The notes under the pieces were generated by a model. That model did not search any database, was not told the origin of the DNA, and worked only from the letters and a program-made list of their open reading frames with translations. A stretch of DNA of 64,000 nt, taken from the NCBI GenBank assembly GCA_036253495.1, contig GCA_036253495.1_4125.1; one strand, written 5' to 3'. Of the stretch, positions 1 through 64,000 are shown piece after piece; the first letter of the stretch is position 1, and every line of letters begins with the position of its first letter. The translations under genes were made by a program, and so were the position numbers. Source of the DNA: a phage.

Positions 1-88
1 TTCTTATGTATAATTTAATCTGTACTGCTATTGTTCCTTTCTTTTATGAAATTCACAATAACATTAAACGTAAAAAACGAGGTTAATT

Positions 89-442
89 ATGTTTTCTCCT
101 GCTGGGCAAGTTATATTCATGTTATGTACACTGGTATTCTTTATGTTCTCTGTACTACTTGTGATGAAATTCTTTCACATGAAACCATTCAGTACTTGGT
201 ATGATAATATTGTGTACTATATTGGTAATGCTATAACACTCTTTTCAGTTGCATACTATTTCGGTTATTTTGCAATGCTATTTGGGTTATTACTTGAGGC
301 TCGTGCATTGCTTGTAGCTGGTATGATGGCAGATTTAATGTGTATAACACTAGCCTGTATTGGATTTACTGTATGTATGTCGTTAACCATTTTTGACAAA
401 TTATGTAAACTACACAAACGTTTAGGTGAGAGGATGAAATAA
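89..442 (+). CDS. small integral membrane protein
   Basis: 117 aa, several hydrophobic TM-like segments; GAGG SD upstream; first of three coupled ORFs. Confidence 0.6.
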   Translation: MFSPAGQVIFMLCTLVFFMFSVLLVMKFFHMKPFSTWYDNIVYYIGNAITLFSVAYYFGYFAMLFGLLLEARALLVAGMMADLMCITLACIGFTVCMSLTIFDKLCKLHKRLGERMK

Positions 443-825
443 TGACTTACCGTGATTACTTTTGTATTTTTGAAATTGCAGTATTCGCTTTAGGTTCAGT
501 CTGGTTACTTCTATACTACTTCTGTATTAATCCAGTATTCAATTGGGTTCGTCGTGCTGAACAAAGTAGTGCTGGACAAATAGCAGTTGTTATGGGTATG
601 ACATATTATATGTTCGCCGTAGCTTCTGTTGTTATTGAAGTAATATTTGGTGGCATGAATGGTGATGATGGGGCAACGTTCTATGGATTCGTTACATTCT
701 TTAGTGTGCTGATTCCGTGTGGTGCTCTTATTATTACTGCGTTCTATTGGCTATATCGTGGTGTTAAGAAGCTGGAATCAATTCACGTAGATATGCGTTC
801 AAAACGAATGGGGATTGACAAATAA
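442..825 (+). CDS. small integral membrane protein (possibly DUF350/YjfL-like)
   Basis: 127 aa, TM-rich; ATGA start/stop overlap with upstream ORF; sits before DUF1190-like gene as yjfL does before yjfM. Confidence 0.55.
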   Translation: MTYRDYFCIFEIAVFALGSVWLLLYYFCINPVFNWVRRAEQSSAGQIAVVMGMTYYMFAVASVVIEVIFGGMNGDDGATFYGFVTFFSVLIPCGALIITAFYWLYRGVKKLESIHVDMRSKRMGIDK

Positions 826-1376
826 TGAAACGAAGTTCTAATGTCATTCGTGAACGATTTCGTAAAGTAAAAACTATTAAGTACGGAGCGATTGCCTTGG
901 CACTTAGTAGTACTTTTATTATGACTGGATGTGAACGCTCTGAAGATATTTCTGTATATCAGAATGTGGACCAATGTAAAAGAAGTGGTAGCAATCCGGT
1001 ACAATGTGAAGATGATTATAAAAAAGCACTAACTGAATCGGAAAAGGTAGCACCAAAATATAGTTCACAAAGTGATTGCTCTAGTGATTTTGGTAATCAG
1101 TGTCAACAGCATAGCTCTGGATTCTTTTGGATGCCAATTATGAGTGGATTCCATAGTAGTGGTAATGGGTTTGCTAGTCAACCATTATACAACTCTAAAG
1201 GGAACTTCTATGATGCTGGTGGTAACTCCTACGGTAGCAGTACTGCAAAAGGTACAACACGTACTGTATCAAGTTCCGCATTAGCTCCAAAACCTCCTAC
1301 AACGACCACAATCACCCGCAATGGGTTTGGGTCTTCAGTAGCCAGAAGTGCCGCTCACACGAGTTCTGGTGGATAA
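825..1376 (+). CDS. DUF1190 family lipoprotein (YgiB/YjfM-like)
   Basis: signal peptide with lipobox IMTGC; motifs QCQQ, FWMP, APKPPTTTTITRNGFG recalled from E. coli YgiB; ATGA overlap with upstream ORF. Confidence 0.65.
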   Translation: MKRSSNVIRERFRKVKTIKYGAIALALSSTFIMTGCERSEDISVYQNVDQCKRSGSNPVQCEDDYKKALTESEKVAPKYSSQSDCSSDFGNQCQQHSSGFFWMPIMSGFHSSGNGFASQPLYNSKGNFYDAGGNSYGSSTAKGTTRTVSSSALAPKPPTTTTITRNGFGSSVARSAAHTSSGG

Positions 1377-1380
1377 TAAA

Positions 1381-1407
1381 AAAAGCCCACTTAATGTGGG
1401 CTTTTTG
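1381..1407. terminator. bidirectional rho-independent terminator
   Basis: AAAAAGCCCAC-ttaat-GTGGGCTTTTTG between convergent genes. Confidence 0.75.
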
Positions 1408-4341
1408 TTATTTGTGTTTTATGTGTAAAGTGTCTAATATTGTATTGAACAATGATTTAGCAGAAATCATGATTACTTGATCAAAATCTTTAGTATAAGA
1501 AATATTAGCAGTACTGGAAGAATCTTTCACCTCATCCGGTAATGCATCAAACTCTTCTTTTTCCATAATCTTTTCAAGTTCTTCACGAGAAATGGCTTTT
1601 ACGTTTTCAATAGTCCTTAGTTGTATATTATAATCTTTATAATACGAAACTAAGTTCGTTGCGTATGAACCATCTTTAGATGCTGTGCCAGTAAAATCAT
1701 AACATCCTGTATCAGTACTAACCCAATCGATTTTCCCTGAACTACCACTATATACACCTTTGTTAAATTTAATATTAACAACATCGCCAATAGTTTTCAA
1801 TATACCACCTTTACATTCATTAAATGCGTTTAATTGATAACTTGTAGTCATATAGAATTTCGGTTCTAATGTAACAGTATCACCTACAGTTGCTTTCATA
1901 TCAGAAACACTTAAGAACAATTCATTAAATCCTTTTGAATAAGTCTTGGTAATTGTTGTCCCATCCCTGTTAGTTACTGTGTATTCTAAGTCCAATTCAC
2001 AAATACTATTCAATGATAAGTAAGGGATATCAAATTTATCAGTACTAGCATCATAAGGACATCTTGAGGATGGTAGTATACCAGTAGGGTTTGGTACGTA
2101 TTGAACTTTTGTTAACTCATACCCGCTTGCATTCGCTGGTGTAACTGTAATAGACGGTGTAGATATTCCTTTCATTCCACAGAAGTATATGTTATCTGGA
2201 AAATCATTTATTACGAAGTCAGTGACAGGAATATCATAAGTATCTTTATCAGTCCAATTAAGAACAACATTAGAACTGGTTGGATCAACAATATGTTCAC
2301 TAGAACCACAGAAATATACTGATTTGGTATTAGTAATCATTAGTAATGTTTTGGATGATGAGTTCAATTCAAGAACATCTTTCACTTCAAGACCAGATGG
2401 TAATGTCAATGGTAACTTCGTGAATGATGTTAAATCTTGTTCATCTTTAACACCACTAGTCCCCGCCGGAAACTTACCTGAACCATAGAAAACACCTTTA
2501 TTCGTCATGAAATACATGAACGGGGTTGATGTTCCTTTGTCAAATAGTTTAATGTCATCACATGTTAAACCATCAGGTAAACTTACTTTAGATGGAGTTC
2601 TATAAACACCAGGCTTAATACCACCTTCACCATTACTTACATCACCTAGTACATATAAATCTTTACCTAGTTTTAAGAACATTGATTTATTTTTAGCACA
2701 CAAGAATGTATCATATGATTTATCATCAATTGGTAGCTTGGTATACTCGGTGTATGTATGTATTGAATCATCAATCCACGAACTATCACCACTAATGTAA
2801 ATGTGATTGTTTCTGTCAATATAATATGAATACACATCAGTACTGTTCATATATAAAGCATTTAGTGCATTTGTTTTCACTAAGTGATTGAACTTAAGAA
2901 CTTGTTTTCCATCGTACTTATGGGAGTTGACACCAATATCACCATTCAGGCTACTACCAAATGAATATATGTGACCACGTGGTAATAGAACTTGAACACC
3001 ACTTTTGGTTAAATTATATTTGGAGTGCAAGAGATCGTTATATACAACTCTAACTTTCTTAAAGATATCAGTACATTCAATCCACGATTTAGATGGTGTA
3101 CCATCCATTCCTATTATTGCTGGATCACCATAATAATAAGCTTTATTTTCATATGATATTTTAAAAGATGATTTACCATCTTTTGTATTAGCACTGAAAT
3201 ACACATCTTTACTATCTTTAATTGGATAAGTACTATTCTCTACAAAAGTATTATATGAGATATCGTTGTTAGCACTATTAAGAACAAAAGAAGTAGATGT
3301 ACTATTGGACTTATAGACTGCTACGGAAGATGTATCACTGAAATCAATTTTAGTGAACGTATCTTTGTATGTTTCGTTTAATAATCCTACATAAAAAACA
3401 TCAGTGCCATCAGTAACGAATATAGCATTTCTATTATTACATAAAGAAGTAATATTTTTTACTACTTTATTTGAATTATAGTTCGGTAACTTCTTTAATC
3501 CACGAACAAAATTATCACAAATAATACCAGTACCATAGAAGTTATAATCTTTATCACAGTATATAAATGCTGTATCATATGGTGAAGTACTTAAATTCTT
3601 ATAGAATGGGAATGGAGTGAATGTGAATTGTAGAACATTACGCAATTCCCCTACTGTCTCTGTTGGGAATTGTCTGTTTTTATTATTTCCAAGAAAAACA
3701 ACTCTATCTGTTAGGTATGTGTACATAATTCCATATGGTTTTACGTACAAGTCATTATATCCTAATGATAATTTAGTTGGTGATGTTAGTGGACCGGAAT
3801 TTATTTTATTTTGGTTAAAAGAAAATTCATTTGAATTATAACCAGCCCCATATGTATTACCATCAGTACTTAAATAATATACAGTAGCTTCCCCTGCTCC
3901 AAGAAAAGTCTTTACATCAGTTGCTAACGTTTTTTTGAAAGTTGGATAAAATTTATTATATGTTCCCGTTCCCATCATCAGTTCACCATTGCGGTTATGA
4001 CCACGAGCATATAGAATACCTTTGTCTGTATCTAAGAAGAACATTCCATTATATGTTTTGTAAATCTTACCTTTTGTAATATCGAAATTGGAAAAATCAT
4101 CACTAATATCAATGAATATTGTCTCAAGGTTATCTTCAAGGGAGTTTAGAGATTTACCACAATACCATACTGAGTTATCTTTTTTAACAGCAACACAACC
4201 ACACGGACTGGCATCAAAATATGTTACATCGGAAAGAACCAGTGATAAGTTCTTTGTACTGCAATAGTTATCCATTGCATATAAATCGGAATCTTTAAGT
4301 ATATATACGGAATTCCCAACCGCTTTAATCGAATTTATCAT
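1408..4341 (-). CDS. large RCC1-like repeat protein (candidate tail fibre/receptor-binding protein)
   Basis: 977 aa from ATG with GAGGA SD (track TTG start at 4431 lacks SD); GxNxxGELxxG-type blades; lacks MLPFVRM N-terminus. Confidence 0.6.
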   Translation of the reverse strand: MINSIKAVGNSVYILKDSDLYAMDNYCSTKNLSLVLSDVTYFDASPCGCVAVKKDNSVWYCGKSLNSLEDNLETIFIDISDDFSNFDITKGKIYKTYNGMFFLDTDKGILYARGHNRNGELMMGTGTYNKFYPTFKKTLATDVKTFLGAGEATVYYLSTDGNTYGAGYNSNEFSFNQNKINSGPLTSPTKLSLGYNDLYVKPYGIMYTYLTDRVVFLGNNKNRQFPTETVGELRNVLQFTFTPFPFYKNLSTSPYDTAFIYCDKDYNFYGTGIICDNFVRGLKKLPNYNSNKVVKNITSLCNNRNAIFVTDGTDVFYVGLLNETYKDTFTKIDFSDTSSVAVYKSNSTSTSFVLNSANNDISYNTFVENSTYPIKDSKDVYFSANTKDGKSSFKISYENKAYYYGDPAIIGMDGTPSKSWIECTDIFKKVRVVYNDLLHSKYNLTKSGVQVLLPRGHIYSFGSSLNGDIGVNSHKYDGKQVLKFNHLVKTNALNALYMNSTDVYSYYIDRNNHIYISGDSSWIDDSIHTYTEYTKLPIDDKSYDTFLCAKNKSMFLKLGKDLYVLGDVSNGEGGIKPGVYRTPSKVSLPDGLTCDDIKLFDKGTSTPFMYFMTNKGVFYGSGKFPAGTSGVKDEQDLTSFTKLPLTLPSGLEVKDVLELNSSSKTLLMITNTKSVYFCGSSEHIVDPTSSNVVLNWTDKDTYDIPVTDFVINDFPDNIYFCGMKGISTPSITVTPANASGYELTKVQYVPNPTGILPSSRCPYDASTDKFDIPYLSLNSICELDLEYTVTNRDGTTITKTYSKGFNELFLSVSDMKATVGDTVTLEPKFYMTTSYQLNAFNECKGGILKTIGDVVNIKFNKGVYSGSSGKIDWVSTDTGCYDFTGTASKDGSYATNLVSYYKDYNIQLRTIENVKAISREELEKIMEKEEFDALPDEVKDSSSTANISYTKDFDQVIMISAKSLFNTILDTLHIKHK

Positions 4342-4561
4342 GTTTATATCCTCATAAATTGATACCAATTCTAATGTATTTACCCACTTAAAGTACAAAA
4401 AATGATCAATTAAATGGGGAATCTTTAACAAATGAATTCATGATGTACTTGATGAATTGCCCATACCAACGGATTCCCCAGTCCCAGCATACCACATGGT
4501 ATTATCGAACTTTTTTATAATTGTAGTATCATAACCACACCAAACATCATCAACATTAGTA

Positions 4562-5914
4562 TTACAACAATTGTATTTCTGTGAGTGTTTGATATGTTGT
4601 ACCGTTGTACACACCTCTCCAATATACCCTACCTTCAGTACTAACCACTAATAGTCCATATGTTGTAAACCCAAGAGTACCACCAACATACATAGCATCT
4701 TTAATTCGAATACCAATGTCTTCATATGTAAATGAAGCGACTGCTCCCGCTTGCCACGAAGGACTAGCGTAGTAATCACTATAAACACCATGTGCTTTAT
4801 ATATTGATGTTGTTCCTGGTTCAAAAATTACAGTTCCACAGTAGTTCATTCGTATTTTAGTACTGGATGAAGTCGGTACATTTATACCTATGCCATCTTT
4901 TATCCCTGTCGTTAGGACGTTAAAACCACCCGCCACACGGTTGACGTCATTCGCACCGATTAAAAACATACCAACGTTGTATCCCATATAATATACACTA
5001 CTACTTCCATTCCAGAAAGAAAAACCACCACCATTACCACAGCGATATAGTTGTGAATTTGAGCAGTACATCATACCTTCGTTTGTCGCATCAAATTCAT
5101 CTGCTGTTCCTATTGTAGCTACAGTAGTCCACGTTTTAATCACTTGGTTTGTACTAGCTGGTGTTTGTATACCATATCGTATATTATATCCCTTACCAAC
5201 GATTGTACCATCTTCTAATTTAGCATAAAGTACAGGTCTATTACCAACAAAATACATATTATTGTGTGACATGTCTATTGTGCATCTTAATGAAACTACT
5301 TTTTGTGTCAATTGATTATCTTTAGTAAAAGAAGTAAAGTAGTAATCCGATGTTGAGTTGTTTATTAAACCTTGTATTGACAATCCCATATACCAGATTT
5401 CACCATTGCTGTTTAATGCTGCCAAAATACAACTATATTTTGAAGTGTATGCTGGTGATGTTGTTGAAGTTGCTGGTCCTTTATCATATCCACCACAGAA
5501 TACCATCTCCACAACTTCACCTACGTTCGAAAAATAAGAAGATACATTGATAAAACCATTTGTTATAAAAGGTGCTGTATTCATACTTGAATGTGTGAAT
5601 ATCCCATTTGCATATACACCACAAAAATGATATGAACCATCATTATCTTGGACTATTATTCCATTTGATAGTAACCAAAAATTGTTTACATTTTTTCTTA
5701 CTAATTCAACTCCTGCACCATTGGTTGGTGTTATACCAAAAGAAACATATTTTGTTTGACCAATACCATATAAATTTCCATTAGTTGCTAGTATTGCACC
5801 AAACCAGTTCCCACCACCATTCCTATCATGACCCATACCAATGGAGTCGAATTTCTTTACAGTAGGAACTTCAACTTTATTCCCATAATCCAACATTCTT
5901 ACAAAAGGTAACAT
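4562..5914 (-). CDS. RCC1-like repeat protein, MLPFVRM-anchor paralog
   Basis: N-term MLPFVRMLDYGN; RCC1-like blades; SD AAGGAGG 6 nt upstream; track extension to 5980 rejected. Confidence 0.7.
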   Translation of the reverse strand: MLPFVRMLDYGNKVEVPTVKKFDSIGMGHDRNGGGNWFGAILATNGNLYGIGQTKYVSFGITPTNGAGVELVRKNVNNFWLLSNGIIVQDNDGSYHFCGVYANGIFTHSSMNTAPFITNGFINVSSYFSNVGEVVEMVFCGGYDKGPATSTTSPAYTSKYSCILAALNSNGEIWYMGLSIQGLINNSTSDYYFTSFTKDNQLTQKVVSLRCTIDMSHNNMYFVGNRPVLYAKLEDGTIVGKGYNIRYGIQTPASTNQVIKTWTTVATIGTADEFDATNEGMMYCSNSQLYRCGNGGGFSFWNGSSSVYYMGYNVGMFLIGANDVNRVAGGFNVLTTGIKDGIGINVPTSSSTKIRMNYCGTVIFEPGTTSIYKAHGVYSDYYASPSWQAGAVASFTYEDIGIRIKDAMYVGGTLGFTTYGLLVVSTEGRVYWRGVYNGTTYQTLTEIQLL

Positions 5915-5944
5915 ATATCCTCCTTTATTCATTATATTATATTT

Positions 5945-5980
5945 AATCAAAAAAGAAAAGCCAGTACAGAGTACTGGCAT
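5945..5980 (-). terminator. rho-independent terminator between RCC1 paralogs
   Basis: minus-strand GCCAGTAC-tct-GTACTGGC + TTTTCTTTTTTG. Confidence 0.6.
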
Positions 5981-5989
5981 TTAAAATAA

Positions 5990-7165
5990 TCAAAATGTAG
6001 GAAGTTTGAATTCTCTCATAACAGATGAACTGCTTGCAGATACATTATCTGGTGATTTCCCTGCGTAGTATAATTTATTATCAATGAACATATACAATGT
6101 TGCATCATTTCCTGCTACAAGTGATTCACTTTTCTTAAATTTAACACCACTAGGTAAAATTGCTTCAACAAATGAACCTGATTCTCTTGTAGTATTATTT
6201 GCCAATTGACCATTGTTATTATAACCAGTACTATAAATTTTACCTGAACTATAATATACGAGTCCACGAGTACTAGTGTTTTCTATTCGAATGAATTCAC
6301 TATCATCTGGAACTGTCGTTGATAGTACTGGGTTTAACTTATAAGCAGATGATACATTATTATTACCCAATTGACCATAACCTTGAAAGCCTAGTGTATA
6401 CATAGGACATGATTCTGGTGTACCTTTTGTTATAATACCAATATAATTCACACTACAAAAAATGTCTATTACTTCTGTAATAGGTGTACCCTTATATTGA
6501 ACCCAAGGGAATACATACGATTGTTGCTTACCATTTCCCAAAGTACCGGAAGTTGTTGTCCCAGTACGCCACATTGTATCATCAAGTTTAATAATCCAGT
6601 TAGCTGTCGTTATCGATGAACAGAATTTTTTAACATTATCCACTAAAAATGTAAATTGATTATAATATGATGCAGTGTTTATACCAAACTTAGCACCAGT
6701 ATTATCACCTAACAAATATAAACTATTATCTGTACCTAAAATCAAAGCATAATCATAACCCACGTATATATCTTTAATTCTTGAAATTCCAAATTGTGTA
6801 AAATAGCTTGTACATTCTGTGAATGTTGTTATATTATTGGTTGTATTATTACCTAGCCATTTATCTAAACCACTATAAAAGAATCTATCATCATTTGTGC
6901 GTATTAGACAAAAAGCGTTCATTGTACTGCACCAAAAATCTTTAACATTGCTATATATTTTTGTCCATTCAGTTACTGCATTAGTATGACCTAAACCAAA
7001 AATTCCACCATTCTGAAGACCAATAGCCCATATTGAACCATTTTTATCAAGCATCATTGTACATGTATGTGAATAACCACCCGATGGTGTAACTAATTTA
7101 ACAAAATTGGGAATATATGGTAAAACTTTATTTCCATAATCCAACATTCTAACAAAAGGTAACAT
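5990..7165 (-). CDS. RCC1-like repeat protein, MLPFVRM-anchor paralog
   Basis: N-term MLPFVRMLDYGN; motifs GFQGYGQLGNN, GYNNNGQLANN; SD AAGGAGG; track extension rejected. Confidence 0.7.
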   Translation of the reverse strand: MLPFVRMLDYGNKVLPYIPNFVKLVTPSGGYSHTCTMMLDKNGSIWAIGLQNGGIFGLGHTNAVTEWTKIYSNVKDFWCSTMNAFCLIRTNDDRFFYSGLDKWLGNNTTNNITTFTECTSYFTQFGISRIKDIYVGYDYALILGTDNSLYLLGDNTGAKFGINTASYYNQFTFLVDNVKKFCSSITTANWIIKLDDTMWRTGTTTSGTLGNGKQQSYVFPWVQYKGTPITEVIDIFCSVNYIGIITKGTPESCPMYTLGFQGYGQLGNNNVSSAYKLNPVLSTTVPDDSEFIRIENTSTRGLVYYSSGKIYSTGYNNNGQLANNTTRESGSFVEAILPSGVKFKKSESLVAGNDATLYMFIDNKLYYAGKSPDNVSASSSSVMREFKLPTF

Positions 7166-7195
7166 AATTCCTCCTTTATTCATTATACTATATTT

Positions 7196-7230
7196 AATCA
7201 AAAAAGAAATGCCAGCATCGAGTACTGGCA
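7196..7230 (-). terminator. rho-independent terminator between RCC1 paralogs
   Basis: minus-strand imperfect hairpin GCCAG..CTGGC + T-run. Confidence 0.55.
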
Positions 7231-7236
7231 TTATTG

Positions 7237-8424
7237 TTATAGTTGTCTTGGTGTATCAAGTACATATCTATTTGTACTAGGACCACCATCATCATACGTT
7301 CCGGTTGAATAGATATTTTTCATATCAGTTAGAAATGTACGATACGAACCTCTATATATTTTTATTTTATCATACATAGAATATGTTATTTGTGCTGGCA
7401 GTGGACATGCAGTAAATTTACCAATAGTAACATTAGAACCAACACCCAACGAACCAGCATAACTACTCGCATTTAAACCAGTTGCATATACACCAGTACT
7501 CGTAACTAGTATACTAGATTGTGTTGGGTATCCAGTATGGATTGAATACAAAGTTCCAGTTGGTAGAGTAGTACTATTATTTCCTAATACTGCTAGTGCT
7601 GTACTAGTCGTAGTGTTATTACCCCATGCACCATTACTAGCTAAACCACCCACAAGGAACTGTCGTGCTCCTGTACTTGGATTTTCAACTAAAGCACTGA
7701 CCGCACCACTTGAACAACCAGTATATTGTAATGTTTTTGTATATGTTGTACTTGGCTGATATAAAGTATATTCATTATAGGGAGTCCATGTAGTACTGGA
7801 ACTTATACCGGATGTACCACCACCAATATATAAATTATTTTGTGTATCAAAAAACATTACACAGTTATTTGTTGACTGTATTTGTGCAATATCAACATTA
7901 GGTGTGACAGCTTTTACAAATGATCCATCTGTTATTTGTTGAGTTTGTCCAGTACCATCAGCGAATTGTCTACCCCCACTCCAACCAGTACTCCATATTG
8001 TATTATTATCCATTAAGAAAGTAAACCACGTAGTACCTGCATACATCTGTTTAATTGAAGTACTTGAACTTTGTGTGTACAAATTTTCAATATATTGGTT
8101 ATAACTTAAAAATGATGTAGTACTAGTTTCTAAACCAATATGACTACCATATCCACAATAAAAATAATTTAAGTCATTATCTTGTACTAACAAAGTTCCT
8201 TGTGTCACCCAGCAATCTTTGACATTTTCTCTAATTAATGTCCATGATCTTAGTGCATTATTATTTCCTCTCCCAAATTTTCCAAAACTATTACTTCCTC
8301 GTGCGTATAGTTGACCATCAGTATAAAGTACAACAACATCAGTATCAGTTGGTATTATTTTCTTAATTTGAAGTGGAATAGGTACAATATTTCCATAATC
8401 AAACATTCTAACAAAAGGTAACAT
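7237..8424 (-). CDS. RCC1-like repeat protein, MLPFVRM-anchor paralog
   Basis: N-term MLPFVRMFDYGN; SD AAGGAGG; conserved upstream cassette. Confidence 0.7.
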   Translation of the reverse strand: MLPFVRMFDYGNIVPIPLQIKKIIPTDTDVVVLYTDGQLYARGSNSFGKFGRGNNNALRSWTLIRENVKDCWVTQGTLLVQDNDLNYFYCGYGSHIGLETSTTSFLSYNQYIENLYTQSSSTSIKQMYAGTTWFTFLMDNNTIWSTGWSGGRQFADGTGQTQQITDGSFVKAVTPNVDIAQIQSTNNCVMFFDTQNNLYIGGGTSGISSSTTWTPYNEYTLYQPSTTYTKTLQYTGCSSGAVSALVENPSTGARQFLVGGLASNGAWGNNTTTSTALAVLGNNSTTLPTGTLYSIHTGYPTQSSILVTSTGVYATGLNASSYAGSLGVGSNVTIGKFTACPLPAQITYSMYDKIKIYRGSYRTFLTDMKNIYSTGTYDDGGPSTNRYVLDTPRQL

Positions 8425-8455
8425 AATTCCTCCTTTATTCATTATATTATATTTA

Positions 8456-8490
8456 ATCCAAATAAGAAAGCCAGTATCAAGTACTGGCCT
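8456..8490 (-). terminator. rho-independent terminator between RCC1 paralogs
   Basis: minus-strand GCCAGTA-cttga-TACTGGC + TTTCTTATTTGG. Confidence 0.6.
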
Positions 8491-8494
8491 ATAT

Positions 8495-9664
8495 TTAAAC
8501 TGGTGAATCTAATACAAATTCTAAACTACTAATGCCACCATATGTGACATTTGTCCCTGTGCTATATACAAAATTACCATCAGTTATATAAGTTCGGTTA
8601 TACCCACCTGCCATCTGCGACTTACTATAATCAAACCCATCAGGAACGATTGCTTTGGTATATACTAATGCATTATTAGATGTACCAATACCTAACATAC
8701 CAGCTCCTGAAGATTTATTGTAGCCGCAACAATATATACCATCTGTTGTAGCAATAACTTGGTTATAATATGAAGTAATGTTAGCAATGCTTACTACATC
8801 ACCGGGTGGCATTAGTGAAGCAGTTTGAACCTCAAATGCTCTATAATCACTGAGAGAACCATTTATCCCATCTGCTTGTGCACCAAATATTCTCGAACCG
8901 CCATTTGCGATGATGGTTTTACCAGTGGGATCAGTACCAATTGCCATTGCCATTGAAGTACTATTCTCCATATAGTACTTGATATTAATTGTATTTCTTA
9001 AGCTGGTAGGAGCACCATAATATATAGTATATAACTTACCTCCTGAACTTGTAACTGCATTTACTCTTCCTGTATAAAATAGCCATCCTTGGTTTGTAAC
9101 ATAACCGTGCATTAAATTACTTGCAAACAATTTAACAGGTAATTGATCTGCTGCGGTCGGAACAGTACTTTTGACGAATTTTCTAGCAACATTGTTAGTT
9201 GTTGTCCCATCACCCAACTGACCATCACCCCCTGCTCCAGTACTCCATATTGTTTGGTCTGTTAGTAATACACTTGTAGTCTGATAACTAACTGCTATAT
9301 CTAATATTGGTAATGTTAACGTATCGAATGTTGGCATAGCAGAAGTCCATATTGATACTGCTGCCCCTGGCATACCAACAGTTGTTGAACTTCCACTGTA
9401 CCATATTTCATCATTGCTTTTCTTAATAACTATCGACGTGGCTCCCATCCAAAAATCTTGAACATCAGAAGTGCTAAAAGTCCATGTAGTAACAATATTT
9501 TTGTGACCTAAACCCAAAAGACCATTTGTATTCTCACCACGCACATATAAATCACCACTGTTTGTTAAAACAGCAACATTATAGTTGTTAGCTAGTATTT
9601 TTTTAATATTTGGTTTAGCAGGTGCAATATTCCCATACTCTAACATTCTTACAAAAGGTAACAT
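8495..9664 (-). CDS. RCC1-like repeat protein, MLPFVRM-anchor paralog
   Basis: N-term MLPFVRMLEYGN; motif GAGGDGQLGDGTT; SD AAGGAGG; 44-aa track extension rejected. Confidence 0.7.
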   Translation of the reverse strand: MLPFVRMLEYGNIAPAKPNIKKILANNYNVAVLTNSGDLYVRGENTNGLLGLGHKNIVTTWTFSTSDVQDFWMGATSIVIKKSNDEIWYSGSSTTVGMPGAAVSIWTSAMPTFDTLTLPILDIAVSYQTTSVLLTDQTIWSTGAGGDGQLGDGTTTNNVARKFVKSTVPTAADQLPVKLFASNLMHGYVTNQGWLFYTGRVNAVTSSGGKLYTIYYGAPTSLRNTINIKYYMENSTSMAMAIGTDPTGKTIIANGGSRIFGAQADGINGSLSDYRAFEVQTASLMPPGDVVSIANITSYYNQVIATTDGIYCCGYNKSSGAGMLGIGTSNNALVYTKAIVPDGFDYSKSQMAGGYNRTYITDGNFVYSTGTNVTYGGISSLEFVLDSPV

Positions 9665-9695
9665 AATTCCTCCTTTATTCATTATATTATATTTA

Positions 9696-9730
9696 ATCCA
9701 AATAAGAAAGCCAGTATCAAGTACTGGCTT
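9696..9730 (-). terminator. rho-independent terminator between RCC1 paralogs
   Basis: same cassette as 8456-8490. Confidence 0.6.
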
Positions 9731-9734
9731 TAAT

Positions 9735-10883
9735 TCATTGTATAAATGACATATCAACTTCGGTATATCTTGTAGTGTACTGCCCAGAACTTCCACCCAT
9801 TACTAGATTGGAAAAACCAGTATAAAATAACTTACCTTCATCTGTGAGAATCAAACTACCGATGTTATTCAGTACTAAACTGTAAGAACTATTAAAATTA
9901 GCATAGGACTGGGTATAATAGAACTGATTTGTAAGATTACCAACACCCAATTGTCCACCAGTGTTAACCCCAGTTGCAAATATCGTAGTACCAAATCTGC
10001 GAATATGTGAGGCCATATTGCCGACGCAACAATGTACATTCTGAACATCCGAATTCAATAAAGTTGGTGTTGTGTATTGCTTAAGTGTTGTGCCTGTACC
10101 GAATTCATTACCATATGATACCCCATACTGTGTACCACAAGCGTACAATTTATTATCATCTTTAATAAAAAATGTACTCTGATAACTTACATCGACATCT
10201 ATAACATTAGTCTGTATTCTAACAACTCCAGTACTAGCAGTTTGATTGCCTGTCCCTAACTGATAGTAAGTGTTAATACCACAACCCCATAATGTATTAT
10301 CTTCTTTTAGGTATATGTTACCAACAGCTTTTTTTACCGATGATATGGCTTCAATCTTAACAAAGGCGTTAAATGAATTTGTATTTGTGCCATTACCAAA
10401 AGATGATCTGGTTGATGTGCTGTTTGTTCCGCAGCAATATAAAGTACCATCAGTTGTTATCAAATTCACTTTAAGATCACTGTAACTACTCATGTATTTT
10501 ATATCAGAAACATTAATACCACTGGATGTTATCCATGAAGTACAATCTGTCCACGTGTTATAATATGCACCTGAACCAGAAAACGCACTCGGACTTCCAG
10601 TTATAAACACTTTTCCAGTACCGTCTTCTTCATATAATTGACAACCACTACTGTTATTTTCCAAAAGGACTCTTTTAACATTAGTCGCACTAAGAATAAA
10701 TTTACTCGACGCTACACCAGTTCCAGTACCCTGACTGACTGCCGCTGATGCATACAAATTTTTCGTGTATGTATCATGAAAATACATAGCACTACCGCCG
10801 GAATATATTTTAAAACGTGTACTAGGATCAGGCGGGTTAGGTGCAATATTCCCATAATCTAACATTCTTACAAAAGGTAACAT
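9735..10883 (-). CDS. RCC1-like repeat protein, MLPFVRM-anchor paralog
   Basis: N-term MLPFVRMLDYGN; motifs GINTYYQLGTGN, GVNTGGQLGVGN; close paralog of 13279-14427. Confidence 0.7.
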   Translation of the reverse strand: MLPFVRMLDYGNIAPNPPDPSTRFKIYSGGSAMYFHDTYTKNLYASAAVSQGTGTGVASSKFILSATNVKRVLLENNSSGCQLYEEDGTGKVFITGSPSAFSGSGAYYNTWTDCTSWITSSGINVSDIKYMSSYSDLKVNLITTDGTLYCCGTNSTSTRSSFGNGTNTNSFNAFVKIEAISSVKKAVGNIYLKEDNTLWGCGINTYYQLGTGNQTASTGVVRIQTNVIDVDVSYQSTFFIKDDNKLYACGTQYGVSYGNEFGTGTTLKQYTTPTLLNSDVQNVHCCVGNMASHIRRFGTTIFATGVNTGGQLGVGNLTNQFYYTQSYANFNSSYSLVLNNIGSLILTDEGKLFYTGFSNLVMGGSSGQYTTRYTEVDMSFIQ

Positions 10884-10915
10884 AATTCCTCCTTTATTCA
10901 TTATACTATATTTAA

Positions 10916-10950
10916 TACAAAAAAGAAAAGCCAGTATCAAGTACTGGCAT
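10916..10950 (-). terminator. rho-independent terminator between RCC1 paralogs
   Basis: minus-strand GCCAGTA-cttga-TACTGGC + T-run. Confidence 0.6.
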
Positions 10951-10954
10951 TATG

Positions 10955-12064
10955 TTATTTTGGTAAATCAATTTTAGTAAAGACTGCAACATCCTCGCTT
11001 GCACCGGGAATGGCGTAATACGTTCCAGTACTATATACATCTCCATTTTTGGTTAATATTGAAGTCAAACCATCACTAAAAAGAACATCCCTAATCTCAC
11101 TAACTTCAACGGGTAATTGTAAATTTGTAGCACTATATATAGCACCAGTTTGAGAATTGTTTAATCCCAAACCACGGTTCGCCCCAACACCCTTCTGATA
11201 TGTACTGGTAATTACCATTTGTGTAGCAGTATTTAATGCAGGTGAATTCGTCATAAACAACGGAGAACTATTAGGAAAAGTACTTGCAGGAACTGCACGG
11301 AATGTAGTCGTGCCTGAACTAAGAAAGTTTGGAGTTTGACCACATACGAAATATGATGTACCATTATAGTAATTAAATGCATTACCACCAATGGCTGCAT
11401 CGATTACACCAGAACTACGTAATCCCCAAGTGTTAATTTGTGTTTGGTCCCCTGTACCATGCTGCCCACTGCTATTCCATCCAGAACTATATAGCTTATT
11501 ATCTAATGTAATATACATACTATCATTTGCATTAGTCATTACTTTACGCACGTTAGTAGCACATTGAGTTAATGTGTAAATCGATGATGAGCCAATACCT
11601 AAAGAACCACGATATCCATTATCTCCTGCACCATAGAGTACTGAACTAGTGCTAAGTACAAATATTAAACCATTTGTACATACAATATTAGCAATTTCAC
11701 TCACTGGTATAGCATTGGTAAACCAATTAGTCCTTTCAACTAATATAGTACTGTAAGAAGTAGTTGTAGAAGATGAGAACCAGTACGTTTCACCCGATGT
11801 CCATATCGTATTATCATTTTTAATAATAACAAGTGTACGACCACCCACGAAAAAATTAGAAACATCTGAACTTACTAATATCCATGAAGATACCGTGTTG
11901 TTATTACCATTTCCAGATTCACCACCTTGATTTCTACCTATGTAATATAAATCATGTGAATCAGTCAATAAGAATTGACCCTGTGTAGAAGCACCAACTT
12001 TAATTATATTTTTAGGACCGGGTGTAATATTTCCATAATCAAACATTCTAACAAAAGGTAACAT
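10955..12064 (-). CDS. RCC1-like repeat protein, MLPFVRM-anchor paralog
   Basis: N-term MLPFVRMFDYGN; motif GWNSSGQHGTGD; SD AAGGAGG. Confidence 0.7.
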   Translation of the reverse strand: MLPFVRMFDYGNITPGPKNIIKVGASTQGQFLLTDSHDLYYIGRNQGGESGNGNNNTVSSWILVSSDVSNFFVGGRTLVIIKNDNTIWTSGETYWFSSSTTTSYSTILVERTNWFTNAIPVSEIANIVCTNGLIFVLSTSSVLYGAGDNGYRGSLGIGSSSIYTLTQCATNVRKVMTNANDSMYITLDNKLYSSGWNSSGQHGTGDQTQINTWGLRSSGVIDAAIGGNAFNYYNGTSYFVCGQTPNFLSSGTTTFRAVPASTFPNSSPLFMTNSPALNTATQMVITSTYQKGVGANRGLGLNNSQTGAIYSATNLQLPVEVSEIRDVLFSDGLTSILTKNGDVYSTGTYYAIPGASEDVAVFTKIDLPK

Positions 12065-12074
12065 ATTTCCCTCC

Positions 12075-13205
12075 TTAATTTAATAATGCCCCTGGCAAAT
12101 CCACTTTGACGAATTGTGCATATGCTGAGGAATTTTGATCAAAGTTTGGTCCCAATCCATAAAATGAGCTAATGCCGTCTTCATTTGTGTATATGATATA
12201 AACGTTCTTTACATCATTTCCGCATATAAATCGAATGTCTTTCGTTTGTGTTCCCGCTGGAACATTACGAAGGTTAACAACGCCATTACTTGCATTGTTA
12301 TCAGCCGACGCAATTGGTAATTGATTTTGATCATATTGACCACGCATATTTTTTGCATCTAAACCAAACACAGTATTTGATACCGCACCAACTTTCAAAA
12401 ATGAACCAAAACTATTATTGAATGACTTTGGAAATTTACCACTATAAACACTTCTCCCATCTGATAATACCGCTGAACTGAATGCCCCGCTATTCGATAT
12501 GGCAAATTCATTGTAAGGAAGTGTACCCATTTTGGTATATACAGAATATGAATTAGTGGAAGTATTATCAATAATCTTATTACCATTATATCCAATACCA
12601 TACTGGTATCCGTCTGCATCTTGAACTATACACAAAGGACCACTTGGGGTTTGTGTCAACGAAACAACACGTTCAACTTGTATATCACCAAATGTATTTC
12701 TTCGCCATGTTCTATCTATTATAGTACTAGTATTACCCAAAGATAATGCCACACTATATAATAGATTGTTTTCAGTAAAAATGGCAACATAATATGGGTG
12801 GTTAATAACTTGCTTCATCCCAGCATCAATAACTTCCTGTGGAATATGATCAGTAACATCCAACCAATCAAGGTTAGATGATGCAATATCTGGAGTACTG
12901 AATTTGTCAAATCTAGTTGAGCCACAAACTAGCACTCTATCATCATTTGTCAAAGCCACTGTGCTAGTCTGCATATTAGAACTGAATGATTTAACATTAC
13001 TAATGTTAGACTTGTACCAACCCTTATCAGCAGCACCCACCGTGAATCCGGTTCCCATTGATCCACTTGTACTTGTACCATAAGCCCACATCTCACCACT
13101 ATATGTTAGTGCCATACAGTGGCTTCCATTTGCTTGGAAATCCTTTATACCAGTGGGAGCAACCACTGTATTCCCATAATTAAACATTCTAACAAAAGGT
13201 AACAT
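12075..13205 (-). CDS. RCC1-like repeat protein, MLPFVRM-anchor paralog
   Basis: N-term MLPFVRMFNYGN; tightly coupled to downstream paralog (10-nt gap, SD AAGGAGGG). Confidence 0.65.
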   Translation of the reverse strand: MLPFVRMFNYGNTVVAPTGIKDFQANGSHCMALTYSGEMWAYGTSTSGSMGTGFTVGAADKGWYKSNISNVKSFSSNMQTSTVALTNDDRVLVCGSTRFDKFSTPDIASSNLDWLDVTDHIPQEVIDAGMKQVINHPYYVAIFTENNLLYSVALSLGNTSTIIDRTWRRNTFGDIQVERVVSLTQTPSGPLCIVQDADGYQYGIGYNGNKIIDNTSTNSYSVYTKMGTLPYNEFAISNSGAFSSAVLSDGRSVYSGKFPKSFNNSFGSFLKVGAVSNTVFGLDAKNMRGQYDQNQLPIASADNNASNGVVNLRNVPAGTQTKDIRFICGNDVKNVYIIYTNEDGISSFYGLGPNFDQNSSAYAQFVKVDLPGALLN

Positions 13206-13237
13206 ATTTCCCTCCTTTATTCATTATACTATATTTA

Positions 13238-13272
13238 ATCAAAAATAAAAGCCAGTACTTGAGTACTGGCAT
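13238..13272 (-). terminator. rho-independent terminator between RCC1 paralogs
   Basis: minus-strand GCCAGTACTC-aa-GTACTGGC + TTTTATTTTTG. Confidence 0.6.
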
Positions 13273-13278
13273 ATTAAT

Positions 13279-14427
13279 TCATTGTATAAATGACATATCT
13301 ACTTCTGTATAATTAAGAACGTTCTGTCCAGAAATACCACCCATTACTACTATTGCAATGCCACAATAATATAATTTTCCAGTATCCGTAAGTATAAGTG
13401 ATCCAGATGGACTGCGTACCAAATTACAAGAGGTATTAAACGAAGTATATGAAGGAGTATAGGAGTACTGATTAATATTATTACCAACACCTAATTGACC
13501 AGACGAGTTGCTTCCAGATGCATAAAGTACTTCATCACCTTTAACTATATGTGATGCCATGTTACCAACACAAGTATATAAACTATAAACACCTGCACTC
13601 AATAATGTGGGAGTTTTATATTGTATATCAGTAGAAGAGGAAGTACCACCTGTACCAAATTCGTTCCCATATTGTGCACCGAACTGTTTACCACAAGCGT
13701 ACAAATTATTATCCGATTTGATAAAAAATGTACTCTGATAACTTACATTAAAATCTATAACATCCGAAGAAATCATCGTCACCCCAGTAATAGAAGTTTG
13801 ATTACCCGTGCCCAACTGGTAGTAATAGTTAAAACCACAACCCCATAAAGTATTATCTTCTCGCAAATAAATGTTACCAACTGCCTTTTTAACCGAAGTT
13901 ATAGTATCTACTCTTTTGAATGTGTTAAAAGAATTAATGTTTGTACCATCACCAAATGATGATATGTTCGATATATTGTTAGCTCCACAACAATACAATG
14001 TACCATCGTTTGTTATCAAATTCACCTTCATATCATAAAAACTACTCATGTATTTTATATCAGAAACATTAATACCACTTGATGTTATCCACGTAGTACA
14101 GTCCGTCCACAAAGTTTTTCTATCAGTTACACCAGTGAATGCCTTCGTGTTACCAGTGATAAAAACTTTTCCAGTACCTTTCTCTTCATACAATTGACAA
14201 TCACTACTGTTATCTTCCAATAGAACTCGTTTAACATTCTCCGCACAAAGAATAAATTTACTCGATGCTACACCTGTACCAGTACCCCAATTCGTCGCAG
14301 AAGATGCATACAACTTATCAGTATAAGTATCATGAAGATACATGGAATCACTGGAATATATTTTAAAACGTCCATCATCACCAGGGGCAATATTCCCATA
14401 ATCAAACAATCTAACAAAAGGTAACAT
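13279..14427 (-). CDS. RCC1-like repeat protein, MLPFVRM-anchor paralog
   Basis: N-term MLPFVRLFDYGN; motifs GFNYYYQLGTGN, GSNSSGQLGVGN; first gene of minus-strand cluster. Confidence 0.7.
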   Translation of the reverse strand: MLPFVRLFDYGNIAPGDDGRFKIYSSDSMYLHDTYTDKLYASSATNWGTGTGVASSKFILCAENVKRVLLEDNSSDCQLYEEKGTGKVFITGNTKAFTGVTDRKTLWTDCTTWITSSGINVSDIKYMSSFYDMKVNLITNDGTLYCCGANNISNISSFGDGTNINSFNTFKRVDTITSVKKAVGNIYLREDNTLWGCGFNYYYQLGTGNQTSITGVTMISSDVIDFNVSYQSTFFIKSDNNLYACGKQFGAQYGNEFGTGGTSSSTDIQYKTPTLLSAGVYSLYTCVGNMASHIVKGDEVLYASGSNSSGQLGVGNNINQYSYTPSYTSFNTSCNLVRSPSGSLILTDTGKLYYCGIAIVVMGGISGQNVLNYTEVDMSFIQ

Positions 14428-14475
14428 AATTCCTCCTTTATTCATTATAATATATTTAATCAAAAAAGAAAACCC

Positions 14476-14504
14476 TTGACACCCTTTCAGTACTGATGTA
14501 CTAT
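14476..14504 (+). promoter_or_regulatory. sigma70-like promoter for family A array (divergent from RCC1 cluster)
   Basis: TTGACA - 17 nt - TACTAT, then SD AAGGAG and ATG at 14530. Confidence 0.55.
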
Positions 14505-14529
14505 ATGAGAAATCTAAGGAGAATCGTAC

Positions 14530-14757
14530 ATGCCATATGCTCTAAAGTACTACATCAATGAACTAAATGAACTAGAGTACGCAAAGGTTCTCTCTGACCA
14601 ATCGTGGCTAATTGAACTAAAAAATCAGAAGAGCACTGGGTGTAACCTTATGCTTGGTAGTGCACTGAATACCCTTACTGTGAGCATTGTACACAATACA
14701 CTATTAGGGGATACCCGTAAACAATTTTTAAACATCTTAGTACTAGTGGCTATATGA
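14530..14757 (+). CDS. small hypothetical protein, family A-like
   Basis: SD AAGGAG; first ORF after divergent promoter; N-term YALKYY. Confidence 0.55.
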   Translation: MPYALKYYINELNELEYAKVLSDQSWLIELKNQKSTGCNLMLGSALNTLTVSIVHNTLLGDTRKQFLNILVLVAI

Positions 14758-14954
14758 ACATTAACCCGTACTACATCAATGCATTGCACCCTGGGCTACA
14801 AGATGCAATGAAGAACCAAAAAACAGTACTGAAAAATGCTAAACGCATACCAGGACTCCTGAACTCAAACAGGAATAACCTCATCTGGAATGCAATAGAA
14901 GGTAACGAAAGTATGCAGTACTATTTCATCTTAACACTACTATTGGAGTACTAA
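14754..14954 (+). CDS. small hypothetical protein, family A
   Basis: ATGA overlap with upstream; N-term PYYINAL, C-term LTLLLEY. Confidence 0.6.
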   Translation: MNINPYYINALHPGLQDAMKNQKTVLKNAKRIPGLLNSNRNNLIWNAIEGNESMQYYFILTLLLEY

Positions 14955-14955
14955 T

Positions 14956-15165
14956 ATGAATACTGAACATAAAGAATTCTACACCAAATACCTCAGCAAC
15001 GAAGAACAAATGTTTCTAAGGAGTGTACCACCTGTAAGTATAGACACACCCAACACAAGGAATTGCTTTAATAATTGTATACGTAGTACTCTAGAAGCTA
15101 TTGAATGCAATAACAAAAATATGCAGTACTCAAGTTTAATCGGACTAATATACTTCTATGAATAA
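14956..15165 (+). CDS. small hypothetical protein, family A
   Basis: N-term HKEFYTKYL, C-term LIGLIYFYE; coupled. Confidence 0.65.
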   Translation: MNTEHKEFYTKYLSNEEQMFLRSVPPVSIDTPNTRNCFNNCIRSTLEAIECNNKNMQYSSLIGLIYFYE

Positions 15166-15352
15166 TCATAAAGATTTCTACTGTAGTAAACTACACAAGC
15201 AAGACCAGCTATCATTCTCTTTAGCACCACCTATGAGAAAGGATAATCTATATTACAATTACGATTTCAGGATGGCGACACGTTATGCAATAGAACATCA
15301 GTTCCCTGAAACTAAGTACCGCTCTATCCTGAACCTCATCTTTAAGTTCTAA
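15158..15352 (+). CDS. small hypothetical protein, family A
   Basis: N-term HKDFYCSKL, C-term LNLIFKF. Confidence 0.65.
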   Translation: MNNHKDFYCSKLHKQDQLSFSLAPPMRKDNLYYNYDFRMATRYAIEHQFPETKYRSILNLIFKF

Positions 15353-15363
15353 AAAGGTACTAT

Positions 15364-15576
15364 ATGAAAACTACAAACATTCATCAGTACTACATAGATA
15401 TTCTACCTAAAGATGTACAGTTCATACTTAAACAAGAATTCAGTACTTTTAAAAAACTTAAAAGAACCGCACCTTCAGCAATCATCCTGCACCACAAACA
15501 TGTCGTGCGTAATATTCTACAAGGTGCAACAGGGACCGAGTACTTTAATATAGTAAGGCTAATTACATTACAATGA
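15364..15576 (+). CDS. small hypothetical protein, family A
   Basis: N-term HQYYIDIL, C-term IVRLITLQ. Confidence 0.6.
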   Translation: MKTTNIHQYYIDILPKDVQFILKQEFSTFKKLKRTAPSAIILHHKHVVRNILQGATGTEYFNIVRLITLQ

Positions 15577-15758
15577 ATCATATAAGCTACTATTACCAAA
15601 AACTATCCGACAGAGACAAGTACAGCCACAACTCCCATGTGTGGTACTACAAACGCGGCAGTATAAGAGACAAACAACATTACTTCTGTACTGCTATAAA
15701 AGAAGTACTAACAACTAAGTACACGTACAGAGCAGTACTTAAACTTATTGAAATGTAG
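15573..15758 (+). CDS. small hypothetical protein, family A
   Basis: N-term SYYYQKL, C-term VLKLIEM; ATGA overlap. Confidence 0.6.
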   Translation: MNHISYYYQKLSDRDKYSHNSHVWYYKRGSIRDKQHYFCTAIKEVLTTKYTYRAVLKLIEM

Positions 15759-15766
15759 AGAATACA

Positions 15767-15946
15767 ATGCTAGAATACTACCTAAGCGTAATTTACCCAG
15801 AAGATAGATACGGCTTCAATTACTTCTCAATGAGCTATCATTGTAGTTCGCAAAGAAAACAAAGAAAATTACTCCTGAATTGTACTAAATTGGCACAGGA
15901 CGAAATGTTCACATATAATGAAGTACTGAAACTAATTTCTATCTAA
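15767..15946 (+). CDS. small hypothetical protein, family A (59 aa, not in ORF track)
   Basis: MLEYYLSVIY...YNEVLKLISI; below the 60-aa track cutoff. Confidence 0.6.
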   Translation: MLEYYLSVIYPEDRYGFNYFSMSYHCSSQRKQRKLLLNCTKLAQDEMFTYNEVLKLISI

Positions 15947-15954
15947 GGTACACT

Positions 15955-16134
15955 ATGCAAGAATTCTATATCTATAAACTCCAGAACAAAGATAGATACA
16001 TCTATAATCAATTCCAAAGGTACTACACAGTCGGGAACAAAAGAGATAAAAAACGATACCTGCTATCATGTACAGTAGAAGCACAAAACGAAAAGTACAC
16101 GTACAGAGAAGTACTGAAACTAATCTCTATATAA
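15955..16134 (+). CDS. small hypothetical protein, family A (59 aa, not in ORF track)
   Basis: MQEFYIYKLQNKDRY...YREVLKLISI; close paralog of 15767-15946. Confidence 0.6.
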   Translation: MQEFYIYKLQNKDRYIYNQFQRYYTVGNKRDKKRYLLSCTVEAQNEKYTYREVLKLISI

Positions 16135-16144
16135 GGAATAAACT

Positions 16145-16324
16145 ATGCTAGAGTACTACACCGATAATCTCAGTACTAAGGATCGTTTCATGTACGACAC
16201 CTTCGTGAAGTACTACAACCTGGGAACAAAAAGTACTAAAACTATTAATCTCAATAGCTGCATTCATCACGTCCTGACAAAAAATAACCCATACAGAGAA
16301 ATAATCTCGCTTGTAACAGTATAA
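16145..16324 (+). CDS. small hypothetical protein, family A (59 aa, not in ORF track)
   Basis: MLEYYTDNLSTKDRF...YREIISLVTV; overlapping antisense track ORF 16148-16429 rejected. Confidence 0.6.
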   Translation: MLEYYTDNLSTKDRFMYDTFVKYYNLGTKSTKTINLNSCIHHVLTKNNPYREIISLVTV

Positions 16325-16352
16325 GCAGTATAAGCAATTTAAGGAGACTAAA

Positions 16353-17024
16353 ATGAAACTCAATCCACAAAGCAAACGATACCTACAGCACTTCAAGTAC
16401 CTGCAATCAATCCAGGCTGAATCTACCACTAATGCATATACTTATCACCCTAATGTACTAAAGAACCTAAAGAAAAGTAAAAAAACCAGTACAAATGGAG
16501 TTAACGTATCAAAGAACCTTGAATTGTACATGAAGAAAAATAATATAGCTGTTCATTATATGAATATCTATAATACTGATTTAAAAGTATTGAGTACTAA
16601 TACGAGCATGAAGGTACTAAAGAACGCATCCTTCATCATCCATATGCAGTTGGATAATACCCCGTGCACTTTAATGCTATACTTCGGGAATACATACTTC
16701 TTCGGGAATTGTAACACCTCCCACGATGTCAATACAGCACAATTCCAAATGGGTGGCATATACAGTATGGGTTCAGAAGAAATACACGATAACATGCATT
16801 TCTTCCAACAGCAACGTACAGAAGAAACTAAATCAATTGTAGAATTCCTCAAAGAACTAGAACACAAAGAATTATCAGAAGAAGAACTATTCATGTACAG
16901 TACTGTAATCGATAATCCTGTACTGTACAAAAACGCGTACAATCTTACAAAACATGTACAGGAACTTATCAGTACTAATAAGAAAATTCATCACCTCATT
17001 ACATATATTACAAACTATGCATAA
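16353..17024 (+). CDS. hypothetical protein (223 aa) with family C-like EEELFMYSTVID motif
   Basis: SD AAGGAGA; embedded in family A array; C-terminal motif resembles family C core. Confidence 0.6.
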   Translation: MKLNPQSKRYLQHFKYLQSIQAESTTNAYTYHPNVLKNLKKSKKTSTNGVNVSKNLELYMKKNNIAVHYMNIYNTDLKVLSTNTSMKVLKNASFIIHMQLDNTPCTLMLYFGNTYFFGNCNTSHDVNTAQFQMGGIYSMGSEEIHDNMHFFQQQRTEETKSIVEFLKELEHKELSEEELFMYSTVIDNPVLYKNAYNLTKHVQELISTNKKIHHLITYITNYA

Positions 17025-17199
17025 AGAATACTACGTAAGTAAACTTACAATAGATCTCCAAAAACTTATTCCCCAAAAACCTGTAGATTTCAAAGATAAA
17101 AGCCAAACTATATTCTACCGATATCAAACAGAATCTGCAATAAATGAAGATGATATCTATAACTTGTACAATGTACTAACACTTATATACAGGTACTAA
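17017..17199 (+). CDS. small hypothetical protein, family A
   Basis: start MHKEYYVSKL overlaps upstream stop (ATGCATAA); C-term LTLIYRY; track extension rejected. Confidence 0.65.
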   Translation: MHKEYYVSKLTIDLQKLIPQKPVDFKDKSQTIFYRYQTESAINEDDIYNLYNVLTLIYRY

Positions 17200-17200
17200 T

Positions 17201-17389
17201 ATGCACAAAGAATACTACACAAAATATTTCCCAATGTACCTCATAACTAATCTATTAGATAAACCTCGCGGTATCAATGCACAAAACGATAAAAAGTACT
17301 TTACTATGTGCACTAAAGCATGTATACAAGATTATGATAGCTATCATCGAGCACTGTACCACACCCTGTACCTCGCATTCGTGTACTAA
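17201..17389 (+). CDS. small hypothetical protein, family A
   Basis: MHKEYYTKYFPM...LYLAFVY. Confidence 0.7.
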   Translation: MHKEYYTKYFPMYLITNLLDKPRGINAQNDKKYFTMCTKACIQDYDSYHRALYHTLYLAFVY

Positions 17390-17398
17390 GGAAATAAT

Positions 17399-17584
17399 AT
17401 GCATAAAGAATACTACATAAATAAACTCCCAATGCATCTACAATACCTTGTACCAACAAAACCATTGGGTATAGAAAAAGACTACGAAAAAGACTACTTC
17501 GTTAAGTGCACTAAATCCTCGATAGATATTGACGACTATAATCGAGTACTGTATCACATCCTTTTACTAATATATAAGTACTAA
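17399..17584 (+). CDS. small hypothetical protein, family A
   Basis: MHKEYYINKLPMHLQYLVPTKPLGI...LLLIYKY. Confidence 0.7.
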   Translation: MHKEYYINKLPMHLQYLVPTKPLGIEKDYEKDYFVKCTKSSIDIDDYNRVLYHILLLIYKY

Positions 17585-17585
17585 T

Positions 17586-17774
17586 ATGAACGACTATAAA
17601 GAATACTACCAAGATAAACTCCCAATGCATCTCCAACACCTTGTGCCAACAAAACCATTGGGCATAAAAGATCATGCAAAAATAATGTTCCAACAATGTA
17701 CTAAGTACACCCTAATATACGATGACAATCCATATATGCTGTACTACATAACAATGCTAATATTCAGGTACTAA
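17586..17774 (+). CDS. small hypothetical protein, family A
   Basis: MNDYKEYYQDKLPMHLQHLVPTKPLGI...MLIFRY. Confidence 0.7.
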   Translation: MNDYKEYYQDKLPMHLQHLVPTKPLGIKDHAKIMFQQCTKYTLIYDDNPYMLYYITMLIFRY

Positions 17775-17776
17775 TC

Positions 17777-17977
17777 ATGTATAAAGAATACTATATGAGT
17801 AAACTATCAAGCACCGAAAGAATCTGGTGCGAAGCCGCCGCCCCCGTTAATCCAAAAAGTGCATACGCAAAAATGGGCTTTAGGAAAGCTACAACGAACT
17901 CAATTGAAGCTCTAGAACAAGATGACACTAAAGCACTATACTCTAACCTAATGTTGCTAGTATATATCTATGGATAA
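17777..17977 (+). CDS. small hypothetical protein, family A
   Basis: MYKEYYMSKL...LLVYIYG. Confidence 0.65.
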   Translation: MYKEYYMSKLSSTERIWCEAAAPVNPKSAYAKMGFRKATTNSIEALEQDDTKALYSNLMLLVYIYG

Positions 17978-18161
17978 TTATAAAGAATACTATAAACAAT
18001 TTGTTAAAGAGAACTACAAAGATGCCGTCCCCGTAATCCCTTTAAATTCCCATGACCCAAGTTCTATATTCTTGTTTAAGGACGCAATACGTACAGTACT
18101 CAATACTAAAGATGAACAGGTGCAGTACGTATTCTTACTATTACTTATATACAGACACTAA
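17970..18161 (+). CDS. small hypothetical protein, family A
   Basis: MDNYKEYYKQF...LLLIYRH. Confidence 0.65.
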   Translation: MDNYKEYYKQFVKENYKDAVPVIPLNSHDPSSIFLFKDAIRTVLNTKDEQVQYVFLLLLIYRH

Positions 18162-18162
18162 T

Positions 18163-18360
18163 ATGAATGACCATAAAGAATTCTATATAAGTAAACTCAA
18201 AGAGAATGAACAAGTATGGATTAACGCTCTAATCCCTCTACCAATGACTCGATATGAATTTAATAAATGTACTAATATAGCAATAGACCCTTCTCCTGTT
18301 CTAGAGAATGTACAGTACAATCAGTACTACTATATCTTAATGCTTATATATAGGAAGTAA
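18163..18360 (+). CDS. small hypothetical protein, family A
   Basis: MNDHKEFYISKL...LMLIYRK; track N-terminal extension from 18052 rejected. Confidence 0.65.
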   Translation: MNDHKEFYISKLKENEQVWINALIPLPMTRYEFNKCTNIAIDPSPVLENVQYNQYYYILMLIYRK

Positions 18361-18990
18361 TTAAACACATATAGCTAGGGGAAGCTCCGTAGTGCAAGCA
18401 TTATACAGGCTTTAACATATGTTGCATATGTTAAAATTCAGCCTGGACAAATGCGATCACTAGGATTCTCCCCAGGCTAAACCCCGTAATCATAAGTAAT
18501 CATATATAAACATTTAAGTAATCATTTATAATCATTGTAGTGAACAGTATTGAGTACTAGAGTGCAGGAATGATTCAGAATGATTCAGTACTGATATCCC
18601 ACTAAGTAGGCAAATGAAGTCGCCCAAAATTTACATAATTTTACAGTACTGAACAATTGCAAAACAAATCATTTCCAATCAAAAGTAATCACGGAATGAC
18701 CAGTACTGAAAACTCCCAATCACCTATTCAAAAAAGTTCAATTTACCCTTTGTCAAAAATCCCGAATACCCATTGGGGAAAATTCCGAATACCCCTTGAG
18801 GCTCCAGCAAAAAGTTGGTTAGTACTCCATCGTAAATCTGGATCGTAAAAATTTTGGAGTACCTATGAAATAAAAGTTGGATCTTCGAAAGTTGAAATTT
18901 ACATTGGGACATATAGGATTAGTGGGATATAATGAGTTTTGAAGAGATACAGAGTATACGATTTCAGTACTGAATAATGGAAGAAATCTA

Positions 18991-19018
18991 TTGACATTAT
19001 GATTCAGTACTGTATAAT
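18991..19018 (+). promoter_or_regulatory. sigma70-like promoter with no downstream ORF
   Basis: TTGACA - 16 nt - TATAAT with AGTACTG spacer; T-run about 115 nt downstream. Confidence 0.5.
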
Positions 19019-19140
19019 GTTCTACATAGAGTGATGAATTGCCGCAAACAATTCAGAGCCTTAGCCCTCCTGTCGTGAGACAGTACAGAAGAGATTGAAT
19101 CCTCCTATGCAGTGGTTCATCTTTGACAACCTCTTTTTTC
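19019..19140 (+). ncRNA. candidate small non-coding transcript
   Basis: starts after promoter 18991-19018; no ORF or SD; internal hairpin CTGTC-gtga-GACAG; ends at CCTCTTTTTTCG. Confidence 0.25.
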
Positions 19141-19150
19141 GTAATATAAA

Positions 19151-19219
19151 CAGTACTGTTATTAACAGAATGGTAGCAGTACTGTTATTAACAGAATGGT
19201 AGCAGTACTGATATTAATC
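19151..19219. repeat. tandem direct repeat (26 bp x 2.6)
   Basis: CAGTACTGTTATTAACAGAATGGTAG x2 then CAGTACTGATATTAATC. Confidence 0.85.
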
Positions 19220-19372
19220 TAATATAATGTTACCATGCAATGTGGTGAATTTCCCTTAACAGTATTCAGTACTACATGATAGTCTTCATCCTCCTAGGGT
19301 AACATAGTGAGGGCTATGATGGCAGTACTGAATACTCCCTTCTTAAAGATAGATCTATGGTATAGTACTGAC

Positions 19373-19413
19373 GGATTTTGGGCGTAGTAACCCTGGGTGG
19401 ATTTTGGACGTAG
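19373..19413. repeat. direct repeat GGATTTTGG(G/A)CGTAG x2
   Basis: two copies 11 bp apart; related motif recurs at ~19745 and ~19950. Confidence 0.7.
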
Positions 19414-19444
19414 AGATGCCTAGCCCTCCAGAAGTCTGGAAGTA

Positions 19445-19592
19445 AAGATGGCTATCCCTCTAGACGGCTGGATGGCTGGATGGCTAGATTTCTAGATGGC
19501 TGTACTGCTAGACGTTTGGACGGCTAAACGGCTAGATGGTTAAACGTCTGGATGTATAGACGGTTAAATCAAAATTTTTATTTTGTTTTTTC
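19445..19592. repeat. iteron-like array plus AT-rich tract (candidate replication origin)
   Basis: about 10 degenerate copies of (T/G)(A/G)GA(T/C)GG(C/T)T in ~125 bp, followed by AAAATTTTTATTTTGTTTTTTCC. Confidence 0.4.
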
Positions 19593-19725
19593 CAATAGTT
19601 CCCCTACCGCGTGGGGATGGTTTCCCCGCAGTATCTGGAGTTAGATTTTTCTGAATCTGGAAACATTATCCCAGTTTTAGCGGGGTATGTCAACCGCCTG
19701 GATGAATATTTTTAAAAAATAATCT

Positions 19726-19808
19726 AGTACTGAATTTTGGGCGTAACTATGCACCCGGTGGGCTAGAGTCTTTCTCGACTTGATGAAATAATTATAGCAG
19801 TACTGAAT
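19726..19808. repeat. ~80-bp repeated intergenic element (copy 1)
   Basis: AGTACTGAATTTTGGGCGTA..GCACCCGGTGGGCTAGAG..TAATTATAGCAGTACTGAA; copies at 19944-20030 and 24041-24127. Confidence 0.6.
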
Positions 19809-19943
19809 TATAAAAGCAATAGCCTAAGTGTAAAAAGTTTTAATTAATTTGCTTGCCATCCTGGGGCGTACTATGGTACTATGATTCAGTACTGAGAAAG
19901 TACTTTGACCCGCTAGGGTGCGGGAGTGTATCCTTTTTAAATT

Positions 19944-20030
19944 TACTGAATTTTGGGCGTAGTTCCGCACCCCCTGGGGTATCCGCTTTCTCGCGTCTAT
20001 GTAGTAATTATACGCTTTTTTAGTACTGAG
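19944..20030. repeat. ~80-bp repeated intergenic element (copy 2)
   Basis: ACTGAATTTTGGGCGTAG..CACCCCCTGGGG..TAATTATACG..AGTACTGA. Confidence 0.55.
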
Positions 20031-20269
20031 TCAATAGCTAAAAACAAAATAATTGAAAATAATTTAACGCGTTTAAACGGCCCGTAAAGCCCTGGATTGT
20101 TGGGAGTGGTGCAAATGTATAGCTTAGGTGTATTAATGCGTTAGAATGCGTCTGAGGCCGTTTTAAGGGTATAGTACTGAATAATTGTACTCACTGGATT
20201 GATTCAGTACTGAATGATAGTACTCCTATATAGAAAGAAAACTATTTTAAAAGTATTTGCAGAAAGTAC

Positions 20270-20297
20270 TTGCATACTATGTTTAAGGGCGTATAAT
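20270..20297 (+). promoter_or_regulatory. early promoter
   Basis: AAAGTACTTGCAT ... TATAAT GTTTTACATC. Confidence 0.6.
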
Positions 20298-20353
20298 GTT
20301 TTACATCGAGACGGGGGAAACGCTCCTAACTCACTTTAATAGGAATTAAAACG

Positions 20354-20716
20354 ATGGCGACTCAAATCACTAAAATCATTGCTAACCTGGTTAACTTTCG
20401 CGAAGAGATGAAAGATCTTCCGGCTGAGACTGTAAAGATTCATATTTCAGCTTATCGGGAATTGATTGCAATGTTGCCGCTTAAGCGTGAACAATACGCC
20501 GCTACTGTGATGCTTGATGCGATGATCCACAAGATGATTGCCAGTGATTTAACGATGGCTTATCAGTACATGGGCGAACTATTTGCGGTGTATAGTAAAC
20601 CAGTGCCTGGGATGGAAAGTACAGAAGTATTGCACGGCTTAAACTTAAAACAAGATGCATGGGATAATATGCCTCGTTTCCTGGTATGGGCTGACAGTGG
20701 CAAGATTTACGAATAA
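20354..20716 (+). CDS. hypothetical early protein
   Basis: 120 aa; promoter TTGCAT/TATAAT upstream; SD AGGA. Confidence 0.65.
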   Translation: MATQITKIIANLVNFREEMKDLPAETVKIHISAYRELIAMLPLKREQYAATVMLDAMIHKMIASDLTMAYQYMGELFAVYSKPVPGMESTEVLHGLNLKQDAWDNMPRFLVWADSGKIYE

Positions 20717-20730
20717 GTTTTAAAAAGTAC

Positions 20731-20758
20731 TTGCAAAGTAAGTTTAAAAGCGTATAAT
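20731..20758 (+). promoter_or_regulatory. early promoter + 5' stem-loop
   Basis: TTGCAA-16-TATAAT; hairpin GTGGGGAA-tag-TTCCCCAC at ~20770-20789. Confidence 0.65.
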
Positions 20759-20810
20759 GTTTTACATCAGGTGGGGAATAGTTCCCCACTATATAAGAGG
20801 ATTTTTAATT

Positions 20811-21050
20811 ATGGCTACTACTAAAACTTTCAACGGTCACAAAAACAAAACTCATTGGAATGTAAGCCTTTGGATTAATAACGATGAGTCATTGTATCGT
20901 CTGGCGAAAGAATTTATCGACGCTAATACTAATCGTAATGATGCGGCCCGTCATATGATGCTATTTTTAGAACAAATTGGACAAGATAAAACTCCAGACG
21001 GTTTCAAGTATAGCACTACGGCGATCCGTGCTGCAATGGTTGGAATGTAA
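20811..21050 (+). CDS. hypothetical early protein
   Basis: 79 aa from MATTKTF; promoter + 5' hairpin + SD AGAGGA; track extension rejected. Confidence 0.65.
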   Translation: MATTKTFNGHKNKTHWNVSLWINNDESLYRLAKEFIDANTNRNDAARHMMLFLEQIGQDKTPDGFKYSTTAIRAAMVGM

Positions 21051-21071
21051 GAGAATAGATTTAAAGTACTA

Positions 21072-21096
21072 TTGCACGGTGATAGTACTTTATAAT
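21072..21096 (+). promoter_or_regulatory. possible promoter (weak spacing)
   Basis: TTGCAC ... TATAAT with short spacer. Confidence 0.3.
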
Positions 21097-21132
21097 AGAT
21101 TTCTTTTATACAACAACGATAGGGGTAACAGC

Positions 21133-21399
21133 ATGAATATTATATACTTTGCAACGCGTGAACAAGCTCGGCAAGCGGCAAAGGTTGACGGTGCAACGTT
21201 TAAAGATATGGGCGTACAATCTGAACGTGGTAAACGTTGGGCCGTAGTAAAGCAAAGTACAGCCCGATCAATTCAGTACTGGCTATCGGCTTTAAAGAGT
21301 CCTGATAGTGTATCGCGTCGAGTGGTAGAAATAAAGCACGACCGCAAGGGCAACCGTGTTACTGTGTACAGTACTAAAAAGATTGCAGTACTTGAATAA
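21133..21399 (+). CDS. hypothetical early protein (paralog of 33805-34200)
   Basis: 88 aa; shares FYATREQAR..GA.FKDMG..RWAV and HDRKGNRVTVYS with 33805-34200. Confidence 0.65.
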   Translation: MNIIYFATREQARQAAKVDGATFKDMGVQSERGKRWAVVKQSTARSIQYWLSALKSPDSVSRRVVEIKHDRKGNRVTVYSTKKIAVLE

Positions 21400-21405
21400 A
21401 AGTAC

Positions 21406-21433
21406 TTGCAAAGTAATTAGATTAACGTATAAT
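21406..21433 (+). promoter_or_regulatory. early promoter + 5' stem-loop
   Basis: TTGCAA-16-TATAAT; hairpin GTGGGGAA/TTCCCCAC. Confidence 0.65.
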
Positions 21434-21486
21434 ACTTTCTATCAGGTGGGGAATAGTTCCCCACTACAAATAAGAGGATTTTTAAA

Positions 21487-21717
21487 ATGGCTATTATGTA
21501 TATGACCGAAGTTAAAACCGTAAAAGATACTACCACTAATAAAACTACTTACTTACAGCGGGTATGCGGTGTATGGCAACGTATTAGTAAAGCAAAGTAC
21601 TTTAAATTAACATCATATGCTAATCGTTCGGATTCATTCAGTACTGAAATAAAAGGTAATAAATTACACCAATACGGCACTTATTATTATTATAGCCTGG
21701 ACGCGATTGCAGTCTAA
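21487..21717 (+). CDS. hypothetical early protein
   Basis: 76 aa; 5' region nearly identical to that of 20811-21050. Confidence 0.65.
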   Translation: MAIMYMTEVKTVKDTTTNKTTYLQRVCGVWQRISKAKYFKLTSYANRSDSFSTEIKGNKLHQYGTYYYYSLDAIAV

Positions 21718-21747
21718 GCAGTTTACAAATCTTTACAATTGCCGGTA

Positions 21748-21776
21748 TTGACTTATTTTGTCAGTACTGGCATAAT
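21748..21776 (+). promoter_or_regulatory. sigma70-like promoter in non-coding region
   Basis: TTGACT-17-CATAAT. Confidence 0.5.
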
Positions 21777-21968
21777 GTATCTATTGAAACGAACAATTTG
21801 GCCCACGGGGTGCGGGAGTGTATCTATAGAAAAAGTAGTTTAGTACAGTTACAATTGTGCACCCTATGGGTTAGCTGTTGTCATGGGGTATATTATACCA
21901 GTACTTGATAATGCTGTCAATACTTTTTTTTTACTATTCAGTACTGAAAACTATTTTTTAAAAAGTAC

Positions 21969-21996
21969 TTGCATACTATGTTTAAAGGCGTATAAT
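21969..21996 (+). promoter_or_regulatory. early promoter (upstream of structured leader)
   Basis: AAAAAGTACTTGCAT ... TATAAT GTTTTACATCAG. Confidence 0.6.
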
Positions 21997-22002
21997 GTTT
22001 TA

Positions 22003-22085
22003 CATCAGGACGGGGAACGAAATAAGTAACTCCCCGTTAAGTAGCCCAGGAGTAAGGCACACGAAAAACTCCCCTGATAAAATAG
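22003..22085 (+). other. conserved structured 5' leader RNA between tandem promoters (copy 1)
   Basis: ACGGGGAAcgaaataagtaaCTCCCCGT hairpin then CCAGGAG...CTCCCCTG; copy at 32613-32694 shows covariation. Confidence 0.5.
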
Positions 22086-22114
22086 TTTGACAAATGTTTT
22101 TAAAAGCGTATAAT
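22086..22114 (+). promoter_or_regulatory. second (proximal) promoter
   Basis: TTGACA-17-TATAAT, 30 nt before ATG 22147. Confidence 0.55.
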
Positions 22115-22146
22115 ACTTACATCAACTACTGAATGAGAGTTACAAA

Positions 22147-22821
22147 ATGAAAACTATCACTACTACTACTTTCGTTATGGATTTTTCTGAATTGAATGAG
22201 GGTGGCAAAGCGAAAACTATCACTACTACTACTTATGTTATGGCTTTTTCTGAATTGACCGCAGAACAACAAACGTCAGCTATCGAACTGGTTCGGGATC
22301 GTGAGCGTTCATGCGGGGATGATTTCTTTTCTGAGTCAGTGATCGAATACTATAAAGAAACATTATTGCCGGAATATGGCATTAATGACGCAGATTTACG
22401 ATTCAGTGGTTTTTGGTCGCAGGGTGACGGTGCATCAATCAGTACTGATCACGTTGACGGTGTGAAGTTTTTACGCAAGATTAAAGCATTAACTAAGTAT
22501 CGTTCTATCCGTCACCTGCTGAATGAAGATGATTTGGCAATGAGTGTAAAGCGTTCTCACTCCCACTACTCGCATGAAAACACTGTAAGCGGGTACATTG
22601 AATCGGCTTACACTGATTTAACCGCAAAACAAGAAACGTTAGTTAATGAGCTTGAGGAACTACTCACTGAAACTATTCGTGAATTATCTCGCAAGTTGTA
22701 CCGTGATTTAGAGAATGCATATGAGGATCAATTCACTACTGAGAACATTGTAGCACTGATTGAGGGTAACGAATATCAATTCAATGTTATTGATGGCGTA
22801 GTAGAATCAATCGAATATTAA
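22147..22821 (+). CDS. hypothetical protein with N-terminal in-frame tandem duplication
   Basis: 224 aa; KTITTTT(F/Y)VM(D/A)FSEL repeated twice; tandem promoters and structured leader upstream. Confidence 0.65.
   Translation: MKTITTTTFVMDFSELNEGGKAKTITTTTYVMAFSELTAEQQTSAIELVRDRERSCGDDFFSESVIEYYKETLLPEYGINDADLRFSGFWSQGDGASISTDHVDGVKFLRKIKALTKYRSIRHLLNEDDLAMSVKRSHSHYSHENTVSGYIESAYTDLTAKQETLVNELEELLTETIRELSRKLYRDLENAYEDQFTTENIVALIEGNEYQFNVIDGVVESIEY
22150..22262 (+). repeat. in-frame tandem duplication (~66-bp period) at 5' end of CDS 22147-22821
   Basis: AAAACTATCACTACTACTACTT..GTTATGG.TTTTTCTGAATTGA present twice. Confidence 0.8.
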
Positions 22822-22877
22822 TTCAGTACTGAATCAATGGCGGGAGTGGTTCCCGCCTATAACCAGGAGTAAGCATC

Positions 22878-23111
22878 ATGATCGAACAAATTCAAACGAC
22901 TACTAGCCGGAGCGGAACGAAAGTACATTCCATCGCTGATACTGATAAAGGTGTACCCTATTGTGCTGTACACGTAAACACTGACGGTGACTATTGGTTA
23001 ACTGTATACGGGCGTTACTCGTTTGCTTTTAGTGCACATAGTAAGATCCTGGAAGTAGTGAAGCCAACGGGTAAAAATATTACCGCTGAAATGTTTTATA
23101 AAAAGCACTAA
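22878..23111 (+). CDS. hypothetical early protein (paralog of 24247-24483)
   Basis: 77 aa; GVPYCAVHVNTDG.YW.TVYG..SF and PTGKNITAEMFYKK shared with 24247-24483. Confidence 0.65.
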   Translation: MIEQIQTTTSRSGTKVHSIADTDKGVPYCAVHVNTDGDYWLTVYGRYSFAFSAHSKILEVVKPTGKNITAEMFYKKH

Positions 23112-23118
23112 AAAGTAC

Positions 23119-23146
23119 TTGCAAAGTAATTAGATTAACGTATAAT
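23119..23146 (+). promoter_or_regulatory. early promoter + 5' stem-loop
   Basis: TTGCAA-16-TATAAT; hairpin GCGGGAA/TTCCCGC. Confidence 0.65.
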
Positions 23147-23196
23147 ACTTTATATCGAGAGCGGGAATAGTTCCCGCCTATACTGAGGATTATCTA

Positions 23197-23478
23197 ATGA
23201 GCAAAGTAATTAACTATACAGTACTAAGCAAGTCATTGTCTATCAGTGAGTGCACCGATGGTTATTGGCTTTATGATGAAACGCGTGGCATGAATTTAGC
23301 TATGCAGGAGAAAACTACTGATGCGGCATATCTTAAAGCACTGGAATACTACCAGAAGCGTTTAAAGGAAGTAGAAAACGATTATAATAACCTGAAAGCG
23401 AAAGTAGATAATTTCGTTGGTCAATTCGTTGACGATGACGAGGGGCACTACTGCGACCGTTGCGGATCTTACAGTTAA
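23197..23478 (+). CDS. hypothetical early protein
   Basis: 93 aa; promoter + hairpin GCGGGAA/TTCCCGC upstream. Confidence 0.6.
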   Translation: MSKVINYTVLSKSLSISECTDGYWLYDETRGMNLAMQEKTTDAAYLKALEYYQKRLKEVENDYNNLKAKVDNFVGQFVDDDEGHYCDRCGSYS

Positions 23479-23495
23479 GTACTAAGGATTATATA

Positions 23496-23699
23496 ATGAG
23501 TGATTTAATTGAACGTATCAAAGAGCTTGAAGAAAAAGAATTGCAGCTAATCGGCTTACAGAATAAAATCTATCATGATTTGGGGAGTTTTATCAATGCC
23601 TGGGATAGTGGCGATCCTGATGCGTTACCTGCTAACCGCCAGGCGATGATCAATGATGTGCGTCGTGTCTTTGAGTATGTTTTTAAGCAATTAAATTAA
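23496..23699 (+). CDS. hypothetical early protein
   Basis: 67 aa from MSDLIERIKELEE; SD AAGGA; track start 23460 rejected. Confidence 0.55.
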   Translation: MSDLIERIKELEEKELQLIGLQNKIYHDLGSFINAWDSGDPDALPANRQAMINDVRRVFEYVFKQLN

Positions 23700-23706
23700 A
23701 AAGTAC

Positions 23707-23734
23707 TTGCAATTAGTTTTCAGTACTGTATAAT
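23707..23734 (+). promoter_or_regulatory. early promoter + 5' stem-loop
   Basis: TTGCAA ... cAGTACTG TATAAT; hairpin GGGGAGAA/TTCTCCC. Confidence 0.65.
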
Positions 23735-23784
23735 AGTTTACATCAAGGGGAGAAATGGTTCTCCCTGGTAATGAGGAAAATACA

Positions 23785-24006
23785 ATGGCTAACATTACTA
23801 CCCTTTCCCAACTTGAAGCACTGGTTAAATCTATGCGGGAACATGCCGACAATATCGGCGTAAAAGATCCAGCCGTTTGCTTCTGCGACGATGTAAATGA
23901 TGATACACTGGTAATAGCAGAAGTCCAGGACGTTTCTAACTATTCATCGCGTTACACTGGCGGTGTAGCAAATAAAGGTGACTTCTGTTTATACCTTACT
24001 AAGTAA
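23785..24006 (+). CDS. hypothetical early protein
   Basis: 73 aa from MANITTLSQ; promoter + hairpin upstream; terminator downstream. Confidence 0.65.
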   Translation: MANITTLSQLEALVKSMREHADNIGVKDPAVCFCDDVNDDTLVIAEVQDVSNYSSRYTGGVANKGDFCLYLTK

Positions 24007-24010
24007 TACA

Positions 24011-24040
24011 GAGGGGATCGATTGATCCCCTTTATTTTGC
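24011..24040 (+). terminator. rho-independent terminator
   Basis: GGGGATC-gatt-GATCCCC + TTTATTTT. Confidence 0.7.
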
Positions 24041-24127
24041 AGTACTGAATCATTTAATAGACGGATCTATGCACCCGGTGGGTTAGAGACTGTATCGTCT
24101 TGATGTAGTAATTATGCCAGTACTGGA
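24041..24127. repeat. ~80-bp repeated intergenic element (copy 3)
   Basis: AGTACTGAA..CTATGCACCCGGTGGGTTAGAG..GTAATTATGCCAGTACTGG. Confidence 0.6.
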
Positions 24128-24172
24128 TGCAGTTGTCAAGAACTATTTTTCAAATACTTTTTATTAAAATAC

Positions 24173-24200
24173 TTGCTAATAGTTTTTAAACGCGTATAAT
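24173..24200 (+). promoter_or_regulatory. early promoter + 5' stem-loop
   Basis: TTGCTA-16-TATAAT; hairpin GGGGAgcgGTTCCCC. Confidence 0.6.
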
Positions 24201-24246
24201 GTTTTGCATAGGGGAGCGGTTCCCCTGGTAACTAAGGAATAAGAAA

Positions 24247-24483
24247 ATGCTTGAACAAATCAAAACAACGTCTGCGAATGTAACGGGAACGGTATCACAC
24301 TTTATTGGTGATGAATCGCGGGGCGTACCCTATTGTGCTGTACATGTAAACACTGATGGCAACTACTGGTTTACGGTTTACGGATCTTATTCATTTGGTC
24401 GACCTGGACATCAAAAAATCCTGGATAAAGTACAGCCAACGGGTAAAAATATCACTGCTGAAATGTTTTATAAAAAATCATAA
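24247..24483 (+). CDS. hypothetical early protein (paralog of 22878-23111)
   Basis: 78 aa; promoter + hairpin upstream. Confidence 0.65.
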   Translation: MLEQIKTTSANVTGTVSHFIGDESRGVPYCAVHVNTDGNYWFTVYGSYSFGRPGHQKILDKVQPTGKNITAEMFYKKS

Positions 24484-24488
24484 AGTAC

Positions 24489-24516
24489 TTGCAATTAGTT
24501 TTTAGTACTGTATAAT
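24489..24516 (+). promoter_or_regulatory. early promoter + 5' stem-loop
   Basis: TTGCAA-16-TATAAT; hairpin GGGGGAAC/GTTCCCC. Confidence 0.65.
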
Positions 24517-24566
24517 ATTTTACATAGCAAGGGGGAACGGTTCCCCTGGTAACTAAGGATAATCAA

Positions 24567-24866
24567 ATGAAAATTGCAATCATCGCCCTGGCTTTATCTG
24601 TTTCCTCTTTCGCTGTTAATGCGTCATTAGATGTACCTGGTGATAAATTCATTCAGTGCACAGTAGCAATGACAGATGAAAGTACTGGCGAGATTGTTTT
24701 AAAGGATCTGGAATTACAGCCAGAAGCATTTAAAAACGGGCCGTTCCATGAAGAAGACGAAAAAGGTAGCACAACAATTTATTATGATGCAATGAAAAAA
24801 CGTGGTTCTGTCACTGTTATGGATACTGAGAAAGTAACGCATACAGGCGTTATTAACTGCCTATAA
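24567..24866 (+). CDS. small secreted protein (signal peptide)
   Basis: MKIAIIALALSVSSFAVNA then mature part; terminator downstream. Confidence 0.65.
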   Translation: MKIAIIALALSVSSFAVNASLDVPGDKFIQCTVAMTDESTGEIVLKDLELQPEAFKNGPFHEEDEKGSTTIYYDAMKKRGSVTVMDTEKVTHTGVINCL

Positions 24867-24885
24867 TACATCAGTACTGAATCAC

Positions 24886-24915
24886 TAGCCCACTATAAGC
24901 AGTGGGCTTTTTTGT
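24886..24915 (+). terminator. rho-independent terminator
   Basis: AGCCCACT-ataagc-AGTGGGCT + TTTTTG. Confidence 0.75.
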
Positions 24916-24961
24916 AGTATCGTAGTACTGGAATACTTTGAAAATAGTTTTAAAAAAGTAG

Positions 24962-24990
24962 TTGACATTACCGCAAAAAGGCGTAGAATG
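24962..24990 (+). promoter_or_regulatory. promoter with long leader (H-NS-like gene)
   Basis: TTGACA-17-TAGAAT; ~120-nt leader before ATG 25113. Confidence 0.55.
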
Positions 24991-25112
24991 TATTACATCA
25001 AGACGGGGAACACTAAGTAGACCGCCAGTAAGTCGAACGAAAAACTGGACACGTCGAGAAAACTTTGATACACTAACTAACGTAAACTAAACTTTAATTG
25101 AGGAATTACATA

Positions 25113-25595
25113 ATGGCTAACGTAAAATCATTCATCAAAGCACTGGTAGCAAATGAAACTAACGTAGCGGCAGAAATCCTGGCCGAACTGGATAGCGATA
25201 CCATGAAAGCAGTACGCAACAATTTTAACATTGCGTACAGCGAAGCGAAAGAACTGCAAGCTAATAAAGCGGCAGCACTTGAAGCTGAGAAGGCAGCACG
25301 CGAAGCTGAATTGCAGAAAACGATTGAAGATATTAACGCCGCCGTCGCTGGGCTTGATCTGGAAGTAGTTACCGAAATGGCACGTAAAGCCCTGGCAGCG
25401 AAATACGGGGAAGACAAGCCAGAAGTAAAAGCTAAAAAATGGATTCAAGAACGTGTGACGGTTGTACTGGATAATGGCGAGGAATACACTGTACCAGTAC
25501 GCGGTAACTGCATTGCGGTAGTACTGGATGCTATCAAAGAAAGCGGATTGACTCGCGAGGAATGGATCGAATCTCATCGCAAAGTTGAAGCATAA
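25113..25595 (+). CDS. H-NS-like protein candidate (coiled-coil N-terminus, H-NS-like C-terminal domain)
   Basis: Ala/Glu/Lys-rich N-terminal half; C-terminus LDNGEEYTVPVRGNCIAVVLDAIKESGLTREEWI resembles H-NS [33 protein letters not shown]; long 5' leader; terminator. Confidence 0.45.
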   Translation: MANVKSFIKALVANETNVAAEILAELDSDTMKAVRNNFNIAYSEAKELQANKAAALEAEKAAREAELQKTIEDINAAVAGLDLEVVTEMARKALAAKYGEDKPEVKAKKWIQERVTVVLDNGEEYTVPVRGNCIAVVLDAIKESGLTREEWIESHRKVEA

Positions 25596-25615
25596 CAATT
25601 AAAGTACTGAATCAC

Positions 25616-25646
25616 TAGCCCACCTTAAACAGTGGGCTTTTTTTGT
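25616..25646 (+). terminator. rho-independent terminator
   Basis: AGCCCAC-cttaaac-AGTGGGCT + TTTTTTT. Confidence 0.75.
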
Positions 25647-25663
25647 GTCTATAGTATCCCAGT

Positions 25664-25733
25664 CCACCAGCACCGCCTAGAATCGATTCTAACGCATTAA
25701 ACTGATTATCTGATGCATCGCCCTAGCTGGTGG
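25664..25733. repeat. inverted repeat bounded by Chi octamers
   Basis: CCACCAGC (25664-25671) and GCTGGTGG (25726-25733); inner inverted CGATTCTAACGCATT / CGTTAGAATGCGATT. Confidence 0.6.
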
Positions 25734-25798
25734 CGTTAAGGTCGTTAGAATGCGATTGAGAGCGTTTAAAGTATTTTGCAAAAAGTAATAAAAAGTAC

Positions 25799-25826
25799 TT
25801 GCACGATAAAGAGATTAGCGTATAAT
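25799..25826 (+). promoter_or_regulatory. early promoter
   Basis: AAAAAGTACTTGCAC-16-TATAAT. Confidence 0.6.
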
Positions 25827-25871
25827 TAATTACATCAAGGCGAGACACCTTAACTAACTGAGGATATAAAG

Positions 25872-26024
25872 ATGAATACTTATGAACTGGATTGTTTCAC
25901 TTTACAAGTAATGTCAGTATGCAGTAAAAAAGATTGGTCATCAAAGGAATTTAAAGCAGTTATCGCGTGTGCAAAACACGGCAAGACTATCAATGAAACG
26001 GCATCAATCATTGATAAACTTTAA
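25872..26024 (+). CDS. small hypothetical protein (50 aa, not in ORF track)
   Basis: promoter TTGCAC/TATAAT upstream, SD GAGGA; MNTYELDCFTLQVMSVCSKK... Confidence 0.5.
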   Translation: MNTYELDCFTLQVMSVCSKKDWSSKEFKAVIACAKHGKTINETASIIDKL

Positions 26025-26032
26025 AAAATAGT

Positions 26033-26061
26033 TTGACAATAGTTTTAAGTACTGCGATAAT
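26033..26061 (+). promoter_or_regulatory. early promoter
   Basis: TTGACA-17-GATAAT. Confidence 0.55.
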
Positions 26062-26094
26062 ACATACATCAACTACTGAATAGGAATCAAAACA

Positions 26095-26322
26095 ATGGCT
26101 ATCGTAATCACTCGCGTAACTGGTACTACTGGCAATTCTTCTACTGTTGCTGTAATTACTAATAAGAAAGGTGCGGAATTGCATTTTGCAATGGATACCT
26201 GGGCAGTGAATGAGTTCGGTCAGTGGGCTAGTGTAGAATACATTGAATCCTATCAAGTGCCATCGATTAGCTTAACTGATTTAGGTGTAGAACGTATCCT
26301 TTGCCTGGATGAATTAAATTAA
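26095..26322 (+). CDS. hypothetical early protein
   Basis: 75 aa; promoter TTGACA/GATAAT upstream. Confidence 0.6.
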   Translation: MAIVITRVTGTTGNSSTVAVITNKKGAELHFAMDTWAVNEFGQWASVEYIESYQVPSISLTDLGVERILCLDELN

Positions 26323-26330
26323 AAAAGTAC

Positions 26331-26358
26331 TTGCAAAGTAAATCAAATAAAGTATAAT
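26331..26358 (+). promoter_or_regulatory. early promoter + 5' stem-loop
   Basis: TTGCAA-16-TATAAT; hairpin GGGGAGAA/TTCTCCCC. Confidence 0.65.
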
Positions 26359-26408
26359 ACATTACATCAAGGGGAGAAATGGTTCTCCCCACTAAGAGGA
26401 AACGAAAA

Positions 26409-26552
26409 ATGAAAACTTGTCAATGTGGTAAAAAATCTATTACTGGTTTAAAGCGGGGCGTTGCTCTTTGTCAGTATCACTATAATGCTCAAGTATGGGG
26501 TAAAGAGTGGGCCGACCGGGTTGAAGCATCAAAGAAAGCAAAAAGTAAGTAA
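26409..26552 (+). CDS. small Cys-rich protein (47 aa, not in ORF track)
   Basis: MKTCQCGKK...CQYHY; promoter + hairpin + SD AGAGGA upstream. Confidence 0.5.
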   Translation: MKTCQCGKKSITGLKRGVALCQYHYNAQVWGKEWADRVEASKKAKSK

Positions 26553-26571
26553 AAATATTATCACAGTACTA

Positions 26572-26600
26572 TTGACATAGATTGATAGTACTGGCATAAT
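26572..26600 (+). promoter_or_regulatory. early promoter (duplicated cassette, copy 1)
   Basis: TTGACA-17-CATAAT; same 90-bp cassette at 26857-26947 and 30738-30827. Confidence 0.6.
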
Positions 26601-26643
26601 AGATTTTATCAAGACAACACATATTAATTTAAGGAATACTAAA

Positions 26644-26856
26644 ATGGCTATCATTATTAAAAACAAAGTTAACAAGACTATCGTTAAACTGGCAGAAGTG
26701 AAAGAAGGTTATAAAGTATCTTGGGAGGGTTTTTATAGGATGTTCACAGATATAGACGATGCAATCAAGTACTACACTGATACGGTTGCTGACTTTGTTC
26801 GTTCTGATGTAGTAATGGCAGTTGCACAACATAAAGCATCGAAAGAAAGTAAGTAA
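26644..26856 (+). CDS. hypothetical early protein (cassette paralog, cf. 30828-31007)
   Basis: 70 aa; near-identical promoter/leader to 26857-26947 and 30738-30827. Confidence 0.65.
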   Translation: MAIIIKNKVNKTIVKLAEVKEGYKVSWEGFYRMFTDIDDAIKYYTDTVADFVRSDVVMAVAQHKASKESK

Positions 26857-26875
26857 AATTATTATCACAGTACTA

Positions 26876-26904
26876 TTGACATAGTTTGATAGTACTGGCA
26901 TAAT
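26876..26904 (+). promoter_or_regulatory. early promoter (duplicated cassette, copy 2)
   Basis: TTGACA-17-CATAAT. Confidence 0.6.
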
Positions 26905-26947
26905 AGATTTTATCAAGACAACACATATTAATTTAAGGAATACTAAA

Positions 26948-27271
26948 ATGGCTAAAACTATCATTAACACCGTATCCCTGGCTGCAATCCGTGCAATCAA
27001 TGTTGACGGTAAACGTTGGACTGATTCATATGGCAATACTTATCATTCTTGTCATGTAAGCGTTGAACTGGATAACGGTGTGAATGATCTGGCGGTTGAA
27101 TCATTTACTTATGGCTATGAAGATGCATATCAACAAACGGCGTTATCTCTCTTAAAGGAATCAGTAGATGGGCTTGATACTGTTGAAACCTCCCTTAATC
27201 GTTTGTGCAATGATTTGTCTATCCCGTTGCATTGTACTGTACAGAATGTTAAACGCAAAAAAGATCTTTAA
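26948..27271 (+). CDS. hypothetical early protein (paralog of 33386-33709)
   Basis: 107 aa; RWTDS.GNTYHSC, FTYGY, VKRKKD shared with 33386-33709. Confidence 0.7.
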   Translation: MAKTIINTVSLAAIRAINVDGKRWTDSYGNTYHSCHVSVELDNGVNDLAVESFTYGYEDAYQQTALSLLKESVDGLDTVETSLNRLCNDLSIPLHCTVQNVKRKKDL

Positions 27272-27351
27272 TTAGCTTTACTTTATGCAGATACTTTGAT
27301 ATAGTGTCTGCATAGGGGAAAGAAATTAAATTAACTTAAGAGGATAGTATA

Positions 27352-27621
27352 ATGAAAAATATCAGTACTTTAATCGATGCAGGTACGCATGTTCGTCGGT
27401 CTATGGTTGCAACCAGTACTACAAAACAAGTAGCGAGCGGTTATCTTGTATTTGTGCACGATGGTAAACTCCTGGAACGTTCAATCAATTTTGATGTTAA
27501 AAACAATTGCCGTTTTATTATCTTTAAGCGTGAACAATATAAAATTGATTTACCAGCGAAGCCCATAAGCGGGGCGTACAACGTGCAATCATTGTTTGAG
27601 CGTCAACCATACACCTATTAA
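27352..27621 (+). CDS. hypothetical early protein
   Basis: 89 aa; SD AAGAGGA. Confidence 0.6.
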   Translation: MKNISTLIDAGTHVRRSMVATSTTKQVASGYLVFVHDGKLLERSINFDVKNNCRFIIFKREQYKIDLPAKPISGAYNVQSLFERQPYTY

Positions 27622-27672
27622 TCAAAACATCGTTAGCGGTTGATTTAGGCCGCTTATATTGAGGATTATACC

Positions 27673-27942
27673 ATGAACGTTAATCAAGTACTGAATGAAG
27701 TTGAAAGCATCATTAAACCAATGAAACGAATTGATGCAATTCCTACACCGGAAGAATGCCGCCTTTATGAGCGTTACAGTGTAGAACAAGCCCAGGCGAT
27801 GGCCCGTATCCGTCCGGTTGCTAGTACTGAGAACGCGGATCAGGACGTTACAGGGGATTATATCATTAATCCAGTACTAGGGAAGATGCCGCCAATCACC
27901 GAAGAACAAAAAGACTATTTGAGCCAGTACTTAAAAGGTTAA
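27673..27942 (+). CDS. hypothetical early protein
   Basis: 89 aa; SD GAGGA. Confidence 0.6.
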   Translation: MNVNQVLNEVESIIKPMKRIDAIPTPEECRLYERYSVEQAQAMARIRPVASTENADQDVTGDYIINPVLGKMPPITEEQKDYLSQYLKG

Positions 27943-27947
27943 TTAAT

Positions 27948-28157
27948 ATGCTTACTGTACAGGATAAGATCGACATCTTAAAGGTTAATATGTATGTGAT
28001 TGATGCAGATCCTGAAAAAGTATTTGCATACGATGATTCTAATCGTAGTCCTTTCTATTGTAGTCATGTAGTTGGATACGTGCCGTTGGCGTATGTTATC
28101 GAAAGAGTGGTTGATGCAGCATACAATCATTTTTTAGAAAATAATACTTGCAATTAG
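27948..28157 (+). CDS. hypothetical early protein
   Basis: 69 aa; closely follows upstream ORF. Confidence 0.55.
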   Translation: MLTVQDKIDILKVNMYVIDADPEKVFAYDDSNRSPFYCSHVVGYVPLAYVIERVVDAAYNHFLENNTCN

Positions 28158-28175
28158 TTTTCAGTACTGTATAAT
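28148..28175 (+). promoter_or_regulatory. early promoter + 5' stem-loop
   Basis: TTGCAA-16-TATAAT; hairpin GCGGGAA/TTCCCGC. Confidence 0.65.
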
Positions 28176-28229
28176 GATTTGCATCGAGAGCGGGAATGGT
28201 TCCCGCCTAACTCAAAGAGAGAAAATATA

Positions 28230-28472
28230 ATGGAAACTATTTTAATCAAAGACACTGCAACTACTGTTACTTATGATAATGATTGTATTATCCCTGGCAC
28301 TGATTACGGTGAACGTGTACCCGTTCAAGTCGAGATTGATACTACATACATTGACCAGGCTGAAAAGTGTATCACTATTGTTATTGGTGAATATCGTTTT
28401 CTACCAGAAGAGATCCAAAAATGGCAGTATATGATTGACCGTGCGAAATTAGTCGCACAAAGTTTAAAATAA
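28230..28472 (+). CDS. hypothetical early protein
   Basis: 80 aa from METILIKD; promoter + hairpin upstream; track extension rejected. Confidence 0.6.
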   Translation: METILIKDTATTVTYDNDCIIPGTDYGERVPVQVEIDTTYIDQAEKCITIVIGEYRFLPEEIQKWQYMIDRAKLVAQSLK

Positions 28473-28475
28473 TAC

Positions 28476-28503
28476 TTGCAATTAGTTTTCAGTACTGTAT
28501 AAT
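28476..28503 (+). promoter_or_regulatory. early promoter + 5' stem-loop
   Basis: TTGCAA-16-TATAAT; hairpin GGGGAG/CTCCCC. Confidence 0.65.
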
Positions 28504-28554
28504 GTTTTACATGAAGGGGAGAAATAGTACTCCCCACTAATTAAGGAATATGAA

Positions 28555-28701
28555 ATGAAAGCATCAAAAAAGAGTAATACTAAGAAAGCATGTTCACCTT
28601 TCGCTGGGGTATTCCCTTTACGTTTCGTTGATGAAGTGGTTTCCTACCCGCCGGGCCTTACTCCTGAGATGGTAGAAAGTTTGCGTAAATCTAAAAAATA
28701 G
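28555..28701 (+). CDS. small basic protein (48 aa, not in ORF track)
   Basis: MKASKKSNTKKACSPF...; promoter + hairpin + SD AAGGA upstream. Confidence 0.5.
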   Translation: MKASKKSNTKKACSPFAGVFPLRFVDEVVSYPPGLTPEMVESLRKSKK

Positions 28702-28704
28702 TAC

Positions 28705-28732
28705 TTGCAATTAGTTTTCAGTACTGTATAAT
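28705..28732 (+). promoter_or_regulatory. early promoter + 5' stem-loop
   Basis: TTGCAA-16-TATAAT; hairpin GGGGAAA/GGTTCTCCCC. Confidence 0.65.
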
Positions 28733-28782
28733 GTTTTACATAGAGGGGGGAAATGGTTCTCCCCGATACTAGGAGAATCAAA

Positions 28783-28935
28783 ATGAAACAATATAATGCT
28801 CGGTTTGATGTTACTATCGGCAACGGCAAAGGTCAATTTTCTTTCAGTACTCGTCGCAGTTATACAGAAAACTTCCTGCGTAATTGTGCATTGACCGCCG
28901 CACAAATTAAACATTACTTCCAGGCTAAAAAATGA
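28783..28935 (+). CDS. small hypothetical protein (50 aa)
   Basis: MKQYNARFDV...; promoter + hairpin + SD AGGAGA; track extension rejected. Confidence 0.55.
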   Translation: MKQYNARFDVTIGNGKGQFSFSTRRSYTENFLRNCALTAAQIKHYFQAKK

Positions 28936-29021
28936 AATCATTGGCTTATTACAGTTCGGCGGTGATCGGTGCATTGATCGCGGCATTGTTAGTAACCTAT
29001 CTATTCTTTGTGGTGATTTAA
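28932..29021 (+). CDS. small hydrophobic membrane peptide (29 aa)
   Basis: MKSLAYYSSAVIGALIAALLVTYLFFVVI; ATGA overlap with upstream stop. Confidence 0.4.
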   Translation: MKSLAYYSSAVIGALIAALLVTYLFFVVI

Positions 29022-29159
29022 ATGAATCCTAACGGTTTAATTTATAGTACTCCTAAAACGAAAGCAGATAAAGCGAAAGCACGTAAAGCGAAAGTAAAGG
29101 AGTACATCAAGCAAGGCATGACGCGAAAAGCAGCAGTACTAAAAGCTAAAAATAAATGA
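29022..29159 (+). CDS. small Lys-rich protein (45 aa)
   Basis: MNPNGLIYSTPKTKADKAKARKAKVKEY...; directly follows membrane peptide. Confidence 0.4.
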   Translation: MNPNGLIYSTPKTKADKAKARKAKVKEYIKQGMTRKAAVLKAKNK

Positions 29160-29164
29160 AAAAA

Positions 29165-29197
29165 GTGGTTGACTTCGGTCAGCCATTTTGCTATTAT
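29165..29197 (+). promoter_or_regulatory. composite terminator-hairpin/promoter element (copy 1, divergent)
   Basis: AAAAAGTGGTTGACTTCGGTCAGCCATTTTGCTATTAT: hairpin spans -35 TTGACT and spacer; -10 TATTAT. Confidence 0.5.
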
Positions 29198-29278
29198 ATA
29201 TTCATTGAGAGATAGCTCACTAGCCCACCGGGTGCGGAAGTGTAAATAAAATATATCAATCTAATAAGGAGTACTACA

Positions 29279-29461
29279 ATGTTTAAACCAATCGAACTAG
29301 CGGCATCACATATCATCGGTAAACCTGCCGTTATCATACGCCAGGAAGACGTAAACCTATGGATCATCTATGTAGACATGAAAGAGATTGAGCGTCACGA
29401 TGATTTCAAATCAGCGTCAATTGCGTATGATATGGCGTTATGTGAGTATCAAAGAGATTAA
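29279..29461 (+). CDS. hypothetical early protein
   Basis: 60 aa; SD AAGGAG; composite terminator/promoter element upstream. Confidence 0.6.
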   Translation: MFKPIELAASHIIGKPAVIIRQEDVNLWIIYVDMKEIERHDDFKSASIAYDMALCEYQRD

Positions 29462-29481
29462 AAGTATTTTGCAAAAAGTAC

Positions 29482-29509
29482 TTGCATTGTACTTAGAATC
29501 AAGTATAAT
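29482..29509 (+). promoter_or_regulatory. early promoter + 5' stem-loop
   Basis: TTGCAT-16-TATAAT; hairpin GGGGAAAC/GTTTCCCC. Confidence 0.65.
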
Positions 29510-29561
29510 GTTTTACATAGCAAGGGGAAACGGTTTCCCCTGGTAACTAAGGAAATGAATT

Positions 29562-30029
29562 ATGAATAGCATCGAATTCGTCGCAGCAGTACAAGAAAAC
29601 TTCCTGAAAGTATTCCCTAACGGTTTCTTTATCGCCCGACCTTTACCGCTGGGTGGCGACGTGGGGATCACTATGTCACTGACTCGCGAGCTTGCCGACT
29701 GCCCCCACAATATCCGCGATAACGACCGCATGATGATGACCTTTGCGATCCACGGTATGAAGTTCGGGGATAGCGACGAATACACAGACAAGCTGATCAT
29801 GGAACCGTACCGCAGCGTTATCAGTACTATTCCACGTAAACAGTACTACGCGATGGGACATGACAAAATCCCTACCCGTAAGACTACAAACACGCCTGAG
29901 AAGCTGTTAGCGACTCTTAACAAGTATATTCGGGCCGCAGGTAAACAGGTGTTAGATCTTAAAGCATTAAACGAGATTTACCAACAGGAAAACATCAAAG
30001 AGCAGTACTTAGAAATTAACGTAAAATAG
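29562..30029 (+). CDS. hypothetical early protein
   Basis: 155 aa; promoter TTGCAT/TATAAT + hairpin GGGGAAAC/GTTTCCCC upstream. Confidence 0.7.
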   Translation: MNSIEFVAAVQENFLKVFPNGFFIARPLPLGGDVGITMSLTRELADCPHNIRDNDRMMMTFAIHGMKFGDSDEYTDKLIMEPYRSVISTIPRKQYYAMGHDKIPTRKTTNTPEKLLATLNKYIRAAGKQVLDLKALNEIYQQENIKEQYLEINVK

Positions 30030-30032
30030 TAC

Positions 30033-30061
30033 TAGACAACACAACGGGGCTATTATATAAT
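30033..30061 (+). promoter_or_regulatory. promoter
   Basis: TAGACA-17-TATAAT within imperfect palindrome. Confidence 0.45.
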
Positions 30062-30093
30062 AGTCCCATCTTAAGCAAACAAGGAACTACAAA

Positions 30094-30432
30094 ATGATCT
30101 CAATCGCTCAATCTAACTTTGAAAACGAAATCATCGCCCAGGCACTGCGTTTAAATGATGGTCGGGCCGAAATTAATTACGGTTTCAATTCAGGCGGTTG
30201 TGAAAACTATCAGTACTTTGTAACGGCTGATGGCGGTGTCCTGGGAATCAATACAGTTATTGTAAACATTCAGAAAATTAATTTCAATGATCCAGAAGAT
30301 AGCCAGTTTTACATCACGGGCGTAGACGTGAACTATGAGGATGACTCACTAACTGATGATTGCACTGGTGAGAAGTTAGAAAGTGCATACGGTGAAGATG
30401 ATTATCAGTCCGGTCCAGAAGATTTCGAATAA
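30094..30432 (+). CDS. acidic hypothetical protein (candidate DNA-mimic)
   Basis: 112 aa; highly acidic C-terminal half (NDPEDSQFY...YEDDSLTDD...YGEDDYQSGPEDFE). Confidence 0.6.
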   Translation: MISIAQSNFENEIIAQALRLNDGRAEINYGFNSGGCENYQYFVTADGGVLGINTVIVNIQKINFNDPEDSQFYITGVDVNYEDDSLTDDCTGEKLESAYGEDDYQSGPEDFE

Positions 30433-30445
30433 TATAAAAAATAGT

Positions 30446-30473
30446 TTGACAATAGATTATAGTACTGTATAAT
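30446..30473 (+). promoter_or_regulatory. early promoter + 5' stem-loop
   Basis: TTGACA-16-TATAAT; hairpin GGGGAGAA/TTCTCCCC. Confidence 0.65.
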
Positions 30474-30524
30474 AAGTTACATCAAGGGGAGAATAGTTCT
30501 CCCCACAAACAGAGAGAAAACAAA

Positions 30525-30737
30525 ATGGCTAATATCCGCACTGTACTGAAAAATGCAAAACAAGTTTTATTTTCTGATCATGAAAATTTCAACAAGGATA
30601 TCACAGGCGTTCGGAATATCAAAGATGTAAAAAATGTTATGGGTATCTATTGCAATATGAAACGTGTTGGCACGTTCGGCGATAAAGTACTATACCAGGC
30701 AGGGGATTACAATTTTACACTGACTATCATTAACTAA
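30525..30737 (+). CDS. hypothetical early protein
   Basis: 70 aa; promoter + hairpin upstream. Confidence 0.65.
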   Translation: MANIRTVLKNAKQVLFSDHENFNKDITGVRNIKDVKNVMGIYCNMKRVGTFGDKVLYQAGDYNFTLTIIN

Positions 30738-30756
30738 AAATATTATCACAGTACTA

Positions 30757-30785
30757 TTGACAACGTTTGATAGTACTGACATAAT
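30757..30785 (+). promoter_or_regulatory. early promoter (duplicated cassette, copy 3)
   Basis: TTGACA-17-CATAAT. Confidence 0.6.
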
Positions 30786-30827
30786 AACTTTTATCAAGAC
30801 AACGCATATTAACTTAAGGAATTAAAA

Positions 30828-31007
30828 ATGGCTATTATCGCAAAAACTGAAATCGTTGGTCTGGATTCTATCATCATGACGTTTGAAGATCAAAAAGGGA
30901 TGTATGTAGTTTCCTATGGTGATTATGTTCGGGAGTATGAAACGGTAGACGAAGCCTTTGAAAGTTACATTCGCCAGGTGAATAAAGCATACGACGACTA
31001 CCGCTAA
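30828..31007 (+). CDS. small hypothetical protein (59 aa, not in ORF track), cassette paralog of 26644-26856
   Basis: MAIIAKTEIVGLDS...; same promoter/leader cassette as 26553-26643. Confidence 0.55.
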   Translation: MAIIAKTEIVGLDSIIMTFEDQKGMYVVSYGDYVREYETVDEAFESYIRQVNKAYDDYR

Positions 31008-31034
31008 AATATATTACCAGTACTATTAAAGATA

Positions 31035-31062
31035 TTGACATAGTTTGATAGTACTGTATAAT
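31035..31062 (+). promoter_or_regulatory. early promoter
   Basis: TTGACA-16-TATAAT. Confidence 0.6.
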
Positions 31063-31106
31063 AAGTTTTATCAACAGTAGTTAACTTAACCTAAGAGAGA
31101 AAGAAA

Positions 31107-31250
31107 ATGATCGCACTGGATTCATTCATCGAAGCAGTACTGGCAAAAACTGGCGAAGATCTGACCGCAGAACAATACGCAATGATCGAACAATGCCAGC
31201 AAGACGGTAAATCGGTGAAAGATACTGTTAAGATTATCCGCAAGATGTAA
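31107..31250 (+). CDS. small hypothetical protein (47 aa, not in ORF track)
   Basis: MIALDSFIEAVLAKTGEDLTAEQYAMIEQCQQDGK...; promoter upstream, terminator downstream. Confidence 0.5.
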   Translation: MIALDSFIEAVLAKTGEDLTAEQYAMIEQCQQDGKSVKDTVKIIRKM

Positions 31251-31255
31251 GATTA

Positions 31256-31288
31256 TAGCCCACTGGTTAACGCTGGTGGGCTTTTTAG
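31256..31288 (+). terminator. rho-independent terminator (contains Chi octamer)
   Basis: AGCCCAC-tggttaacgctg-GTGGGCT + TTTT; includes GCTGGTGG. Confidence 0.65.
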
Positions 31289-31362
31289 TATATACCTATC
31301 CGATAGTACTACAAAATAGATTAGCTCGTTAGAATGCGTTTGAGAGCGTTTAAATAAGTACT

Positions 31363-31390
31363 AAAAAGTATTGACAGTACTGATAGATAG
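31363..31390 (+). promoter_or_regulatory. early promoter + 5' stem-loop
   Basis: TTGACA-16-TATAAT; hairpin GGGGAA-acatc-TTCCCC. Confidence 0.65.
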
Positions 31391-31445
31391 TGTATAATGT
31401 TTTACATGAAGGGGAAACATCTTCCCCTACTAAGAGGAAAACAAA

Positions 31446-31634
31446 ATGGAACAATTATCAAGTATTTTAGTACAAGATGAATACGGCAATCCAGGAAGTG
31501 CTATCATTGTTCGGGGTAATAAGGCAACGTTTGTTATTGCTGGTGGACCTGTACAGCGTAGCATTAAAAACAATGCCGTTACTATTAATAATGTACGCTA
31601 TCGTTTAGATAAAGAATTAATTCATAAACTTTAA
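31446..31634 (+). CDS. hypothetical early protein
   Basis: 62 aa; promoter + hairpin upstream. Confidence 0.65.
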   Translation: MEQLSSILVQDEYGNPGSAIIVRGNKATFVIAGGPVQRSIKNNAVTINNVRYRLDKELIHKL

Positions 31635-31642
31635 AAAAGTAC

Positions 31643-31670
31643 TGGACAATAGATTATAGTACTGTATAAT
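31643..31670 (+). promoter_or_regulatory. early promoter + 5' stem-loop
   Basis: TGGACA-16-TATAAT; hairpin GGGGAGAA/TTCTCCCC. Confidence 0.6.
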
Positions 31671-31720
31671 AAGTTACATGAAGGGGAGAAATGATTCTCC
31701 CCAGTACTGAGGAAAGAAAA

Positions 31721-31933
31721 ATGCAAGGTCAACTAATCGTTCGTAAATGGTCTGATACTAACGCTAAACCGTGGGATGTACAATACATCGCCCCCAATGG
31801 TGAATCCAGATATCAACCAGGTGTAACGCATAGTACTGAGCAATATGCCGCCGCACACCGTGAACGCCTGTTACAATCCATGCAGCAAGGCTTCGGTGAA
31901 AAATTCATCCAAGATCATTGGCTGAAAGATTAA
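31721..31933 (+). CDS. hypothetical early protein
   Basis: 70 aa from MQGQLIVRKW; promoter + hairpin; track extension rejected. Confidence 0.65.
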   Translation: MQGQLIVRKWSDTNAKPWDVQYIAPNGESRYQPGVTHSTEQYAAAHRERLLQSMQQGFGEKFIQDHWLKD

Positions 31934-31941
31934 AAAAGTAT

Positions 31942-31969
31942 TTGACAAAGTATCACAGTACTGTATAAT
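31942..31969 (+). promoter_or_regulatory. early promoter + 5' stem-loop
   Basis: TTGACA-16-TATAAT; hairpin GGGGAGAA/TTTCTCCCC. Confidence 0.65.
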
Positions 31970-32020
31970 TAATTACATCAAGGGGAGAAGTTTTCTCCCC
32001 ACCATATAAGGGTAACAGTT

Positions 32021-32110
32021 ATGCACATGAATCCGTTCATAGTAGTAATTGCAATCATTATGGCAGTACAGGCCGTATTAGTTTACTTAAGCAAAGCAGG
32101 AGTTATCTAA
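32021..32110 (+). CDS. small hydrophobic membrane peptide (29 aa)
   Basis: MHMNPFIVVIAIIMAVQAVLVYLSKAGVI; promoter + hairpin upstream. Confidence 0.4.
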   Translation: MHMNPFIVVIAIIMAVQAVLVYLSKAGVI

Positions 32111-32111
32111 A

Positions 32112-32285
32112 ATGATCCATGTAGAATTATCAGTACTGAAAGATTTGTTTTATCGGATGGGTACTACTGGCGAATATCCGAAGGGTGATACCGCAAAACT
32201 TTTTGTATCACTCGACTTATGGCAACGCGAACAATTAGTAACGTCCTGGCGTAAAGGTAAAGCCGACAAGGGGGCCGTAGCATGA
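32112..32285 (+). CDS. small hypothetical protein (57 aa, not in ORF track)
   Basis: MIHVELSVLKDLFYRMGTTGEYPKGD...; preferred over antisense track ORF 32150-32332. Confidence 0.45.
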   Translation: MIHVELSVLKDLFYRMGTTGEYPKGDTAKLFVSLDLWQREQLVTSWRKGKADKGAVA

Positions 32286-32431
32286 AAGAATACATTTTCG
32301 AAGTTACGTTTTTGGGTAAAGGTATGCATCAACTGATACGGTCCAGCGGATACAGTGTTAACCAGGCGTGGAATAACTTAAAACAAATGTACCCGAACGC
32401 TATCACATATCGCAACCCTCGCGAGGCATAA
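32282..32431 (+). CDS. small hypothetical protein (49 aa, not in ORF track)
   Basis: MKEYIFEVTFLGKGMHQLIRSSGYS...; ATGA overlap with upstream ORF. Confidence 0.45.
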   Translation: MKEYIFEVTFLGKGMHQLIRSSGYSVNQAWNNLKQMYPNAITYRNPREA

Positions 32432-32446
32432 AATAAATTGAAAAAA

Positions 32447-32479
32447 GGGATTGACTCCGGTCAGTCCCTTTGCTATTAT
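32447..32479 (+). promoter_or_regulatory. composite terminator-hairpin/promoter element (copy 2)
   Basis: AAAAAAGGGATTGACTCCGGTCAGTCCCTTTGCTATTAT. Confidence 0.55.
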
Positions 32480-32578
32480 ATACGCATAGAAACAAATTAG
32501 CCCACCGGGTGCATAAATGTATCTATTGTTTGCTGGTGGAGGTATTATCTAGTACTGAAAACTATTTTTAAAAAGTAC

Positions 32579-32606
32579 TTGCATTGTACTTAGAATCAAG
32601 TATAAT
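32579..32606 (+). promoter_or_regulatory. early promoter (upstream of structured leader)
   Basis: TTGCAT-16-TATAAT GTTTTACATCAG. Confidence 0.6.
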
Positions 32607-32612
32607 GTTTTA

Positions 32613-32694
32613 CATCAGGACGGGGAATGAAACAAGTAACCCCGTTAAGTAGTCCAGGAGTAAGACATAAGAAAACCTCCCCTGATAAAATAGT
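32613..32694 (+). other. conserved structured 5' leader RNA between tandem promoters (copy 2)
   Basis: ACGGGGAAtgaaacaagtaaCCCCGT then CCAGGAG...CCTCCCCTG. Confidence 0.5.
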
Positions 32695-32722
32695 TTGACA
32701 ATAGAAAGTAAACGAGTATAAT
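32695..32722 (+). promoter_or_regulatory. second (proximal) promoter
   Basis: TTGACA-16-TATAAT before ATG 32755. Confidence 0.55.
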
Positions 32723-32754
32723 ACTTACATCAACCACTGATAAGGAAACATAAA

Positions 32755-33030
32755 ATGCGGATTCTACTGACAGCTAACGAAATCGAGCAAGTACTGACTA
32801 CTAACCTGGAACAATGGAAACGTGATGCAGATATCCAGGCGGTACAATGGCTTAACGATAAGTTAACGCCAGATGACTTAAGCAAGATTGTTGACCCTCA
32901 ATTCTATGAAGATATTCACGACACGGCTTTAAGCGTCGAGGATGTACTTGATAAGCACTACATTGATATTGATTTGCAGGTTTACGGTCGTAAAAACTTT
33001 ATCACTATTCACGACATTTACAATACTTAA
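32755..33030 (+). CDS. hypothetical early protein
   Basis: 91 aa; tandem promoters and structured leader upstream. Confidence 0.65.
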   Translation: MRILLTANEIEQVLTTNLEQWKRDADIQAVQWLNDKLTPDDLSKIVDPQFYEDIHDTALSVEDVLDKHYIDIDLQVYGRKNFITIHDIYNT

Positions 33031-33033
33031 GTA

Positions 33034-33061
33034 TTGACAAAGTATCTTAGTACTGTATAAT
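33034..33061 (+). promoter_or_regulatory. early promoter + 5' stem-loop
   Basis: TTGACA-16-TATAAT; hairpin GAGGGGAA/TTCCCCTC. Confidence 0.65.
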
Positions 33062-33115
33062 AGTTTACATCAAGAGGGGAATGGTTCCCCTCCTAACAAA
33101 GAGAGAGAAATAAAA

Positions 33116-33298
33116 ATGGCTAAGTGCACTATCTGTAAGAAAGAAATCGTATTAGTTCCAAGTGCCCGTGAACGTGCCGCTCGGTTCGGTGGCAAAGCGT
33201 CAGACTATACAAAAATGTTTACTGCCCATGCAGATTGCCAGGTAGCAAAACGTTCACAAGAAAGCGTAGAATTAATGCGTAAACTTTCCAAAAAATAA
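33116..33298 (+). CDS. small zinc-ribbon-like protein
   Basis: 60 aa; CTIC...HADC motif; promoter + hairpin upstream. Confidence 0.6.
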   Translation: MAKCTICKKEIVLVPSARERAARFGGKASDYTKMFTAHADCQVAKRSQESVELMRKLSKK

Positions 33299-33301
33299 GT
33301 A

Positions 33302-33329
33302 TTGACAAAGTATCTTAGTACTGTATAAT
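33302..33329 (+). promoter_or_regulatory. early promoter + 5' stem-loop (duplicate of 33034)
   Basis: TTGACA-16-TATAAT; hairpin GAGGGGAA/TTCCCCTC. Confidence 0.65.
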
Positions 33330-33385
33330 AGTTTACATCAAGTGAGGGGAATGGTTCCCCTCCTAACTAAAAGAGAGAAATAAAA

Positions 33386-33709
33386 ATGGCTATGATCCTC
33401 ACCCAGAAAGTAGAACTGAAAATTGTAACATCCTTTGACATTAAAGTTAATCGGTGGACTGATTCACACGGCAATACTTACCACTCTTGCTACGTGTCTG
33501 CGTTAATTGGCGACCGCTGGGAGGATTTAGGACATGAAACCTTTACTTACGGTTACGGCACACAAGGCGAATACACGGGCTTGGAGATCATTAAAGAAAC
33601 GGTTATAGGTTTCAACCCGAAAGAAAAAGTTATTCATCAAATAGAAAAAGAGATCAACAAAGAAATAACAGTTCGCTACAACGATGTAAAACGTAAGAAA
33701 GACATGTAA
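33386..33709 (+). CDS. hypothetical early protein (paralog of 26948-27271)
   Basis: 107 aa; upstream promoter/hairpin nearly identical to that of 33116. Confidence 0.7.
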   Translation: MAMILTQKVELKIVTSFDIKVNRWTDSHGNTYHSCYVSALIGDRWEDLGHETFTYGYGTQGEYTGLEIIKETVIGFNPKEKVIHQIEKEINKEITVRYNDVKRKKDM

Positions 33710-33731
33710 TAGAATCCATTTAAAGTACTAT

Positions 33732-33760
33732 TTGACATTGCCCAGATAGTACTTTATAAT
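33732..33760 (+). promoter_or_regulatory. early promoter
   Basis: TTGACA-17-TATAAT. Confidence 0.6.
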
Positions 33761-33804
33761 AGACTCTAGCTTGTAGTACTAACTTAACTAATAGGATGTA
33801 TACC

Positions 33805-34200
33805 ATGATTACTAAATTCTACGCTACCCGTGAAGCTGCCCGTATTGTTGCACGCGAGGAAGGAGCAGCATTTAAAGACATGGGCACGACCGCACCGAAA
33901 GGCCAACGCTGGGCCGTACAGTTCAAAGAAATCTCTGATATTGTGAATTCACCTGAACCAGTACTAACAGCAGCAGAACAGAAGAAAGCTGATGAACTGT
34001 CAGCAGTACTTAACGCTCAAGATGAATTTATCGCGGGTTCTGATATCAAAGTACAGGTAAATGCTAATGCATGGACTCACGCGGATCACCTGGCTAACCT
34101 GAAGCGTCCAAGTGAACTGGTTCGCAACCAGAAAGAGATCCGACACGACCGTAAGGGTAATCGTGTAACAGTATACAGTAAACGCCGCCAGGTTATCTAA
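33805..34200 (+). CDS. hypothetical early protein (paralog of 21133-21399)
   Basis: 131 aa from MITKFYATREAAR; SD AGGA; terminator downstream. Confidence 0.65.
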   Translation: MITKFYATREAARIVAREEGAAFKDMGTTAPKGQRWAVQFKEISDIVNSPEPVLTAAEQKKADELSAVLNAQDEFIAGSDIKVQVNANAWTHADHLANLKRPSELVRNQKEIRHDRKGNRVTVYSKRRQVI

Positions 34201-34221
34201 TAACTTGCAGTACTAACAACA

Positions 34222-34250
34222 CGGCGGGATCAGTTCCCGCCTTTTTTATA
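34222..34250 (+). terminator. rho-independent terminator
   Basis: GGCGGGA-tcagt-TCCCGCC + TTTTTT. Confidence 0.75.
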
Positions 34251-34262
34251 GGATAAACTAAA

Positions 34263-34517
34263 ATGATTAAGGTACAACTATCTAAAGATAATATCTTGCG
34301 GGTACACTATAAAGCCCCTCAGAGAATCATCACAAAGGCCGTACAGCTTGCTAATGAGTTTATTAATGGTAATCTATTGCCCAGGAAGTTAAGCAACGGC
34401 AAACTGCGTGTAATCGATGTAGACACTAACAACAGGATAGTAATCGAGAATACCGGAAAGATAAACCTCTATGAACACCAACAATATAATAAGAAAATAA
34501 AACTAATATCACGTTGA
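34263..34517 (+). CDS. hypothetical early protein
   Basis: 84 aa; SD AGGA. Confidence 0.6.
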   Translation: MIKVQLSKDNILRVHYKAPQRIITKAVQLANEFINGNLLPRKLSNGKLRVIDVDTNNRIVIENTGKINLYEHQQYNKKIKLISR

Positions 34518-34542
34518 CAGTACTCAATTGTTTTAGTACTAT
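34514..34542 (+). promoter_or_regulatory. early promoter
   Basis: TTGACA-17-TACTAT. Confidence 0.55.
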
Positions 34543-34570
34543 GTATCTATACCAACACGGGAGAAACAAA

Positions 34571-34789
34571 ATGAAATTATCTAAAATCGAAAAGAAAACT
34601 ATTGATGAAGCAGTTAAGCACGGTTATACCTTTCGTAATGATTCACATTTTACCAATTTTCAACAAGGGTATCGTACTATTAAAAAACTAATTGACAAAG
34701 GTTTATTAGTTAAAGTAGATAACGGTAACGGCGTGGAGTATCAGCCAACACAAGACGCATTATCTTTAAAGAAATATGCAATTATCTAA
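34571..34789 (+). CDS. hypothetical early protein
   Basis: 72 aa from MKLSKIEKK; promoter TTGACA/TACTAT; SD GGGAGA; track extension rejected. Confidence 0.6.
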   Translation: MKLSKIEKKTIDEAVKHGYTFRNDSHFTNFQQGYRTIKKLIDKGLLVKVDNGNGVEYQPTQDALSLKKYAII

Positions 34790-34818
34790 TTGACAGTACT
34801 CAAATGTTTTAGTACTAT
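34790..34818 (+). promoter_or_regulatory. early promoter (duplicate of 34514)
   Basis: TTGACA-17-TACTAT. Confidence 0.55.
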
Positions 34819-34854
34819 ATGTACATACCAACACGGAATAACTGGAGAAACAAA

Positions 34855-35082
34855 ATGATTAATATCTTAGAACGCATCAAAGAAACTACTACGCTGGTGG
34901 ATCTACTCAATGTACTGACTTTTAAAGTAACTCGGTTTAGTACTCCTGAATTTATCAACCTCATTGATAGTAAAGGTGAATACCGCATCACTATTGAAAA
35001 TGGTCGTGCTAATGTATTCAGTACTAAATCAGGTAAAACCGCAATTCATTCTGTAATTGCAAATAAAACTGTTGCAATCTAA
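34855..35082 (+). CDS. hypothetical early protein
   Basis: 75 aa from MINILERIK; duplicated promoter as upstream gene. Confidence 0.6.
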   Translation: MINILERIKETTTLVDLLNVLTFKVTRFSTPEFINLIDSKGEYRITIENGRANVFSTKSGKTAIHSVIANKTVAI

Positions 35083-35100
35083 TTAGTACTAACATATAAT
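35072..35100 (+). promoter_or_regulatory. promoter + 5' stem-loop (kinase-like gene)
   Basis: TTGCAA-17-TATAAT; hairpin GCAGGGA/TCCCTGC. Confidence 0.55.
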
Positions 35101-35151
35101 AGTCACATCAAGGCAGGGAATACCTCCCTGCTATCTTAAAGAGTAAATGCA

Positions 35152-35736
35152 ATGCGTAATTATACTAAATTCATCCGGGCACTGGCAGAAATGGAAACTA
35201 ACAAAGAGATCCTTACAGCTTGTCGGTTGGCTGGTCTGGAGATCATCGGGGCCGGATCATCCCGTATCGTATTCGCTTTAAATGATCGGTTAGTGATTAA
35301 GGTCGCTAATTGTGACGCTGGCGTAGAACAAAATGAAACAGAATGTAAGGTATGGAATTTTTTAGATTATGACCGCCCTCACCTTAAACAGTACTTTGCT
35401 AAGGTGCATATGCATTTAAGCGATCCTGATAATATGTTTATTGTTATGGATCGTTTGAGTACTGCAAGCAAAGGCAGTGTAAAGCACGTTAACGCTTGCA
35501 ATGAATTAAAGTACAATGTCAAACGTAACACTATTGAACGCCAACACCATTTCGCTGATGCACTACAACACGTTGATGATACCTTATCAACACTAACGAT
35601 AAGAGATATCAGAAAGCAGAACATAGGCCAAGATCGCAATGGCCTGATTAAAGTACTTGATTACGGTTTAACCCGCAATATCTGGAATCAGTACTATAAA
35701 CAACGCGACGTAAAAGCCGTAACTATAACACGATAA
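35152..35736 (+). CDS. protein kinase-like protein (candidate small Ser/Thr or atypical kinase)
   Basis: 194 aa; Gly-loop IIGAGSSRIVF, Lys motif LVIKV, catalytic-loop-like IRDIRKQNIG, DFG-like VLDYG. Confidence 0.5.
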   Translation: MRNYTKFIRALAEMETNKEILTACRLAGLEIIGAGSSRIVFALNDRLVIKVANCDAGVEQNETECKVWNFLDYDRPHLKQYFAKVHMHLSDPDNMFIVMDRLSTASKGSVKHVNACNELKYNVKRNTIERQHHFADALQHVDDTLSTLTIRDIRKQNIGQDRNGLIKVLDYGLTRNIWNQYYKQRDVKAVTITR

Positions 35737-35750
35737 AAAAGATTAAAAAA

Positions 35751-35783
35751 GGGATTGACTCCAGTCAGTCCCTTTGCTATTAT
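35751..35783 (+). promoter_or_regulatory. composite terminator-hairpin/promoter element (copy 3)
   Basis: AAAAAAGGGATTGACTCCAGTCAGTCCCTTTGCTATTAT. Confidence 0.55.
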
Positions 35784-35878
35784 ATAGTCATTGAGAGATA
35801 ACTCACTGACCCATAGGGTGCATAAGTGTATCTATAATATAAGTATTGTCAGTACTGAAAACTATTTTAAAAAAGTAC

Positions 35879-35906
35879 TTGCATTGTACTTAGAATCAAG
35901 TATAAT
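35879..35906 (+). promoter_or_regulatory. early promoter + 5' stem-loop
   Basis: TTGCAT-16-TATAAT; hairpin GGGGGAAAC/GTTCTCCC. Confidence 0.65.
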
Positions 35907-35958
35907 GTTTTATATCGAGAGGGGGAAACGGTTCTCCCTGGCAATAAGGAATAAAATC

Positions 35959-36180
35959 ATGACTACAATGACTTGCATTTACGCTTCCAATCTTCTGAAT
36001 GATGCGGCCTTTAATGTTGATTCAGAATATCAATGTTATCGGGATGAAAATAAAAAAGTTTTTGTAGTTGATAATAATGGTTTCCATATTGAATTGCAAT
36101 CCGGCTTCACTGGCGTTGATGGTAAATCAGTATGGGGCGTACAGGATGATAAAGGTACATATCATTTTAAACGTAATTAA
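35959..36180 (+). CDS. hypothetical early protein
   Basis: 73 aa from MTTMTCIY; promoter + hairpin; track extension from 35791 rejected. Confidence 0.6.
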   Translation: MTTMTCIYASNLLNDAAFNVDSEYQCYRDENKKVFVVDNNGFHIELQSGFTGVDGKSVWGVQDDKGTYHFKRN

Positions 36181-36183
36181 GTA

Positions 36184-36211
36184 TTGACAAAGTATCTTAG
36201 TACTGTATAAT
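36184..36211 (+). promoter_or_regulatory. early promoter + 5' stem-loop
   Basis: TTGACA-16-TATAAT; hairpin GGGGAGAA/TTCTCCCC. Confidence 0.65.
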
Positions 36212-36263
36212 AGTTTACATCAAGGGGAGAATAGTTCTCCCCGATACTAAAAGGAATAAAATC

Positions 36264-36671
36264 ATGACTACTACTAATCAAGCTCGGTCCATCGCCAACG
36301 ATAAAAATCATGCTGCAATGGTCGCTGGTTACATTGAAGCTATGCAATTCAGTACTGTACACAATGAGAACGGCGAATACCTGGAAGATTATGAATTATC
36401 AGAGCAAGCCCATCAAGCGGCAGTGATTGCATGTTCACGTTTCCTTGCTGTACATGGTGAAGATATGGAAACAGTACAAAAACACCATAATCCTGATTAT
36501 ACTTATAATCATGCAGGTCATGATCTCTTTCTTACTCGCGAAGGTCACGGTACTGGCTTTTGGGATCGTGATATCGGTCACTATGACGATGTATTCACTA
36601 AGTACTGCGAAGAAATCAACGTTTGCGATCCCTATGTAGGCGATGATAATCTAATCTATATGGGCGAATAA
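36264..36671 (+). CDS. hypothetical protein with His/Asp-rich motif
   Basis: 135 aa; HAGHDLFLTREGHGTGFWDRDIGHYDD suggests metal-binding/hydrolase-like site (speculative). Confidence 0.65.
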   Translation: MTTTNQARSIANDKNHAAMVAGYIEAMQFSTVHNENGEYLEDYELSEQAHQAAVIACSRFLAVHGEDMETVQKHHNPDYTYNHAGHDLFLTREGHGTGFWDRDIGHYDDVFTKYCEEINVCDPYVGDDNLIYMGE

Positions 36672-36677
36672 AAGTAC

Positions 36678-36705
36678 TTGACAAAGTATATCAGTACTGT
36701 ATAAT
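36678..36705 (+). promoter_or_regulatory. early promoter + 5' stem-loop
   Basis: TTGACA-16-TATAAT; hairpin GGGGAGAA/TTCTCCCC. Confidence 0.65.
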
Positions 36706-36758
36706 AGTTTACATCAAGGGGAGAATAGTTCTCCCCACCAATAAAAGGAAACAACATT

Positions 36759-37031
36759 ATGTCAAGCTACTCCGCTACTATGATCATTAAAGATATGAAC
36801 GGTAATCCTACTTCTGCTGGTGGATCATTTGGAAACATTAACTTAGATGGTCGGTTATCAATGGAATCAGCCATCAATGCAGCGAAAGAAGTTTTTAAGA
36901 ATGAATGTACTGTAAGCAAGCTAGATTATATGGGCTTCGCTATCGAGAAAACTAAACGTTTTGTGGACTACAAAAATCCACTAATGATTGATACTAACCT
37001 GAAAGCTAACGAAGTGGAATACTTATTATGA
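36759..37031 (+). CDS. hypothetical early protein
   Basis: 90 aa; promoter + hairpin upstream. Confidence 0.65.
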   Translation: MSSYSATMIIKDMNGNPTSAGGSFGNINLDGRLSMESAINAAKEVFKNECTVSKLDYMGFAIEKTKRFVDYKNPLMIDTNLKANEVEYLL

Positions 37032-37219
37032 CAGTTGAAGAAGTTAAAAAAGTACTGGCAGTACTACGCTATCATAATCATTGCAAGGTGAAGAATGATC
37101 CTGATTATGTTGATTCATCCCTGGAGGAAGACACCTTAAACGCGATAAGCCATATGCAAACATTAGCAAAGCGTATGACCGAAAAGAATAGGCCGGACTA
37201 TATCGGAAATAAAATTTAA
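37028..37219 (+). CDS. hypothetical early protein
   Basis: 63 aa; ATGA overlap with upstream ORF. Confidence 0.55.
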   Translation: MTVEEVKKVLAVLRYHNHCKVKNDPDYVDSSLEEDTLNAISHMQTLAKRMTEKNRPDYIGNKI

Positions 37220-37226
37220 AAAGTAC

Positions 37227-37254
37227 TTGCATTGTAGTTAGATTAAAGTATAAT
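37227..37254 (+). promoter_or_regulatory. early promoter + 5' stem-loop
   Basis: TTGCAT-16-TATAAT; hairpin GGGGGAAA/TTTCCCCT. Confidence 0.65.
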
Positions 37255-37306
37255 GTTTTATATCGAGAGGGGGAAATGGTTTCCCCTCAAGTCCAGGAGA
37301 TACACC

Positions 37307-37570
37307 ATGAACACTATCGAAATCACTATTAATGCTCACGTATACGACAACGTAGTACTGCAAACTACTATGACCGCTAACGATACCAGTACTTTGCGGA
37401 ATACTGTTATAAGTGCTGTATGTGCCGCTATCGGTGATGTATCCCTGGAAAATGCAGAACACATCAACAACGGTTTCACTATGTGCAAACGTGATAACGC
37501 AAAACATATCATCGTAGAAGGTTACGGCGGTGTAGAATATAACCTTTATATGAAAAAAGTACTTGCATAG
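37307..37570 (+). CDS. hypothetical early protein
   Basis: 87 aa from MNTIEITINAH; 3' end overlaps next promoter. Confidence 0.6.
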   Translation: MNTIEITINAHVYDNVVLQTTMTANDTSTLRNTVISAVCAAIGDVSLENAEHINNGFTMCKRDNAKHIIVEGYGGVEYNLYMKKVLA

Positions 37571-37590
37571 TAACTAAAACAAAGTATAAT
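37563..37590 (+). promoter_or_regulatory. early promoter + 5' stem-loop
   Basis: TTGCAT-16-TATAAT; hairpin GGGGGAG-atatc-CTCCCCC. Confidence 0.65.
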
Positions 37591-37638
37591 GTTTTGCATA
37601 GGGGGAGATATCCTCCCCCACTAATAAGGAGTACTACG

Positions 37639-37863
37639 ATGGCTAATCATGATGAACTGATTCGGGAAGTAGCTAACCTGGCGGCAGAAAAGAAATCATT
37701 TGATTCTATCTATAACACCGCTCACCGTGATTCAGTACTGGCATGTAATCAGGATCAAAAAGATGAACTGATCGCAACCTATCATGAAGCATGGAAGTAT
37801 TACCGTCAATGGGAGAAAGAAGAAAAAGCATCAACCATAAGAGGATTAAATAATCTAGTATAA
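37639..37863 (+). CDS. hypothetical early protein
   Basis: 74 aa from MANHDELIREV; SD AAGGAG. Confidence 0.6.
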   Translation: MANHDELIREVANLAAEKKSFDSIYNTAHRDSVLACNQDQKDELIATYHEAWKYYRQWEKEEKASTIRGLNNLV

Positions 37864-37869
37864 CAATAA

Positions 37870-37900
37870 AAGGGGATGATAATATCCCCTTAATAATTTC
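37870..37900 (+). terminator. possible terminator (weak U-tract)
   Basis: GGGGAT-gataat-ATCCCC + TTAATAATTT. Confidence 0.4.
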
Positions 37901-37915
37901 TATAATAGGTTAACA

Positions 37916-38182
37916 ATGAAAAAGAAAACAACATATCGCTATAATAAAAATTATCAATCCGTTGTATTAGATCACTCTATGCTCCCGCTCGTTGTCCCTG
38001 CCGTTGGTGTAGTCTATCAATCCATATACTGGTCAAGGAAACAACAAAAGTACTTAAAAGGCCCACTAGCACGTTATGAGGGTAACGGTGTATGGTCCGA
38101 TCCGTTACATCCAATCACTACGCGTTATATTGAATATTTTCCTTATTGTGACTACATTGAAATACATCCTAAATTTAATTGA
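37916..38182 (+). CDS. hypothetical early protein (paralog of 38263-38520)
   Basis: 88 aa; shares NG.W.DP..PI and YIE motifs with next gene. Confidence 0.6.
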   Translation: MKKKTTYRYNKNYQSVVLDHSMLPLVVPAVGVVYQSIYWSRKQQKYLKGPLARYEGNGVWSDPLHPITTRYIEYFPYCDYIEIHPKFN

Positions 38183-38187
38183 TAGTA

Positions 38188-38215
38188 TTGACAGTACTAA
38201 CTGATAGTGTATAAT
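38188..38215 (+). promoter_or_regulatory. early promoter + 5' stem-loop
   Basis: TTGACA-16-TATAAT; hairpin GGGGGAATACTCCCCC. Confidence 0.65.
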
Positions 38216-38262
38216 GTTTTGCATAGGGGGAATACTCCCCCAATATTAAAAGGGGAATCATC

Positions 38263-38520
38263 ATGGAACAATTCACACAATATCGGGTAAATCCTCAAGC
38301 TATGGCCTACGTAGAAGACCATAAAACGTTACCAGTACTGCAACCAGTTAAAGGCCGTATCTATCGTGGCCTTGCATGGAATACGGCCCAGGATGGATAT
38401 AAAACCGTTGCCGTGGGGATGTATTGCGGGAATGGTGAATGGTTTGATCCTAACAATCCGATTGCACTTGACAGTACTGAAAAAATGAAATGGGCCGACT
38501 ATATCGAGGATATCTCATAA
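38263..38520 (+). CDS. hypothetical early protein (paralog of 37916-38182)
   Basis: 85 aa; promoter + hairpin GGGGGAATACTCCCCC upstream. Confidence 0.65.
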   Translation: MEQFTQYRVNPQAMAYVEDHKTLPVLQPVKGRIYRGLAWNTAQDGYKTVAVGMYCGNGEWFDPNNPIALDSTEKMKWADYIEDIS

Positions 38521-38525
38521 AACTA

Positions 38526-38554
38526 TTTGACAGTACTATCATATAGTGTATAAT
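38526..38554 (+). promoter_or_regulatory. early promoter + 5' stem-loop
   Basis: TTGACA-17-TATAAT; hairpin GCGGGGGAA/TTCTCCCGC. Confidence 0.65.
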
Positions 38555-38609
38555 GTTTTACATAGAGCGGGGGAATAGTTCTCCCGCCAATAGTTTGGAG
38601 TAAAACATT

Positions 38610-38810
38610 ATGTCAATCGCTATCGCCCTGGTTGAAGTACTGAAAGAAGCTAAAGCTAACCTGATCGACGTAAAGATCCAGGAACTACAATCCGGCTTAA
38701 TCGGCTGTACTTGTACCGCTGGTGGGGCGACAGATTATCGTGAATTCGAATCACTCGAATCTATGGTTCGGTATCTTACAATGATCGTGGAAGATTGGAA
38801 GATCATCTAA
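38610..38810 (+). CDS. hypothetical early protein
   Basis: 66 aa; promoter + hairpin upstream. Confidence 0.6.
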   Translation: MSIAIALVEVLKEAKANLIDVKIQELQSGLIGCTCTAGGATDYREFESLESMVRYLTMIVEDWKII

Positions 38811-38828
38811 CAAAAAAGAATAAAAAAA

Positions 38829-38861
38829 GGGATTGACTCCGGTCAGTCCCTTTGCTATTAT
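38829..38861 (+). promoter_or_regulatory. composite terminator-hairpin/promoter element (copy 4)
   Basis: AAAAAAAGGGATTGACTCCGGTCAGTCCCTTTGCTATTAT. Confidence 0.55.
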
Positions 38862-38974
38862 ATACGCATAGACAAAAACTAGCCCACAGGGTGCATAGGT
38901 GTATCTAAAATATATAGTTAATAACGGTGAGTAACTATCTGCTGGTGGAGTGAAAACTATTAATAAAAAACTAT

Positions 38975-39002
38975 TGACAAAGTATAGCAGTACTGCAATA
39001 AT
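38975..39002 (+). promoter_or_regulatory. promoter
   Basis: TTGACA-16-AATAAT. Confidence 0.5.
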
Positions 39003-39055
39003 GTATCTCGTAGGGCGGCAATGGTGCGACGGTCCACAAAGTTAGGAGATTCAAA

Positions 39056-39388
39056 ATGAGTACTTCAATCGCTATCGTAAACGCTTTCATCCGTACCAAT
39101 GTTTCATCTGTATTCATTGACGGGCTGGATCGGGAAGTAGAATACTCAATCATTATCGCACAAACTGCAAACGGTGCTCGGTATATCCTCAATGATAGTG
39201 AAGCAAATCACTACTACTACACTAAAGCTACTGGCTTTAAACGCATCGATGCGGACGTAGTATACGCTAAGATGAATAAGCTGGTAGACAAGATTAACGC
39301 TAAAGGTACTATCGATTTACAGTACTGGACCGAAACCGATCCAGAATATGGATCACATCGCTACCTGAATCCAGGTATTAAAATGTAA
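39056..39388 (+). CDS. hypothetical early protein
   Basis: 110 aa; SD AGGAGA; promoter TTGACA upstream. Confidence 0.65.
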   Translation: MSTSIAIVNAFIRTNVSSVFIDGLDREVEYSIIIAQTANGARYILNDSEANHYYYTKATGFKRIDADVVYAKMNKLVDKINAKGTIDLQYWTETDPEYGSHRYLNPGIKM

Positions 39389-39395
39389 AAAGTAC

Positions 39396-39423
39396 TTGCA
39401 TAGTACTTAGTAAAGTGTATAAT
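39396..39423 (+). promoter_or_regulatory. early promoter + 5' stem-loop
   Basis: TTGCAT-16-TATAAT; hairpin GAGGGGGAAA/GGTTCTCCCTC. Confidence 0.65.
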
Positions 39424-39477
39424 GTTTTACATAGAGAGGGGGAAATGGTTCTCCCTCCTAAATTAAGGAGTTTTATC

Positions 39478-39879
39478 ATGACCTTCTCAATCACTTCTTA
39501 CGCTGACGTTTTAGTACTGGCTCGGACTTTTGGTAAAGATGCACTGGAGTACGCTGTAAGTAATGGTACTATCCAACCGGAGCAGTGCCGCATCATTGGA
39601 AACTGCAAACGTTGGGCGGTATCCAATACTATTGCACTGGAAAACTTCAACGATGGCAACAATGAATATTCTGTTGATGTAGTATTCGAAGCCGTTGATC
39701 TCGGCGGTATCTATAACACTAACCTGAATGATGTGCGTATCGTTCGCACGGGGTTCGGTGCTTATGATGTATCTATTCGTGAAGCTATGAACACCGGATA
39801 CATTAGCAAGGACTTACTTGCTCACATCATGCAGCTGTGGACGGAACGTAACGAAGCACGCACTATCTTAGGACTGTAA
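39478..39879 (+). CDS. hypothetical early protein
   Basis: 133 aa from MTFSITSYADV; promoter + hairpin; track extension rejected. Confidence 0.65.
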   Translation: MTFSITSYADVLVLARTFGKDALEYAVSNGTIQPEQCRIIGNCKRWAVSNTIALENFNDGNNEYSVDVVFEAVDLGGIYNTNLNDVRIVRTGFGAYDVSIREAMNTGYISKDLLAHIMQLWTERNEARTILGL

Positions 39880-39947
39880 GCATTACACATCACCAAACAT
39901 CATAGGCCGCTCTCTAGCGGCCTTAACTATATCAGGAGTACACACAC

Positions 39948-40157
39948 ATGATCTATACAGTATACAGCGTTCTAGGTACTATTGCAGGCGTACACGATAA
40001 CGTCAATGATGCTATGCGTACAGTACTGCAACAGGTTCCACTAAAGCCTAAGACTATTAAGCAGATGACAGCACGACTAACCAGGGCAAAGGCTGGCGGT
40101 GAAGTCTGGCAGGACTACGCGGATACGCAGATTATCATTGCAGTAAGTAATGATTAA
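39948..40157 (+). CDS. hypothetical protein
   Basis: 69 aa; SD AGGAG; strong terminator downstream. Confidence 0.6.
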   Translation: MIYTVYSVLGTIAGVHDNVNDAMRTVLQQVPLKPKTIKQMTARLTRAKAGGEVWQDYADTQIIIAVSND

Positions 40158-40199
40158 TGAATTAAATGATTCAGTACTAAAACTATTAGTCAGAAAATA

Positions 40200-40236
40200 A
40201 TCGGTGCATTTTTAAAATGCATCGTTTTTTATTTTA
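40200..40236 (+). terminator. rho-independent terminator at end of early region
   Basis: CGGTGCATTTT-ta-AAATGCATCG + TTTTTTATTTT. Confidence 0.7.
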
Positions 40237-40339
40237 ACCAGTACACTATAACGTATGAAATAGTTTCGACCTGTTATTATAACTTAGGGCAACTAGGGGC
40301 GGGTAATTGCTTAGCTCGTGTGAAGGGGTTCATAGGGTA

Positions 40340-40368
40340 TTGACTTTTTATATGAATCGTGTATTATA
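40340..40368 (+). promoter_or_regulatory. promoter for family B array
   Basis: TTGACT-17-TATTAT, then SD AAGGGAG and ATG 40398. Confidence 0.55.
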
Positions 40369-40397
40369 TGATTGATATTAATTTTAAGGGAGTCCCT

Positions 40398-40595
40398 ATG
40401 CGTATTTTAACACAAGAAGAGCATCACGAAAGACTTATCAATAACATGGCTATGATAATGTATAAGTCTCATAAACGTGGTAATGCCTATAAACGTGAAT
40501 TAGTTATGGAACTATTCTTAGGAACTAACTTACAAAATGAATATGTTAAACTATATGTAAAAGAGTTATGTTTAGAGATAAATGGTAAACTATGA
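40398..40595 (+). CDS. small protein, family B (LGTNYQ-motif)
   Basis: first array member; promoter TTGACT/TATTAT and SD AAGGGAG upstream; FLGTNLQNEYV. Confidence 0.65.
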   Translation: MRILTQEEHHERLINNMAMIMYKSHKRGNAYKRELVMELFLGTNLQNEYVKLYVKELCLEINGKL

Positions 40596-40792
40596 AAATG
40601 CGTACATTAACTCAAGATGAATATCATCATATACTACGTAAAAACACGGCAAGAATTTACCAAAGCAATGTGCACTTAGAAAGAGTTGAGTTGTACCTGT
40701 TGATTACGATGGGAACAAACTATCAGGAAGTGTGGATAACTCACTATTTGGAATCTTTGAAAGCTGACATACGAGCTAGGAGAAAACTATGA
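40592..40792 (+). CDS. small protein, family B
   Basis: MKMRTLTQDEY...MGTNYQEVWI; ATGA overlap. Confidence 0.65.
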   Translation: MKMRTLTQDEYHHILRKNTARIYQSNVHLERVELYLLITMGTNYQEVWITHYLESLKADIRARRKL

Positions 40793-40989
40793 AAATGCGT
40801 ACATTAACCGAAAAAGAATATCAAGCTCTACTACGTAAAAACATGGTAAGGATTTACCAAAGCGATGTGCACTTAGAAAGAGTTGAGTTGTACCTTTTGA
40901 TTACAATGGGAACCAACTATCAGGAAGCATTGATATCGAAATATTTGGAATCTTTGAAAGCTGACATACGAGCGAGGTGCAAACATTGA
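40789..40989 (+). CDS. small protein, family B
   Basis: MKMRTLTEKEY...MGTNYQEALI; near-duplicate of previous. Confidence 0.65.
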   Translation: MKMRTLTEKEYQALLRKNMVRIYQSDVHLERVELYLLITMGTNYQEALISKYLESLKADIRARCKH

Positions 40990-41195
40990 AAATCATAACA
41001 CAGACACAAGCATTTGGTCGTATATTGAAATACCTTGATGACATGATAGATATACATAGTGACCTCCCTAAAACTGTAATCGACGCCAAAAGAGCAGAAT
41101 ATCGCATGATGGCTGTACTGAACACAAACTTTCAGGAAGAGTATGTCAATGATTGGATTGGATTTTTAATTGAAGATATAAAGAGTAAACTATGA
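40977..41195 (+). CDS. small protein, family B (divergent)
   Basis: non-ATG start (GTG at 40977 or TTG near 40986); LNTNFQEEYV. Confidence 0.5.
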   Translation: MQTLKIITQTQAFGRILKYLDDMIDIHSDLPKTVIDAKRAEYRMMAVLNTNFQEEYVNDWIGFLIEDIKSKL

Positions 41196-41404
41196 TTATA
41201 TTAACACCAGAGCAATATAGGAAACGTTACAATTCTAAGCAGATTGAAATCTTGCTGATATATGCAGACAGGGATGATGTATACTTATCAAAAGTTATGG
41301 AAAAAGAATTACTTATGGGTGTCTTCTTAGGAACTGACCACCAGAAATCTTATGTCCAAGAGTATCTAATAGCTCTTGAGAAATACATCAGGAGTAAACT
41401 ATGA
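41192..41404 (+). CDS. small protein, family B
   Basis: FLGTDHQKSYV; ATGA overlap. Confidence 0.6.
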   Translation: MIILTPEQYRKRYNSKQIEILLIYADRDDVYLSKVMEKELLMGVFLGTDHQKSYVQEYLIALEKYIRSKL

Positions 41405-41625
41405 ACTGCATTAATAACTTTGAATACGAGGCTCGCTCAAGGTGTGCATCTCAAAAAGAGAACCACATTTACTTCACTATGATGTACTTATCTTGGAATG
41501 AAATTGAAGAAATGGTTGCTGAAGTATGGCTGTTTGAATTCATGGGGACGCAGTATCAGAATAGGTTTGTGGGTGAGTATCTTAATGTTCTTATGAAACA
41601 TATAGAAAGAAAGGGAATGAACTAA
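41401..41625 (+). CDS. small protein, family B
   Basis: FMGTQYQNRFV; ATGA overlap. Confidence 0.6.
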   Translation: MNCINNFEYEARSRCASQKENHIYFTMMYLSWNEIEEMVAEVWLFEFMGTQYQNRFVGEYLNVLMKHIERKGMN

Positions 41626-41876
41626 TGAAAGTATTATCAAGCACTGAGTATCAATCTGCCCTATTCTCTTTACTAAACACCCTTCGCAAGAACAATGAAC
41701 TTTATCCTTCCCCTGAGAATGATGTAGTTAATGGTGACGTGTTTCTACTTAAATTCGTTGGAACTAATAAACAAGATATCTTCACTGATCGTTATATCAA
41801 TGCACTAAGAAACCTTGTAGCGTATAAAACCCGCCAGGCCAAAAGAGAATGGAAGAGACAATGCGATCCAGAATAA
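41625..41876 (+). CDS. small protein, family B
   Basis: FVGTNKQDIFT; start overlaps upstream stop. Confidence 0.6.
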   Translation: MKVLSSTEYQSALFSLLNTLRKNNELYPSPENDVVNGDVFLLKFVGTNKQDIFTDRYINALRNLVAYKTRQAKREWKRQCDPE

Positions 41877-42109
41877 ATCACATCATGTACGTTAAACTAT
41901 TTCAGAAACTAATCCACAAACACTATGATACAGTATCTGATAAACTCACTAATGATATCAGCAGACTTATTCACTGTGAAGCAGAGATGCTTGTACTGAT
42001 GACGGGAGACGATACACAAACAATCTCTAAGGCAATAGAGAACTATCTGGAAGCATATCAACAACATATAAGAACGGAAGTCTGGAGACGAGAGAATGAA
42101 AATCCTTAG
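41861..42109 (+). CDS. small protein, family B-like (start uncertain)
   Basis: overlaps upstream 3' end; track start 41849. Confidence 0.5.
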   Translation: MRSRINHIMYVKLFQKLIHKHYDTVSDKLTNDISRLIHCEAEMLVLMTGDDTQTISKAIENYLEAYQQHIRTEVWRRENENP

Positions 42110-42311
42110 TGGGTATGAATATTACAGGCTGTTGCGAACTATACAAGCAAAAGTTTCTAGTATTTCTTTAAACAAATCTATTGCACAAGTGGACAAATGT
42201 GTTATAATAACTGAAATGAAGCTATCTATCTTCATTGGGACAAACTATCAAAGCATCTACACTGACGCATGGTTAGCAAGTCTACGTAACAAGGTGATAT
42301 CCAGAGAATGA
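42096..42311 (+). CDS. small protein, family B
   Basis: FIGTNYQSIYT. Confidence 0.6.
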   Translation: MKILSGYEYYRLLRTIQAKVSSISLNKSIAQVDKCVIITEMKLSIFIGTNYQSIYTDAWLASLRNKVISRE

Positions 42312-42526
42312 AAAAATTACAAGGTTTTGAATATATTAAGCTTCTGCAAACCTGTGAAATCCAAAGAAGAAAGATTCAAAAGGCTAAAAGAATTACCGCA
42401 GAACGAAAGTTTACACTGATAACTGAAGTCTATGTAGAGGCACTCTTAGGCACAAACTATCAACAAACGTATATAGACCTATGGATTGATGCACTCCAGA
42501 AAGAGGTTAAAAGTAAATGCAAATGA
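42308..42526 (+). CDS. small protein, family B
   Basis: LLGTNYQQTYI; ATGA overlap. Confidence 0.6.
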   Translation: MKKLQGFEYIKLLQTCEIQRRKIQKAKRITAERKFTLITEVYVEALLGTNYQQTYIDLWIDALQKEVKSKCK

Positions 42527-42741
42527 TTAATTTAAGTAAAGATGAATATTATGTACGTCTTGCAAAAACTTATTCATTACGCAAGGCCATTTATGAAAGT
42601 CACATTATTGAACAATCAAATAAGTGGATTGTAGTAAATGAAATCAAGATGCTTTCAGTCTTAGGAACAAACTATCAAGCGAGTGCTGTACTGAAGGTCA
42701 TTAATGCACTTCAAAATGAGGTCCAAAGTAAATGCAAATGA
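42517..42741 (+). CDS. small protein, family B
   Basis: MQMINLSKDEY...LGTNYQASAV. Confidence 0.6.
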   Translation: MQMINLSKDEYYVRLAKTYSLRKAIYESHIIEQSNKWIVVNEIKMLSVLGTNYQASAVLKVINALQNEVQSKCK

Positions 42742-42995
42742 TCAATTTAAGTCAAGATGAATATAACGAGCGACTTGCAAAAATCTCACCTAAACGTAAT
42801 GCAATCTATCACAGCCAAGAAATTCAACACAGTAAGAAGATGATTATGTTTCGTGAGTTAAAGATGGGTGTCTTCTTAGGAACAAACTATCAAGAGACAG
42901 AAGTAAATCGCGTCATAACCGAGTTACTCATGGAAATCAGAGGTAAGCTGTACTTTCATCAAATGACCCAACCACTGAGGTGTAATGAGAAATGA
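42732..42995 (+). CDS. small protein, family B
   Basis: MQMINLSQDEY...LGTNYQETEV. Confidence 0.6.
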   Translation: MQMINLSQDEYNERLAKISPKRNAIYHSQEIQHSKKMIMFRELKMGVFLGTNYQETEVNRVITELLMEIRGKLYFHQMTQPLRCNEK

Positions 42996-43228
42996 ATAAA
43001 ATTAATAACATCAACTTAGCAGAAAGATTTGATAGAATTGGGGAAGCTCTGAGAAGATACGATAAAGCATATGGTCATTTAAGCTTTACCATAGAAACGA
43101 GATATGCCCTTGAAGAAGAGTTTAAAATGCATAGTCTCTTAGGCACACAGTATCAAAAACAATATGTTCAAAAATGGATTGAATGTTTAATCCAAACAAT
43201 TCATGTGAGGAACATAAAATGCAAATGA
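42992..43228 (+). CDS. small protein, family B
   Basis: LLGTQYQKQYV; ATGA overlap. Confidence 0.6.
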   Translation: MNKINNINLAERFDRIGEALRRYDKAYGHLSFTIETRYALEEEFKMHSLLGTQYQKQYVQKWIECLIQTIHVRNIKCK

Positions 43229-43473
43229 TATACTTAACAGACGATGAAATAAAAGAAAGAATAATTAAATCCAGAAAACATACAAATCAACTGCCAAAAG
43301 ACCCAAATCAAACCCCTGCTGAAAGGAGTGCAGAAGTATTATATCAACAACTCCTGTACTTTCTTGGAACTGATAGACAGGATTATTATGTTCGATCGAT
43401 TCTTAGATATCTTAAAATGACTATTCAGGAAAAGATACATGACCAAATATATAAAAATCTTAACAGTCAATGA
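43219..43473 (+). CDS. small protein, family B
   Basis: MQMIYLTDDE...LGTDRQDYYV; track extension from 43183 rejected. Confidence 0.6.
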   Translation: MQMIYLTDDEIKERIIKSRKHTNQLPKDPNQTPAERSAEVLYQQLLYFLGTDRQDYYVRSILRYLKMTIQEKIHDQIYKNLNSQ

Positions 43474-43690
43474 ATATCATAAGATTATCATGAAGACTAA
43501 TATTGAGAATTCTAAAAAATCAAATACCAAGTACATTCTGGAACACACATTTGAAGAACGACAATTAGCTTTAGTTGAAGCAAAACTTCTTGCACTATTA
43601 GGGACTAACTATCAAGACGAGTACGTAAGAAAACTAATATACCTTTTAACTAAACACATCAGGAAAAGAAATGCAGCACTTGACAGATGA
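43439..43690 (+). CDS. small protein, family B
   Basis: LLGTNYQDEYV; start overlaps upstream gene. Confidence 0.55.
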   Translation: MTKYIKILTVNEYHKIIMKTNIENSKKSNTKYILEHTFEERQLALVEAKLLALLGTNYQDEYVRKLIYLLTKHIRKRNAALDR

Positions 43691-43880
43691 CGAATACGGT
43701 GTTATCATCCTTGATGTTATCAATAAAGAATACCATAGGAAACAACGATACGCTTGTTATGAAGATAAACAGCTTTCTATAGCTGAACAACAATTAGTTC
43801 ATTTATTAGGAACAAACTATCAAGAACAATGCACTGAACGTTACCTGTATCTACTGTCGAGGAAAACACAAAGATTATGA
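43671..43880 (+). CDS. small protein, family B
   Basis: LLGTNYQEQCT. Confidence 0.6.
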   Translation: MQHLTDDEYGVIILDVINKEYHRKQRYACYEDKQLSIAEQQLVHLLGTNYQEQCTERYLYLLSRKTQRL

Positions 43881-44092
43881 AAATTTTAAGCGAAGGTGAT
43901 GAAGTAATATTACTTATAGAGAATTCAAGTAAATTCTTAAACATATCACTGTCTGATATAGATGAAGATGACAAAGAAGTACTGAGAGCAGATTTAAGAG
44001 TACTGTTACATCTCGGAACAAACCTACAAGAACAATTTGTTGAGGACTACATCAATGAACTTAAAGAATCAGTACTGAGAAGATGCAAATGA
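43877..44092 (+). CDS. small protein, family B
   Basis: HLGTNLQEQFV; ATGA overlap. Confidence 0.6.
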   Translation: MKILSEGDEVILLIENSSKFLNISLSDIDEDDKEVLRADLRVLLHLGTNLQEQFVEDYINELKESVLRRCK

Positions 44093-44325
44093 AAATCATT
44101 TCACCTACTGAATACAACCAACTATTAAGTAGTTTAATTCCAAAGTTGCATCGTAGCTGGTCAGCAGAATTATCACAGGATGAAAAAAATATTCTAATAA
44201 GTGAAATCTATGTTCTAGCTACTATAGGAACTAACTATCAAGAACACATCATCGTGGATTATATTAATACACTTAAAAGGGTAATACAATTAAAATGCAC
44301 AGACAGCACATACACAAACCCCTAG
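44083..44325 (+). CDS. small protein, family B
   Basis: TIGTNYQEHII. Confidence 0.6.
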   Translation: MQMKIISPTEYNQLLSSLIPKLHRSWSAELSQDEKNILISEIYVLATIGTNYQEHIIVDYINTLKRVIQLKCTDSTYTNP

Positions 44326-44525
44326 GAACAGCAGAATACATTGAACTAATGGCAGCAAACTTCTCATCCTTTCAGAAACTGAGGCAAGAATCAAATAATG
44401 ATTTAGAATATCATATCAAAAGTTCAGATTTAAGATTGTTACTCACTCTAGGAACAGACAGTCAGTACAAATTCGTACAGGAGCATATTAGAGCACTTTT
44501 AAATGGCATCAGGGATAAACTATGA
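44295..44525 (+). CDS. small protein, family B
   Basis: TLGTDSQYKFV; start overlaps upstream gene. Confidence 0.55.
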   Translation: MHRQHIHKPLGTAEYIELMAANFSSFQKLRQESNNDLEYHIKSSDLRLLLTLGTDSQYKFVQEHIRALLNGIRDKL

Positions 44526-44737
44526 AGGAAATATCAAATCAAGAGTACTTGGCACTATTCAGAAAAAATAAGAAAGAATTTATTGTACTTGATACAAGAA
44601 CTGATATAGGGGAACTTGAAAAAAATCTTTTGCGTTCAGATATGATAGTACTGATACTCTTAGGAACACAGCATCAAGAAAGAACTGTTAATTCACACAT
44701 AGAAATACTTAAGAAGCTTATACAGGAAAAGTTATGA
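44522..44737 (+). CDS. small protein, family B
   Basis: LLGTQHQERTV; ATGA overlap. Confidence 0.6.
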   Translation: MKEISNQEYLALFRKNKKEFIVLDTRTDIGELEKNLLRSDMIVLILLGTQHQERTVNSHIEILKKLIQEKL

Positions 44738-44955
44738 GAATCATAACACAAAAAGATATGTTTAAGTTAGCAAGGGATCATGCATCTGAAATTGATGCTA
44801 TAGTATCAAAAAGTTACAATGACCCTTATACACAAGATGTACACTACAATGAATTATGGGTGTATATACTTTTAGATACAAATTATCAAGAGCAAGCAGT
44901 ACAGAGGTATTTGAGTGCTTTAAGTACTGCTACTGCTAATGGAATAGGTGTTTAA
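44734..44955 (+). CDS. small protein, family B
   Basis: LLDTNYQEQAV; ATGA overlap. Confidence 0.6.
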   Translation: MRIITQKDMFKLARDHASEIDAIVSKSYNDPYTQDVHYNELWVYILLDTNYQEQAVQRYLSALSTATANGIGV

Positions 44956-44957
44956 AA

Positions 44958-45299
44958 ATGAAAACTAATATTCAACTTAAGGTTTATAAATCATTTGCAA
45001 GTACATATATCAAATGCAGTCTATGTAAAGATGTAATGGACTACAAAGGTAAGCCATTCACGATTACTTACGATTCTACAAGAGGTTTTTATATATCTTT
45101 TGCTGATTACAAATATAACATGTACGAACACATTGACATTGAAGATTTAAGTACTTTATCTGAAGAAGAATACTTTCAAGAATCATTAGTATGGGATTTA
45201 GAGTTTCCTATGCCATTGGTACATAAGATGATAGTACTAATAAAAGAAACTAAACAGGAGCCTAATAGTGCTTATGAAGAACACATTATTGAGTACTGA
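44958..45299 (+). CDS. small protein, family C (EEYFQxS-motif) inside family B array
   Basis: SEEEYFQESLVWD. Confidence 0.65.
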   Translation: MKTNIQLKVYKSFASTYIKCSLCKDVMDYKGKPFTITYDSTRGFYISFADYKYNMYEHIDIEDLSTLSEEEYFQESLVWDLEFPMPLVHKMIVLIKETKQEPNSAYEEHIIEY

Positions 45300-45302
45300 A
45301 CC

Positions 45303-45533
45303 ATGAAAAGATTATCATTCGAAGAGTACTGCAAGCTTATTAATACTTTACAACCACAAATAAAACAAATAAATTCTCTTCCTATATCCCAAGAAGAACG
45401 TGCAGTACTGAAAGATGAGTTAATTTTAAAATGCACAGTAGGTACTAACTATCAAGCTGATAGTGTTCGTTATCTAATTTGGGGTTTAATGTGCATAATA
45501 GAGAACAAAGCAGTTGACAGTACTCTAATGTAG
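45303..45533 (+). CDS. small protein, family B
   Basis: TVGTNYQADSV. Confidence 0.6.
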   Translation: MKRLSFEEYCKLINTLQPQIKQINSLPISQEERAVLKDELILKCTVGTNYQADSVRYLIWGLMCIIENKAVDSTLM

Positions 45534-45542
45534 TGCTATAGT
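45514..45542 (+). promoter_or_regulatory. internal promoter
   Basis: TTGACA-17-TATAGT. Confidence 0.45.
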
Positions 45543-45582
45543 GTCAGTACTTTTTCGAGCGTTAAAATATAGGGTACAGATT

Positions 45583-45828
45583 ATGTTAAAATTTTTAAAT
45601 TTCCTTATCGTCTTGTGTATTGTTCTTGGGATTGCACCGTTTGTATTAGCGTATCTGGATTCAGATGAAATGCACAAGATGAATTGCACAAAGACAGGAC
45701 AGAGTAGAAAAGAGACGGTTATGATGCCCGTAACGGTTATTGTGAATAACATGCCGATTACAAACATGGTCCCTACCCTAACGACAACGTACCAGTACTC
45801 TTGTGATGACGGAGAGAGGTGGAGATAA
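45583..45828 (+). CDS. small membrane protein
   Basis: MLKFLNFLIVLCIVLGIAPFVLAYL TM segment; promoter TTGACA/TATAGT upstream; track start 45541. Confidence 0.5.
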   Translation: MLKFLNFLIVLCIVLGIAPFVLAYLDSDEMHKMNCTKTGQSRKETVMMPVTVIVNNMPITNMVPTLTTTYQYSCDDGERWR

Positions 45829-45835
45829 TGCGATA

Positions 45836-46162
45836 ATGCGTAAGATCAATTGTATAAAAAGAGCGAATACATGTTTCATTGCGTTGACCAATGTACCGGG
45901 TGGGTCTGGTGTTAAGATATTTGAGTACAATAAAGTTGATAATTGTTTCTATTGGGTAGAAGGTATCAAATCATATGAAAATACGATAGCAGTACCGAAT
46001 CTAGTTGATATCTCTGAAGAAGAAGAGTTTCAGTACATGTTAGTACACGATGATTCTTTTGGGTTGACATACAAAGAGATGAAGGAAGTACAAAGGCAGA
46101 TGATATCATGTATGAATATTTCTAAGCATTTCCTTCAAAATATTCATCCAATTTACGTATAA
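45836..46162 (+). CDS. small protein, family C
   Basis: SEEEEFQYMLVHDD; start uncertain (track 45803). Confidence 0.55.
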   Translation: MRKINCIKRANTCFIALTNVPGGSGVKIFEYNKVDNCFYWVEGIKSYENTIAVPNLVDISEEEEFQYMLVHDDSFGLTYKEMKEVQRQMISCMNISKHFLQNIHPIYV

Positions 46163-46171
46163 GAGATTAAT

Positions 46172-46507
46172 ATGAAATTCAACATTCATAGAATTAATTC
46201 CGGTTGTATATTTGCTTATACGCATGAGAATTACAAGAAGTACATGAATCATGAAGTACATTATGTTTTTGAGGACGGTAAAGAATATTTTGCTTATTTG
46301 AGTCCCAGGAGTTTAGGTAAGTACGAGTTGCTTCAGGATCTTTCTCTTATGCAGGAAGATGAATTATTTCAGTACAGTCTAATTCATGACCCTTATATGT
46401 TTGATATAGATATTATGTGCAGTTTACAGAAGAGGATGAAAGAAGTTTGGGATTCGATTAAAAGAGGTGATTGTATAGAATATGATAGTATACAAGAAGA
46501 TGCCTAA
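46172..46507 (+). CDS. small protein, family C
   Basis: QEDELFQYSLIHDP. Confidence 0.65.
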   Translation: MKFNIHRINSGCIFAYTHENYKKYMNHEVHYVFEDGKEYFAYLSPRSLGKYELLQDLSLMQEDELFQYSLIHDPYMFDIDIMCSLQKRMKEVWDSIKRGDCIEYDSIQEDA

Positions 46508-46700
46508 CGGATATGAATTGAAGTACAGACATTTTATTCGAAATGTAGATTCAGATCCTTTTAATGTTAAAATGGCAGAGTTCGATTTATTATTTTATCT
46601 AGGAACGAGAGCACAGCCACAATTCGTTGATGCATACATAAGGGCTTTACGAACAGAGATAGTATGCACACCAAAGGAGTCTAAATGTACAAAAATGTAA
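46482..46700 (+). CDS. small protein, family B-like inside family C array
   Basis: FYLGTRAQPQFVDAYIRAL. Confidence 0.55.
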   Translation: MIVYKKMPNGYELKYRHFIRNVDSDPFNVKMAEFDLLFYLGTRAQPQFVDAYIRALRTEIVCTPKESKCTKM

Positions 46701-46942
46701 ACCATCATTTGTACGCATCAAAGTACAGGGATTTTTGTTTACAAGGGGGCGATGAAGATTTTGCTTTGCGATTATCGGAATTTAATATGTTATTTTATCT
46801 TGGTACATCAGTACAAGAAGAAATGGTACAGAAATTTATCAAGCACCTTGAACGAAAAATTCATACGCAAATTTTGGTTGTTAAGTTACAGAATGAGATA
46901 AATGAATACAATGCAGAATCTAACAATAGTACAGGATCTTAG
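46685..46942 (+). CDS. small protein, family B-like inside family C array
   Basis: FYLGTSVQEEMVQKFIKHL. Confidence 0.55.
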   Translation: MYKNVNHHLYASKYRDFCLQGGDEDFALRLSEFNMLFYLGTSVQEEMVQKFIKHLERKIHTQILVVKLQNEINEYNAESNNSTGS

Positions 46943-47303
46943 ACCAGTAATAATGATGTTAAATGCAAGACGAGATTTATGGCACGAAATGCATAACAAG
47001 AAGGATTCATTTGCACAAATCAATTTAGTCTTTCAGGAGTTAATCCAGAGTGCATTGGATGTTATTGAACCAAAATACAAAGATGGTATATTCTGTGTAA
47101 AGAATGCAGTTCGTCCTCATGCAATTCCAAGGAAAATTAAGTTAGCTAGATTAACATTTGACGAGAGGGATTTCTTCAGTTATAATCCCAGTACAGCTTT
47201 ATATTTTATTCCTGATTCAGACAAATATCATCCTATCCATTACGGATGGATTATGTCTTATATAGTAAATGAAACGGAATACCCTATTAAATGGGAAAGA
47301 TGA
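46902..47303 (+). CDS. hypothetical protein
   Basis: 133 aa; start overlaps upstream gene; no family motif. Confidence 0.5.
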   Translation: MNTMQNLTIVQDLRPVIMMLNARRDLWHEMHNKKDSFAQINLVFQELIQSALDVIEPKYKDGIFCVKNAVRPHAIPRKIKLARLTFDERDFFSYNPSTALYFIPDSDKYHPIHYGWIMSYIVNETEYPIKWER

Positions 47304-47479
47304 TGATAGATGTTAAGACATTAAATGCATTACAGGATTCATTATTAGATAGTATTAAGCTGTATTACAATATGCATTTGAGGGGTGGTATCAATGATTA
47401 CAATTATTATTTGAGTGTAATTATATTTGAGCATCTTTCAGTACAGGATAGAATTTTACACAAGTACAAACATTATTGA
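47291..47479 (+). CDS. small hypothetical protein
   Basis: 62 aa; coupled. Confidence 0.45.
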   Translation: MGKMMIDVKTLNALQDSLLDSIKLYYNMHLRGGINDYNYYLSVIIFEHLSVQDRILHKYKHY

Positions 47480-47850
47480 GGAAACAAAATATGTTCAATA
47501 AAATCATGTTCATTTTAACATTTGTGTTTTTATCATTCACAAACACCGCTCATGCAGTACATGCAGAACAGGCATCATCGGATGTACCGTTATATGAAAC
47601 ATACAAATTTGATTGCAGATTGCAGAATAATGAAATAATCAATATCTTTTTACACAATACAGAAGTACCTTATTTGCAGATTGAAGCAACGAAGTACATG
47701 TATTATGGTACGAATTCGGTACAGGAATTTTTATTCAAACACACCAATCAGGATGTAATTATATCATTGCAGTACGTTGATAGTTCATTGTCTTTAATGC
47801 ATTTCAAGAATGCAGAGGGATTAGTTACAGTGCTCAAATGCTATAGGTAA
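47476..47850 (+). CDS. small secreted protein (signal peptide)
   Basis: MFNKIMFILTFVFLSFTNTAHA signal-like N-terminus; ATGA overlap. Confidence 0.55.
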   Translation: MRKQNMFNKIMFILTFVFLSFTNTAHAVHAEQASSDVPLYETYKFDCRLQNNEIINIFLHNTEVPYLQIEATKYMYYGTNSVQEFLFKHTNQDVIISLQYVDSSLSLMHFKNAEGLVTVLKCYR

Positions 47851-47856
47851 TAATAT

Positions 47857-48372
47857 ATGAATGAAATTGAATTATTAACGCACAAGATTAGTACAATAAT
47901 GCTTATGCTCAAAAATAATCATCCTATACATAAGTACATTGATATAGATGAATTACGCATAGAAGATAGGCATGGTAAATTATCGTTTATGTTTCACAAT
48001 GCAAATAATGCAGGGAATGTTAACGTTTGTATTGCAGCATTTACCCAAGCCAATCCAGTACAAACATCTCCTGTTGTATACGAAAATAAAGAAGGGTATT
48101 TGTGGGTAAACACAAACGATTATTTCTTTTATGATTTGAAACAAGATGATGAAGTAGAAGAACGAATTGATTTAATTGATATTAGTACAGATTGTAGTGC
48201 TGAATTATTTCAGAAATCGTTATTATATAGTCCTCGTCAAATGCATTATCTAAAGTTATTCAGTTCATTGTACGCGAATCCTTTAATTAAGGGTTTTAAA
48301 TTTTATATAAAAGTTCCTGACATTCAAGCAGTTTATGATATTTTGATGCAAGGATATAGTTATGAAGTATAG
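47857..48372 (+). CDS. small protein, family C
   Basis: SAELFQKSLLYSP. Confidence 0.65.
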   Translation: MNEIELLTHKISTIMLMLKNNHPIHKYIDIDELRIEDRHGKLSFMFHNANNAGNVNVCIAAFTQANPVQTSPVVYENKEGYLWVNTNDYFFYDLKQDDEVEERIDLIDISTDCSAELFQKSLLYSPRQMHYLKLFSSLYANPLIKGFKFYIKVPDIQAVYDILMQGYSYEV

Positions 48373-48670
48373 AATGCTCTATACAAAAGATATGATTTAT
48401 GTTGAATTAGAAGGCGATGAAGACGGTTGGAATTTGATTTATTCATGTAGTTCAGGTTGGTACATGGCACATTTAAATGATAACGAAGTCACAGATTATT
48501 TTGTAGATTTCAATACATTATCCGACGAAGAATTGTTTCAACAGCAATTAGTGATTGACACAGGTGGATATGATGTGTTATTATTAAAAAAGATACAGAA
48601 AGCTGTTATGAATTTTAATGCCCAGGTATCCGAATGGGAAAGGAAATATTATGACCTCGAAGTACAATAA
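48362..48670 (+). CDS. small protein, family C
   Basis: SDEELFQQQLVIDT. Confidence 0.6.
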   Translation: MKYRMLYTKDMIYVELEGDEDGWNLIYSCSSGWYMAHLNDNEVTDYFVDFNTLSDEELFQQQLVIDTGGYDVLLLKKIQKAVMNFNAQVSEWERKYYDLEVQ

Positions 48671-49019
48671 TACATTTGATATCAATAAGTTAACAGAATG
48701 GTTTTATAATATTGAAATTGAAGCTATTCCGTATCATAAGTACGAACAAAGTGATTTGCGTAGTATAGATATTCGTGAGTTGTATGCATATTATCAGAGT
48801 GCATTAGAGATGCATAAGATATTTTTGAGTACAGAATACATGACACGTTGTAAGGATGCGTTTGATGAATTCAAGAAGAATGATAATTTAGTACAGAAAT
48901 ATGTAATAGCAAAGTACATGTACCTTCAGGGAATTACAAGTACAGTGGAATTCAATACAGTTCTTGCTTTAGTTGAGATTATTTTATTATGCAAAAATGT
49001 AAAGTGGAATTTAGTTTAG
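48651..49019 (+). CDS. hypothetical protein
   Basis: from MTSKYNNTF with SD AAGGAAA; track start 48618. Confidence 0.5.
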   Translation: MTSKYNNTFDINKLTEWFYNIEIEAIPYHKYEQSDLRSIDIRELYAYYQSALEMHKIFLSTEYMTRCKDAFDEFKKNDNLVQKYVIAKYMYLQGITSTVEFNTVLALVEIILLCKNVKWNLV

Positions 49020-49486
49020 AGAGTGCTGTACAGTACGTTAAGTACATTGAAGGTGTATACAATATAATGAAAGCATATGAAGGAAAAGGATATGCTTCAA
49101 TAAATCACAAATATGATTATATTAACAATCAGTTAGAAGAATCAAATTCAGGTAAAGTGCTTTTTAGTTTTTTATATTTTGCTCCTGACAATGTATATCC
49201 TGATGAAAATGATCTTCGTCTGGAAAGAGATGACCTTTGGTATATGTATCCAGGACGTGATAAGCCAATGGATGATGCTTTGTTGGAAATCAAATACAGT
49301 ACAGAACCTTTGACACCGGAGTTGTGGTTCCAGTACAGTACAATACATGAAGAAATTGATATCTTTTTCTACGCAATATATAAGATGCTTTATGAGAATG
49401 GTGTGCTTAAGAATCATGTATATTTTTATTTCCAGCAAATGAAAAATGTATATGAGTCCTTTTACCCAACCGAGCCTGTATCGTAA
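48989..49486 (+). CDS. small protein, family C
   Basis: TPELWFQYSTIHEE; start overlaps upstream. Confidence 0.6.
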   Translation: MQKCKVEFSLESAVQYVKYIEGVYNIMKAYEGKGYASINHKYDYINNQLEESNSGKVLFSFLYFAPDNVYPDENDLRLERDDLWYMYPGRDKPMDDALLEIKYSTEPLTPELWFQYSTIHEEIDIFFYAIYKMLYENGVLKNHVYFYFQQMKNVYESFYPTEPVS

Positions 49487-49512
49487 GATATGGGCTTTTT
49501 TACGTTTTGGTA

Positions 49513-49541
49513 TTGACACAGTACAGAATCGGTGCTAACAT
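49513..49541 (+). promoter_or_regulatory. possible internal promoter
   Basis: TTGACA-17-TAACAT (weak -10). Confidence 0.35.
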
Positions 49542-49568
49542 ACCTGAACCATTTTTAAGGAGAACCCA

Positions 49569-50111
49569 ATGCAAACATCGCAAAAATCGCAAAAATCGCA
49601 AGTACAGAAAGCAATGACATTCAATGAAATTGGTGCATTTAAAGATAAGATTATTGATTGTATTGAATACGCGATTTGTAGTAATATCAAAAGTATAGAG
49701 GTATTTAACAAGTCAAATCGCTCTTACCATATGATGTACATTGCAAACAATAATGGTATCATTCCATTTGTTTCGGATAGTACAATATGGTTCGCTTGCG
49801 ATGTGAAAAAATACACAATAGGTTCATATGTCTTCGGTAAACATGGTGATCTAATTATTCCTGAGCATTGTATGCAAGAAGAAGAATATTTTCAAAAGCA
49901 ATGTGTACATGAACCATTAGAGATGGTTGCTTTATATATGATACCTTATATCTCTAAATGTGTTCATGAGAATAAAGCTCCGTGGAATCATGAATTTGTA
50001 TCGTTGAAGTTATTGTATAATGTTTTAGTACAATATTATGATTACAGACACGAGGGTACAATCAGCGATGTATGGGATTTCGAAAATTTAAGGGTAAAAA
50101 CATATGAATAA
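49569..50111 (+). CDS. small protein, family C
   Basis: QEEEYFQKQCVHEP; N-terminal QKSQKSQ repeat; SD AAGGAG; weak promoter upstream. Confidence 0.65.
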   Translation: MQTSQKSQKSQVQKAMTFNEIGAFKDKIIDCIEYAICSNIKSIEVFNKSNRSYHMMYIANNNGIIPFVSDSTIWFACDVKKYTIGSYVFGKHGDLIIPEHCMQEEEYFQKQCVHEPLEMVALYMIPYISKCVHENKAPWNHEFVSLKLLYNVLVQYYDYRHEGTISDVWDFENLRVKTYE

Positions 50112-50742
50112 TTTTCCAAGAAATGCTTCACCGTATGAGGTGATGAAGTTCATGGAGCCTCATGTTCCTTATATGTTTGAAATGCTAAAGAAGTTCAATG
50201 CTATTTTCCCTGAGAATTCAAAATTGGAGATTCCATTTGATTCCGCATCCAGATACAGTGCATCCTGTGGTAAATTAGTTTTAGTTATCGGTAGTGACAG
50301 AATTGGTTTCAGGGAAGTATTTGACACGTCATTAGCATTTGGTATATTCGATAACAACAATAACATCACATACATTGACAAGTACATTTGCGACATAGCA
50401 GGTTCATCTAAGCCGGATTCCTTTGTGGATTCAGTTGCAGATTATGGTGTTTCAAAAGATGGTAATGTAATAAGTACAAAGACGTTCATATCATTATCGT
50501 TAGACGATGACATATGTTACATTGCAGGTCAAGAGTACGAGGGTGTAGAGGAAGTGCTTTTTCAAATGTCCTTAGTACAGAAGGATATGGTGGACCCTAC
50601 CGAAATCCTGAAGTTGTGCAAATATGCAAATGAGTACAAGAAATTGATTGAACCTGGGTTTAGTTTCAGTGCACAGAGTCCGCATTTTCAGATAAAAGTA
50701 TATGAAGATTTCATTTTGAAGTTAAAAGAGATTGTGTTATAA
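50104..50742 (+). CDS. small protein, family C
   Basis: VEEVLFQMSLVQKD. Confidence 0.65.
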   Translation: MNNFPRNASPYEVMKFMEPHVPYMFEMLKKFNAIFPENSKLEIPFDSASRYSASCGKLVLVIGSDRIGFREVFDTSLAFGIFDNNNNITYIDKYICDIAGSSKPDSFVDSVADYGVSKDGNVISTKTFISLSLDDDICYIAGQEYEGVEEVLFQMSLVQKDMVDPTEILKLCKYANEYKKLIEPGFSFSAQSPHFQIKVYEDFILKLKEIVL

Positions 50743-50794
50743 TACGCAATAACATGCAATAACACACAATACAACAAAGACGGGAGTGATTTAG

Positions 50795-51331
50795 ATGATC
50801 CAGCACAAACATTTTGAGTACGAGTTCGCTGACAATTTAGTAAAAATCGTACAGGCGTTTGAGGCTGGGGATTTTGACCACATCTATCCTAAGCACAAGG
50901 AAGGATGGCTTGAGCCTAAGAGCGATATTGAAAAGTATCCATCTATTGTGTATTACAGGAGAGATACGGTAATGCACGCTGTAGGTGAGAAGATGCAGTT
51001 AGAGTATTGTCTTTTGTTCAATGCTATTACATCGGCTACATCAGCATCTGAAGAGTTCGCTCCAGTGAATTGGATTCGTTATTTGGATATGAGCAAGAGA
51101 GAGGAAGAAACCTTTTTTGCTTTAACAAAGCACGTTGATATTGCAACCTTGAATCCTAACATCCTGAGTCCTGAAGAATATTTTCAGGAGTCCTTAGTAC
51201 AAGATCCTTATGTTTTACAGGTGCAGCAAGTATATAATGTATTACGTGCTAATGTGAAAACGAATTTCTTTTTAGCTTTAACGTGGTACGATAGGTTAGT
51301 AAAAGATCTCAAAGAGATTAAGGGGGAGTAA
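50795..51331 (+). CDS. small protein, family C
   Basis: SPEEYFQESLVQDP; SD GGGAG. Confidence 0.65.
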   Translation: MIQHKHFEYEFADNLVKIVQAFEAGDFDHIYPKHKEGWLEPKSDIEKYPSIVYYRRDTVMHAVGEKMQLEYCLLFNAITSATSASEEFAPVNWIRYLDMSKREEETFFALTKHVDIATLNPNILSPEEYFQESLVQDPYVLQVQQVYNVLRANVKTNFFLALTWYDRLVKDLKEIKGE

Positions 51332-51897
51332 TGCTGGACCTTCAGGACATAGAAAGTACATGCAAAGCGATAGAAGATGATTTAGAATACATCAAGGGGT
51401 TGTATTTAATTGTAGATAGGATTTACAAAAATCCGAATGCGTTTCAGGAAACGTACCAGCATGATAAATTTCGTCACGAACCAATCATTACGCTTATGTC
51501 GGATTTATCGATTTACGAAAGAAAATCCAACAAATCACATAGTGTATTATTTGTGAGTACAGATAGATTTTACAGTACAACATCAATTTGTTCAGATGTA
51601 TCATGTGCATGGTTCAGTTCAAATGAATATATAACAGTTAAAAATAATGGCGAAAATGAGAAATTAAAAGTAAGTGAGCTTATTGATTTGATGCCATATA
51701 GTCCTGATGTTGTGTTTCAGTACAGTACATTGCACGATTATAATTCAATACGATATCGTTATTTTGTTAAGCATTATTATGATACCTTCGGGGAGTTGAC
51801 GGAGAAGTTAACGTTGAGATTTGACCGTGATATCGATCTCGTTGCAATGCTTCAGTACATACAGTACGTGTTTGATAAGGACGCGGAAAAGGGGTAA
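51331..51897 (+). CDS. small protein, family C
   Basis: SPDVVFQYSTLHDY. Confidence 0.65.
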   Translation: MLDLQDIESTCKAIEDDLEYIKGLYLIVDRIYKNPNAFQETYQHDKFRHEPIITLMSDLSIYERKSNKSHSVLFVSTDRFYSTTSICSDVSCAWFSSNEYITVKNNGENEKLKVSELIDLMPYSPDVVFQYSTLHDYNSIRYRYFVKHYYDTFGELTEKLTLRFDRDIDLVAMLQYIQYVFDKDAEKG

Positions 51898-52097
51898 TTT
51901 TAAAATGATAAATATAGGCTTGTTTTTGGGGGTCAAAAAAATTTTCGCTGAAAAACATGTTAAGGTATATGTTTAATATAAAATTTTATATTGTGTTTTT
52001 CAGAGTACAGTTCATGTTTCCTTAAACAAAAAATACCCCGCCGCCGAACGTGCTCCTTATATTGTAGTTTACCTTATTAATTATAGTAGAGGTTATT

Positions 52098-52454
52098 ATG
52101 AGCAATGATTTTGCTATTCACAGTTTTTTCTACAAAAAGGTTGAGTTCTATTGTAATCTCGTTAAGGGTGATACCAATCATTCGTTGGACCAATATATTA
52201 AGTACACCTCAAATGGATTTTCTTTTATTGATTACGGTCGAGTGGGTGGTGGTGTTAATGAACCTCTACTGGACTATACAGAAATGGATGAGGCTACACT
52301 ATTTCAGGAATCATTAGTGTTCGATAAGAAATATATTTGTACACTAGATGAAGTTATTGGTATTCAGAATATCATGAAAGAACACTCTGCGAAGTGCATG
52401 ATAGAATTAACTCAAGATAAGCACAAGACTGTTCAGTACCATTTCAATCTTTAG
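52098..52454 (+). CDS. small protein, family C
   Basis: DEATLFQESLVFDK; SD AGAGG. Confidence 0.65.
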   Translation: MSNDFAIHSFFYKKVEFYCNLVKGDTNHSLDQYIKYTSNGFSFIDYGRVGGGVNEPLLDYTEMDEATLFQESLVFDKKYICTLDEVIGIQNIMKEHSAKCMIELTQDKHKTVQYHFNL

Positions 52455-52465
52455 GGGTCTTAACT

Positions 52466-52810
52466 ATGACATACAATGAATACCGTGAAATAGATCTTCT
52501 CCAGAATACATTATATGAAATTGAAGATTTAATGCACGGATGGACAAGTCTTTCTTTCTTTAATGAAATGTTCGAAGAAATAAAAGTAGTACTACAGAAA
52601 AAACATAATGGTACTAAAATTAAAATAAAGACTTTCACTGGAGAAGTCTGGTGCGGAGAAATTGTGAAATACATTATAACTCGCAATAACGCATCATTCT
52701 GTTTGAATACTGGTCATTACAGAAATCATTTCAACAATAGCAGTACTCAAATTATTTCCGAGGAAGAATACAATGAGCACTGTAATAAACTTCTTAAGAG
52801 TAGATTCTAA
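52466..52810 (+). CDS. hypothetical protein
   Basis: 114 aa; no clear family motif. Confidence 0.5.
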   Translation: MTYNEYREIDLLQNTLYEIEDLMHGWTSLSFFNEMFEEIKVVLQKKHNGTKIKIKTFTGEVWCGEIVKYIITRNNASFCLNTGHYRNHFNNSSTQIISEEEYNEHCNKLLKSRF

Positions 52811-53136
52811 TGAATACTAAAATATATGTTTCTTCAAGTACAATGGGAAGTGGTTTTACTTATACGTGCTTTTTTACTACATTGAATAAAACACCTATAT
52901 TGATTATTCGTGATTTCAATGAATGTAATATAGAGTACGTATCCAAAACAGATAAGCTTCCTAATTACATCGAATGCGAATACATGGAGAACTATGAAAG
53001 TTTTATATTTCAGGAATCATTAGTATGGGATAAAGAAATCGATTTCTTTATGTACCTTGCATTACAAAAGTACTACAGAGATAACAAGGACCAAATAGTT
53101 CGTTCTTGCATTTATTCTATTAATCTGGAGTACTGA
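52810..53136 (+). CDS. small protein, family C
   Basis: YESFIFQESLVWDK. Confidence 0.65.
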   Translation: MNTKIYVSSSTMGSGFTYTCFFTTLNKTPILIIRDFNECNIEYVSKTDKLPNYIECEYMENYESFIFQESLVWDKEIDFFMYLALQKYYRDNKDQIVRSCIYSINLEY

Positions 53137-53306
53137 TGCTTAAAAAAGAACAAATGGAATCATTAATGAATGCAGTTATTCGTCGTTTTGTTAAAGACAT
53201 TAGTCATAAAAACTGTATTACAAATGACAGGTACGGTATAGAATTGTATATAGCTAATATTCACATGGCGTACAGAGAATATATTAAGACACGTCACAGG
53301 GGTTGA
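53136..53306 (+). CDS. small hypothetical protein (56 aa, not in ORF track)
   Basis: MLKKEQMESLMNAVIRRF...KTRHRG; ends with same CACAGGGGTTGA junction as 53308-53790. Confidence 0.4.
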   Translation: MLKKEQMESLMNAVIRRFVKDISHKNCITNDRYGIELYIANIHMAYREYIKTRHRG

Positions 53307-53307
53307 A

Positions 53308-53790
53308 ATGAGTTTAGAAAGTGCATTGAAAGAAGCAAAGAAGATTCATGAGTACATGAATATGGCAAAAGAAGGTTCAGTTTACGGTATTTTCAAAGAC
53401 ACAAGTACTCAATATTATGTCTCTGATAACCTCATTGATAATGACTTCCCAGATACAGAAACGTGCGTACTAGATACCGACCCTAATGATTATGAATGTT
53501 TCATTGATATGCATAATGAGTACATGGTCTATGTTAATGATGGAGATATTACCATCTACAGTACTGTCCACGATACCGATGACATTATAATTCCGTGTGC
53601 AGTACTGGAAGGTCCGTGGGATAGTGAAGAGTATTACTTCCAACAAAGTACTGTATACAATGAAGAAGAACTTGATTGTATTGTAATTATGTGGTACTTT
53701 AAAAGTATTGGTTCTGAGAACTTCTATTTCGATTACAGATACGTAAAGAAAACTGTAGATAACGGTATTAATAAACTTCACAGGGGTTGA
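53308..53790 (+). CDS. small protein, family C
   Basis: MSLESALKEAKKIHEY...SEEYYFQQSTVYNE. Confidence 0.7.
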   Translation: MSLESALKEAKKIHEYMNMAKEGSVYGIFKDTSTQYYVSDNLIDNDFPDTETCVLDTDPNDYECFIDMHNEYMVYVNDGDITIYSTVHDTDDIIIPCAVLEGPWDSEEYYFQQSTVYNEEELDCIVIMWYFKSIGSENFYFDYRYVKKTVDNGINKLHRG

Positions 53791-53791
53791 A

Positions 53792-54235
53792 ATGAGTTTA
53801 GAAAGAGCACTAGAACTAGCCAACAAAATACATCACTTCCACGATAACATAAAAAGTGGGTTCTATGGTGATAAAGTAAGTGCATTTGGTAATGAGTATT
53901 ATCTATCAGGTATAAAGACATACTCTGCTGATATTTTACTTATGGGTCATGATAAAGACAATACTATACAGTACTCTTCATGTAGTCAATATACTAGTTT
54001 TATGGTATATATTCCAGGTACTAAGATTACTTTTGACACAACAAATACACCTGTTGACTTCGGGGTACTTGATGGCCCGTGGGGTACTGAAGAGTATTAC
54101 TTCCAACAGAGTCTCATTTTTAACCAAGAAATGCTTGATTCCTTGGTTGTGTTGTGGTACTTTAAGGAATTGAATTTTGAACCATTCTTTCTTGACTGGG
54201 GAGCATGTGAATATTTAAGTACAGGGGATTTGTAA
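53792..54235 (+). CDS. small protein, family C
   Basis: MSLERALELANKIHHF...TEEYYFQQSLIFNQ. Confidence 0.7.
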   Translation: MSLERALELANKIHHFHDNIKSGFYGDKVSAFGNEYYLSGIKTYSADILLMGHDKDNTIQYSSCSQYTSFMVYIPGTKITFDTTNTPVDFGVLDGPWGTEEYYFQQSLIFNQEMLDSLVVLWYFKELNFEPFFLDWGACEYLSTGDL

Positions 54236-54690
54236 TGTCGTTACAAAGTGCATTGAAAGAAGCAAAGAAGATTCATGAGTACATGATTAAGGTCAAAGGT
54301 GGAGAAATTCCAGGTATCTTCAAAATGTCAGAGACAGAATATTGCACGAAGAATATTGAGGATTTTGATGGTTCTGATACATTAGTACTGCAATGTGATG
54401 ATTATGATCATGATAATTGTGGTTATAACCCTTTGTACTACTTTATCAATTACTACCCAGGGTCAGATATAACCGTATACAACCCTGATTATTATGGTAA
54501 AGATTTGACAATTCCGTTTTCAGTACTGGATGGTCCGTGGGATAGTGAAGAGTATTACTTTCAGCAAAGTACTGTATATACTGAACATGAACTCGATACT
54601 CTGGTCATTATGTGGTACTTTAAAAGTATAGATTCAACATGTTTCTATATGGATTATGAATACATAGAGACACAGAAATATAAGAGGTAA
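54235..54690 (+). CDS. small protein, family C
   Basis: MSLQSALKEAKKIHEY...SEEYYFQQSTVYTE. Confidence 0.7.
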   Translation: MSLQSALKEAKKIHEYMIKVKGGEIPGIFKMSETEYCTKNIEDFDGSDTLVLQCDDYDHDNCGYNPLYYFINYYPGSDITVYNPDYYGKDLTIPFSVLDGPWDSEEYYFQQSTVYTEHELDTLVIMWYFKSIDSTCFYMDYEYIETQKYKR

Positions 54691-54695
54691 TTGTA

Positions 54696-55142
54696 ATGTT
54701 TTTTTATTATTATGAAGTAAATGATAAGTTGGTTCAGGATATTGTACAAATAATCAAGTACTTCAATGATAATCCTAACGTATTGGGTAGTGAGCTTGAA
54801 TACGAGAAAGGTGGGTGTGTATATTTTACTTTCTGTGGTGGGTGCTCGGAAGAGCAATCATTTTTCAATTCTTATTCAAATTACATCTCCTATAATGCAC
54901 TTGCAGACGAGTTGATTGTGGTACGTGACAGTAGTGATGACCGTACAGTGTATACCAGAGAGACAATACAAAGTGTAGGTAATGAAGAAGGATACTTTCA
55001 ATTGAGTACAGTACTTAATCATGAAGAACTACATGTATTACGTTTGTTTTATCTTATTAGTACTATGAACTTGAAGCACGATCAGGTATACATTGATTTA
55101 GATTACTTTGAGTACTTACGTAAGATTAGTTCTAAAAAATAA
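54696..55142 (+). CDS. small protein, family C
   Basis: NEEGYFQLSTVLNH. Confidence 0.65.
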   Translation: MFFYYYEVNDKLVQDIVQIIKYFNDNPNVLGSELEYEKGGCVYFTFCGGCSEEQSFFNSYSNYISYNALADELIVVRDSSDDRTVYTRETIQSVGNEEGYFQLSTVLNHEELHVLRLFYLISTMNLKHDQVYIDLDYFEYLRKISSKK

Positions 55143-55152
55143 GTTCATGCTA

Positions 55153-55180
55153 TTGACAAGAGCCTGTACTGTGTTACAAT
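55153..55180 (+). promoter_or_regulatory. internal promoter
   Basis: TTGACA-16-TACAAT. Confidence 0.5.
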
Positions 55181-55214
55181 GCACAGTAATATTAATTCAA
55201 AAGGTGCACATTAA

Positions 55215-55748
55215 ATGATTATTGATGCTTACAATGCTGAGGAAATGCAGGAATTATCTCGTAAAATCAACATTATAGTTCCTTTGCTTAAGGATTGCAG
55301 TACTGGTTTGATTCCATCACGAGACATTATTAAAGAAGGATACTACCTACAGGCAGTCTATAAGGGTGGTACATTTCATCGTTGTCGTGTATTACGTGAT
55401 GGCCTTCCTGCACTTACACTCATTGGTATTGGTATTGCCTTATGCGGTACGAACCGTTTGTACTTGAATGAAAAAAATCAAATCATGAATTTGTTTTATA
55501 CAGGAAAAAGTACTGAATTATATTTTGGTATTCAGAACTGGTGGGATACAGTAAAGAGTAGTACTATTGAAATCCCAAAATACAATTACAACGCATTTGA
55601 AGAGCAGATGTTTCAATTGTCATGTACAGATGACATGTACATGATTCTACGTCTATATATGGAGATGCAAATGAACTTCAGAAGTAATTTATACATTGAT
55701 ACTTCAACATTTGAATTCGAAGATGTATTCGTTGATGGTATACTATGA
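55215..55748 (+). CDS. small protein, family C (divergent)
   Basis: FEEQMFQLSCTDD; promoter TTGACA/TACAAT upstream. Confidence 0.6.
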   Translation: MIIDAYNAEEMQELSRKINIIVPLLKDCSTGLIPSRDIIKEGYYLQAVYKGGTFHRCRVLRDGLPALTLIGIGIALCGTNRLYLNEKNQIMNLFYTGKSTELYFGIQNWWDTVKSSTIEIPKYNYNAFEEQMFQLSCTDDMYMILRLYMEMQMNFRSNLYIDTSTFEFEDVFVDGIL

Positions 55749-55972
55749 AGTATATTCCAAAACACCAGTACTACAGGATGTGTTCTGACATTTACACAAA
55801 ATGGAATACATTTCATCCCCTTTTGAAGAAGAGGCGTCCATATCATGATTACAAGTTGAATCATTTTCTTGGAACTAATTATCAAGAGGTTGTGATGAAA
55901 GATTACATTTTTAACCTTCAGAAATTAATTCAGAATAAAGTTCAAGGAAAGGGGGAGTCACCGTGGGTATAA
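55745..55972 (+). CDS. small protein, family B-like inside family C array
   Basis: HFLGTNYQEVVMKDYIFNL. Confidence 0.55.
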   Translation: MKYIPKHQYYRMCSDIYTKWNTFHPLLKKRRPYHDYKLNHFLGTNYQEVVMKDYIFNLQKLIQNKVQGKGESPWV

Positions 55973-56169
55973 GACACAGAGACATGCAAGATATTCTTAA
56001 CCAATACAGTGCTCAAATGTTCACTGCAATCAGGTCTTCCAATCAAAATGACGTGTCGGAATTACAGTTACTGATGTACATAGGGACACAATACCAGGAG
56101 GCTTCAGTTGAGACGTATATTAAGTACCTATTGGGTATTATAAGGATGAAAAATGGACAATACTTTTGA
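55963..56169 (+). CDS. small protein, family B-like inside family C array
   Basis: MYIGTQYQEASVETYIKYL. Confidence 0.55.
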   Translation: MGIRHRDMQDILNQYSAQMFTAIRSSNQNDVSELQLLMYIGTQYQEASVETYIKYLLGIIRMKNGQYF

Positions 56170-56389
56170 ACAAGCACCAGCATCGGATTTTAGTTATGGG
56201 TTTATTATAGATATATTTTCTGGTACTGAAGAATCGGATATACCTCTCTATATCTTTGCTAATATGCGTTATATTTTTCGTATTGCAGAGGACAGTGACA
56301 AATCTGATATGTCTTTTATGATTAAAAAAATTATATACCTATCGTGCTATGAATATATGAATAAAATGAGCGAACACTATGACCTATGA
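56153..56389 (+). CDS. small hypothetical protein
   Basis: 78 aa; coupled. Confidence 0.45.
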   Translation: MDNTFEQAPASDFSYGFIIDIFSGTEESDIPLYIFANMRYIFRIAEDSDKSDMSFMIKKIIYLSCYEYMNKMSEHYDL

Positions 56390-56927
56390 TGAGATAATTT
56401 CTTTTGCAAATAAGTTAAGTACACTAACCAAATTGACGGAAGTAGTACTGCAAGATGAGCGTATACTTTCTAGGAGTGAGCTAATTGTTTCACAACACGA
56501 TTACATGACGTATATGTCTTTCAGATCGTCAGGCCGAACAATTATTAAGTTCGGTTCTGTTCCTGAAACAAATGGAAAATTATCTATGTGCACCCATAAC
56601 AATGGGGAATTGTATGGATTAGTGTACAGAAAAGATTCGACAGTACTGAATACTTTTAATGCAGGTGCGAGTGCAGTTGATGTTACATCATTAAGCGATG
56701 TTGACAAACACATAGATTTACCACACCTTGAAATTAATGAAGAAAGTGTTTTTCAGTTAAGTACAGTGTACAATGATATTGAAGTGTTTGGTATTTCTTT
56801 GTGGAATATCCTTCGTTTAAGGGATGATGCTCCTGTATTTGTATATGCAAATTATGAAGACATTGATACTTGTATTGATGAAATGGAGAAATACATTGAT
56901 CAATTTAAACAAAACTTCCACATTTGA
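56379..56927 (+). CDS. small protein, family C
   Basis: NEESVFQLSTVYND. Confidence 0.65.
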   Translation: MTYDEIISFANKLSTLTKLTEVVLQDERILSRSELIVSQHDYMTYMSFRSSGRTIIKFGSVPETNGKLSMCTHNNGELYGLVYRKDSTVLNTFNAGASAVDVTSLSDVDKHIDLPHLEINEESVFQLSTVYNDIEVFGISLWNILRLRDDAPVFVYANYEDIDTCIDEMEKYIDQFKQNFHI

Positions 56928-57474
56928 TATTCACGAGAAAGCTAAGCTACTCATCAGTACTGCTGAATATTATTACGATACAGTACTGAGTCAATCACCT
57001 TCTACATTTCGTGATTTAGTTAAATCATTTAATAAAACACAAAAAGAATGTGAGCTTTCATATAATGGTGTGAACTTTATGTATATTAAACCATATATGT
57101 CAAAGCGTGATTTGATTAAATGCAATGATGATTTCAAGATTGATCGTGATTTAAATCGTTTCTTCTACGATGTAAGAAGCAATCTGTATCAACTTACATT
57201 AAATTCCAGTACTTCTTTCATTATTGGATTGGGTAAGAATTTAGGCACAGGTACTTCATTTTATAATAAAGGTGCAGTACAAGATGTGGATCTCAATCCA
57301 AGTACTGATGTTGCATTCCAACAGGATTTGATTATGAATGTGGATTCAGCATCAGTATACAGTTCTAATGTTCTGTGTAAGGAATTTCAGAATTCCAAAA
57401 TTCTTGAGTTATTGTACATTGCGGATTGCAATATACTGTACAAATTTTGTACTCATCTGAAGGAGATTTTATGA
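56824..57474 (+). CDS. hypothetical protein, family C-like (start uncertain)
   Basis: TDVAFQQDLIMNVD; track start overlaps upstream gene by ~100 nt, true start probably internal. Confidence 0.5.
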   Translation: MMLLYLYMQIMKTLILVLMKWRNTLINLNKTSTFDIHEKAKLLISTAEYYYDTVLSQSPSTFRDLVKSFNKTQKECELSYNGVNFMYIKPYMSKRDLIKCNDDFKIDRDLNRFFYDVRSNLYQLTLNSSTSFIIGLGKNLGTGTSFYNKGAVQDVDLNPSTDVAFQQDLIMNVDSASVYSSNVLCKEFQNSKILELLYIADCNILYKFCTHLKEIL

Positions 57475-57839
57475 AAAAAGAAATTAGAATCCAATTCGGT
57501 ATGAGGAAAAAAGAGGTCATTTGTACACTGAATCATGAGGTCGTGGAAAGGTTTGATGCATTACAAAAATTCTCCCATTTTGTTCTTGTACTATATGAAA
57601 ATGGGTCTTTTAAAATCTTCACATATGATGATTCAAAAAATTATCGTAATGATTTTGTAAATCTTACAGTACTGTCAGAAGAGGAATTCTTTCAGGAAAG
57701 TACAGTTTGGGATTTACCAGGAGCACCAATTGAATACGTCCGTGCTACACAGGTAGAGATGATCAAAGCAATGCAGAACTATCCAGAAGATCATATGACT
57801 AAGTTTCCTGAATCTATTCATGTAGAGGTTGAGTACTGA
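57471..57839 (+). CDS. small protein, family C
   Basis: from MKKEIRIQFG with SD AAGGAG; SEEEFFQESTVWD; track start 57426 rejected. Confidence 0.65.
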   Translation: MKKEIRIQFGMRKKEVICTLNHEVVERFDALQKFSHFVLVLYENGSFKIFTYDDSKNYRNDFVNLTVLSEEEFFQESTVWDLPGAPIEYVRATQVEMIKAMQNYPEDHMTKFPESIHVEVEY

Positions 57840-58177
57840 TGGATTTAGTAAAAGTTACTATAGCCAAACATCAGTACTATGTAATGATTGAGTTAGGTTA
57901 TAACCACAAGAAAGAACATTTTTATTATCTTACATATGAAAAGAATATGTTCAAGATAATCACTAATAATTTAGCACGAGATGTATATCATATTTTTGAT
58001 TACAGTGATTATAGTGAAGAAGAGTTATTTCAGGAATCATTAGTATGGGAGTACAATAGAATTGTAGATATTGAAAAGTTAATTAAGTATCAACAACTAA
58101 TGAAAGATATAATGAATAACTATCCATGTAAACTACAAAGAGAACTGGAATTTATTGTCCAATACAAAGAGGTTTAA
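57839..58177 (+). CDS. small protein, family C
   Basis: SEEELFQESLVWEY. Confidence 0.65.
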   Translation: MDLVKVTIAKHQYYVMIELGYNHKKEHFYYLTYEKNMFKIITNNLARDVYHIFDYSDYSEEELFQESLVWEYNRIVDIEKLIKYQQLMKDIMNNYPCKLQRELEFIVQYKEV

Positions 58178-58179
58178 TT

Positions 58180-58716
58180 ATGTTAGATTATGACAGAATA
58201 GAGAAAGATGATTGGGACGGTACTCACCATTTAAAGGTTGACACTTTTGAACACGCTCGCAGTACTGCTCAAGATCTTATGCAAATCCATGAGTTCATTT
58301 GTAATAACAGAGAGACTTCTATTTGGACAAAATCTGACAGATTTATTGATTCAAGTTATGATTACTTCAGTATTCGTTCAAATCATCTAGATGATGACGG
58401 GTACAGTGTTGATATGTTCAATATCAACAAATTTAATGACCCTGAATATGATCCAAAATACAGCGGTGGATTTTTAAGTTATTCCCCTAACTATGACAGA
58501 ATAAAGTTCTTTTACGTAGATACTGACATTGTTCTTCCATTTATCGAAGAAGAACTTACAGAAGAACTGTTCTTTCAGATGAGTACTGTTGACGACCCGT
58601 ACATAGTTGGTGTACAATTCATGTTCTCTTGGCTTAAACAGAATAACTTCCCTCCTTTTTATGTTGACCTTACTTTTTACGATCTAATTTGGAATTTTGT
58701 TCGTAATCCATCTTGA
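58180..58716 (+). CDS. small protein, family C
   Basis: TEELFFQMSTVDDP. Confidence 0.65.
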   Translation: MLDYDRIEKDDWDGTHHLKVDTFEHARSTAQDLMQIHEFICNNRETSIWTKSDRFIDSSYDYFSIRSNHLDDDGYSVDMFNINKFNDPEYDPKYSGGFLSYSPNYDRIKFFYVDTDIVLPFIEEELTEELFFQMSTVDDPYIVGVQFMFSWLKQNNFPPFYVDLTFYDLIWNFVRNPS

Positions 58717-58741
58717 CACCTCCTTCTGTGCATGATATAAT
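58713..58741 (+). promoter_or_regulatory. internal promoter
   Basis: TTGACA-17-TATAAT. Confidence 0.55.
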
Positions 58742-58772
58742 CTTTTTCATCTAATACGAAAAGGATCATATC

Positions 58773-59279
58773 ATGCAATTCAATCCTGAACTCTCATACA
58801 GTAATGCTATAACTTTTGCAGACAATTTAATTCGCATTCATAACTTTTTAAGAGATGTTGAAACTAATTTTGACGTTACATATGTGGACCCCAAAAGTGG
58901 TGAAATGTTTACCGATACAGTACAGGTATCCAGTATCCTGTCATTTCGTATGCATATGTTATACAGCAAAGTTGAAGCACATAATAATGTCAGAATTCTT
59001 GGTTCGTCATTCTTTGGATTCAATGCGAAAGCGAAAGGTACTCTTCGTTTTTATAAAGAATTTTTGGAGTACGAAGATATAGAATATATAGATCTCATTG
59101 ATATCAATGATGAGTGTGAATACTTTCAGTACTGCACAATCTATTCAGAAGATGTGGTTTTTGCATTAACTGCAATATCTGAATTGCATAAAAAATTACC
59201 ACCAGATGCCCAATTTTACTTTGACCTTAGTGATTATGATATCATGTTGGATCATATTAATCGTGTAGGAGAATTGTAA
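58773..59279 (+). CDS. small protein, family C
   Basis: DECEYFQYCTIYSE; promoter TTGACA/TATAAT upstream. Confidence 0.65.
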   Translation: MQFNPELSYSNAITFADNLIRIHNFLRDVETNFDVTYVDPKSGEMFTDTVQVSSILSFRMHMLYSKVEAHNNVRILGSSFFGFNAKAKGTLRFYKEFLEYEDIEYIDLIDINDECEYFQYCTIYSEDVVFALTAISELHKKLPPDAQFYFDLSDYDIMLDHINRVGEL

Positions 59280-59782
59280 TGCCTGATATTAGTAAACTTA
59301 ATTACGATGAGATTGAACAGTACGCAAAAGATATCTACGAAATCTATGATGAATTCAAGAACAATACTACAGCATTTGGTTCAATGTATTCTCGAAAAAA
59401 GAGTCTTAACAGGGATAGGAAAAGTTGTTTAACATATACACAGAAATCGGGCGAAATGATGGAAATCTTCTGTGAATCATTTGATGATAGTGAATATAGT
59501 GTAGGCATGAATTACCTATCTTACTCAAAAAAAGGTGAAGTTGTAGTAGATTTACGTCTTGAAAATGGTCGTAATAGAAAGAGTAGTATCAATGAAGAAG
59601 ATGTAAAACTAATTTCTGAAGAAGATTACTTTCAGTTAAGTACTACTATGAATATGTTGGTATTGAGTGTCATAACACTCTACGGTTTCCTTCGATATAA
59701 GCATGAAATTGAAACTGACTTCTATTTTGATTTGAATGATTTTGAAGTATGCAAGGGATATCTAAATGGGAAAAGTAGTTGA
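59279..59782 (+). CDS. small protein, family C
   Basis: SEEDYFQLSTTMN. Confidence 0.65.
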   Translation: MPDISKLNYDEIEQYAKDIYEIYDEFKNNTTAFGSMYSRKKSLNRDRKSCLTYTQKSGEMMEIFCESFDDSEYSVGMNYLSYSKKGEVVVDLRLENGRNRKSSINEEDVKLISEEDYFQLSTTMNMLVLSVITLYGFLRYKHEIETDFYFDLNDFEVCKGYLNGKSS

Positions 59783-60104
59783 TATTGAGTACATGCACGA
59801 TGGTGATGAAATTTTCATTGTCCAAAAAGAATGCAAGGCTGGACATTGGGTTATCTTCTCTGTAGAAGAGGATGAATCCATTGTATCTTTTATTTCTACT
59901 AAACACAAAGATACGAATTTAGAACTTCTTTACAATTTAAGTGAAGAAGAACTATTTCAAATGAGCACTGCATTTGAATATGATGTATACGAATTATTAG
60001 ATGTACAGAATATTTTGTTGGAGTCTCTTCAGAAACTAAAACACAAAGATTTATTTCTGGTTAAATCATTTATGATGCACAAATATACACTTGAGGTGGA
60101 TTAA
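59766..60104 (+). CDS. small protein, family C
   Basis: SEEELFQMSTAFEYD. Confidence 0.6.
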   Translation: MGKVVDIEYMHDGDEIFIVQKECKAGHWVIFSVEEDESIVSFISTKHKDTNLELLYNLSEEELFQMSTAFEYDVYELLDVQNILLESLQKLKHKDLFLVKSFMMHKYTLEVD

Positions 60105-60535
60105 TGTATTTTGAAATTATAAAAGTTAAATCAAAGGCGTTACTTAATACAAGATTTCAAACGTATGGTTGCACTCATAGTGTAATGCTGGATGATAATA
60201 ACGAATTGTATTATTCTAAAGTAACACAACCAGTACCGGAGAATAAATTCTATATCTATTCTCACAAAGATAACTCACAATATGACATTGAGAATCTCGC
60301 TGTAATGCCACCTGACGAGCTATTTCAGTACAGCTTAGTATGTCCTTACCGTGGTGATATTGACCTTCTCAAGAAGATTCAGGAGGGTTTAATGGACTTT
60401 GTGCCTAAGTCTAGCCCTGAATATTTTTCAACTAATGTAGAGTTTTTAAAGATCGAAAGAGAAATTCCTGATTATATGCTTAGTGATGATGAGTTCTACG
60501 ATAAGCATTTCCCAGGAAAAAAATGGAGAGATTAA
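60104..60535 (+). CDS. small protein, family C
   Basis: PPDELFQYSLVCPY. Confidence 0.65.
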   Translation: MYFEIIKVKSKALLNTRFQTYGCTHSVMLDDNNELYYSKVTQPVPENKFYIYSHKDNSQYDIENLAVMPPDELFQYSLVCPYRGDIDLLKKIQEGLMDFVPKSSPEYFSTNVEFLKIEREIPDYMLSDDEFYDKHFPGKKWRD

Positions 60536-61005
60536 TGACATTCCAGGAAGATATTGATTTTGCAAAAAAGATTTACAAAATTCATCTTATAATGGAAAGT
60601 ACTGAGTTCCAAAAGCGTTCATATGTCGATAAGATTAAAAGCTGTGATAAAAGTTCATTTGTCATAAAACTACCAACATTCAAATCCAAAAGAGAGGCCA
60701 TCTACGCTACGATTTATGATGATTCAGAATACAATCTAATGGATTTGTACATGACCTTTACCCCAGGGAATACACTTGTATGTTACTTCCAATGGGAGGA
60801 AGAGACAATTGTACTTGATAATATAAGTTCTTATAAGCCCACTGAAGAGACGCACTTTCAGTTATCTTTGATCTATACAGAAGAAACGGTTCGTGCTATA
60901 ATGTTGTATTCATATCTCAATAGTGTAAATGCCAGTGCTTTCTATCTGGATTTAGTACATCTTGAACTTATTGAGGAATTACTTGCAGAGGAACTTTCTC
61001 TATGA
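60523..61005 (+). CDS. small protein, family C
   Basis: TEETHFQLSLIYTE. Confidence 0.6.
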   Translation: MERLMTFQEDIDFAKKIYKIHLIMESTEFQKRSYVDKIKSCDKSSFVIKLPTFKSKREAIYATIYDDSEYNLMDLYMTFTPGNTLVCYFQWEEETIVLDNISSYKPTEETHFQLSLIYTEETVRAIMLYSYLNSVNASAFYLDLVHLELIEELLAEELSL

Positions 61006-61472
61006 TAGAATCCGACGAGTTAGTACTGGATGGTCACGTTATCCGATACGATTCATTTGCGGCGTGTATTGATTTTGCAAAGATTTTGATGAAGATTTAT
61101 CATGCTGGTAATAATGGTAAATTTGACAAAGTGTTTGAAAAATCATTTACTCATAATGCATGGTATTACGCTGGTACTGAAGTTTTAAACATAGGGGAAT
61201 CAGTGTGTGATAATGAATCATTCATGAGCTTTGATTACTATTATATTCAGTACCATTCATACCTTGATAAAATTTGTGTTCATGACAGTGATTTTAAAGT
61301 ATTACCTTCATATATTGAAATATGTAATGAAGAGATGTACTTTCAAAACTCATTATTATATACAAGTAATATACTTTTACTATCTGTGATTGTAACATAC
61401 TTAAGAAGCGAAGGACTTAATTCCTTTTATATTGATTTGGATTTCTTTAATACATTTTTGGAACATTTATAA
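61002..61472 (+). CDS. small protein, family C
   Basis: NEEMYFQNSLLYTS. Confidence 0.65.
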   Translation: MIESDELVLDGHVIRYDSFAACIDFAKILMKIYHAGNNGKFDKVFEKSFTHNAWYYAGTEVLNIGESVCDNESFMSFDYYYIQYHSYLDKICVHDSDFKVLPSYIEICNEEMYFQNSLLYTSNILLLSVIVTYLRSEGLNSFYIDLDFFNTFLEHL

Positions 61473-61481
61473 AGGTGCTAT

Positions 61482-61988
61482 ATGTCGAGGAAACTATCAG
61501 AACTAATAAAGTTCGCAAAGGATTGTCTTGATACAATAACTTATTTGTACGTTAATGAAGTTAATTTGCATAGATATTTCGCTATCCATCACAGTACTGA
61601 ATCGTCTTTCAATATTCGTCACGGTGCTCATAGTATATATTTTCATACTAAAGCTGAAGATCGTCTGGCTCATTCTATGTTTGAGAAAGGTAAAACGGAC
61701 TATATTCTATTTCGTTCAGATGGTTCTGATATAAAATATATTTCACACCAAAGAGGAAAAGCCCAATTTATTAATCATATACTTCCGTACATTACGGATT
61801 TAACGGATGAAAATTATTTCCAAAATTCATTAATTTACAATGACTCTGAACTTAAAGCTATGTTTATTCTATCGTACTTTAAAAAATATAGTGAGTTTCA
61901 GAGAATTAGTTTTGAATTTGCTTCAATGAAGCACTTTATTAAACAGGTAAGGATTTTAAAAAATGCTGACAAACGAAACAATAGATAA
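61482..61988 (+). CDS. small protein, family C
   Basis: TDENYFQNSLIYND. Confidence 0.65.
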   Translation: MSRKLSELIKFAKDCLDTITYLYVNEVNLHRYFAIHHSTESSFNIRHGAHSIYFHTKAEDRLAHSMFEKGKTDYILFRSDGSDIKYISHQRGKAQFINHILPYITDLTDENYFQNSLIYNDSELKAMFILSYFKKYSEFQRISFEFASMKHFIKQVRILKNADKRNNR

Positions 61989-62574
61989 AATTAGTCAGAT
62001 AAGTTTAGAACTAATTCGTATTCATGAATTTGCATGGCGTCTAACAAATCGTGTTATTTCATTTCATACCAGTACTGACCAAAATTCTACATACAAATTT
62101 GACCGTGGTGACAAATGGTTTGATTTAATGGATGAAAATGATAAATGTATCATCTGCGTAAGAACTGAATTGACCGACCGCAACAGTGCAAGAGATTTAG
62201 ATATATATATGCCCAGTTCTTATATTTGTATCTCAAGAAGCGATGGTATTTTTATTAGTTCATCTGGACTTAATTATCTTAATAAAGTCTACATTGATAT
62301 GGATGAAGAAGAATACTATGTCACAACACATGAACCTGAATTTCTGGATATTCCAGATGATGATGTACTCGACGAAACATTGTTTCAGTACTCATTAATT
62401 CACAACGCCTGTGTTATTGATGCTATTAAATTTTGTAAAAATCTATCCCCTAAATTACCATTAACAAAGTATATCAAATTAGAACCTGAAATATTCAAAG
62501 AACAGGACTGGGATGGGTTATTACTTAAATTAAAAAGTATTACTGAAGAAAACATATGTACAATTGAGGATTAA
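61963..62574 (+). CDS. small protein, family C
   Basis: LDETLFQYSLIHNA; start overlaps upstream gene. Confidence 0.6.
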   Translation: MLTNETIDKISQISLELIRIHEFAWRLTNRVISFHTSTDQNSTYKFDRGDKWFDLMDENDKCIICVRTELTDRNSARDLDIYMPSSYICISRSDGIFISSSGLNYLNKVYIDMDEEEYYVTTHEPEFLDIPDDDVLDETLFQYSLIHNACVIDAIKFCKNLSPKLPLTKYIKLEPEIFKEQDWDGLLLKLKSITEENICTIED

Positions 62575-62578
62575 TTGA

Positions 62579-63211
62579 ATGAGTACAAAAAGAAAACCAA
62601 TTTCAAAGTACGTTTTTCATCGCCTAGAATATAAGCACTGCATTGCGTATGCACGAGCCTTAACGGACATATTACCACGTCTGAAAGATGATAAGTTCCT
62701 TGAATGTTATGACATGCGTTTTCATAACAATGTTCTTGAGTACATAGAATCAGATGATAGTGAGTTGAATGAAGTATGGCTTGATTTCAGTCCTAGTGGT
62801 TTAGATAAAAATAGAGTTGGGAACTTGGGTCTATTTTATACGCACTGCTTGAACTTCGATTTGTCAGATAAAACATTAGTACTGGATAGTAATGAGGTAC
62901 TTAGATTGAACCTCAATGTTATGGATTATTCAGAAGAATCATTCTTTCAAAATAGTTTAATATATGAACCGAATGATTTATTATATACTATTGTTTTCCC
63001 ATATCTACATGAGCACCTTAAAGGTACTACAGTTCAAAGAGCAGACATTACCTTTAGTTTAGTAAATTTATTCAAGTACAGTGACGTATTCAAAGAAATA
63101 TGTATTGAAGGCGGTTACTTCGATGACCTTGCTGATTTGAATAACATGGCGTTTGAAAATGATAATTATTTTAACGATACCTATATAGGCGGTTCAAGGA
63201 TAATGAAATGA
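62579..63211 (+). CDS. small protein, family C
   Basis: SEESFFQNSLIYEP. Confidence 0.65.
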   Translation: MSTKRKPISKYVFHRLEYKHCIAYARALTDILPRLKDDKFLECYDMRFHNNVLEYIESDDSELNEVWLDFSPSGLDKNRVGNLGLFYTHCLNFDLSDKTLVLDSNEVLRLNLNVMDYSEESFFQNSLIYEPNDLLYTIVFPYLHEHLKGTTVQRADITFSLVNLFKYSDVFKEICIEGGYFDDLADLNNMAFENDNYFNDTYIGGSRIMK

Positions 63212-63759
63212 GTTTACCATTAACAATAAACCCAGTACTAAAAGATCTATCTAAAGTTATTATGAACTTTTTTCCTATTGTACTACAAGATATAAAACCT
63301 ATATCAAATCTTGGTTCATGTTATATTCGACACAGTAATAATAAAAACGGTACTATAGGTACTTTGTACATTAGTGATAGTTCATTGTTTCTTTTGCACC
63401 CTGAGTTATCAGATGAAGAAATTGCAGATGGTTGTTCGGAGGCACAGAATCGTGTACTCACCCGTTATCCATATGTGTACATAAGCAGCATTAAACATAA
63501 AAATCTTGCTAATAACTTTTGCCAATGCAATCACGGTGATAACTTAATAGATTTAAATGTTGACGATGGGGTGCTTTTCCAGTACAGTACTCTATATGAT
63601 CAGTTAACAATGGATATCATTGAGTTGGATAAGTTAGTGCGTGATTACATCCCTGATGGTTTCTATCTTACAATGGATCTTAATGTACTGAATTCCGTAA
63701 TGGAACAAGGCACTCTACCAAACATTCTGAGAGACTTACGAGCATTTAAAAGACCCTGA
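63208..63759 (+). CDS. small protein, family C
   Basis: DDGVLFQYSTLYDQ; last array member, terminator follows. Confidence 0.65.
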   Translation: MSLPLTINPVLKDLSKVIMNFFPIVLQDIKPISNLGSCYIRHSNNKNGTIGTLYISDSSLFLLHPELSDEEIADGCSEAQNRVLTRYPYVYISSIKHKNLANNFCQCNHGDNLIDLNVDDGVLFQYSTLYDQLTMDIIELDKLVRDYIPDGFYLTMDLNVLNSVMEQGTLPNILRDLRAFKRP

Positions 63760-63775
63760 TGGGTCTTTTTTCGTT
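63749..63775 (+). terminator. rho-independent terminator after family C array
   Basis: AGACCC-tgat-GGGTCT + TTTTTCGTTT. Confidence 0.75.
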
Positions 63776-63781
63776 TATAGG

Positions 63782-63810
63782 TTGACATTAGTAATGTAGA
63801 GTGTTAGAAT
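63782..63810 (+). promoter_or_regulatory. promoter
   Basis: TTGACA-17-TAGAAT after terminator. Confidence 0.5.
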
Positions 63811-63841
63811 ATTGTAACCTATTTAAAAGAGAGCGTATTTT

Positions 63842-64000
63842 ATGGATAGCATTGTAAATATTATTGAATGCATGATTTATATTTTTAAAAACAGTCCTGA
63901 TAATAAGACTGTTAATTTTGAGTTAGGTGAATTAAATATCAACCCAAAAGAATCTCCATCAGTATATTCTAATATTACATTGTTCATTAGTGGTTTAGGT
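63842..64000 (+). CDS. hypothetical protein (3' end beyond window)
   Basis: ATG after promoter TTGACA/TAGAAT and SD AAGAGAG; MDSIVNIIECMIYIF... Confidence 0.5.
   Translation, partial: MDSIVNIIECMIYIFKNSPDNKTVNFELGELNINPKESPSVYSNITLFISGLG

What the first reader, a model, noticed from the sequence alone, without database searches (positions are those of the whole stretch)
35152..35736. Compact protein-kinase-like early protein
The 194-aa product carries, in canonical order, a Gly-rich loop (IIGAGSSRIVF), a beta3 lysine motif (LVIKV), a catalytic-loop-like IRDIRKQNIG (Asp...Asn) and a DFG-like VLDYG. It is much shorter than T7 gp0.7, so it may be a minimal protein kinase or a small-molecule kinase of the same fold. 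Phage kinases are used for host takeover (phosphorylating RNAP, RNase E, translation factors) or to counter defence.
Basis: inference. Interest (0 to 1): 0.6.

Follow-up and report, generated by a model that had tools for sequence, protein, structure and literature searches.

The report
Ultra-compact kinase in jumbo phage
This 194-residue early gene of a ~350 kb E. coli jumbo phage encodes a stripped-down but apparently active kinase that stops about 24 residues after its DFG-like motif; it belongs to a large, uncharacterised phage family separate from the well-studied T7 kinase, and its substrate is unknown.

Summary
ORF 35152-35736 (+) encodes a 194-aa basic protein with a Gly-loop, beta3 Lys, alphaC Glu, catalytic Asp/Asn and a DYG motif in kinase order. 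Most are invariant in relatives down to ~20% identity, and the gene is under purifying selection (dN/dS 0.08). Pfam Pkinase is sub-threshold. However, a family profile hits only protein kinases in the PDB (E=1.8e-5), and a confident AlphaFold model (pLDDT 94.7) matches only kinase-like folds.

The domain ends 24 residues after the DYG Asp (family median 27), with no activation segment or alphaF-alphaI. Relatives with 2-4 complete tandem copies show the ~190-aa unit is autonomous.

The gene has its own copy of the sigma70 promoter/5'-UTR-hairpin cassette repeated across the 30-39 kb region, which supports early expression.

It belongs to phrog_4301 ("unknown function"), not the T7 gp0.7 family. 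Related phages carry a separate T7K-like gene elsewhere. Some GenBank records and one paper already call it a kinase of unknown function, and I found no experimental work.

Best reading: an unregulated early phosphotransferase, most likely a broad-specificity protein kinase for host takeover or anti-defence. An RNA or small-molecule substrate is not excluded. I rate it a new variant of a known kind, of moderate interest.

The parts
35072..35100 (+). Sigma70-type promoter of the kinase gene: TTGCAA (-35, 35072-35077), 17-nt spacer containing AGTACTA, TATAAT (-10, 35095-35100). It is a degenerate copy of the repeated early-promoter cassette.
   Evidence: Promoter scan gives 10/12 matches. The cassette family TTGACA..AGTACTG-TATAAT-AGTTTACATCAAG-hairpin is repeated 6-10 times in 30-39.5 kb. 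There are 16 perfect-consensus promoters in the window against 0.2 expected.
35113..35131 (+). 5'-UTR stem-loop GCAGGGA-atacc-TCCCTGC (7-bp stem), at the same position as the G/C-rich hairpins of the other cassettes. Its role (mRNA stability or translation control) is inferred.
   Evidence: Read directly from the sequence. Homologous hairpins occur in cassette families D1 and D10.
35138..35143 (+). Shine-Dalgarno-like AAAGAG, 8 nt upstream of the ATG.
   Evidence: Read from the sequence.
35152..35736 (+). CDS of the 194-aa compact kinase-like protein (22.5 kDa, pI 9.2), including the stop codon.
   Evidence: phrog_4301, E=2.3e-41. dN/dS 0.04-0.08.
35161..35229 (+). Two family-specific N-terminal helices (residues 4-12 and 17-26) that precede the kinase N-lobe.
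   Evidence: AF2 secondary structure. N17 and C24 are conserved in the close clade.
35242..35274 (+). Gly-rich loop IIGAGSSRIVF (residues 31-41). The pattern is G33-x-G35-S-S-R38, with an invariant Arg replacing the third Gly of the canonical GxGxxG.
   Evidence: R38 is present in 55 of 55 members and in every tandem copy.
35290..35304 (+). Beta3 strand LVIKV with the invariant ATP-anchoring Lys K50.
   Evidence: K50 is present in 55 of 55 members. It aligns to the beta3 Lys of PLK4 and MKK7.
35320..35343 (+). Start of alphaC carrying the family signature G57-x-x-Q60-N61-x-x-E64. E64 is the alphaC Glu.
   Evidence: G57, Q60 and E64 are invariant and N61 is present in 52 of 55. E64 aligns with the alphaC Glu of PLK4.
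35599..35628 (+). Catalytic loop IRDIRKQNIG, with D152 as catalytic Asp, N157 and G159. The His-Arg of the canonical HRD motif is absent.
   Evidence: D152 in 54 of 55, G159 in 54 of 55, N157 in 29 of 55. It aligns to HRDxKxxN of MKK4 and MKK7.
35653..35667 (+). Beta8 plus the DFG-equivalent VLDYG, with D170 as the Mg-binding Asp.
   Evidence: D170 and G172 are invariant and Y/F171 is present in 52 of 55.
35674..35733 (+). Single terminal helix (residues 175-182, ..IWNQYY..) followed by a short basic tail, then the end of the protein. There is no activation segment, APE motif or alphaF-alphaI.
   Evidence: AF2 secondary structure. The Pfam Pkinase match stops at profile position 152 of 263. 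The family median is 27 residues after the DxG Asp. The tail is net positive in 45 of 55 members.
35748..35783 (+). Downstream hairpin AAAGGGATTGACTCCAGTCAGTCCCTTT, a terminator-like structure that contains the -35 box (TTGACT) of the next promoter, followed by the -10 TATTAT. It marks the 3' boundary of the kinase transcription unit.
   Evidence: Terminator and promoter scan. Repeat family D9 has 3 copies in the window. The same module lies upstream of the RaK2 and Munch orthologues.

Best explanation
The gene encodes a catalytically competent, ultra-minimal member of the protein-kinase-like superfamily.

Expression (inferred from the promoter cassette): host sigma70 RNA polymerase transcribes it early, from its own cassette.

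Fold (predicted with high confidence): the 22.5-kDa basic protein forms a two-lobed kinase core. Two family-specific N-terminal helices lead into beta1-beta5 and alphaC, a hinge, alphaD, alphaE, the catalytic loop, beta7-beta8, the DYG motif and one last short helix.

Catalysis (inferred from homology): ATP would be held by the G33-x-G35 loop, by K50 paired with E64, and by Mg2+ on D170 and N157. D152 would act as the catalytic base. The family-specific invariant residues R38 (tip of the Gly-loop) and Q60/N61 (start of alphaC) probably contact the gamma-phosphate or the substrate.

Regulation and specificity (inferred): there is no activation loop, no HRD arginine and no alphaF-alphaI or P+1 platform. 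The enzyme should therefore be constitutively active, with an open and poorly selective active site.

Function (by analogy only): most likely it phosphorylates many host proteins on Ser/Thr (possibly also Tyr) in the first minutes of infection, for host takeover or to disarm defence systems. That is what the equally truncated T7 kinase does. It would work alongside the separate T7K-like kinase that related phages carry.
For: Catalytic residues:
- The constellation is invariant or nearly so across 55 members and in every copy of the tandem-domain relatives.
- The gene is under strong purifying selection, dN/dS 0.04-0.08.

Kinase homology and fold:
- The family profile hits only protein kinases in the PDB, in register (E=1.8e-5).
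- The beta8-DFG stretch 'IKVLDYGL' matches the 'IKLCDFGIS' type of Hanks kinases.
- Sequence searches find no APH, choline-kinase or RIO family.

Precedent for a truncated protein kinase:
- T7K is an experimentally proven hyper-promiscuous protein kinase with an anti-defence role (PMC13645617).
- The 224-aa jumbo-phage T7K homologue ends 20 residues after its DFG-equivalent Asp.
- Profile-profile comparison with T7K is in register over 138 columns (E=1.4e-4, probability 53%).

Distribution:
- The wider family appears phage-borne in the contexts examined: 58 phage records, almost all jumbo phages, and four distant relatives on phage-like contigs or fused to phage domains.
- P0117 fuses two copies to a PhageMin_Tail domain. 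If that protein is ejected with the DNA, this suggests action inside the host at the start of infection.

Early expression:
- The gene has its own sigma70 cassette and sits in a region with 16 perfect-consensus promoters against 0.2 expected.
- Promoter-like sites also precede the RaK2, Munch and XbC2 orthologues.
Against: - There is no experimental evidence for any member. No activity, substrate or expression timing has been measured, and literature searches found none.
- The entire peptide-binding part of the C-lobe is missing.
- The Lys of the Ser/Thr-kinase 'D-x-K-x-x-N' motif is not conserved, and N157 varies in the wider family.
- ArkI shows that a ~216-aa 'hypothetical Ser/Thr kinase' lacking subdomain VIII can be a tRNA kinase (PMC9095486).
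- The protein is basic (pI 9.2), and one relative is fused to 2H-phosphoesterase and CCA/poly(A)-polymerase modules.
- Related phages already carry a T7K-like kinase, so a second promiscuous protein kinase would be partly redundant.
- I could not inspect the model's coordinates, so the active-site geometry is unchecked.
Confidence: 0.5

Rival explanations
1. It is an RNA or tRNA (or other nucleic-acid) kinase, working like archaeal ArkI. A minimal kinase core would use a basic surface and its C-terminal helix and tail to bind RNA, and would phosphorylate a ribose hydroxyl. The purpose could be to modify or protect phage or host tRNAs, or to take part in RNA repair during the conflict with the host.
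For: - The window protein has pI 9.16 and a terminal 'YYKQR'. 40 of 55 family members have pI above 8, and the tail is net positive in 45 of 55.
- Relative P0112 fuses the domain to 2H-phosphoesterase and PolyA_pol/tRNA-nucleotidyltransferase modules.
- The Yersinia phage orthologue lies among tRNA genes.
Against: - The ArkI match is no better than matches to dozens of protein kinases.
- In the tail, K183 is present in only 17 of 55 members, and some members end right after the [YH]-Y motif.
- Only one RNA-enzyme fusion was seen. It also contains a GNAT module, so it may simply be a mixed multi-enzyme protein.
- A basic tail would equally suit a nucleic-acid-tethered protein kinase such as T7K.
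- Homology to ArkI could not be tested directly, because no ArkI sequence was available.
Confidence: 0.2
2. It is a small-molecule kinase of the APH, choline-kinase or MTR-kinase type. It would phosphorylate a metabolite, an antibiotic-like compound or a nucleotide-derived immune signal, for example to inactivate a host defence messenger.
For: - The absence of any peptide-binding platform would suit a small substrate.
- HRD is replaced by a bare D-x-x-x-x-N, as I recall is typical of APH-type enzymes (the APH comparison rests on my own knowledge).
Against: - Sequence profiles find only Hanks-type protein kinases and never APH or choline-kinase families.
- The helical C-terminal subdomain that forms the substrate pocket in APH-type enzymes is also missing, since the protein ends 24 residues after the DYG Asp.
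- The 'IKVLDYGL' stretch is a protein-kinase-type beta8-DFG motif.
Confidence: 0.12
3. It works mainly as an ATPase, a nucleotide-dependent switch or a scaffold, as the minimal kinases Bud32 and RIO do. The kinase fold would be used to bind and regulate a partner, not to phosphorylate many substrates.
For: - The tandem arrays of 2-4 copies in relatives suggest the units work together.
Against: - There is no sequence match to RIO, Bud32 or Kdo families.
- No conserved partner gene travels with the kinase across relatives.
- Every tandem copy keeps the full catalytic set, including the catalytic Asp, whereas duplicated kinase domains often degenerate.
Confidence: 0.1
4. The kinase resemblance is due to chance, or the ORF is not a real gene.
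For: The Pfam Pkinase match on the single sequence is below the gathering threshold (18.9 vs 31.7 bits, E=1e-3). The first AF2 model, made with a shallow alignment, was poor (pLDDT 47).
Against: - Orthologues occur in 58 phage records and 2,063 cluster representatives.
- dN/dS is 0.08.
- The motif residues are invariant.
- Only kinases appear among the PDB sequence and fold hits.
- The second AF2 model has pLDDT 94.7.
Confidence: 0.02

Closest known systems
T7 gp0.7 protein kinase (T7K) family, including its jumbo-phage homologues (phrog_2828, phrog_15752, PF27024)
   Same: Both are phage-encoded early proteins with a kinase core that stops about 20-25 residues after the DFG-equivalent Asp, with no activation segment or alphaF-alphaI. 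Profile-profile alignment is in register from the Gly-loop to the DFG-equivalent (E=1.4e-4). Annotated podophage protein kinases appear among the viral fold hits. Related phages carry both genes.
   Different: It falls in a different PHROG (4301 vs 2828/15752). None of this ORF's homologues carries PF27024, whereas all 24 T7K-like proteins do. It has DYG where T7K has DPV. It has the G-x-x-QN-x-x-E alphaC signature and a Gly-loop Arg that T7K lacks. It lacks the shut-off/DNA-binding C-terminal domain. hhalign probability is only 53%. The two genes sit at separate loci: 15.8 vs 316.6 kb in phage E9.1, and 20 vs 66 kb in Sharanji.
Hanks-type (eukaryotic-like) Ser/Thr protein kinases, Pfam PF00069, for example MKK4/7, PLK4 and PknB
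   Different: The Pfam score is below the gathering threshold. It lacks subdomains VIII-XI: the Pfam match stops at profile position 152 of 263 with only 13 residues of the protein left. There is no HRD His-Arg. The third Gly of the Gly-loop is an invariant Arg. The Lys of D-x-K-x-x-N is not conserved.
ArkI (AQ578 / COG2112) archaeal tRNA 2'-kinase
   Different: ArkI keeps further C-lobe helices (subdomains IX and XI) that this protein lacks. There is no evidence of specific homology. The tail motif is only partly conserved. ArkI is archaeal or bacterial and cellular, whereas this protein is phage-encoded.
YrbL (PF10707), a ~210-aa kinase-like protein of enterobacteria with unknown function
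   Same: It is of similar size and has the same unusual Gly-loop pattern G-x-G-x-x-R-x-x-[FY], followed by I-K-I. One distant family member (P0031) has a sub-threshold PF10707 hit.
   Different: hhalign is not significant (E=0.19). The window protein has no PF10707 hit. YrbL reads 'CDNIGE' where this protein has DYG.
Bud32 and RIO minimal kinases
   Same: They are compact kinases without an activation loop. Rio2 is among the fold hits.
   Different: There is no sequence-family match. As I recall, these keep several helices after the DFG. They are universal cellular proteins with dedicated partners (KEOPS, the pre-40S ribosome).

Membership tests
Protein-kinase-like superfamily (fold level) | Two-lobed fold: a five-stranded N-lobe sheet with alphaC, a hinge, alphaD/alphaE, a catalytic loop, and beta7-beta8 followed by DFG | tested here: met
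Protein-kinase-like superfamily (fold level) | Catalytic constellation of beta3 Lys, alphaC Glu, catalytic Asp, and the Mg-binding Asn and Asp | tested here: met
   K50, E64 and D170 are invariant and D152 is present in 54 of 55. N157 is present in the window clade but only in 29 of 55 across the wider family.
Hanks-type protein kinase (Pfam PF00069 Pkinase) | Score at or above the Pfam gathering threshold | tested here: not met
   18.9 bits against a cut-off of 31.7, E=1e-3. Only 5 of 55 family members hit at E<0.01.
Hanks-type protein kinase (Pfam PF00069 Pkinase) | Subdomains VIII-XI: activation segment, APE, alphaF, alphaG-alphaI | tested here: not met
   The match ends at profile position 152 of 263. 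The protein ends 24 residues after D170, and the family median is 27.
Hanks-type protein kinase (Pfam PF00069 Pkinase) | HRD motif and the Lys of D-x-K-x-x-N | tested here: not met
   The residue before D152 is variable (G, A, Q, N...). Position +2 is variable. Position +3 is K or R in only 28 of 55.
Hanks-type protein kinase (Pfam PF00069 Pkinase) | Gly-loop GxGxxG and a [IV]K[LV]xDFG-type beta8-DFG | tested here: inconclusive
   The Gly-loop is GxGSSR, with the third Gly replaced by an invariant Arg. The beta8-DFG 'IKVLDYGL' is canonical.
T7 gp0.7 kinase family (phrog_2828, phrog_15752, PF27024) | Match to the family's profile models | tested here: not met
   The window protein hits phrog_4301 and not 2828 or 15752. 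Precomputed Pfam shows PF27024 on all 24 T7K-like proteins and on none of this ORF's 13 homologues. The local Pfam copy lacks PF27024.
T7 gp0.7 kinase family (phrog_2828, phrog_15752, PF27024) | Conserved DP(V) motif in place of DFG | tested here: not met
   The window protein has D170-Y-G. The T7K family has T-D-P invariant or nearly so (PMC13645617).
T7 gp0.7 kinase family (phrog_2828, phrog_15752, PF27024) | Detectable specific homology by profile-profile comparison | tested here: inconclusive
   hhalign of A2 against A3 gives probability 52.6%, E=1.4e-4, with 138 columns in register. Comparison with the single T7 sequence gives E=0.065.
T7 gp0.7 kinase family (phrog_2828, phrog_15752, PF27024) | Protein Ser/Thr/Tyr kinase activity with broad specificity | not testable with these tools
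   This needs in vitro kinase assays or phosphoproteomics.
PHROG 4301 (unknown function) | Profile match | tested here: met
   E=2.3e-41, 142.8 bits, residues 3-187.
YrbL-PhoP_reg (PF10707) | Profile match or significant alignment to E. coli YrbL | tested here: not met
   No PF10707 hit at E<=10. hhalign against YrbL gives E=0.19. Only the Gly-loop pattern GxGxxRxx[FY] is shared.
ArkI / AQ578 tRNA kinase | Specific structural or sequence similarity and a conserved C-terminal YKR motif | tested here: inconclusive
ArkI / AQ578 tRNA kinase | tRNA 2'-O-phosphorylation activity | not testable with these tools
   This needs biochemistry or RNA mass spectrometry.
Aminoglycoside/choline-kinase type small-molecule kinases (APH) | Pfam APH-type profile match and a helical C-terminal substrate-binding subdomain | tested here: not met
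RIO / Bud32 / Kdo minimal kinases | Profile match to RIO1, Kdo or Bud32 models | tested here: not met
Known anti-phage defence kinases (PADLOC) | Significant match to a defence-system model | tested here: not met
   There are only weak hits to the PD-T4-6 kinase models (best E=3.7e-4, 18 bits), restricted to the catalytic core.

The most novel reading that the evidence does not exclude
This ORF represents a very large, phage-specific and experimentally untouched family of about 190-residue kinases, roughly 2,000 clusters at 50% identity. Members occur alone, as 2-4 tandem copies, or embedded in giant tail-associated and multi-enzyme proteins. They would be among the smallest self-sufficient kinase domains known, since everything after the DFG motif has been lost. 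The family has its own active-site signature, GSSR...K...G-x-x-QN-x-x-E...D...G...DYG. It could be either a second, independent lineage of hyper-promiscuous anti-defence protein kinases or, more surprisingly, phage-encoded kinases that act on RNA or tRNA instead of protein.
Probability: 0.3. Interest if true: 0.75.

Novelty: new variant of a known kind. Interest (0 to 1): 0.55.

Why it matters
The T7 kinase was recently shown to disarm bacterial defences by mass phosphorylation (PMC13645617). That makes minimal phage kinases a live topic, and that paper leaves the jumbo-phage kinases open.

This ORF shows that Asteriusvirus and RaK2-like jumbo phages carry a second, unrelated compact kinase. 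That kinase belongs to a much larger phage-borne family that curated databases label 'unknown function'.

If the protein is active, it would set a lower bound on what a kinase domain needs (about 165 core residues, nothing after the DFG). It would also be a tractable 22-kDa model for studying substrate promiscuity, and a candidate anti-defence or host-takeover factor in phages being considered for therapy. If its substrate is RNA or a small molecule, it would be a new type of phage-host interaction.

The gene is already flagged as a 'putative protein kinase' in some records, so the fold assignment itself is not new.

Tried and rejected
- AF2 with the 12-sequence alignment gave a useless model (pLDDT 47). 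The 55-sequence alignment was needed.
- I looked for a second kinase in the window. The A2 profile and a T7 gp0.7 phmmer scan of all ORFs found none. The 224-aa ORF at 22147-22821 has the same length as the Sharanji T7K-like protein but is unrelated (phrog_5162).
- Single-sequence hhalign against T7 gp0.7, the Sharanji T7K-like protein and E. coli YrbL were all non-significant.
- NCBIfam gave nothing useful. PADLOC gave only weak hits to the catalytic core of kinase models.
- I looked for a conserved functional neighbour in RaK2, Munch, XbC2 and fHe-Yen9-04. Only small hypothetical genes of the same syntenic block are shared, and none is informative.
- The supplementary table of T7K homologues from the Nature paper is not held. 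I therefore could not check which Munch or G17 accessions that paper used. I inferred that it refers to the other gene from PHROG, Pfam and locus data.
- The local Pfam copy does not contain PF27024, so the family name is unknown.
- The search for related loci with A2 failed because no stretch was conserved enough. With A1 it found no relatives in GTDB representative genomes and one IMG/VR contig. The search patterns were clade-specific, so this says little about the wider family.
- The fEgEco12 and phAPEC6 papers say nothing about this gene.
- I considered testing for Ser/Thr/Tyr depletion in the early proteins, as seen in T7-like phages. I did not run it, because related phages also carry a T7K-like kinase and the result could not be attributed to this gene.
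Full report
**Observation.** The ORF at 35152..35736 (+) is present as described: ATG start, 194 aa. The four quoted motifs are in frame and in kinase order: IIGAGSSRIVF (residues 31-41), LVIKV (47-51, K50), IRDIRKQNIG (150-159, D152...N157) and VLDYG (168-172, D170). The window comes from an Asteriusvirus-like jumbo coliphage of the PBECO4/121Q group, with 90-94% nucleotide identity to about 350-kb Escherichia phages.

**Is it more than chance?** On the single sequence, Pfam Pkinase is below threshold (E=1e-3, 18.9 bits against a gathering score of 31.7). The match covers only profile positions 25-152 of 263. PHROGs places the protein firmly in phrog_4301, which is annotated 'unknown function' (E=2.3e-41).
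- A word-indexed search found 13 homologues, all 191-212 aa.
- An exhaustive profile search found 2,063 cluster representatives at E<=1e-3 and 248 at E<=1e-10, mostly 180-260 aa.
- In a 55-sequence alignment reaching about 20% identity, R38, K50, G57, Q60, E64, D170 and G172 are invariant. S36, S37, A52, N61, D152 and G159 are conserved in at least 90%.
- Profiles of the family hit only protein kinases among 177,635 PDB sequences (best MKK4, E=1.8e-5). The alignments are in register: K50 falls on the beta3 Lys, E64 on the alphaC Glu, D152/N157 on the catalytic loop and D170 on the DFG Asp.
- dN/dS against the fEgEco12 and Sharanji orthologues is 0.08.

**Structure.** With the 12-sequence alignment AlphaFold2 failed (pLDDT 47). 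With the 55-sequence alignment it gave a confident model (pLDDT 94.7, pTM 0.90).
- The order of elements is: two N-terminal helices, beta1-beta3, alphaC (55-70), beta5 (96-100), alphaD (108-120), alphaE (130-145), the catalytic loop, beta7-beta8, DYG, one helix (175-182), and then the end of the protein.
- Foldseek against the PDB returns only kinase-like folds: MEK1, OSR1, APH(2''), Lpg2603, MTR kinase, Rio2 and SAICAR synthetase. E-values are about 1e-4 and TM-scores are low, 0.35-0.46.
- So the fold is a kinase fold, but a reduced and divergent one.

**The unusual feature.** The protein stops 24 residues after the DYG aspartate. Across the 55 members the median is 27 residues (range 5-66), and some members end 12-13 residues after that Asp, right after a conserved [YH]-Y motif. 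The Pfam alignment leaves 111 profile positions unmatched with only 13 residues of protein remaining. These positions cover the activation segment, APE and alphaF-alphaI.
- The HRD His-Arg is absent, which fits the loss of alphaF and the activation loop.
- The third Gly of the Gly-loop is an invariant Arg.
- alphaC starts with an invariant G-x-x-Q-N-x-x-E.
- Metagenomic relatives contain 2, 3 or 4 complete tandem copies of the unit, each matching profile positions of about 5-180. Every copy keeps the invariant set. This shows the ~190-aa unit is an autonomous and probably active domain.
- Position 157, the canonical metal-binding Asn, is N in the window clade but varies in the wider family.

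**Expression context.** The window has 16 perfect TTGACA-N16-18-TATAAT promoters against 0.2 expected. Most are on the + strand between 30 and 39 kb. They belong to repeated cassettes: promoter with AGTACTG-TATAAT, then 'AGTTTACATCAAG', then a G/C-rich hairpin, then the RBS and ATG.
- The kinase gene has its own slightly degenerate copy: TTGCAA at 35072, TATAAT ending at 35100, a hairpin at 35113-35131, and AAAGAG 8 nt before the ATG.
- Downstream, a hairpin containing the -35 box of the next promoter closes the unit (35748-35783).
- Sigma70-like promoters also precede the RaK2, Munch and XbC2 orthologues.
- Early expression by host RNA polymerase is therefore a well-supported inference, but it has not been measured.

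**Distribution and prior knowledge.** tblastn finds the gene in 58 phage records, almost all jumbo phages of about 310-386 kb infecting Escherichia, Salmonella, Klebsiella, Erwinia, Xanthomonas and Yersinia.
- A few records already label it 'putative protein kinase', 'protein kinase' or 'serine/threonine-protein kinase PRP4/PknA'. Most say 'hypothetical protein'.
- UniProt labels the PBECO4 fragment 'Protein kinase domain-containing protein'.
- The Sharanji orthologue is WNN14351.1. The Sharanji paper mentions it as 'another protein kinase... which function is unknown' (PMC11895373).
- I found no experimental work on it.

**Relation to the T7 kinase.** Bartolec et al. (PMC13645617) showed that T7K is a hyper-promiscuous Ser/Thr/Tyr kinase that disarms defence systems. 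They noted diverged homologues in jumbo phages (Munch, G17) whose function 'remains to be elucidated'.
- That homologue is most likely a different gene. In Sharanji it is gp144 (WNN14432.1, 224 aa), which matches phrog_15752 at E=1e-97 and T7 gp0.7 by BLASTP at E=4e-8, and reads 'TDPLS'. It lies about 46 kb from the orthologue of this ORF.
- In phage E9.1 the two genes are at 316.6 kb and 15.8 kb.
- I could not check the paper's accession list for Munch or G17.
- The T7K-like gene is not in this window.
- All 24 T7K-like proteins carry PF27024, and none of this ORF's homologues does.
- Profile-profile comparison of the two families is borderline: probability 53%, E=1.4e-4, in register over 138 columns. 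That is no stronger than the link to canonical kinases.
- The T7K family shares the truncated architecture: the 224-aa jumbo-phage homologue ends 20 residues after its DFG-equivalent Asp. So a kinase core of this extent can be a real protein kinase, and the missing substrate-binding lobe plausibly explains T7K's promiscuity.

**Wider family architecture.** In every context examined, distant members sit in phage-like surroundings.
- P0021 (three tandem units) lies on 149-185 kb contigs among small Pfam-less genes, next to a calcineurin-like metallophosphatase.
- P0117 (3,248 aa) combines a PhageMin_Tail domain with two kinase units. It may therefore be a tail-associated protein that could be ejected into the host.
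- P0112 (2,130 aa) combines kinase units with GNAT, 2H-phosphoesterase and CCA/poly(A)-polymerase modules. It sits in a contig with DNA polymerase B, a GIY-YIG endonuclease and a gp25-like baseplate gene.
- These fusions fit a role in the phage-host conflict at the start of infection.

**Mechanism.**
- Shown or strongly supported: a real, conserved gene; a kinase-like fold; an intact catalytic constellation; the absence of regulatory and substrate-binding elements; its own sigma70 promoter cassette.
- Inferred: constitutive ATP-dependent phosphotransfer with an open and poorly selective active site; early expression; host proteins as substrates; a takeover or anti-defence role.

The main rival is an RNA or tRNA substrate. 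ArkI was annotated as a hypothetical Ser/Thr kinase, lacks subdomain VIII, has a basic surface and a C-terminal YKR motif, and is linked to a tRNA nucleotidyltransferase (PMC9095486). The window protein has pI 9.16 and a terminal 'YYKQR', and family tails are net positive in 45 of 55 members. However, the Lys is poorly conserved, and the ArkI fold match is no better than those to many protein kinases. Small-molecule kinase and ATPase/switch roles are less likely, because sequence searches detect no APH or RIO family, the protein is too short to hold an APH-type C-terminal subdomain, and no partner gene is conserved.

**Verdict.** The fold assignment is already in some public annotations, so it is not new. 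What is new is that this is a family separate from T7K, very large, ultra-minimal, with its own signature and modular architectures, and entirely uncharacterised. I rate it a new variant of a known kind, with interest 0.55.

Noticed in passing
window 30400-39500, + strand (e.g. 33024-33110, 33292-33378, 36174-36260, 36668-36754): There is a dense array of near-identical early-gene cassettes: TTGACA-N16-(AGTACTG)TATAAT, then AGTTTACATCAAG, then a G/C-rich hairpin (GGGGAGAAtagtTCTCCCC), then the RBS and ATG. The window has 16 perfect-consensus sigma70 promoters against 0.2 expected. The conserved 5'-UTR hairpin right after the predicted transcription start may stabilise the mRNAs or regulate translation.
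   Followed up: partly
window 32430-32525, 35734-35829, 38812-38907: A second repeated module, AAAAAAGGGATTGACTCCrGTCAGTCCCTTTGCTATTATATA. It is a terminator-like hairpin whose 5' arm and loop contain a -35 box, followed by a -10 box. About 30 nt later comes a conserved element, CCCAyAGGGTGCATAArTGTATCTATAAT. The same hairpin-plus-promoter module lies upstream of the RaK2 and Munch orthologues, so it is conserved across genera. It could be an overlapping terminator and promoter switch.
   Followed up: partly
window 32551-32627, 35851-35927, 37199-37275, 37535-37611, 39368-39444: A third promoter-like module, AAAAAGTACTTGCAT..N..AGTATAATGTTTTAyATCGAGAGGGGGAA, occurs in 5 copies. Its translation explains the spurious repeated 'MFYIERGK' ORF starts at about 35900 and at 37253, which are probably untranslated leaders.
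   Followed up: no
window 40587-40980: A 197-nt tandem duplication with two copies at 87% identity.
   Followed up: no
window 4562-14463, - strand: A run of nine similarly sized ORFs (369-472 aa) lies head to tail on the minus strand. It corresponds in position and orientation to a Sharanji block of ~1.1-1.2 kb genes, one of which is annotated as an RCC1-repeat protein. It is probably a paralogous gene family.
   Followed up: no
proteins P0021, P0023, P0027, P0028, P0030-P0033, P0036, P0043 (metagenomic relatives): These 'poly-kinases' are single polypeptides with 2-4 complete tandem copies of the ~190-aa kinase unit, and every copy keeps the catalytic and signature residues. P0021 (locus L010, 1051-3132) overlaps at its 3' end with a convergent calcineurin-like metallophosphatase gene (3118-3972). 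This could be a kinase/phosphatase pair.
   Followed up: partly
proteins P0117 (3,248 aa) and P0112 (2,130 aa; locus L012, 8001-14393): The kinase unit is embedded in giant phage proteins. P0117 has a PhageMin_Tail domain followed by two kinase units. P0112 has kinase units plus GNAT, 2H-phosphoesterase and CCA/poly(A)-polymerase modules. They look like multi-enzyme 'polyvalent' proteins, possibly delivered with the virion.
   Followed up: partly
Sharanji OR545507.1 66182-66856 (locus L005, 21183-21857, - strand); not in this window: Related Asteriusviruses carry a second compact kinase of the T7 gp0.7 family (224 aa, PF27024, phrog_15752). It ends 20 residues after its DFG-equivalent Asp. It is found at >=60% identity in about 25 phage records, whereas this ORF's orthologue is found at >=60% identity in 36. 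Some of these phages therefore seem to have only one of the two kinases.
   Followed up: partly
Yersinia phage fHe-Yen9-04, locus L009, 3962-4471: The most distant phage orthologue (27% identity, 169 aa) lies in a tRNA-rich region, with tRNA-Leu, Glu and three Ser genes within 3 kb. This may be coincidental, but it bears on the RNA-kinase rival.
   Followed up: no

Follow-up and report, generated by a model that had tools for sequence, protein, structure and literature searches.

Between positions 40398 and 63759 of the 64,000-nucleotide stretch of phage DNA analysed here (the window), small genes follow one another in tandem, which raises the questions of how their products are related, how so many genes came to lie side by side, and what they do for the phage. 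The window is DNA of an Asteriusvirus jumbo coliphage, with phage A4 as its closest relative. An array in the related phage 121Q was mentioned in one sentence by Hua et al. (2017, PMC5646251), which neither defines families nor specifies the array; it very likely consists of the same genes. A literature search for earlier descriptions of the families in Asteriusvirus or RaK2-like phages yielded only this one-line remark. New relative to the literature searched are two unrelated (predicted) folds, a signature FQ motif, a clade-wide range, a position at the boundary of the direct terminal repeat (DTR), and a recombination breakpoint.

Layout of the array

The array comprises 66 ORFs, all on the + strand, between 40359/40398 and 63759; 26 belong to family B and 30 to family C, 2 are divergent family C candidates, and 8 belong to neither family (Table 1). 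This agrees with a preliminary description of the sequence, which had counted about 60 tandem genes of two families in 23 kb: profile HMMs assign 56 members and two further divergent candidates, and all 56-58 are intact ORFs. For the first B gene, the ATG at 40398 is the most likely start codon, in agreement with the A4 annotation. The genes are as tightly packed as described, 48 of the 65 junctions being overlaps (13 of ATGA type, 8 by a single base), 12 being gaps of at most 15 nt and 5 being larger gaps, and the families interleave as reported, with one C gene inside the B array and two B pairs inside the C array. B and C span about 23 kb of the window and run on beyond its end; in A4, more divergent C-like genes continue for about 10 kb past that point. 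Judged from A4, the families take up about 33 kb (roughly 9%) of the 355-kb genome, with about 70 genes.

Table 1. Features of the array and of the adjoining terminal-repeat-equivalent region (window coordinates).
Feature	Position	Strand	Evidence or remark
Region equivalent to fEgEco12 DTR; small genes, each with its own promoter	18604..40300	+	Alignment to fEgEco12
Terminator-like hairpin, boundary of DTR-equivalent region and array	40202..40224	+	
Sigma-70-like site before first B gene, TTGACT-N16-TATTAT	40340..40367	+	
Family B array: uninterrupted run of 21 genes, 66-96 aa each	40398..44955	+	HMM E 1e-18 to 4e-26; LGTxxQ core alignment; phrog_4148 match
Family C short form, 113 aa, embedded in B array	44958..45299	+	HMM E 5e-21; motif LSEEEYFQESLV
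Family B gene; 3' end overlapped by promoter-like site 45514-45542	45303..45533	+	HMM
Non-family ORF, hydrophobic N-terminal segment	45541..45828	+	99% identical in A4, 94% in 121Q
Two family C short-form genes	45803..46507	+	HMM
Family B pair embedded in C region	46482..46942	+	E ~1e-17; same pair in A4 and 121Q
Three non-family ORFs; 47476-47850 with signal-peptide-like N-terminus	46902..47850	+	
Family C block: 6 long-form, 1 short-form; also non-family ORF 48618-49019	47857..51897	+	HMM
Terminator-like hairpin	49472-49497	+	Within C block 47857..51897
Promoter-like site	49513-49541	+	Within C block 47857..51897
Family C block: 2 short-form, 4 long-form, divergent candidate 55215-55748	52098..55748	+	HMM
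Non-family ORFs	52466-52810 and 53136-53306	+	Within C block 52098..55748
First copy of the exact 27-nt junction repeat, where gene 53308 starts	53295..53321	+	
Second copy of the exact 27-nt junction repeat, where gene 53792 starts	53779..53805	+	Breakpoint of one-gene difference from A4
Promoter-like site	55153-55180	+	Within C block 52098..55748
Second family B pair embedded in C array	55745..56169	+	E 2e-21, 2e-18; syntenic pair in A4, 121Q
Non-family ORF, 78 aa	56153..56389	+	
Family C block: 9 long-form, 4 short-form, divergent candidate 56824-57474	56379..63759	+	HMM
Promoter-like site, perfect consensus	58713-58741	+	Within C block 56379..63759

Family membership and database matches

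Iterative HMM searches covered both strands of the window and took in all 344 ORFs that encode 40 aa or more. The 26 B members scored between E 1e-17 and 4e-26, with the next best match at E 0.19, and the 30 C members at E 5e-14 or lower; the weaker C candidates are 55215-55748 (E 0.0017) and 56824-57474 (E 0.46, with the FQ motif). None of the 344 ORFs matched the B or C profile antisense or off frame, and with this clean gap in E-values the members form two real families. Three B members matched phrog_4148 (E 1.7e-19, 1.4e-18 and 1.5e-11; profile positions 1-72 of 74) and seven C members matched PHROGs 9317, 12674, 13866, 34600, 33775 and 22855 (E 7e-61 to 4e-5), the window proteins matching their PHROGs over the full length. 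In PHROGs, family C is scattered over many groups that look unrelated, each of them labelled 'unknown function'.

The suggestion that the B core might be a distant relative of the C core did not hold: hhalign gave a probability of 0.3%, and the predicted folds are all-helical for B and alpha/beta for C, so that homology of the two families, or a single superfamily, is rejected. No function had been recognised in either family, and scans of Pfam (10 proteins, then all 58 members), NCBIfam, PADLOC and PDB likewise gave no significant match, including to known defence or anti-defence families. Hits to DUF3213, deoxyhypusine synthase and the acetylcholine receptor in the Pfam, NCBIfam, PADLOC and PDB sequence profiles were sub-threshold noise. 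The A4 record labels the family C member A4_348 'DNA ligase', which is regarded as spurious because its window ortholog has no NCBIfam family match and gave no ligase-type hit when the 32 family C members were scanned with Pfam; it also labels A4_379 'methyl-accepting chemotaxis protein'.

Predicted structures and distribution

Family C is predicted to be an ancient acidic alpha/beta domain (median pI 4.8) whose modelled fold has no match among solved structures. Its signature F and Q are invariant in 32 of 32 window members and present in 149 of 150 representatives, among which the motif is conserved as E 83%, E 85%, F 100%, Q 99% and S 92%. The motif sits in a confidently folded short helix (pLDDT 94-96). 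This near-invariant E-E-x-aromatic-F-Q-x-S helix, the helices after it and the N-terminal helix appear in the models to form a fixed scaffold, and the beta-sheet region that precedes the motif varies greatly in sequence and length. The conserved FQ motif could be purely structural, as a helix cap and core phenylalanine. Family B proteins, about 70 aa long, are predicted to fold into four helices; alignment places their G-T-x-x-Q core at a helix start, and they are weakly basic (median pI 8.1). No membrane or periplasmic signals were found in B or C members.

With the gappy C alignment as query, a word-indexed homology search brought up no more than 8-20 proteins. The breadth of the family emerged when 1.84 billion representative proteins were searched exhaustively with a profile, a search that yielded 163 C clusters; the best 150 of the 163 are all stand-alone proteins of 55-249 aa. 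Fold matches of C in BFVD were only to uncharacterised phage proteins, from 121Q, RaK2 (several), GAP32, Yersinia fHe-Yen9-03/04, Serratia BF and an Erwinia phage. Members of family C occur throughout the RaK2-like phages, a clade with hosts in Escherichia, Salmonella, Klebsiella, Cronobacter, Yersinia, Serratia and Erwinia, among others; family B was found only in Asteriusvirus-type phage sequences. At the syntenic site the Erwinia phage (Eneladusvirus) carries 8 genes with the FQ motif. Its family C copies number about 8-11, versus more than 40 in Asteriusvirus, and it has no B genes; C without B counts against obligatory B-C pairing.

At the syntenic locus A4 carries 25 B and at least 44 C genes, and 121Q 27 B and at least 39 C genes, in the same architecture, both embedded B pairs included. 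The A4 array is 96-100% identical to that of the window. One C gene is 96% identical in A4, but in the other 32 matching phage records the gene at its position shares only 26-30% identity with it.

Terminal repeat and promoters

The ends of phage fEgEco12 have been mapped experimentally, and its DTR is 20,993 bp long (PMC13070987). Position 54 of fEgEco12 aligns to window position 18657 and its DTR end (20,993) to about 40,300. By homology, the array would start about 100 bp inside the inner edge of a 21-kb terminal repeat, a position transferred from a relative that is 83-86% identical.

Sigma-70-like sites are 12 times denser in intergenic than in coding DNA. The DTR-equivalent region has 40 of them in 39 intergenic gaps; the array has few, 5 of which precede array blocks. 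The four internal promoters of the preliminary description (45514, 49513, 55153 and 58713) all match the sigma-70 consensus at 10/12 to 12/12 positions with an extended -10 TG, and a fifth site with an extended -10 TG lies at 40340. These five, which are consensus matches only, lie in or adjoin the few intergenic gaps; the number of promoter-like sites in 39-59 kb is not above that in shuffled sequence.

Duplication, copy number and selection

Both B and C are tandemly duplicated multigene families: their members are mutually homologous and contiguous on one strand, and neighbours are more alike than under random gene order (p = 0.0004 for B, p = 0.018 for C). The paralogs are old, with a median identity of 17-23%. 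The recent, near-identical duplicates of the preliminary description are overstated. The closest pair, 40592/40789, shares 79% protein and 86% DNA identity, 42517/42732 share 53% protein identity, and 53308 is 51% identical to 54235 and 35% to 53792. Syntenic B counterparts in 121Q are 33-90% identical (about 45-90% for most genes), and the closest B paralogs within the genome are 28-41% identical, save two closer pairs at 53% and 80%; since the syntenic counterpart is usually closer than the nearest in-genome paralog, most duplications predate the split from 121Q.

Copy-number turnover, in keeping with the birth-and-death diversification that had been proposed, is seen in the comparison with A4, which has one B gene fewer and two C genes more (A4_345 and A4_355). 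A junction sequence said to be conserved at genes 53308, 53792 and 54235 proved to be an exact 27-nt repeat at the first two (53295 and 53779), not in three copies. Gene 53792 is chimeric, its 5' end being that of A4_355 and its body that of A4_356, and the breakpoint of this one-gene difference lies at the paralog junction; such a junction is the mark of an unequal crossover.

Orthologs are under purifying selection, with dN/dS between the window and A4 of 0.54 for B, 0.27 for C and 0.22 for control genes. Between paralogs dN/dS is 0.2-0.5, values that average over sites and for which synonymous sites are saturated in most pairs. Pooled Nei-Gojobori estimates are below 1 for orthologs and paralogs and give no hint of positive selection across the genome. 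A diversifying arsenal might be thought to leave an overall signal of that kind, but pairwise dN/dS contains none.

Possible function

The explanation that we tentatively prefer is that B and C are two unrelated, lineage-expanded families of early-transcribed, non-virion proteins that form a cytoplasmic repertoire of binders against variable host targets. The arrays, placed by homology with fEgEco12, are the first unique DNA to follow the left terminal repeat, and they arose through tandem duplication. Their copy number still shifts when adjacent paralogs recombine unequally at their conserved 5' junctions, by homologous recombination, and whole segments differ deeply from one phage lineage to another. 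Transcription is most likely early, by the host sigma-70 RNA polymerase, in a few long translationally coupled operons. In the cytoplasm the B and C proteins may then bind variable host targets in the service of host takeover or counter-defence. The analysis itself shows family membership, predicted folds, distribution, array position, mode of selection and the recombination breakpoint; we infer both this timing and this role, and early host-interaction or counter-defence binders are our best guess. A literature search found no Asteriusvirus transcriptome.

The non-virion part of this tentative joint explanation draws on phage phAPEC6, in which the one array gene that can be placed is gp442c, a family C homolog. 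Mass spectrometry of phAPEC6 virions detected 62 proteins (PMC7247149). None of these 62 is numbered near gp442c, with no gp between 347 and 549 (PMC7247149), an absence that comes from one study of a related phage and from a method that small or low-abundance proteins can escape.

The large, diverged arrays might instead be genome filler, mostly functionless tandem duplicates tolerated or favoured as a larger capsid needed filling, in line with the 'ratchet' idea of Hua et al. (2017, PMC5646251). The extreme divergence of the paralogs (median 17-23% identity), the differing copy number among close relatives and the lack of a recognised function in B and C would fit, but every one of the 56-58 members is intact, dN/dS (0.27 for C, 0.54 for B) is similar to that of neighbouring genes, the motif is 99-100% conserved in 150 representatives of a family carried by phages of several host genera, C synteny is kept from Escherichia phages to an Erwinia phage, and the embedded B pairs are kept in A4 and 121Q; we consider filler unlikely. 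A role as adaptors is likewise improbable. Here a single common partner would dock on, or process, the E-E-x-Y-F-Q-x-S element of C, with the variable beta region picking substrates; a protease or chaperone of the phage or host might play this part, since the motif is reminiscent of a TEV-type site (E-x-x-Y-x-Q|S/G), and family B could be that partner or its regulator. The invariance of F and Q within otherwise hypervariable proteins, the Clp-type and other proteases annotated downstream of the array in the A4 record, and the B/C interleaving conserved in A4 and 121Q speak for adaptors. However, the motif is modelled with confidence as part of a short helix (pLDDT 94-96) and not of an exposed linker, its serine is at P2' and not P1', C occurs without B in the Erwinia phage, and no protease specificity is known.

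Very unlikely, in our judgement, is a part in competition between phages, in which the arrays would supply immunity-like or exclusion proteins directed at related phages, or at polymorphic toxins, and not at host defences. Small, acidic, stand-alone proteins in arrays with lineage-specific allele replacement do resemble arrays of orphan immunity genes, but the array members scanned, including 4 of the 8 non-family ORFs, contain no toxin genes or toxin-like domains, B and C members carry no membrane or periplasmic signals, and Pfam reveals no homology to known immunity families. That family B consists of small HTH-like DNA-binding transcription regulators of neighbouring genes is the least probable of all: the proteins are small, helical and weakly basic (median pI 8.1), and their conserved G-T-x-x-Q element lies at a helix start, but family B showed neither an HTH fold nor an HTH profile match.

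A more specific form of the binder repertoire, rather unlikely as a whole, would make family C a variable-binder scaffold of new fold, with a fixed helical core round E-E-x-Y-F-Q-x-S and a hypervariable beta face. More than 40 paralogs per genome, with divergent alleles swapped between lineages, would neutralise polymorphic E. coli defence proteins, or redirect them via a common FQ-docking partner. If true, the paralogs would amount to a combinatorial repertoire for counter-defence, comparable to the multigene families that large eukaryotic viruses carry.

Comparison with known systems and implications

Tandem arrays of diverged paralogs near genome ends are found in the MGF110/360/505 families of African swine fever virus and the terminal host-range families of poxviruses ('genomic accordions'). 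Those genes are non-structural, vary in copy number from isolate to isolate by unequal recombination, and are tied to host range and immune evasion. The viruses and folds are unrelated to those described here, and function is experimentally supported there and inferred here. Among phages, the T5 pre-early genes, the SPO1 host-takeover module and the T4 early genes lie in or next to long terminal repeats, as small same-orientation non-virion genes near a genome end with strong sigma-70-type promoters. These modules consist mostly of unique genes with their own promoters, which fits the DTR-equivalent region at 18.6-40.3 kb, whereas the B/C arrays are paralogous and probably lie in long operons. 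Bacillus phage G has a lineage-specific expansion of a zinc-ribbon protein to about 35 copies (Iyer et al. 2021, PMC7824862). There, too, a jumbo phage has a single small domain, its role unknown, repeated dozens of times in tandem, but the zinc ribbon is recognisable and probably binds nucleic acid, unlike B and C, which have no recognisable domain.

About 70 genes now annotated only as 'hypothetical protein' gain a family definition, a signature motif, a location and a mode of turnover. Which paralogs matter on which host, and what binds the FQ element, become testable questions, as does whether tandem amplification is an adaptive strategy in phages as it is in poxviruses and African swine fever virus. 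Therapeutic use of these phages is under development, and the range of hosts that they infect may hinge on the B/C repertoire.

Array content and organization

The segment 40359-63759 contains 66 plus-strand ORFs and almost no non-coding DNA, and most of these ORFs belong to two expanded families of small proteins, here called B and C. Profile HMMs were grown iteratively from a few seeds, and the search space was every ORF of 40 aa or longer on either strand of the window, 344 in total. The family B profile converged on 26 members (E 1e-17 to 4e-26; next ORF at E 0.19) and the family C profile on 30 members (E ≤ 5e-14), with two divergent candidates listed in the table. No antisense or off-frame ORF among the 344 was scored by either profile, so the families are not a chance product of composition. 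Eight array ORFs belong to neither family. One of these (47476-47850) has a signal-peptide-like N-terminus (MRKQNMFNKIMFILTFVFLSFTNTAHA), and another (45541-45828), 94-99% conserved in the related phages A4 and 121Q, contains a hydrophobic segment that is probably membrane-spanning. The interleaving of the families is as stated in the preliminary description, with a lone family C gene in the B array and two pairs of B genes amid the C array, and is conserved in both A4 and 121Q. Neighbouring genes overlap at 48 of 65 junctions, and gaps wider than 15 nt occur just five times. Matches to the sigma-70 consensus (10/12 to 12/12, extended -10 TG) are located in four of the five larger gaps and at the 3' end of gene 45303-45533.

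Relatives and genome position

By Megablast, the window falls in the genus Asteriusvirus, whose members belong to the RaK2-like phages and are jumbo myoviruses (genomes of ~350 kb) infecting E. coli and Salmonella. The nearest record is Escherichia phage A4 (ON286972), with 96.5% identity across 79% of window positions 40398-52000; PBECO4, 121Q, phAPEC6 and about 30 further phages are 82-84% identical and cover approximately half of the same segment. Phage fEgEco12, whose ends were mapped physically, carries a direct terminal repeat (DTR) of 20,993 bp (PMC13070987). Position 54 of fEgEco12 aligns with window position 18657 and the end of its DTR with about 40,300; by homology, 18.6-40.3 kb of the window is the putative DTR-equivalent region, a placement carried over from a relative sharing 83-86% identity. 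The window would thus cross the physical genome end, implying that the source assembly was circularised or the repeat collapsed. About 100 bp past the inner edge of this region, the B array opens with the gene whose ATG is at 40398. The region's 39 intergenic gaps contain 40 sigma-70-like sites, and many of these have the perfect sequence TTGACA-N16-TATAAT; given the few promoter-like sites within them, the arrays resemble a small number of long operons that follow a promoter-saturated region. Between approximately 18604 and 40300, short elements are also repeated in the intergenic DNA, at about 10 sites. The DTR-equivalent genes (20000-40200) show a synonymous divergence from A4 of about 0.20, and the arrays (40400-63759) one of only 0.035-0.05; the window phage and A4 are probably mosaics with histories that differ on the two sides of the repeat boundary.

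Features located in and around the arrays
Feature	Position	Strand	Remarks
Nine tandem paralogs, 370-1007 aa	1408-14463	-	24-79% identical; largest with RCC1-like domain
Small-protein tandem families, 59-102 aa	14754-18360	+	clusters of 7, 4 and 2; 27-58% identical
Terminator-like hairpin	40202-40224		ahead of first family B gene
Promoter-like site	40340		ahead of first family B gene
Divergent family C candidate	55215-55748		E 0.0017; motif present
Divergent family C candidate	56824-57474		E 0.46; motif present

The nine minus-strand paralogs, a third tandem family in the window, resemble ~41-kDa proteins that carry the annotation 'DNA condensation protein' and were detected in phAPEC6 virions. 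The plus-strand small-protein families lie just upstream of the position corresponding to the physical left genome end, and two of their members gave no match in Pfam.

Protein families B and C

Family B proteins are 66-96 aa long and follow the pattern M-x-x-L-t-x-x-E-Y, then E-x-x-L-L-x-x-L-G-T-N-Y-Q-E-x-x-V-x-x-Y-I-x-x-L, in which G, T, Q and a single L each reach 90% conservation or more across 84 sequences. The AlphaFold2 model is confident (pLDDT 91) and consists of four helices. Charge varies among the members, whose median pI is 8.1. Family B was found only in Asteriusvirus-type sequences: the database homologs with attached names are from E. coli jumbo phages or from phage-sized contigs of about 350 kb filed under E. 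coli.

Family C proteins occur in a short form (102-143 aa, ~70 residues ahead of the motif) and a long form (147-216 aa, ~125 residues ahead of the motif including an extra N-terminal helix), both with about 46-50 residues past the motif. The motif, E-E-x-aromatic-F-Q-x-S (the FQ element), is conserved among 150 representatives at 83% (E), 85% (E), 100% (F), 99% (Q) and 92% (S), and most other positions are below 50%. The proteins are acidic (median pI 4.8, net charge approximately -10). The long-form model is confident (pLDDT 89, pTM 0.85) and comprises, in order, an N-terminal helix, seven short strands, the short motif helix, a longer helix, one strand and two C-terminal helices. Foldseek against BFVD matched only uncharacterised proteins of RaK2-like jumbo phages, namely 121Q, Klebsiella RaK2 (several), Cronobacter GAP32, Yersinia fHe-Yen9-03/04, Serratia BF and an Erwinia phage. 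A profile search run exhaustively over 1.84 billion representative proteins yielded 163 clusters, the best 150 of which are all stand-alone proteins of 55-249 aa.

For both families nothing was found in sequence searches of Pfam, NCBIfam, PADLOC or PDB, and PHROGs labels them 'unknown function'. A suggested kinship between B and C is rejected by profile-profile comparison (probability 0.3%) and by the predicted folds, which differ. GenBank names A4_348 (30699-31235 in A4 locus L001) 'DNA ligase' and A4_379 (44766-46178) 'methyl-accepting chemotaxis protein'; both names look like annotation errors. A4_348 is a 178-aa family C member, and its label is doubted because its window ortholog has no NCBIfam family and no ligase-type Pfam match.

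Evolution of the arrays

Median pairwise identity between paralogs is 23% in B and 17% in C; the paralogs are, to judge from sequence divergence, old. Adjacent genes are more alike than in random order (B, p = 0.0004; C, p = 0.018), as expected from tandem duplication. Syntenic B counterparts in 121Q are 33-90% identical (~45-90% for most genes), usually more than the best in-genome paralog (28-41%, save two closer pairs at 53% and 80%), and most B duplications are therefore older than the split of the Asteriusvirus species. Many positional C counterparts in 121Q share just 23-40% identity, and gene 59279 is 96% identical in A4 and only 26-30% identical in the 32 other matching phage records; the C array is thus a hypervariable segment with lineage-specific, deeply divergent alleles. 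The dN/dS values between the window and A4 are 0.27 (C), 0.54 (B), 0.16 (non-family ORFs) and 0.22 (37 control genes), and comparisons among paralogs give 0.2-0.5. Selection on the arrays is thus purifying.

The near-identical duplicates of the preliminary description were overstated: even in the closest pair, 40592/40789, identity is 79% at the protein level and 86% at the DNA level, and the other proposed pairs are 35-53% identical in protein. Gene 40592 matches the one copy in A4 at 97% identity, and 40789 is nearer the single 121Q copy (68%, versus 57% for 40592); the pair looks as if two lineage alleles were stacked in tandem, rather than a simple recent duplicate. Relative to A4 the window has one more B gene (40789), and A4 has two more C genes (A4_345, A4_355). 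In window gene 53792, the upstream sequence and first codons of A4_355, with the exact 27-nt junction among them, are joined to the body of A4_356; this is the mark left when neighbouring paralogs recombine unequally through homology at their conserved 5' ends. This junction repeat is exact at two sites and not, as had been proposed, at three. From 44522 to 46162, protein identity to A4 drops to 72-89%, versus 92-100% for nearly all other array genes, and gene 44734 resembles its 121Q counterpart (79%) more than that of A4 (74%); the patch suggests a recombination tract from a different lineage.

The C array of A4 runs about 10 kb beyond the window end point, with more divergent members. Erwinia phage pEa_SNUABM_47 (Eneladusvirus) has a compact block of 11 genes (142-219 aa; 19650-25764 in locus L007), eight of them with E-E-x-x-F-Q-x-x-T, in the same order of small spaced genes, compact block, then methyltransferase, cytidylyltransferase and RNA ligase; no B genes are present in this layout. 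The occurrence of C at a syntenic site indicates that the C array is ancestral to the clade, about five times smaller outside Asteriusvirus and greatly expanded within it.

Functional considerations

Their position beside the DTR and the sigma-70-like promoters suggest that the host polymerase transcribes the arrays early. None of the 62 proteins in the phAPEC6 virion proteome is numbered between gp347 and gp549, the interval that includes gp442c, a family C homolog and the sole array gene placed in that phage. Downstream of the array are genes for RNA ligase, polynucleotide kinase, DNA methyltransferases, and Sir2-like and Clp-like proteins; several such gene types are classically tied to countering host defences. 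Diversified binding-protein families show the same pattern of a fixed scaffold with an indel-rich hypervariable region in dozens of paralogs. Taken together, these features tentatively favour families B and C as a repertoire of cytoplasmic binders that would be expressed early and aimed at variable host targets, a reading that is somewhat less than an even bet; the descriptive and evolutionary part of the explanation is held with high confidence.

Neutral genome filler would be at odds with the purifying selection and the clade-wide conservation. Another rival gives the FQ element an adaptor or processing role; the element resembles a TEV-type site but is within a folded helix. The families could alternatively form an inter-phage immunity repertoire, and DNA-binding regulation by family B received no support from the fold search.

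A brief prior remark, very likely on these genes, was made by Hua et al. (2017, PMC5646251) and echoed for phAPEC6 by Wagemans et al. (2020). In the literature searched, no paper was found that defines the families or describes their motif, fold, distribution, place next to the DTR or mechanism of turnover. Multigene families of African swine fever virus and poxviruses are examples of lineage-specific tandem expansion, as is the zinc-ribbon expansion of the giant phage G (PMC7824862). Such expansion in a giant virus is therefore already known; families B and C, above all the fold and motif of C, are uncharacterised.
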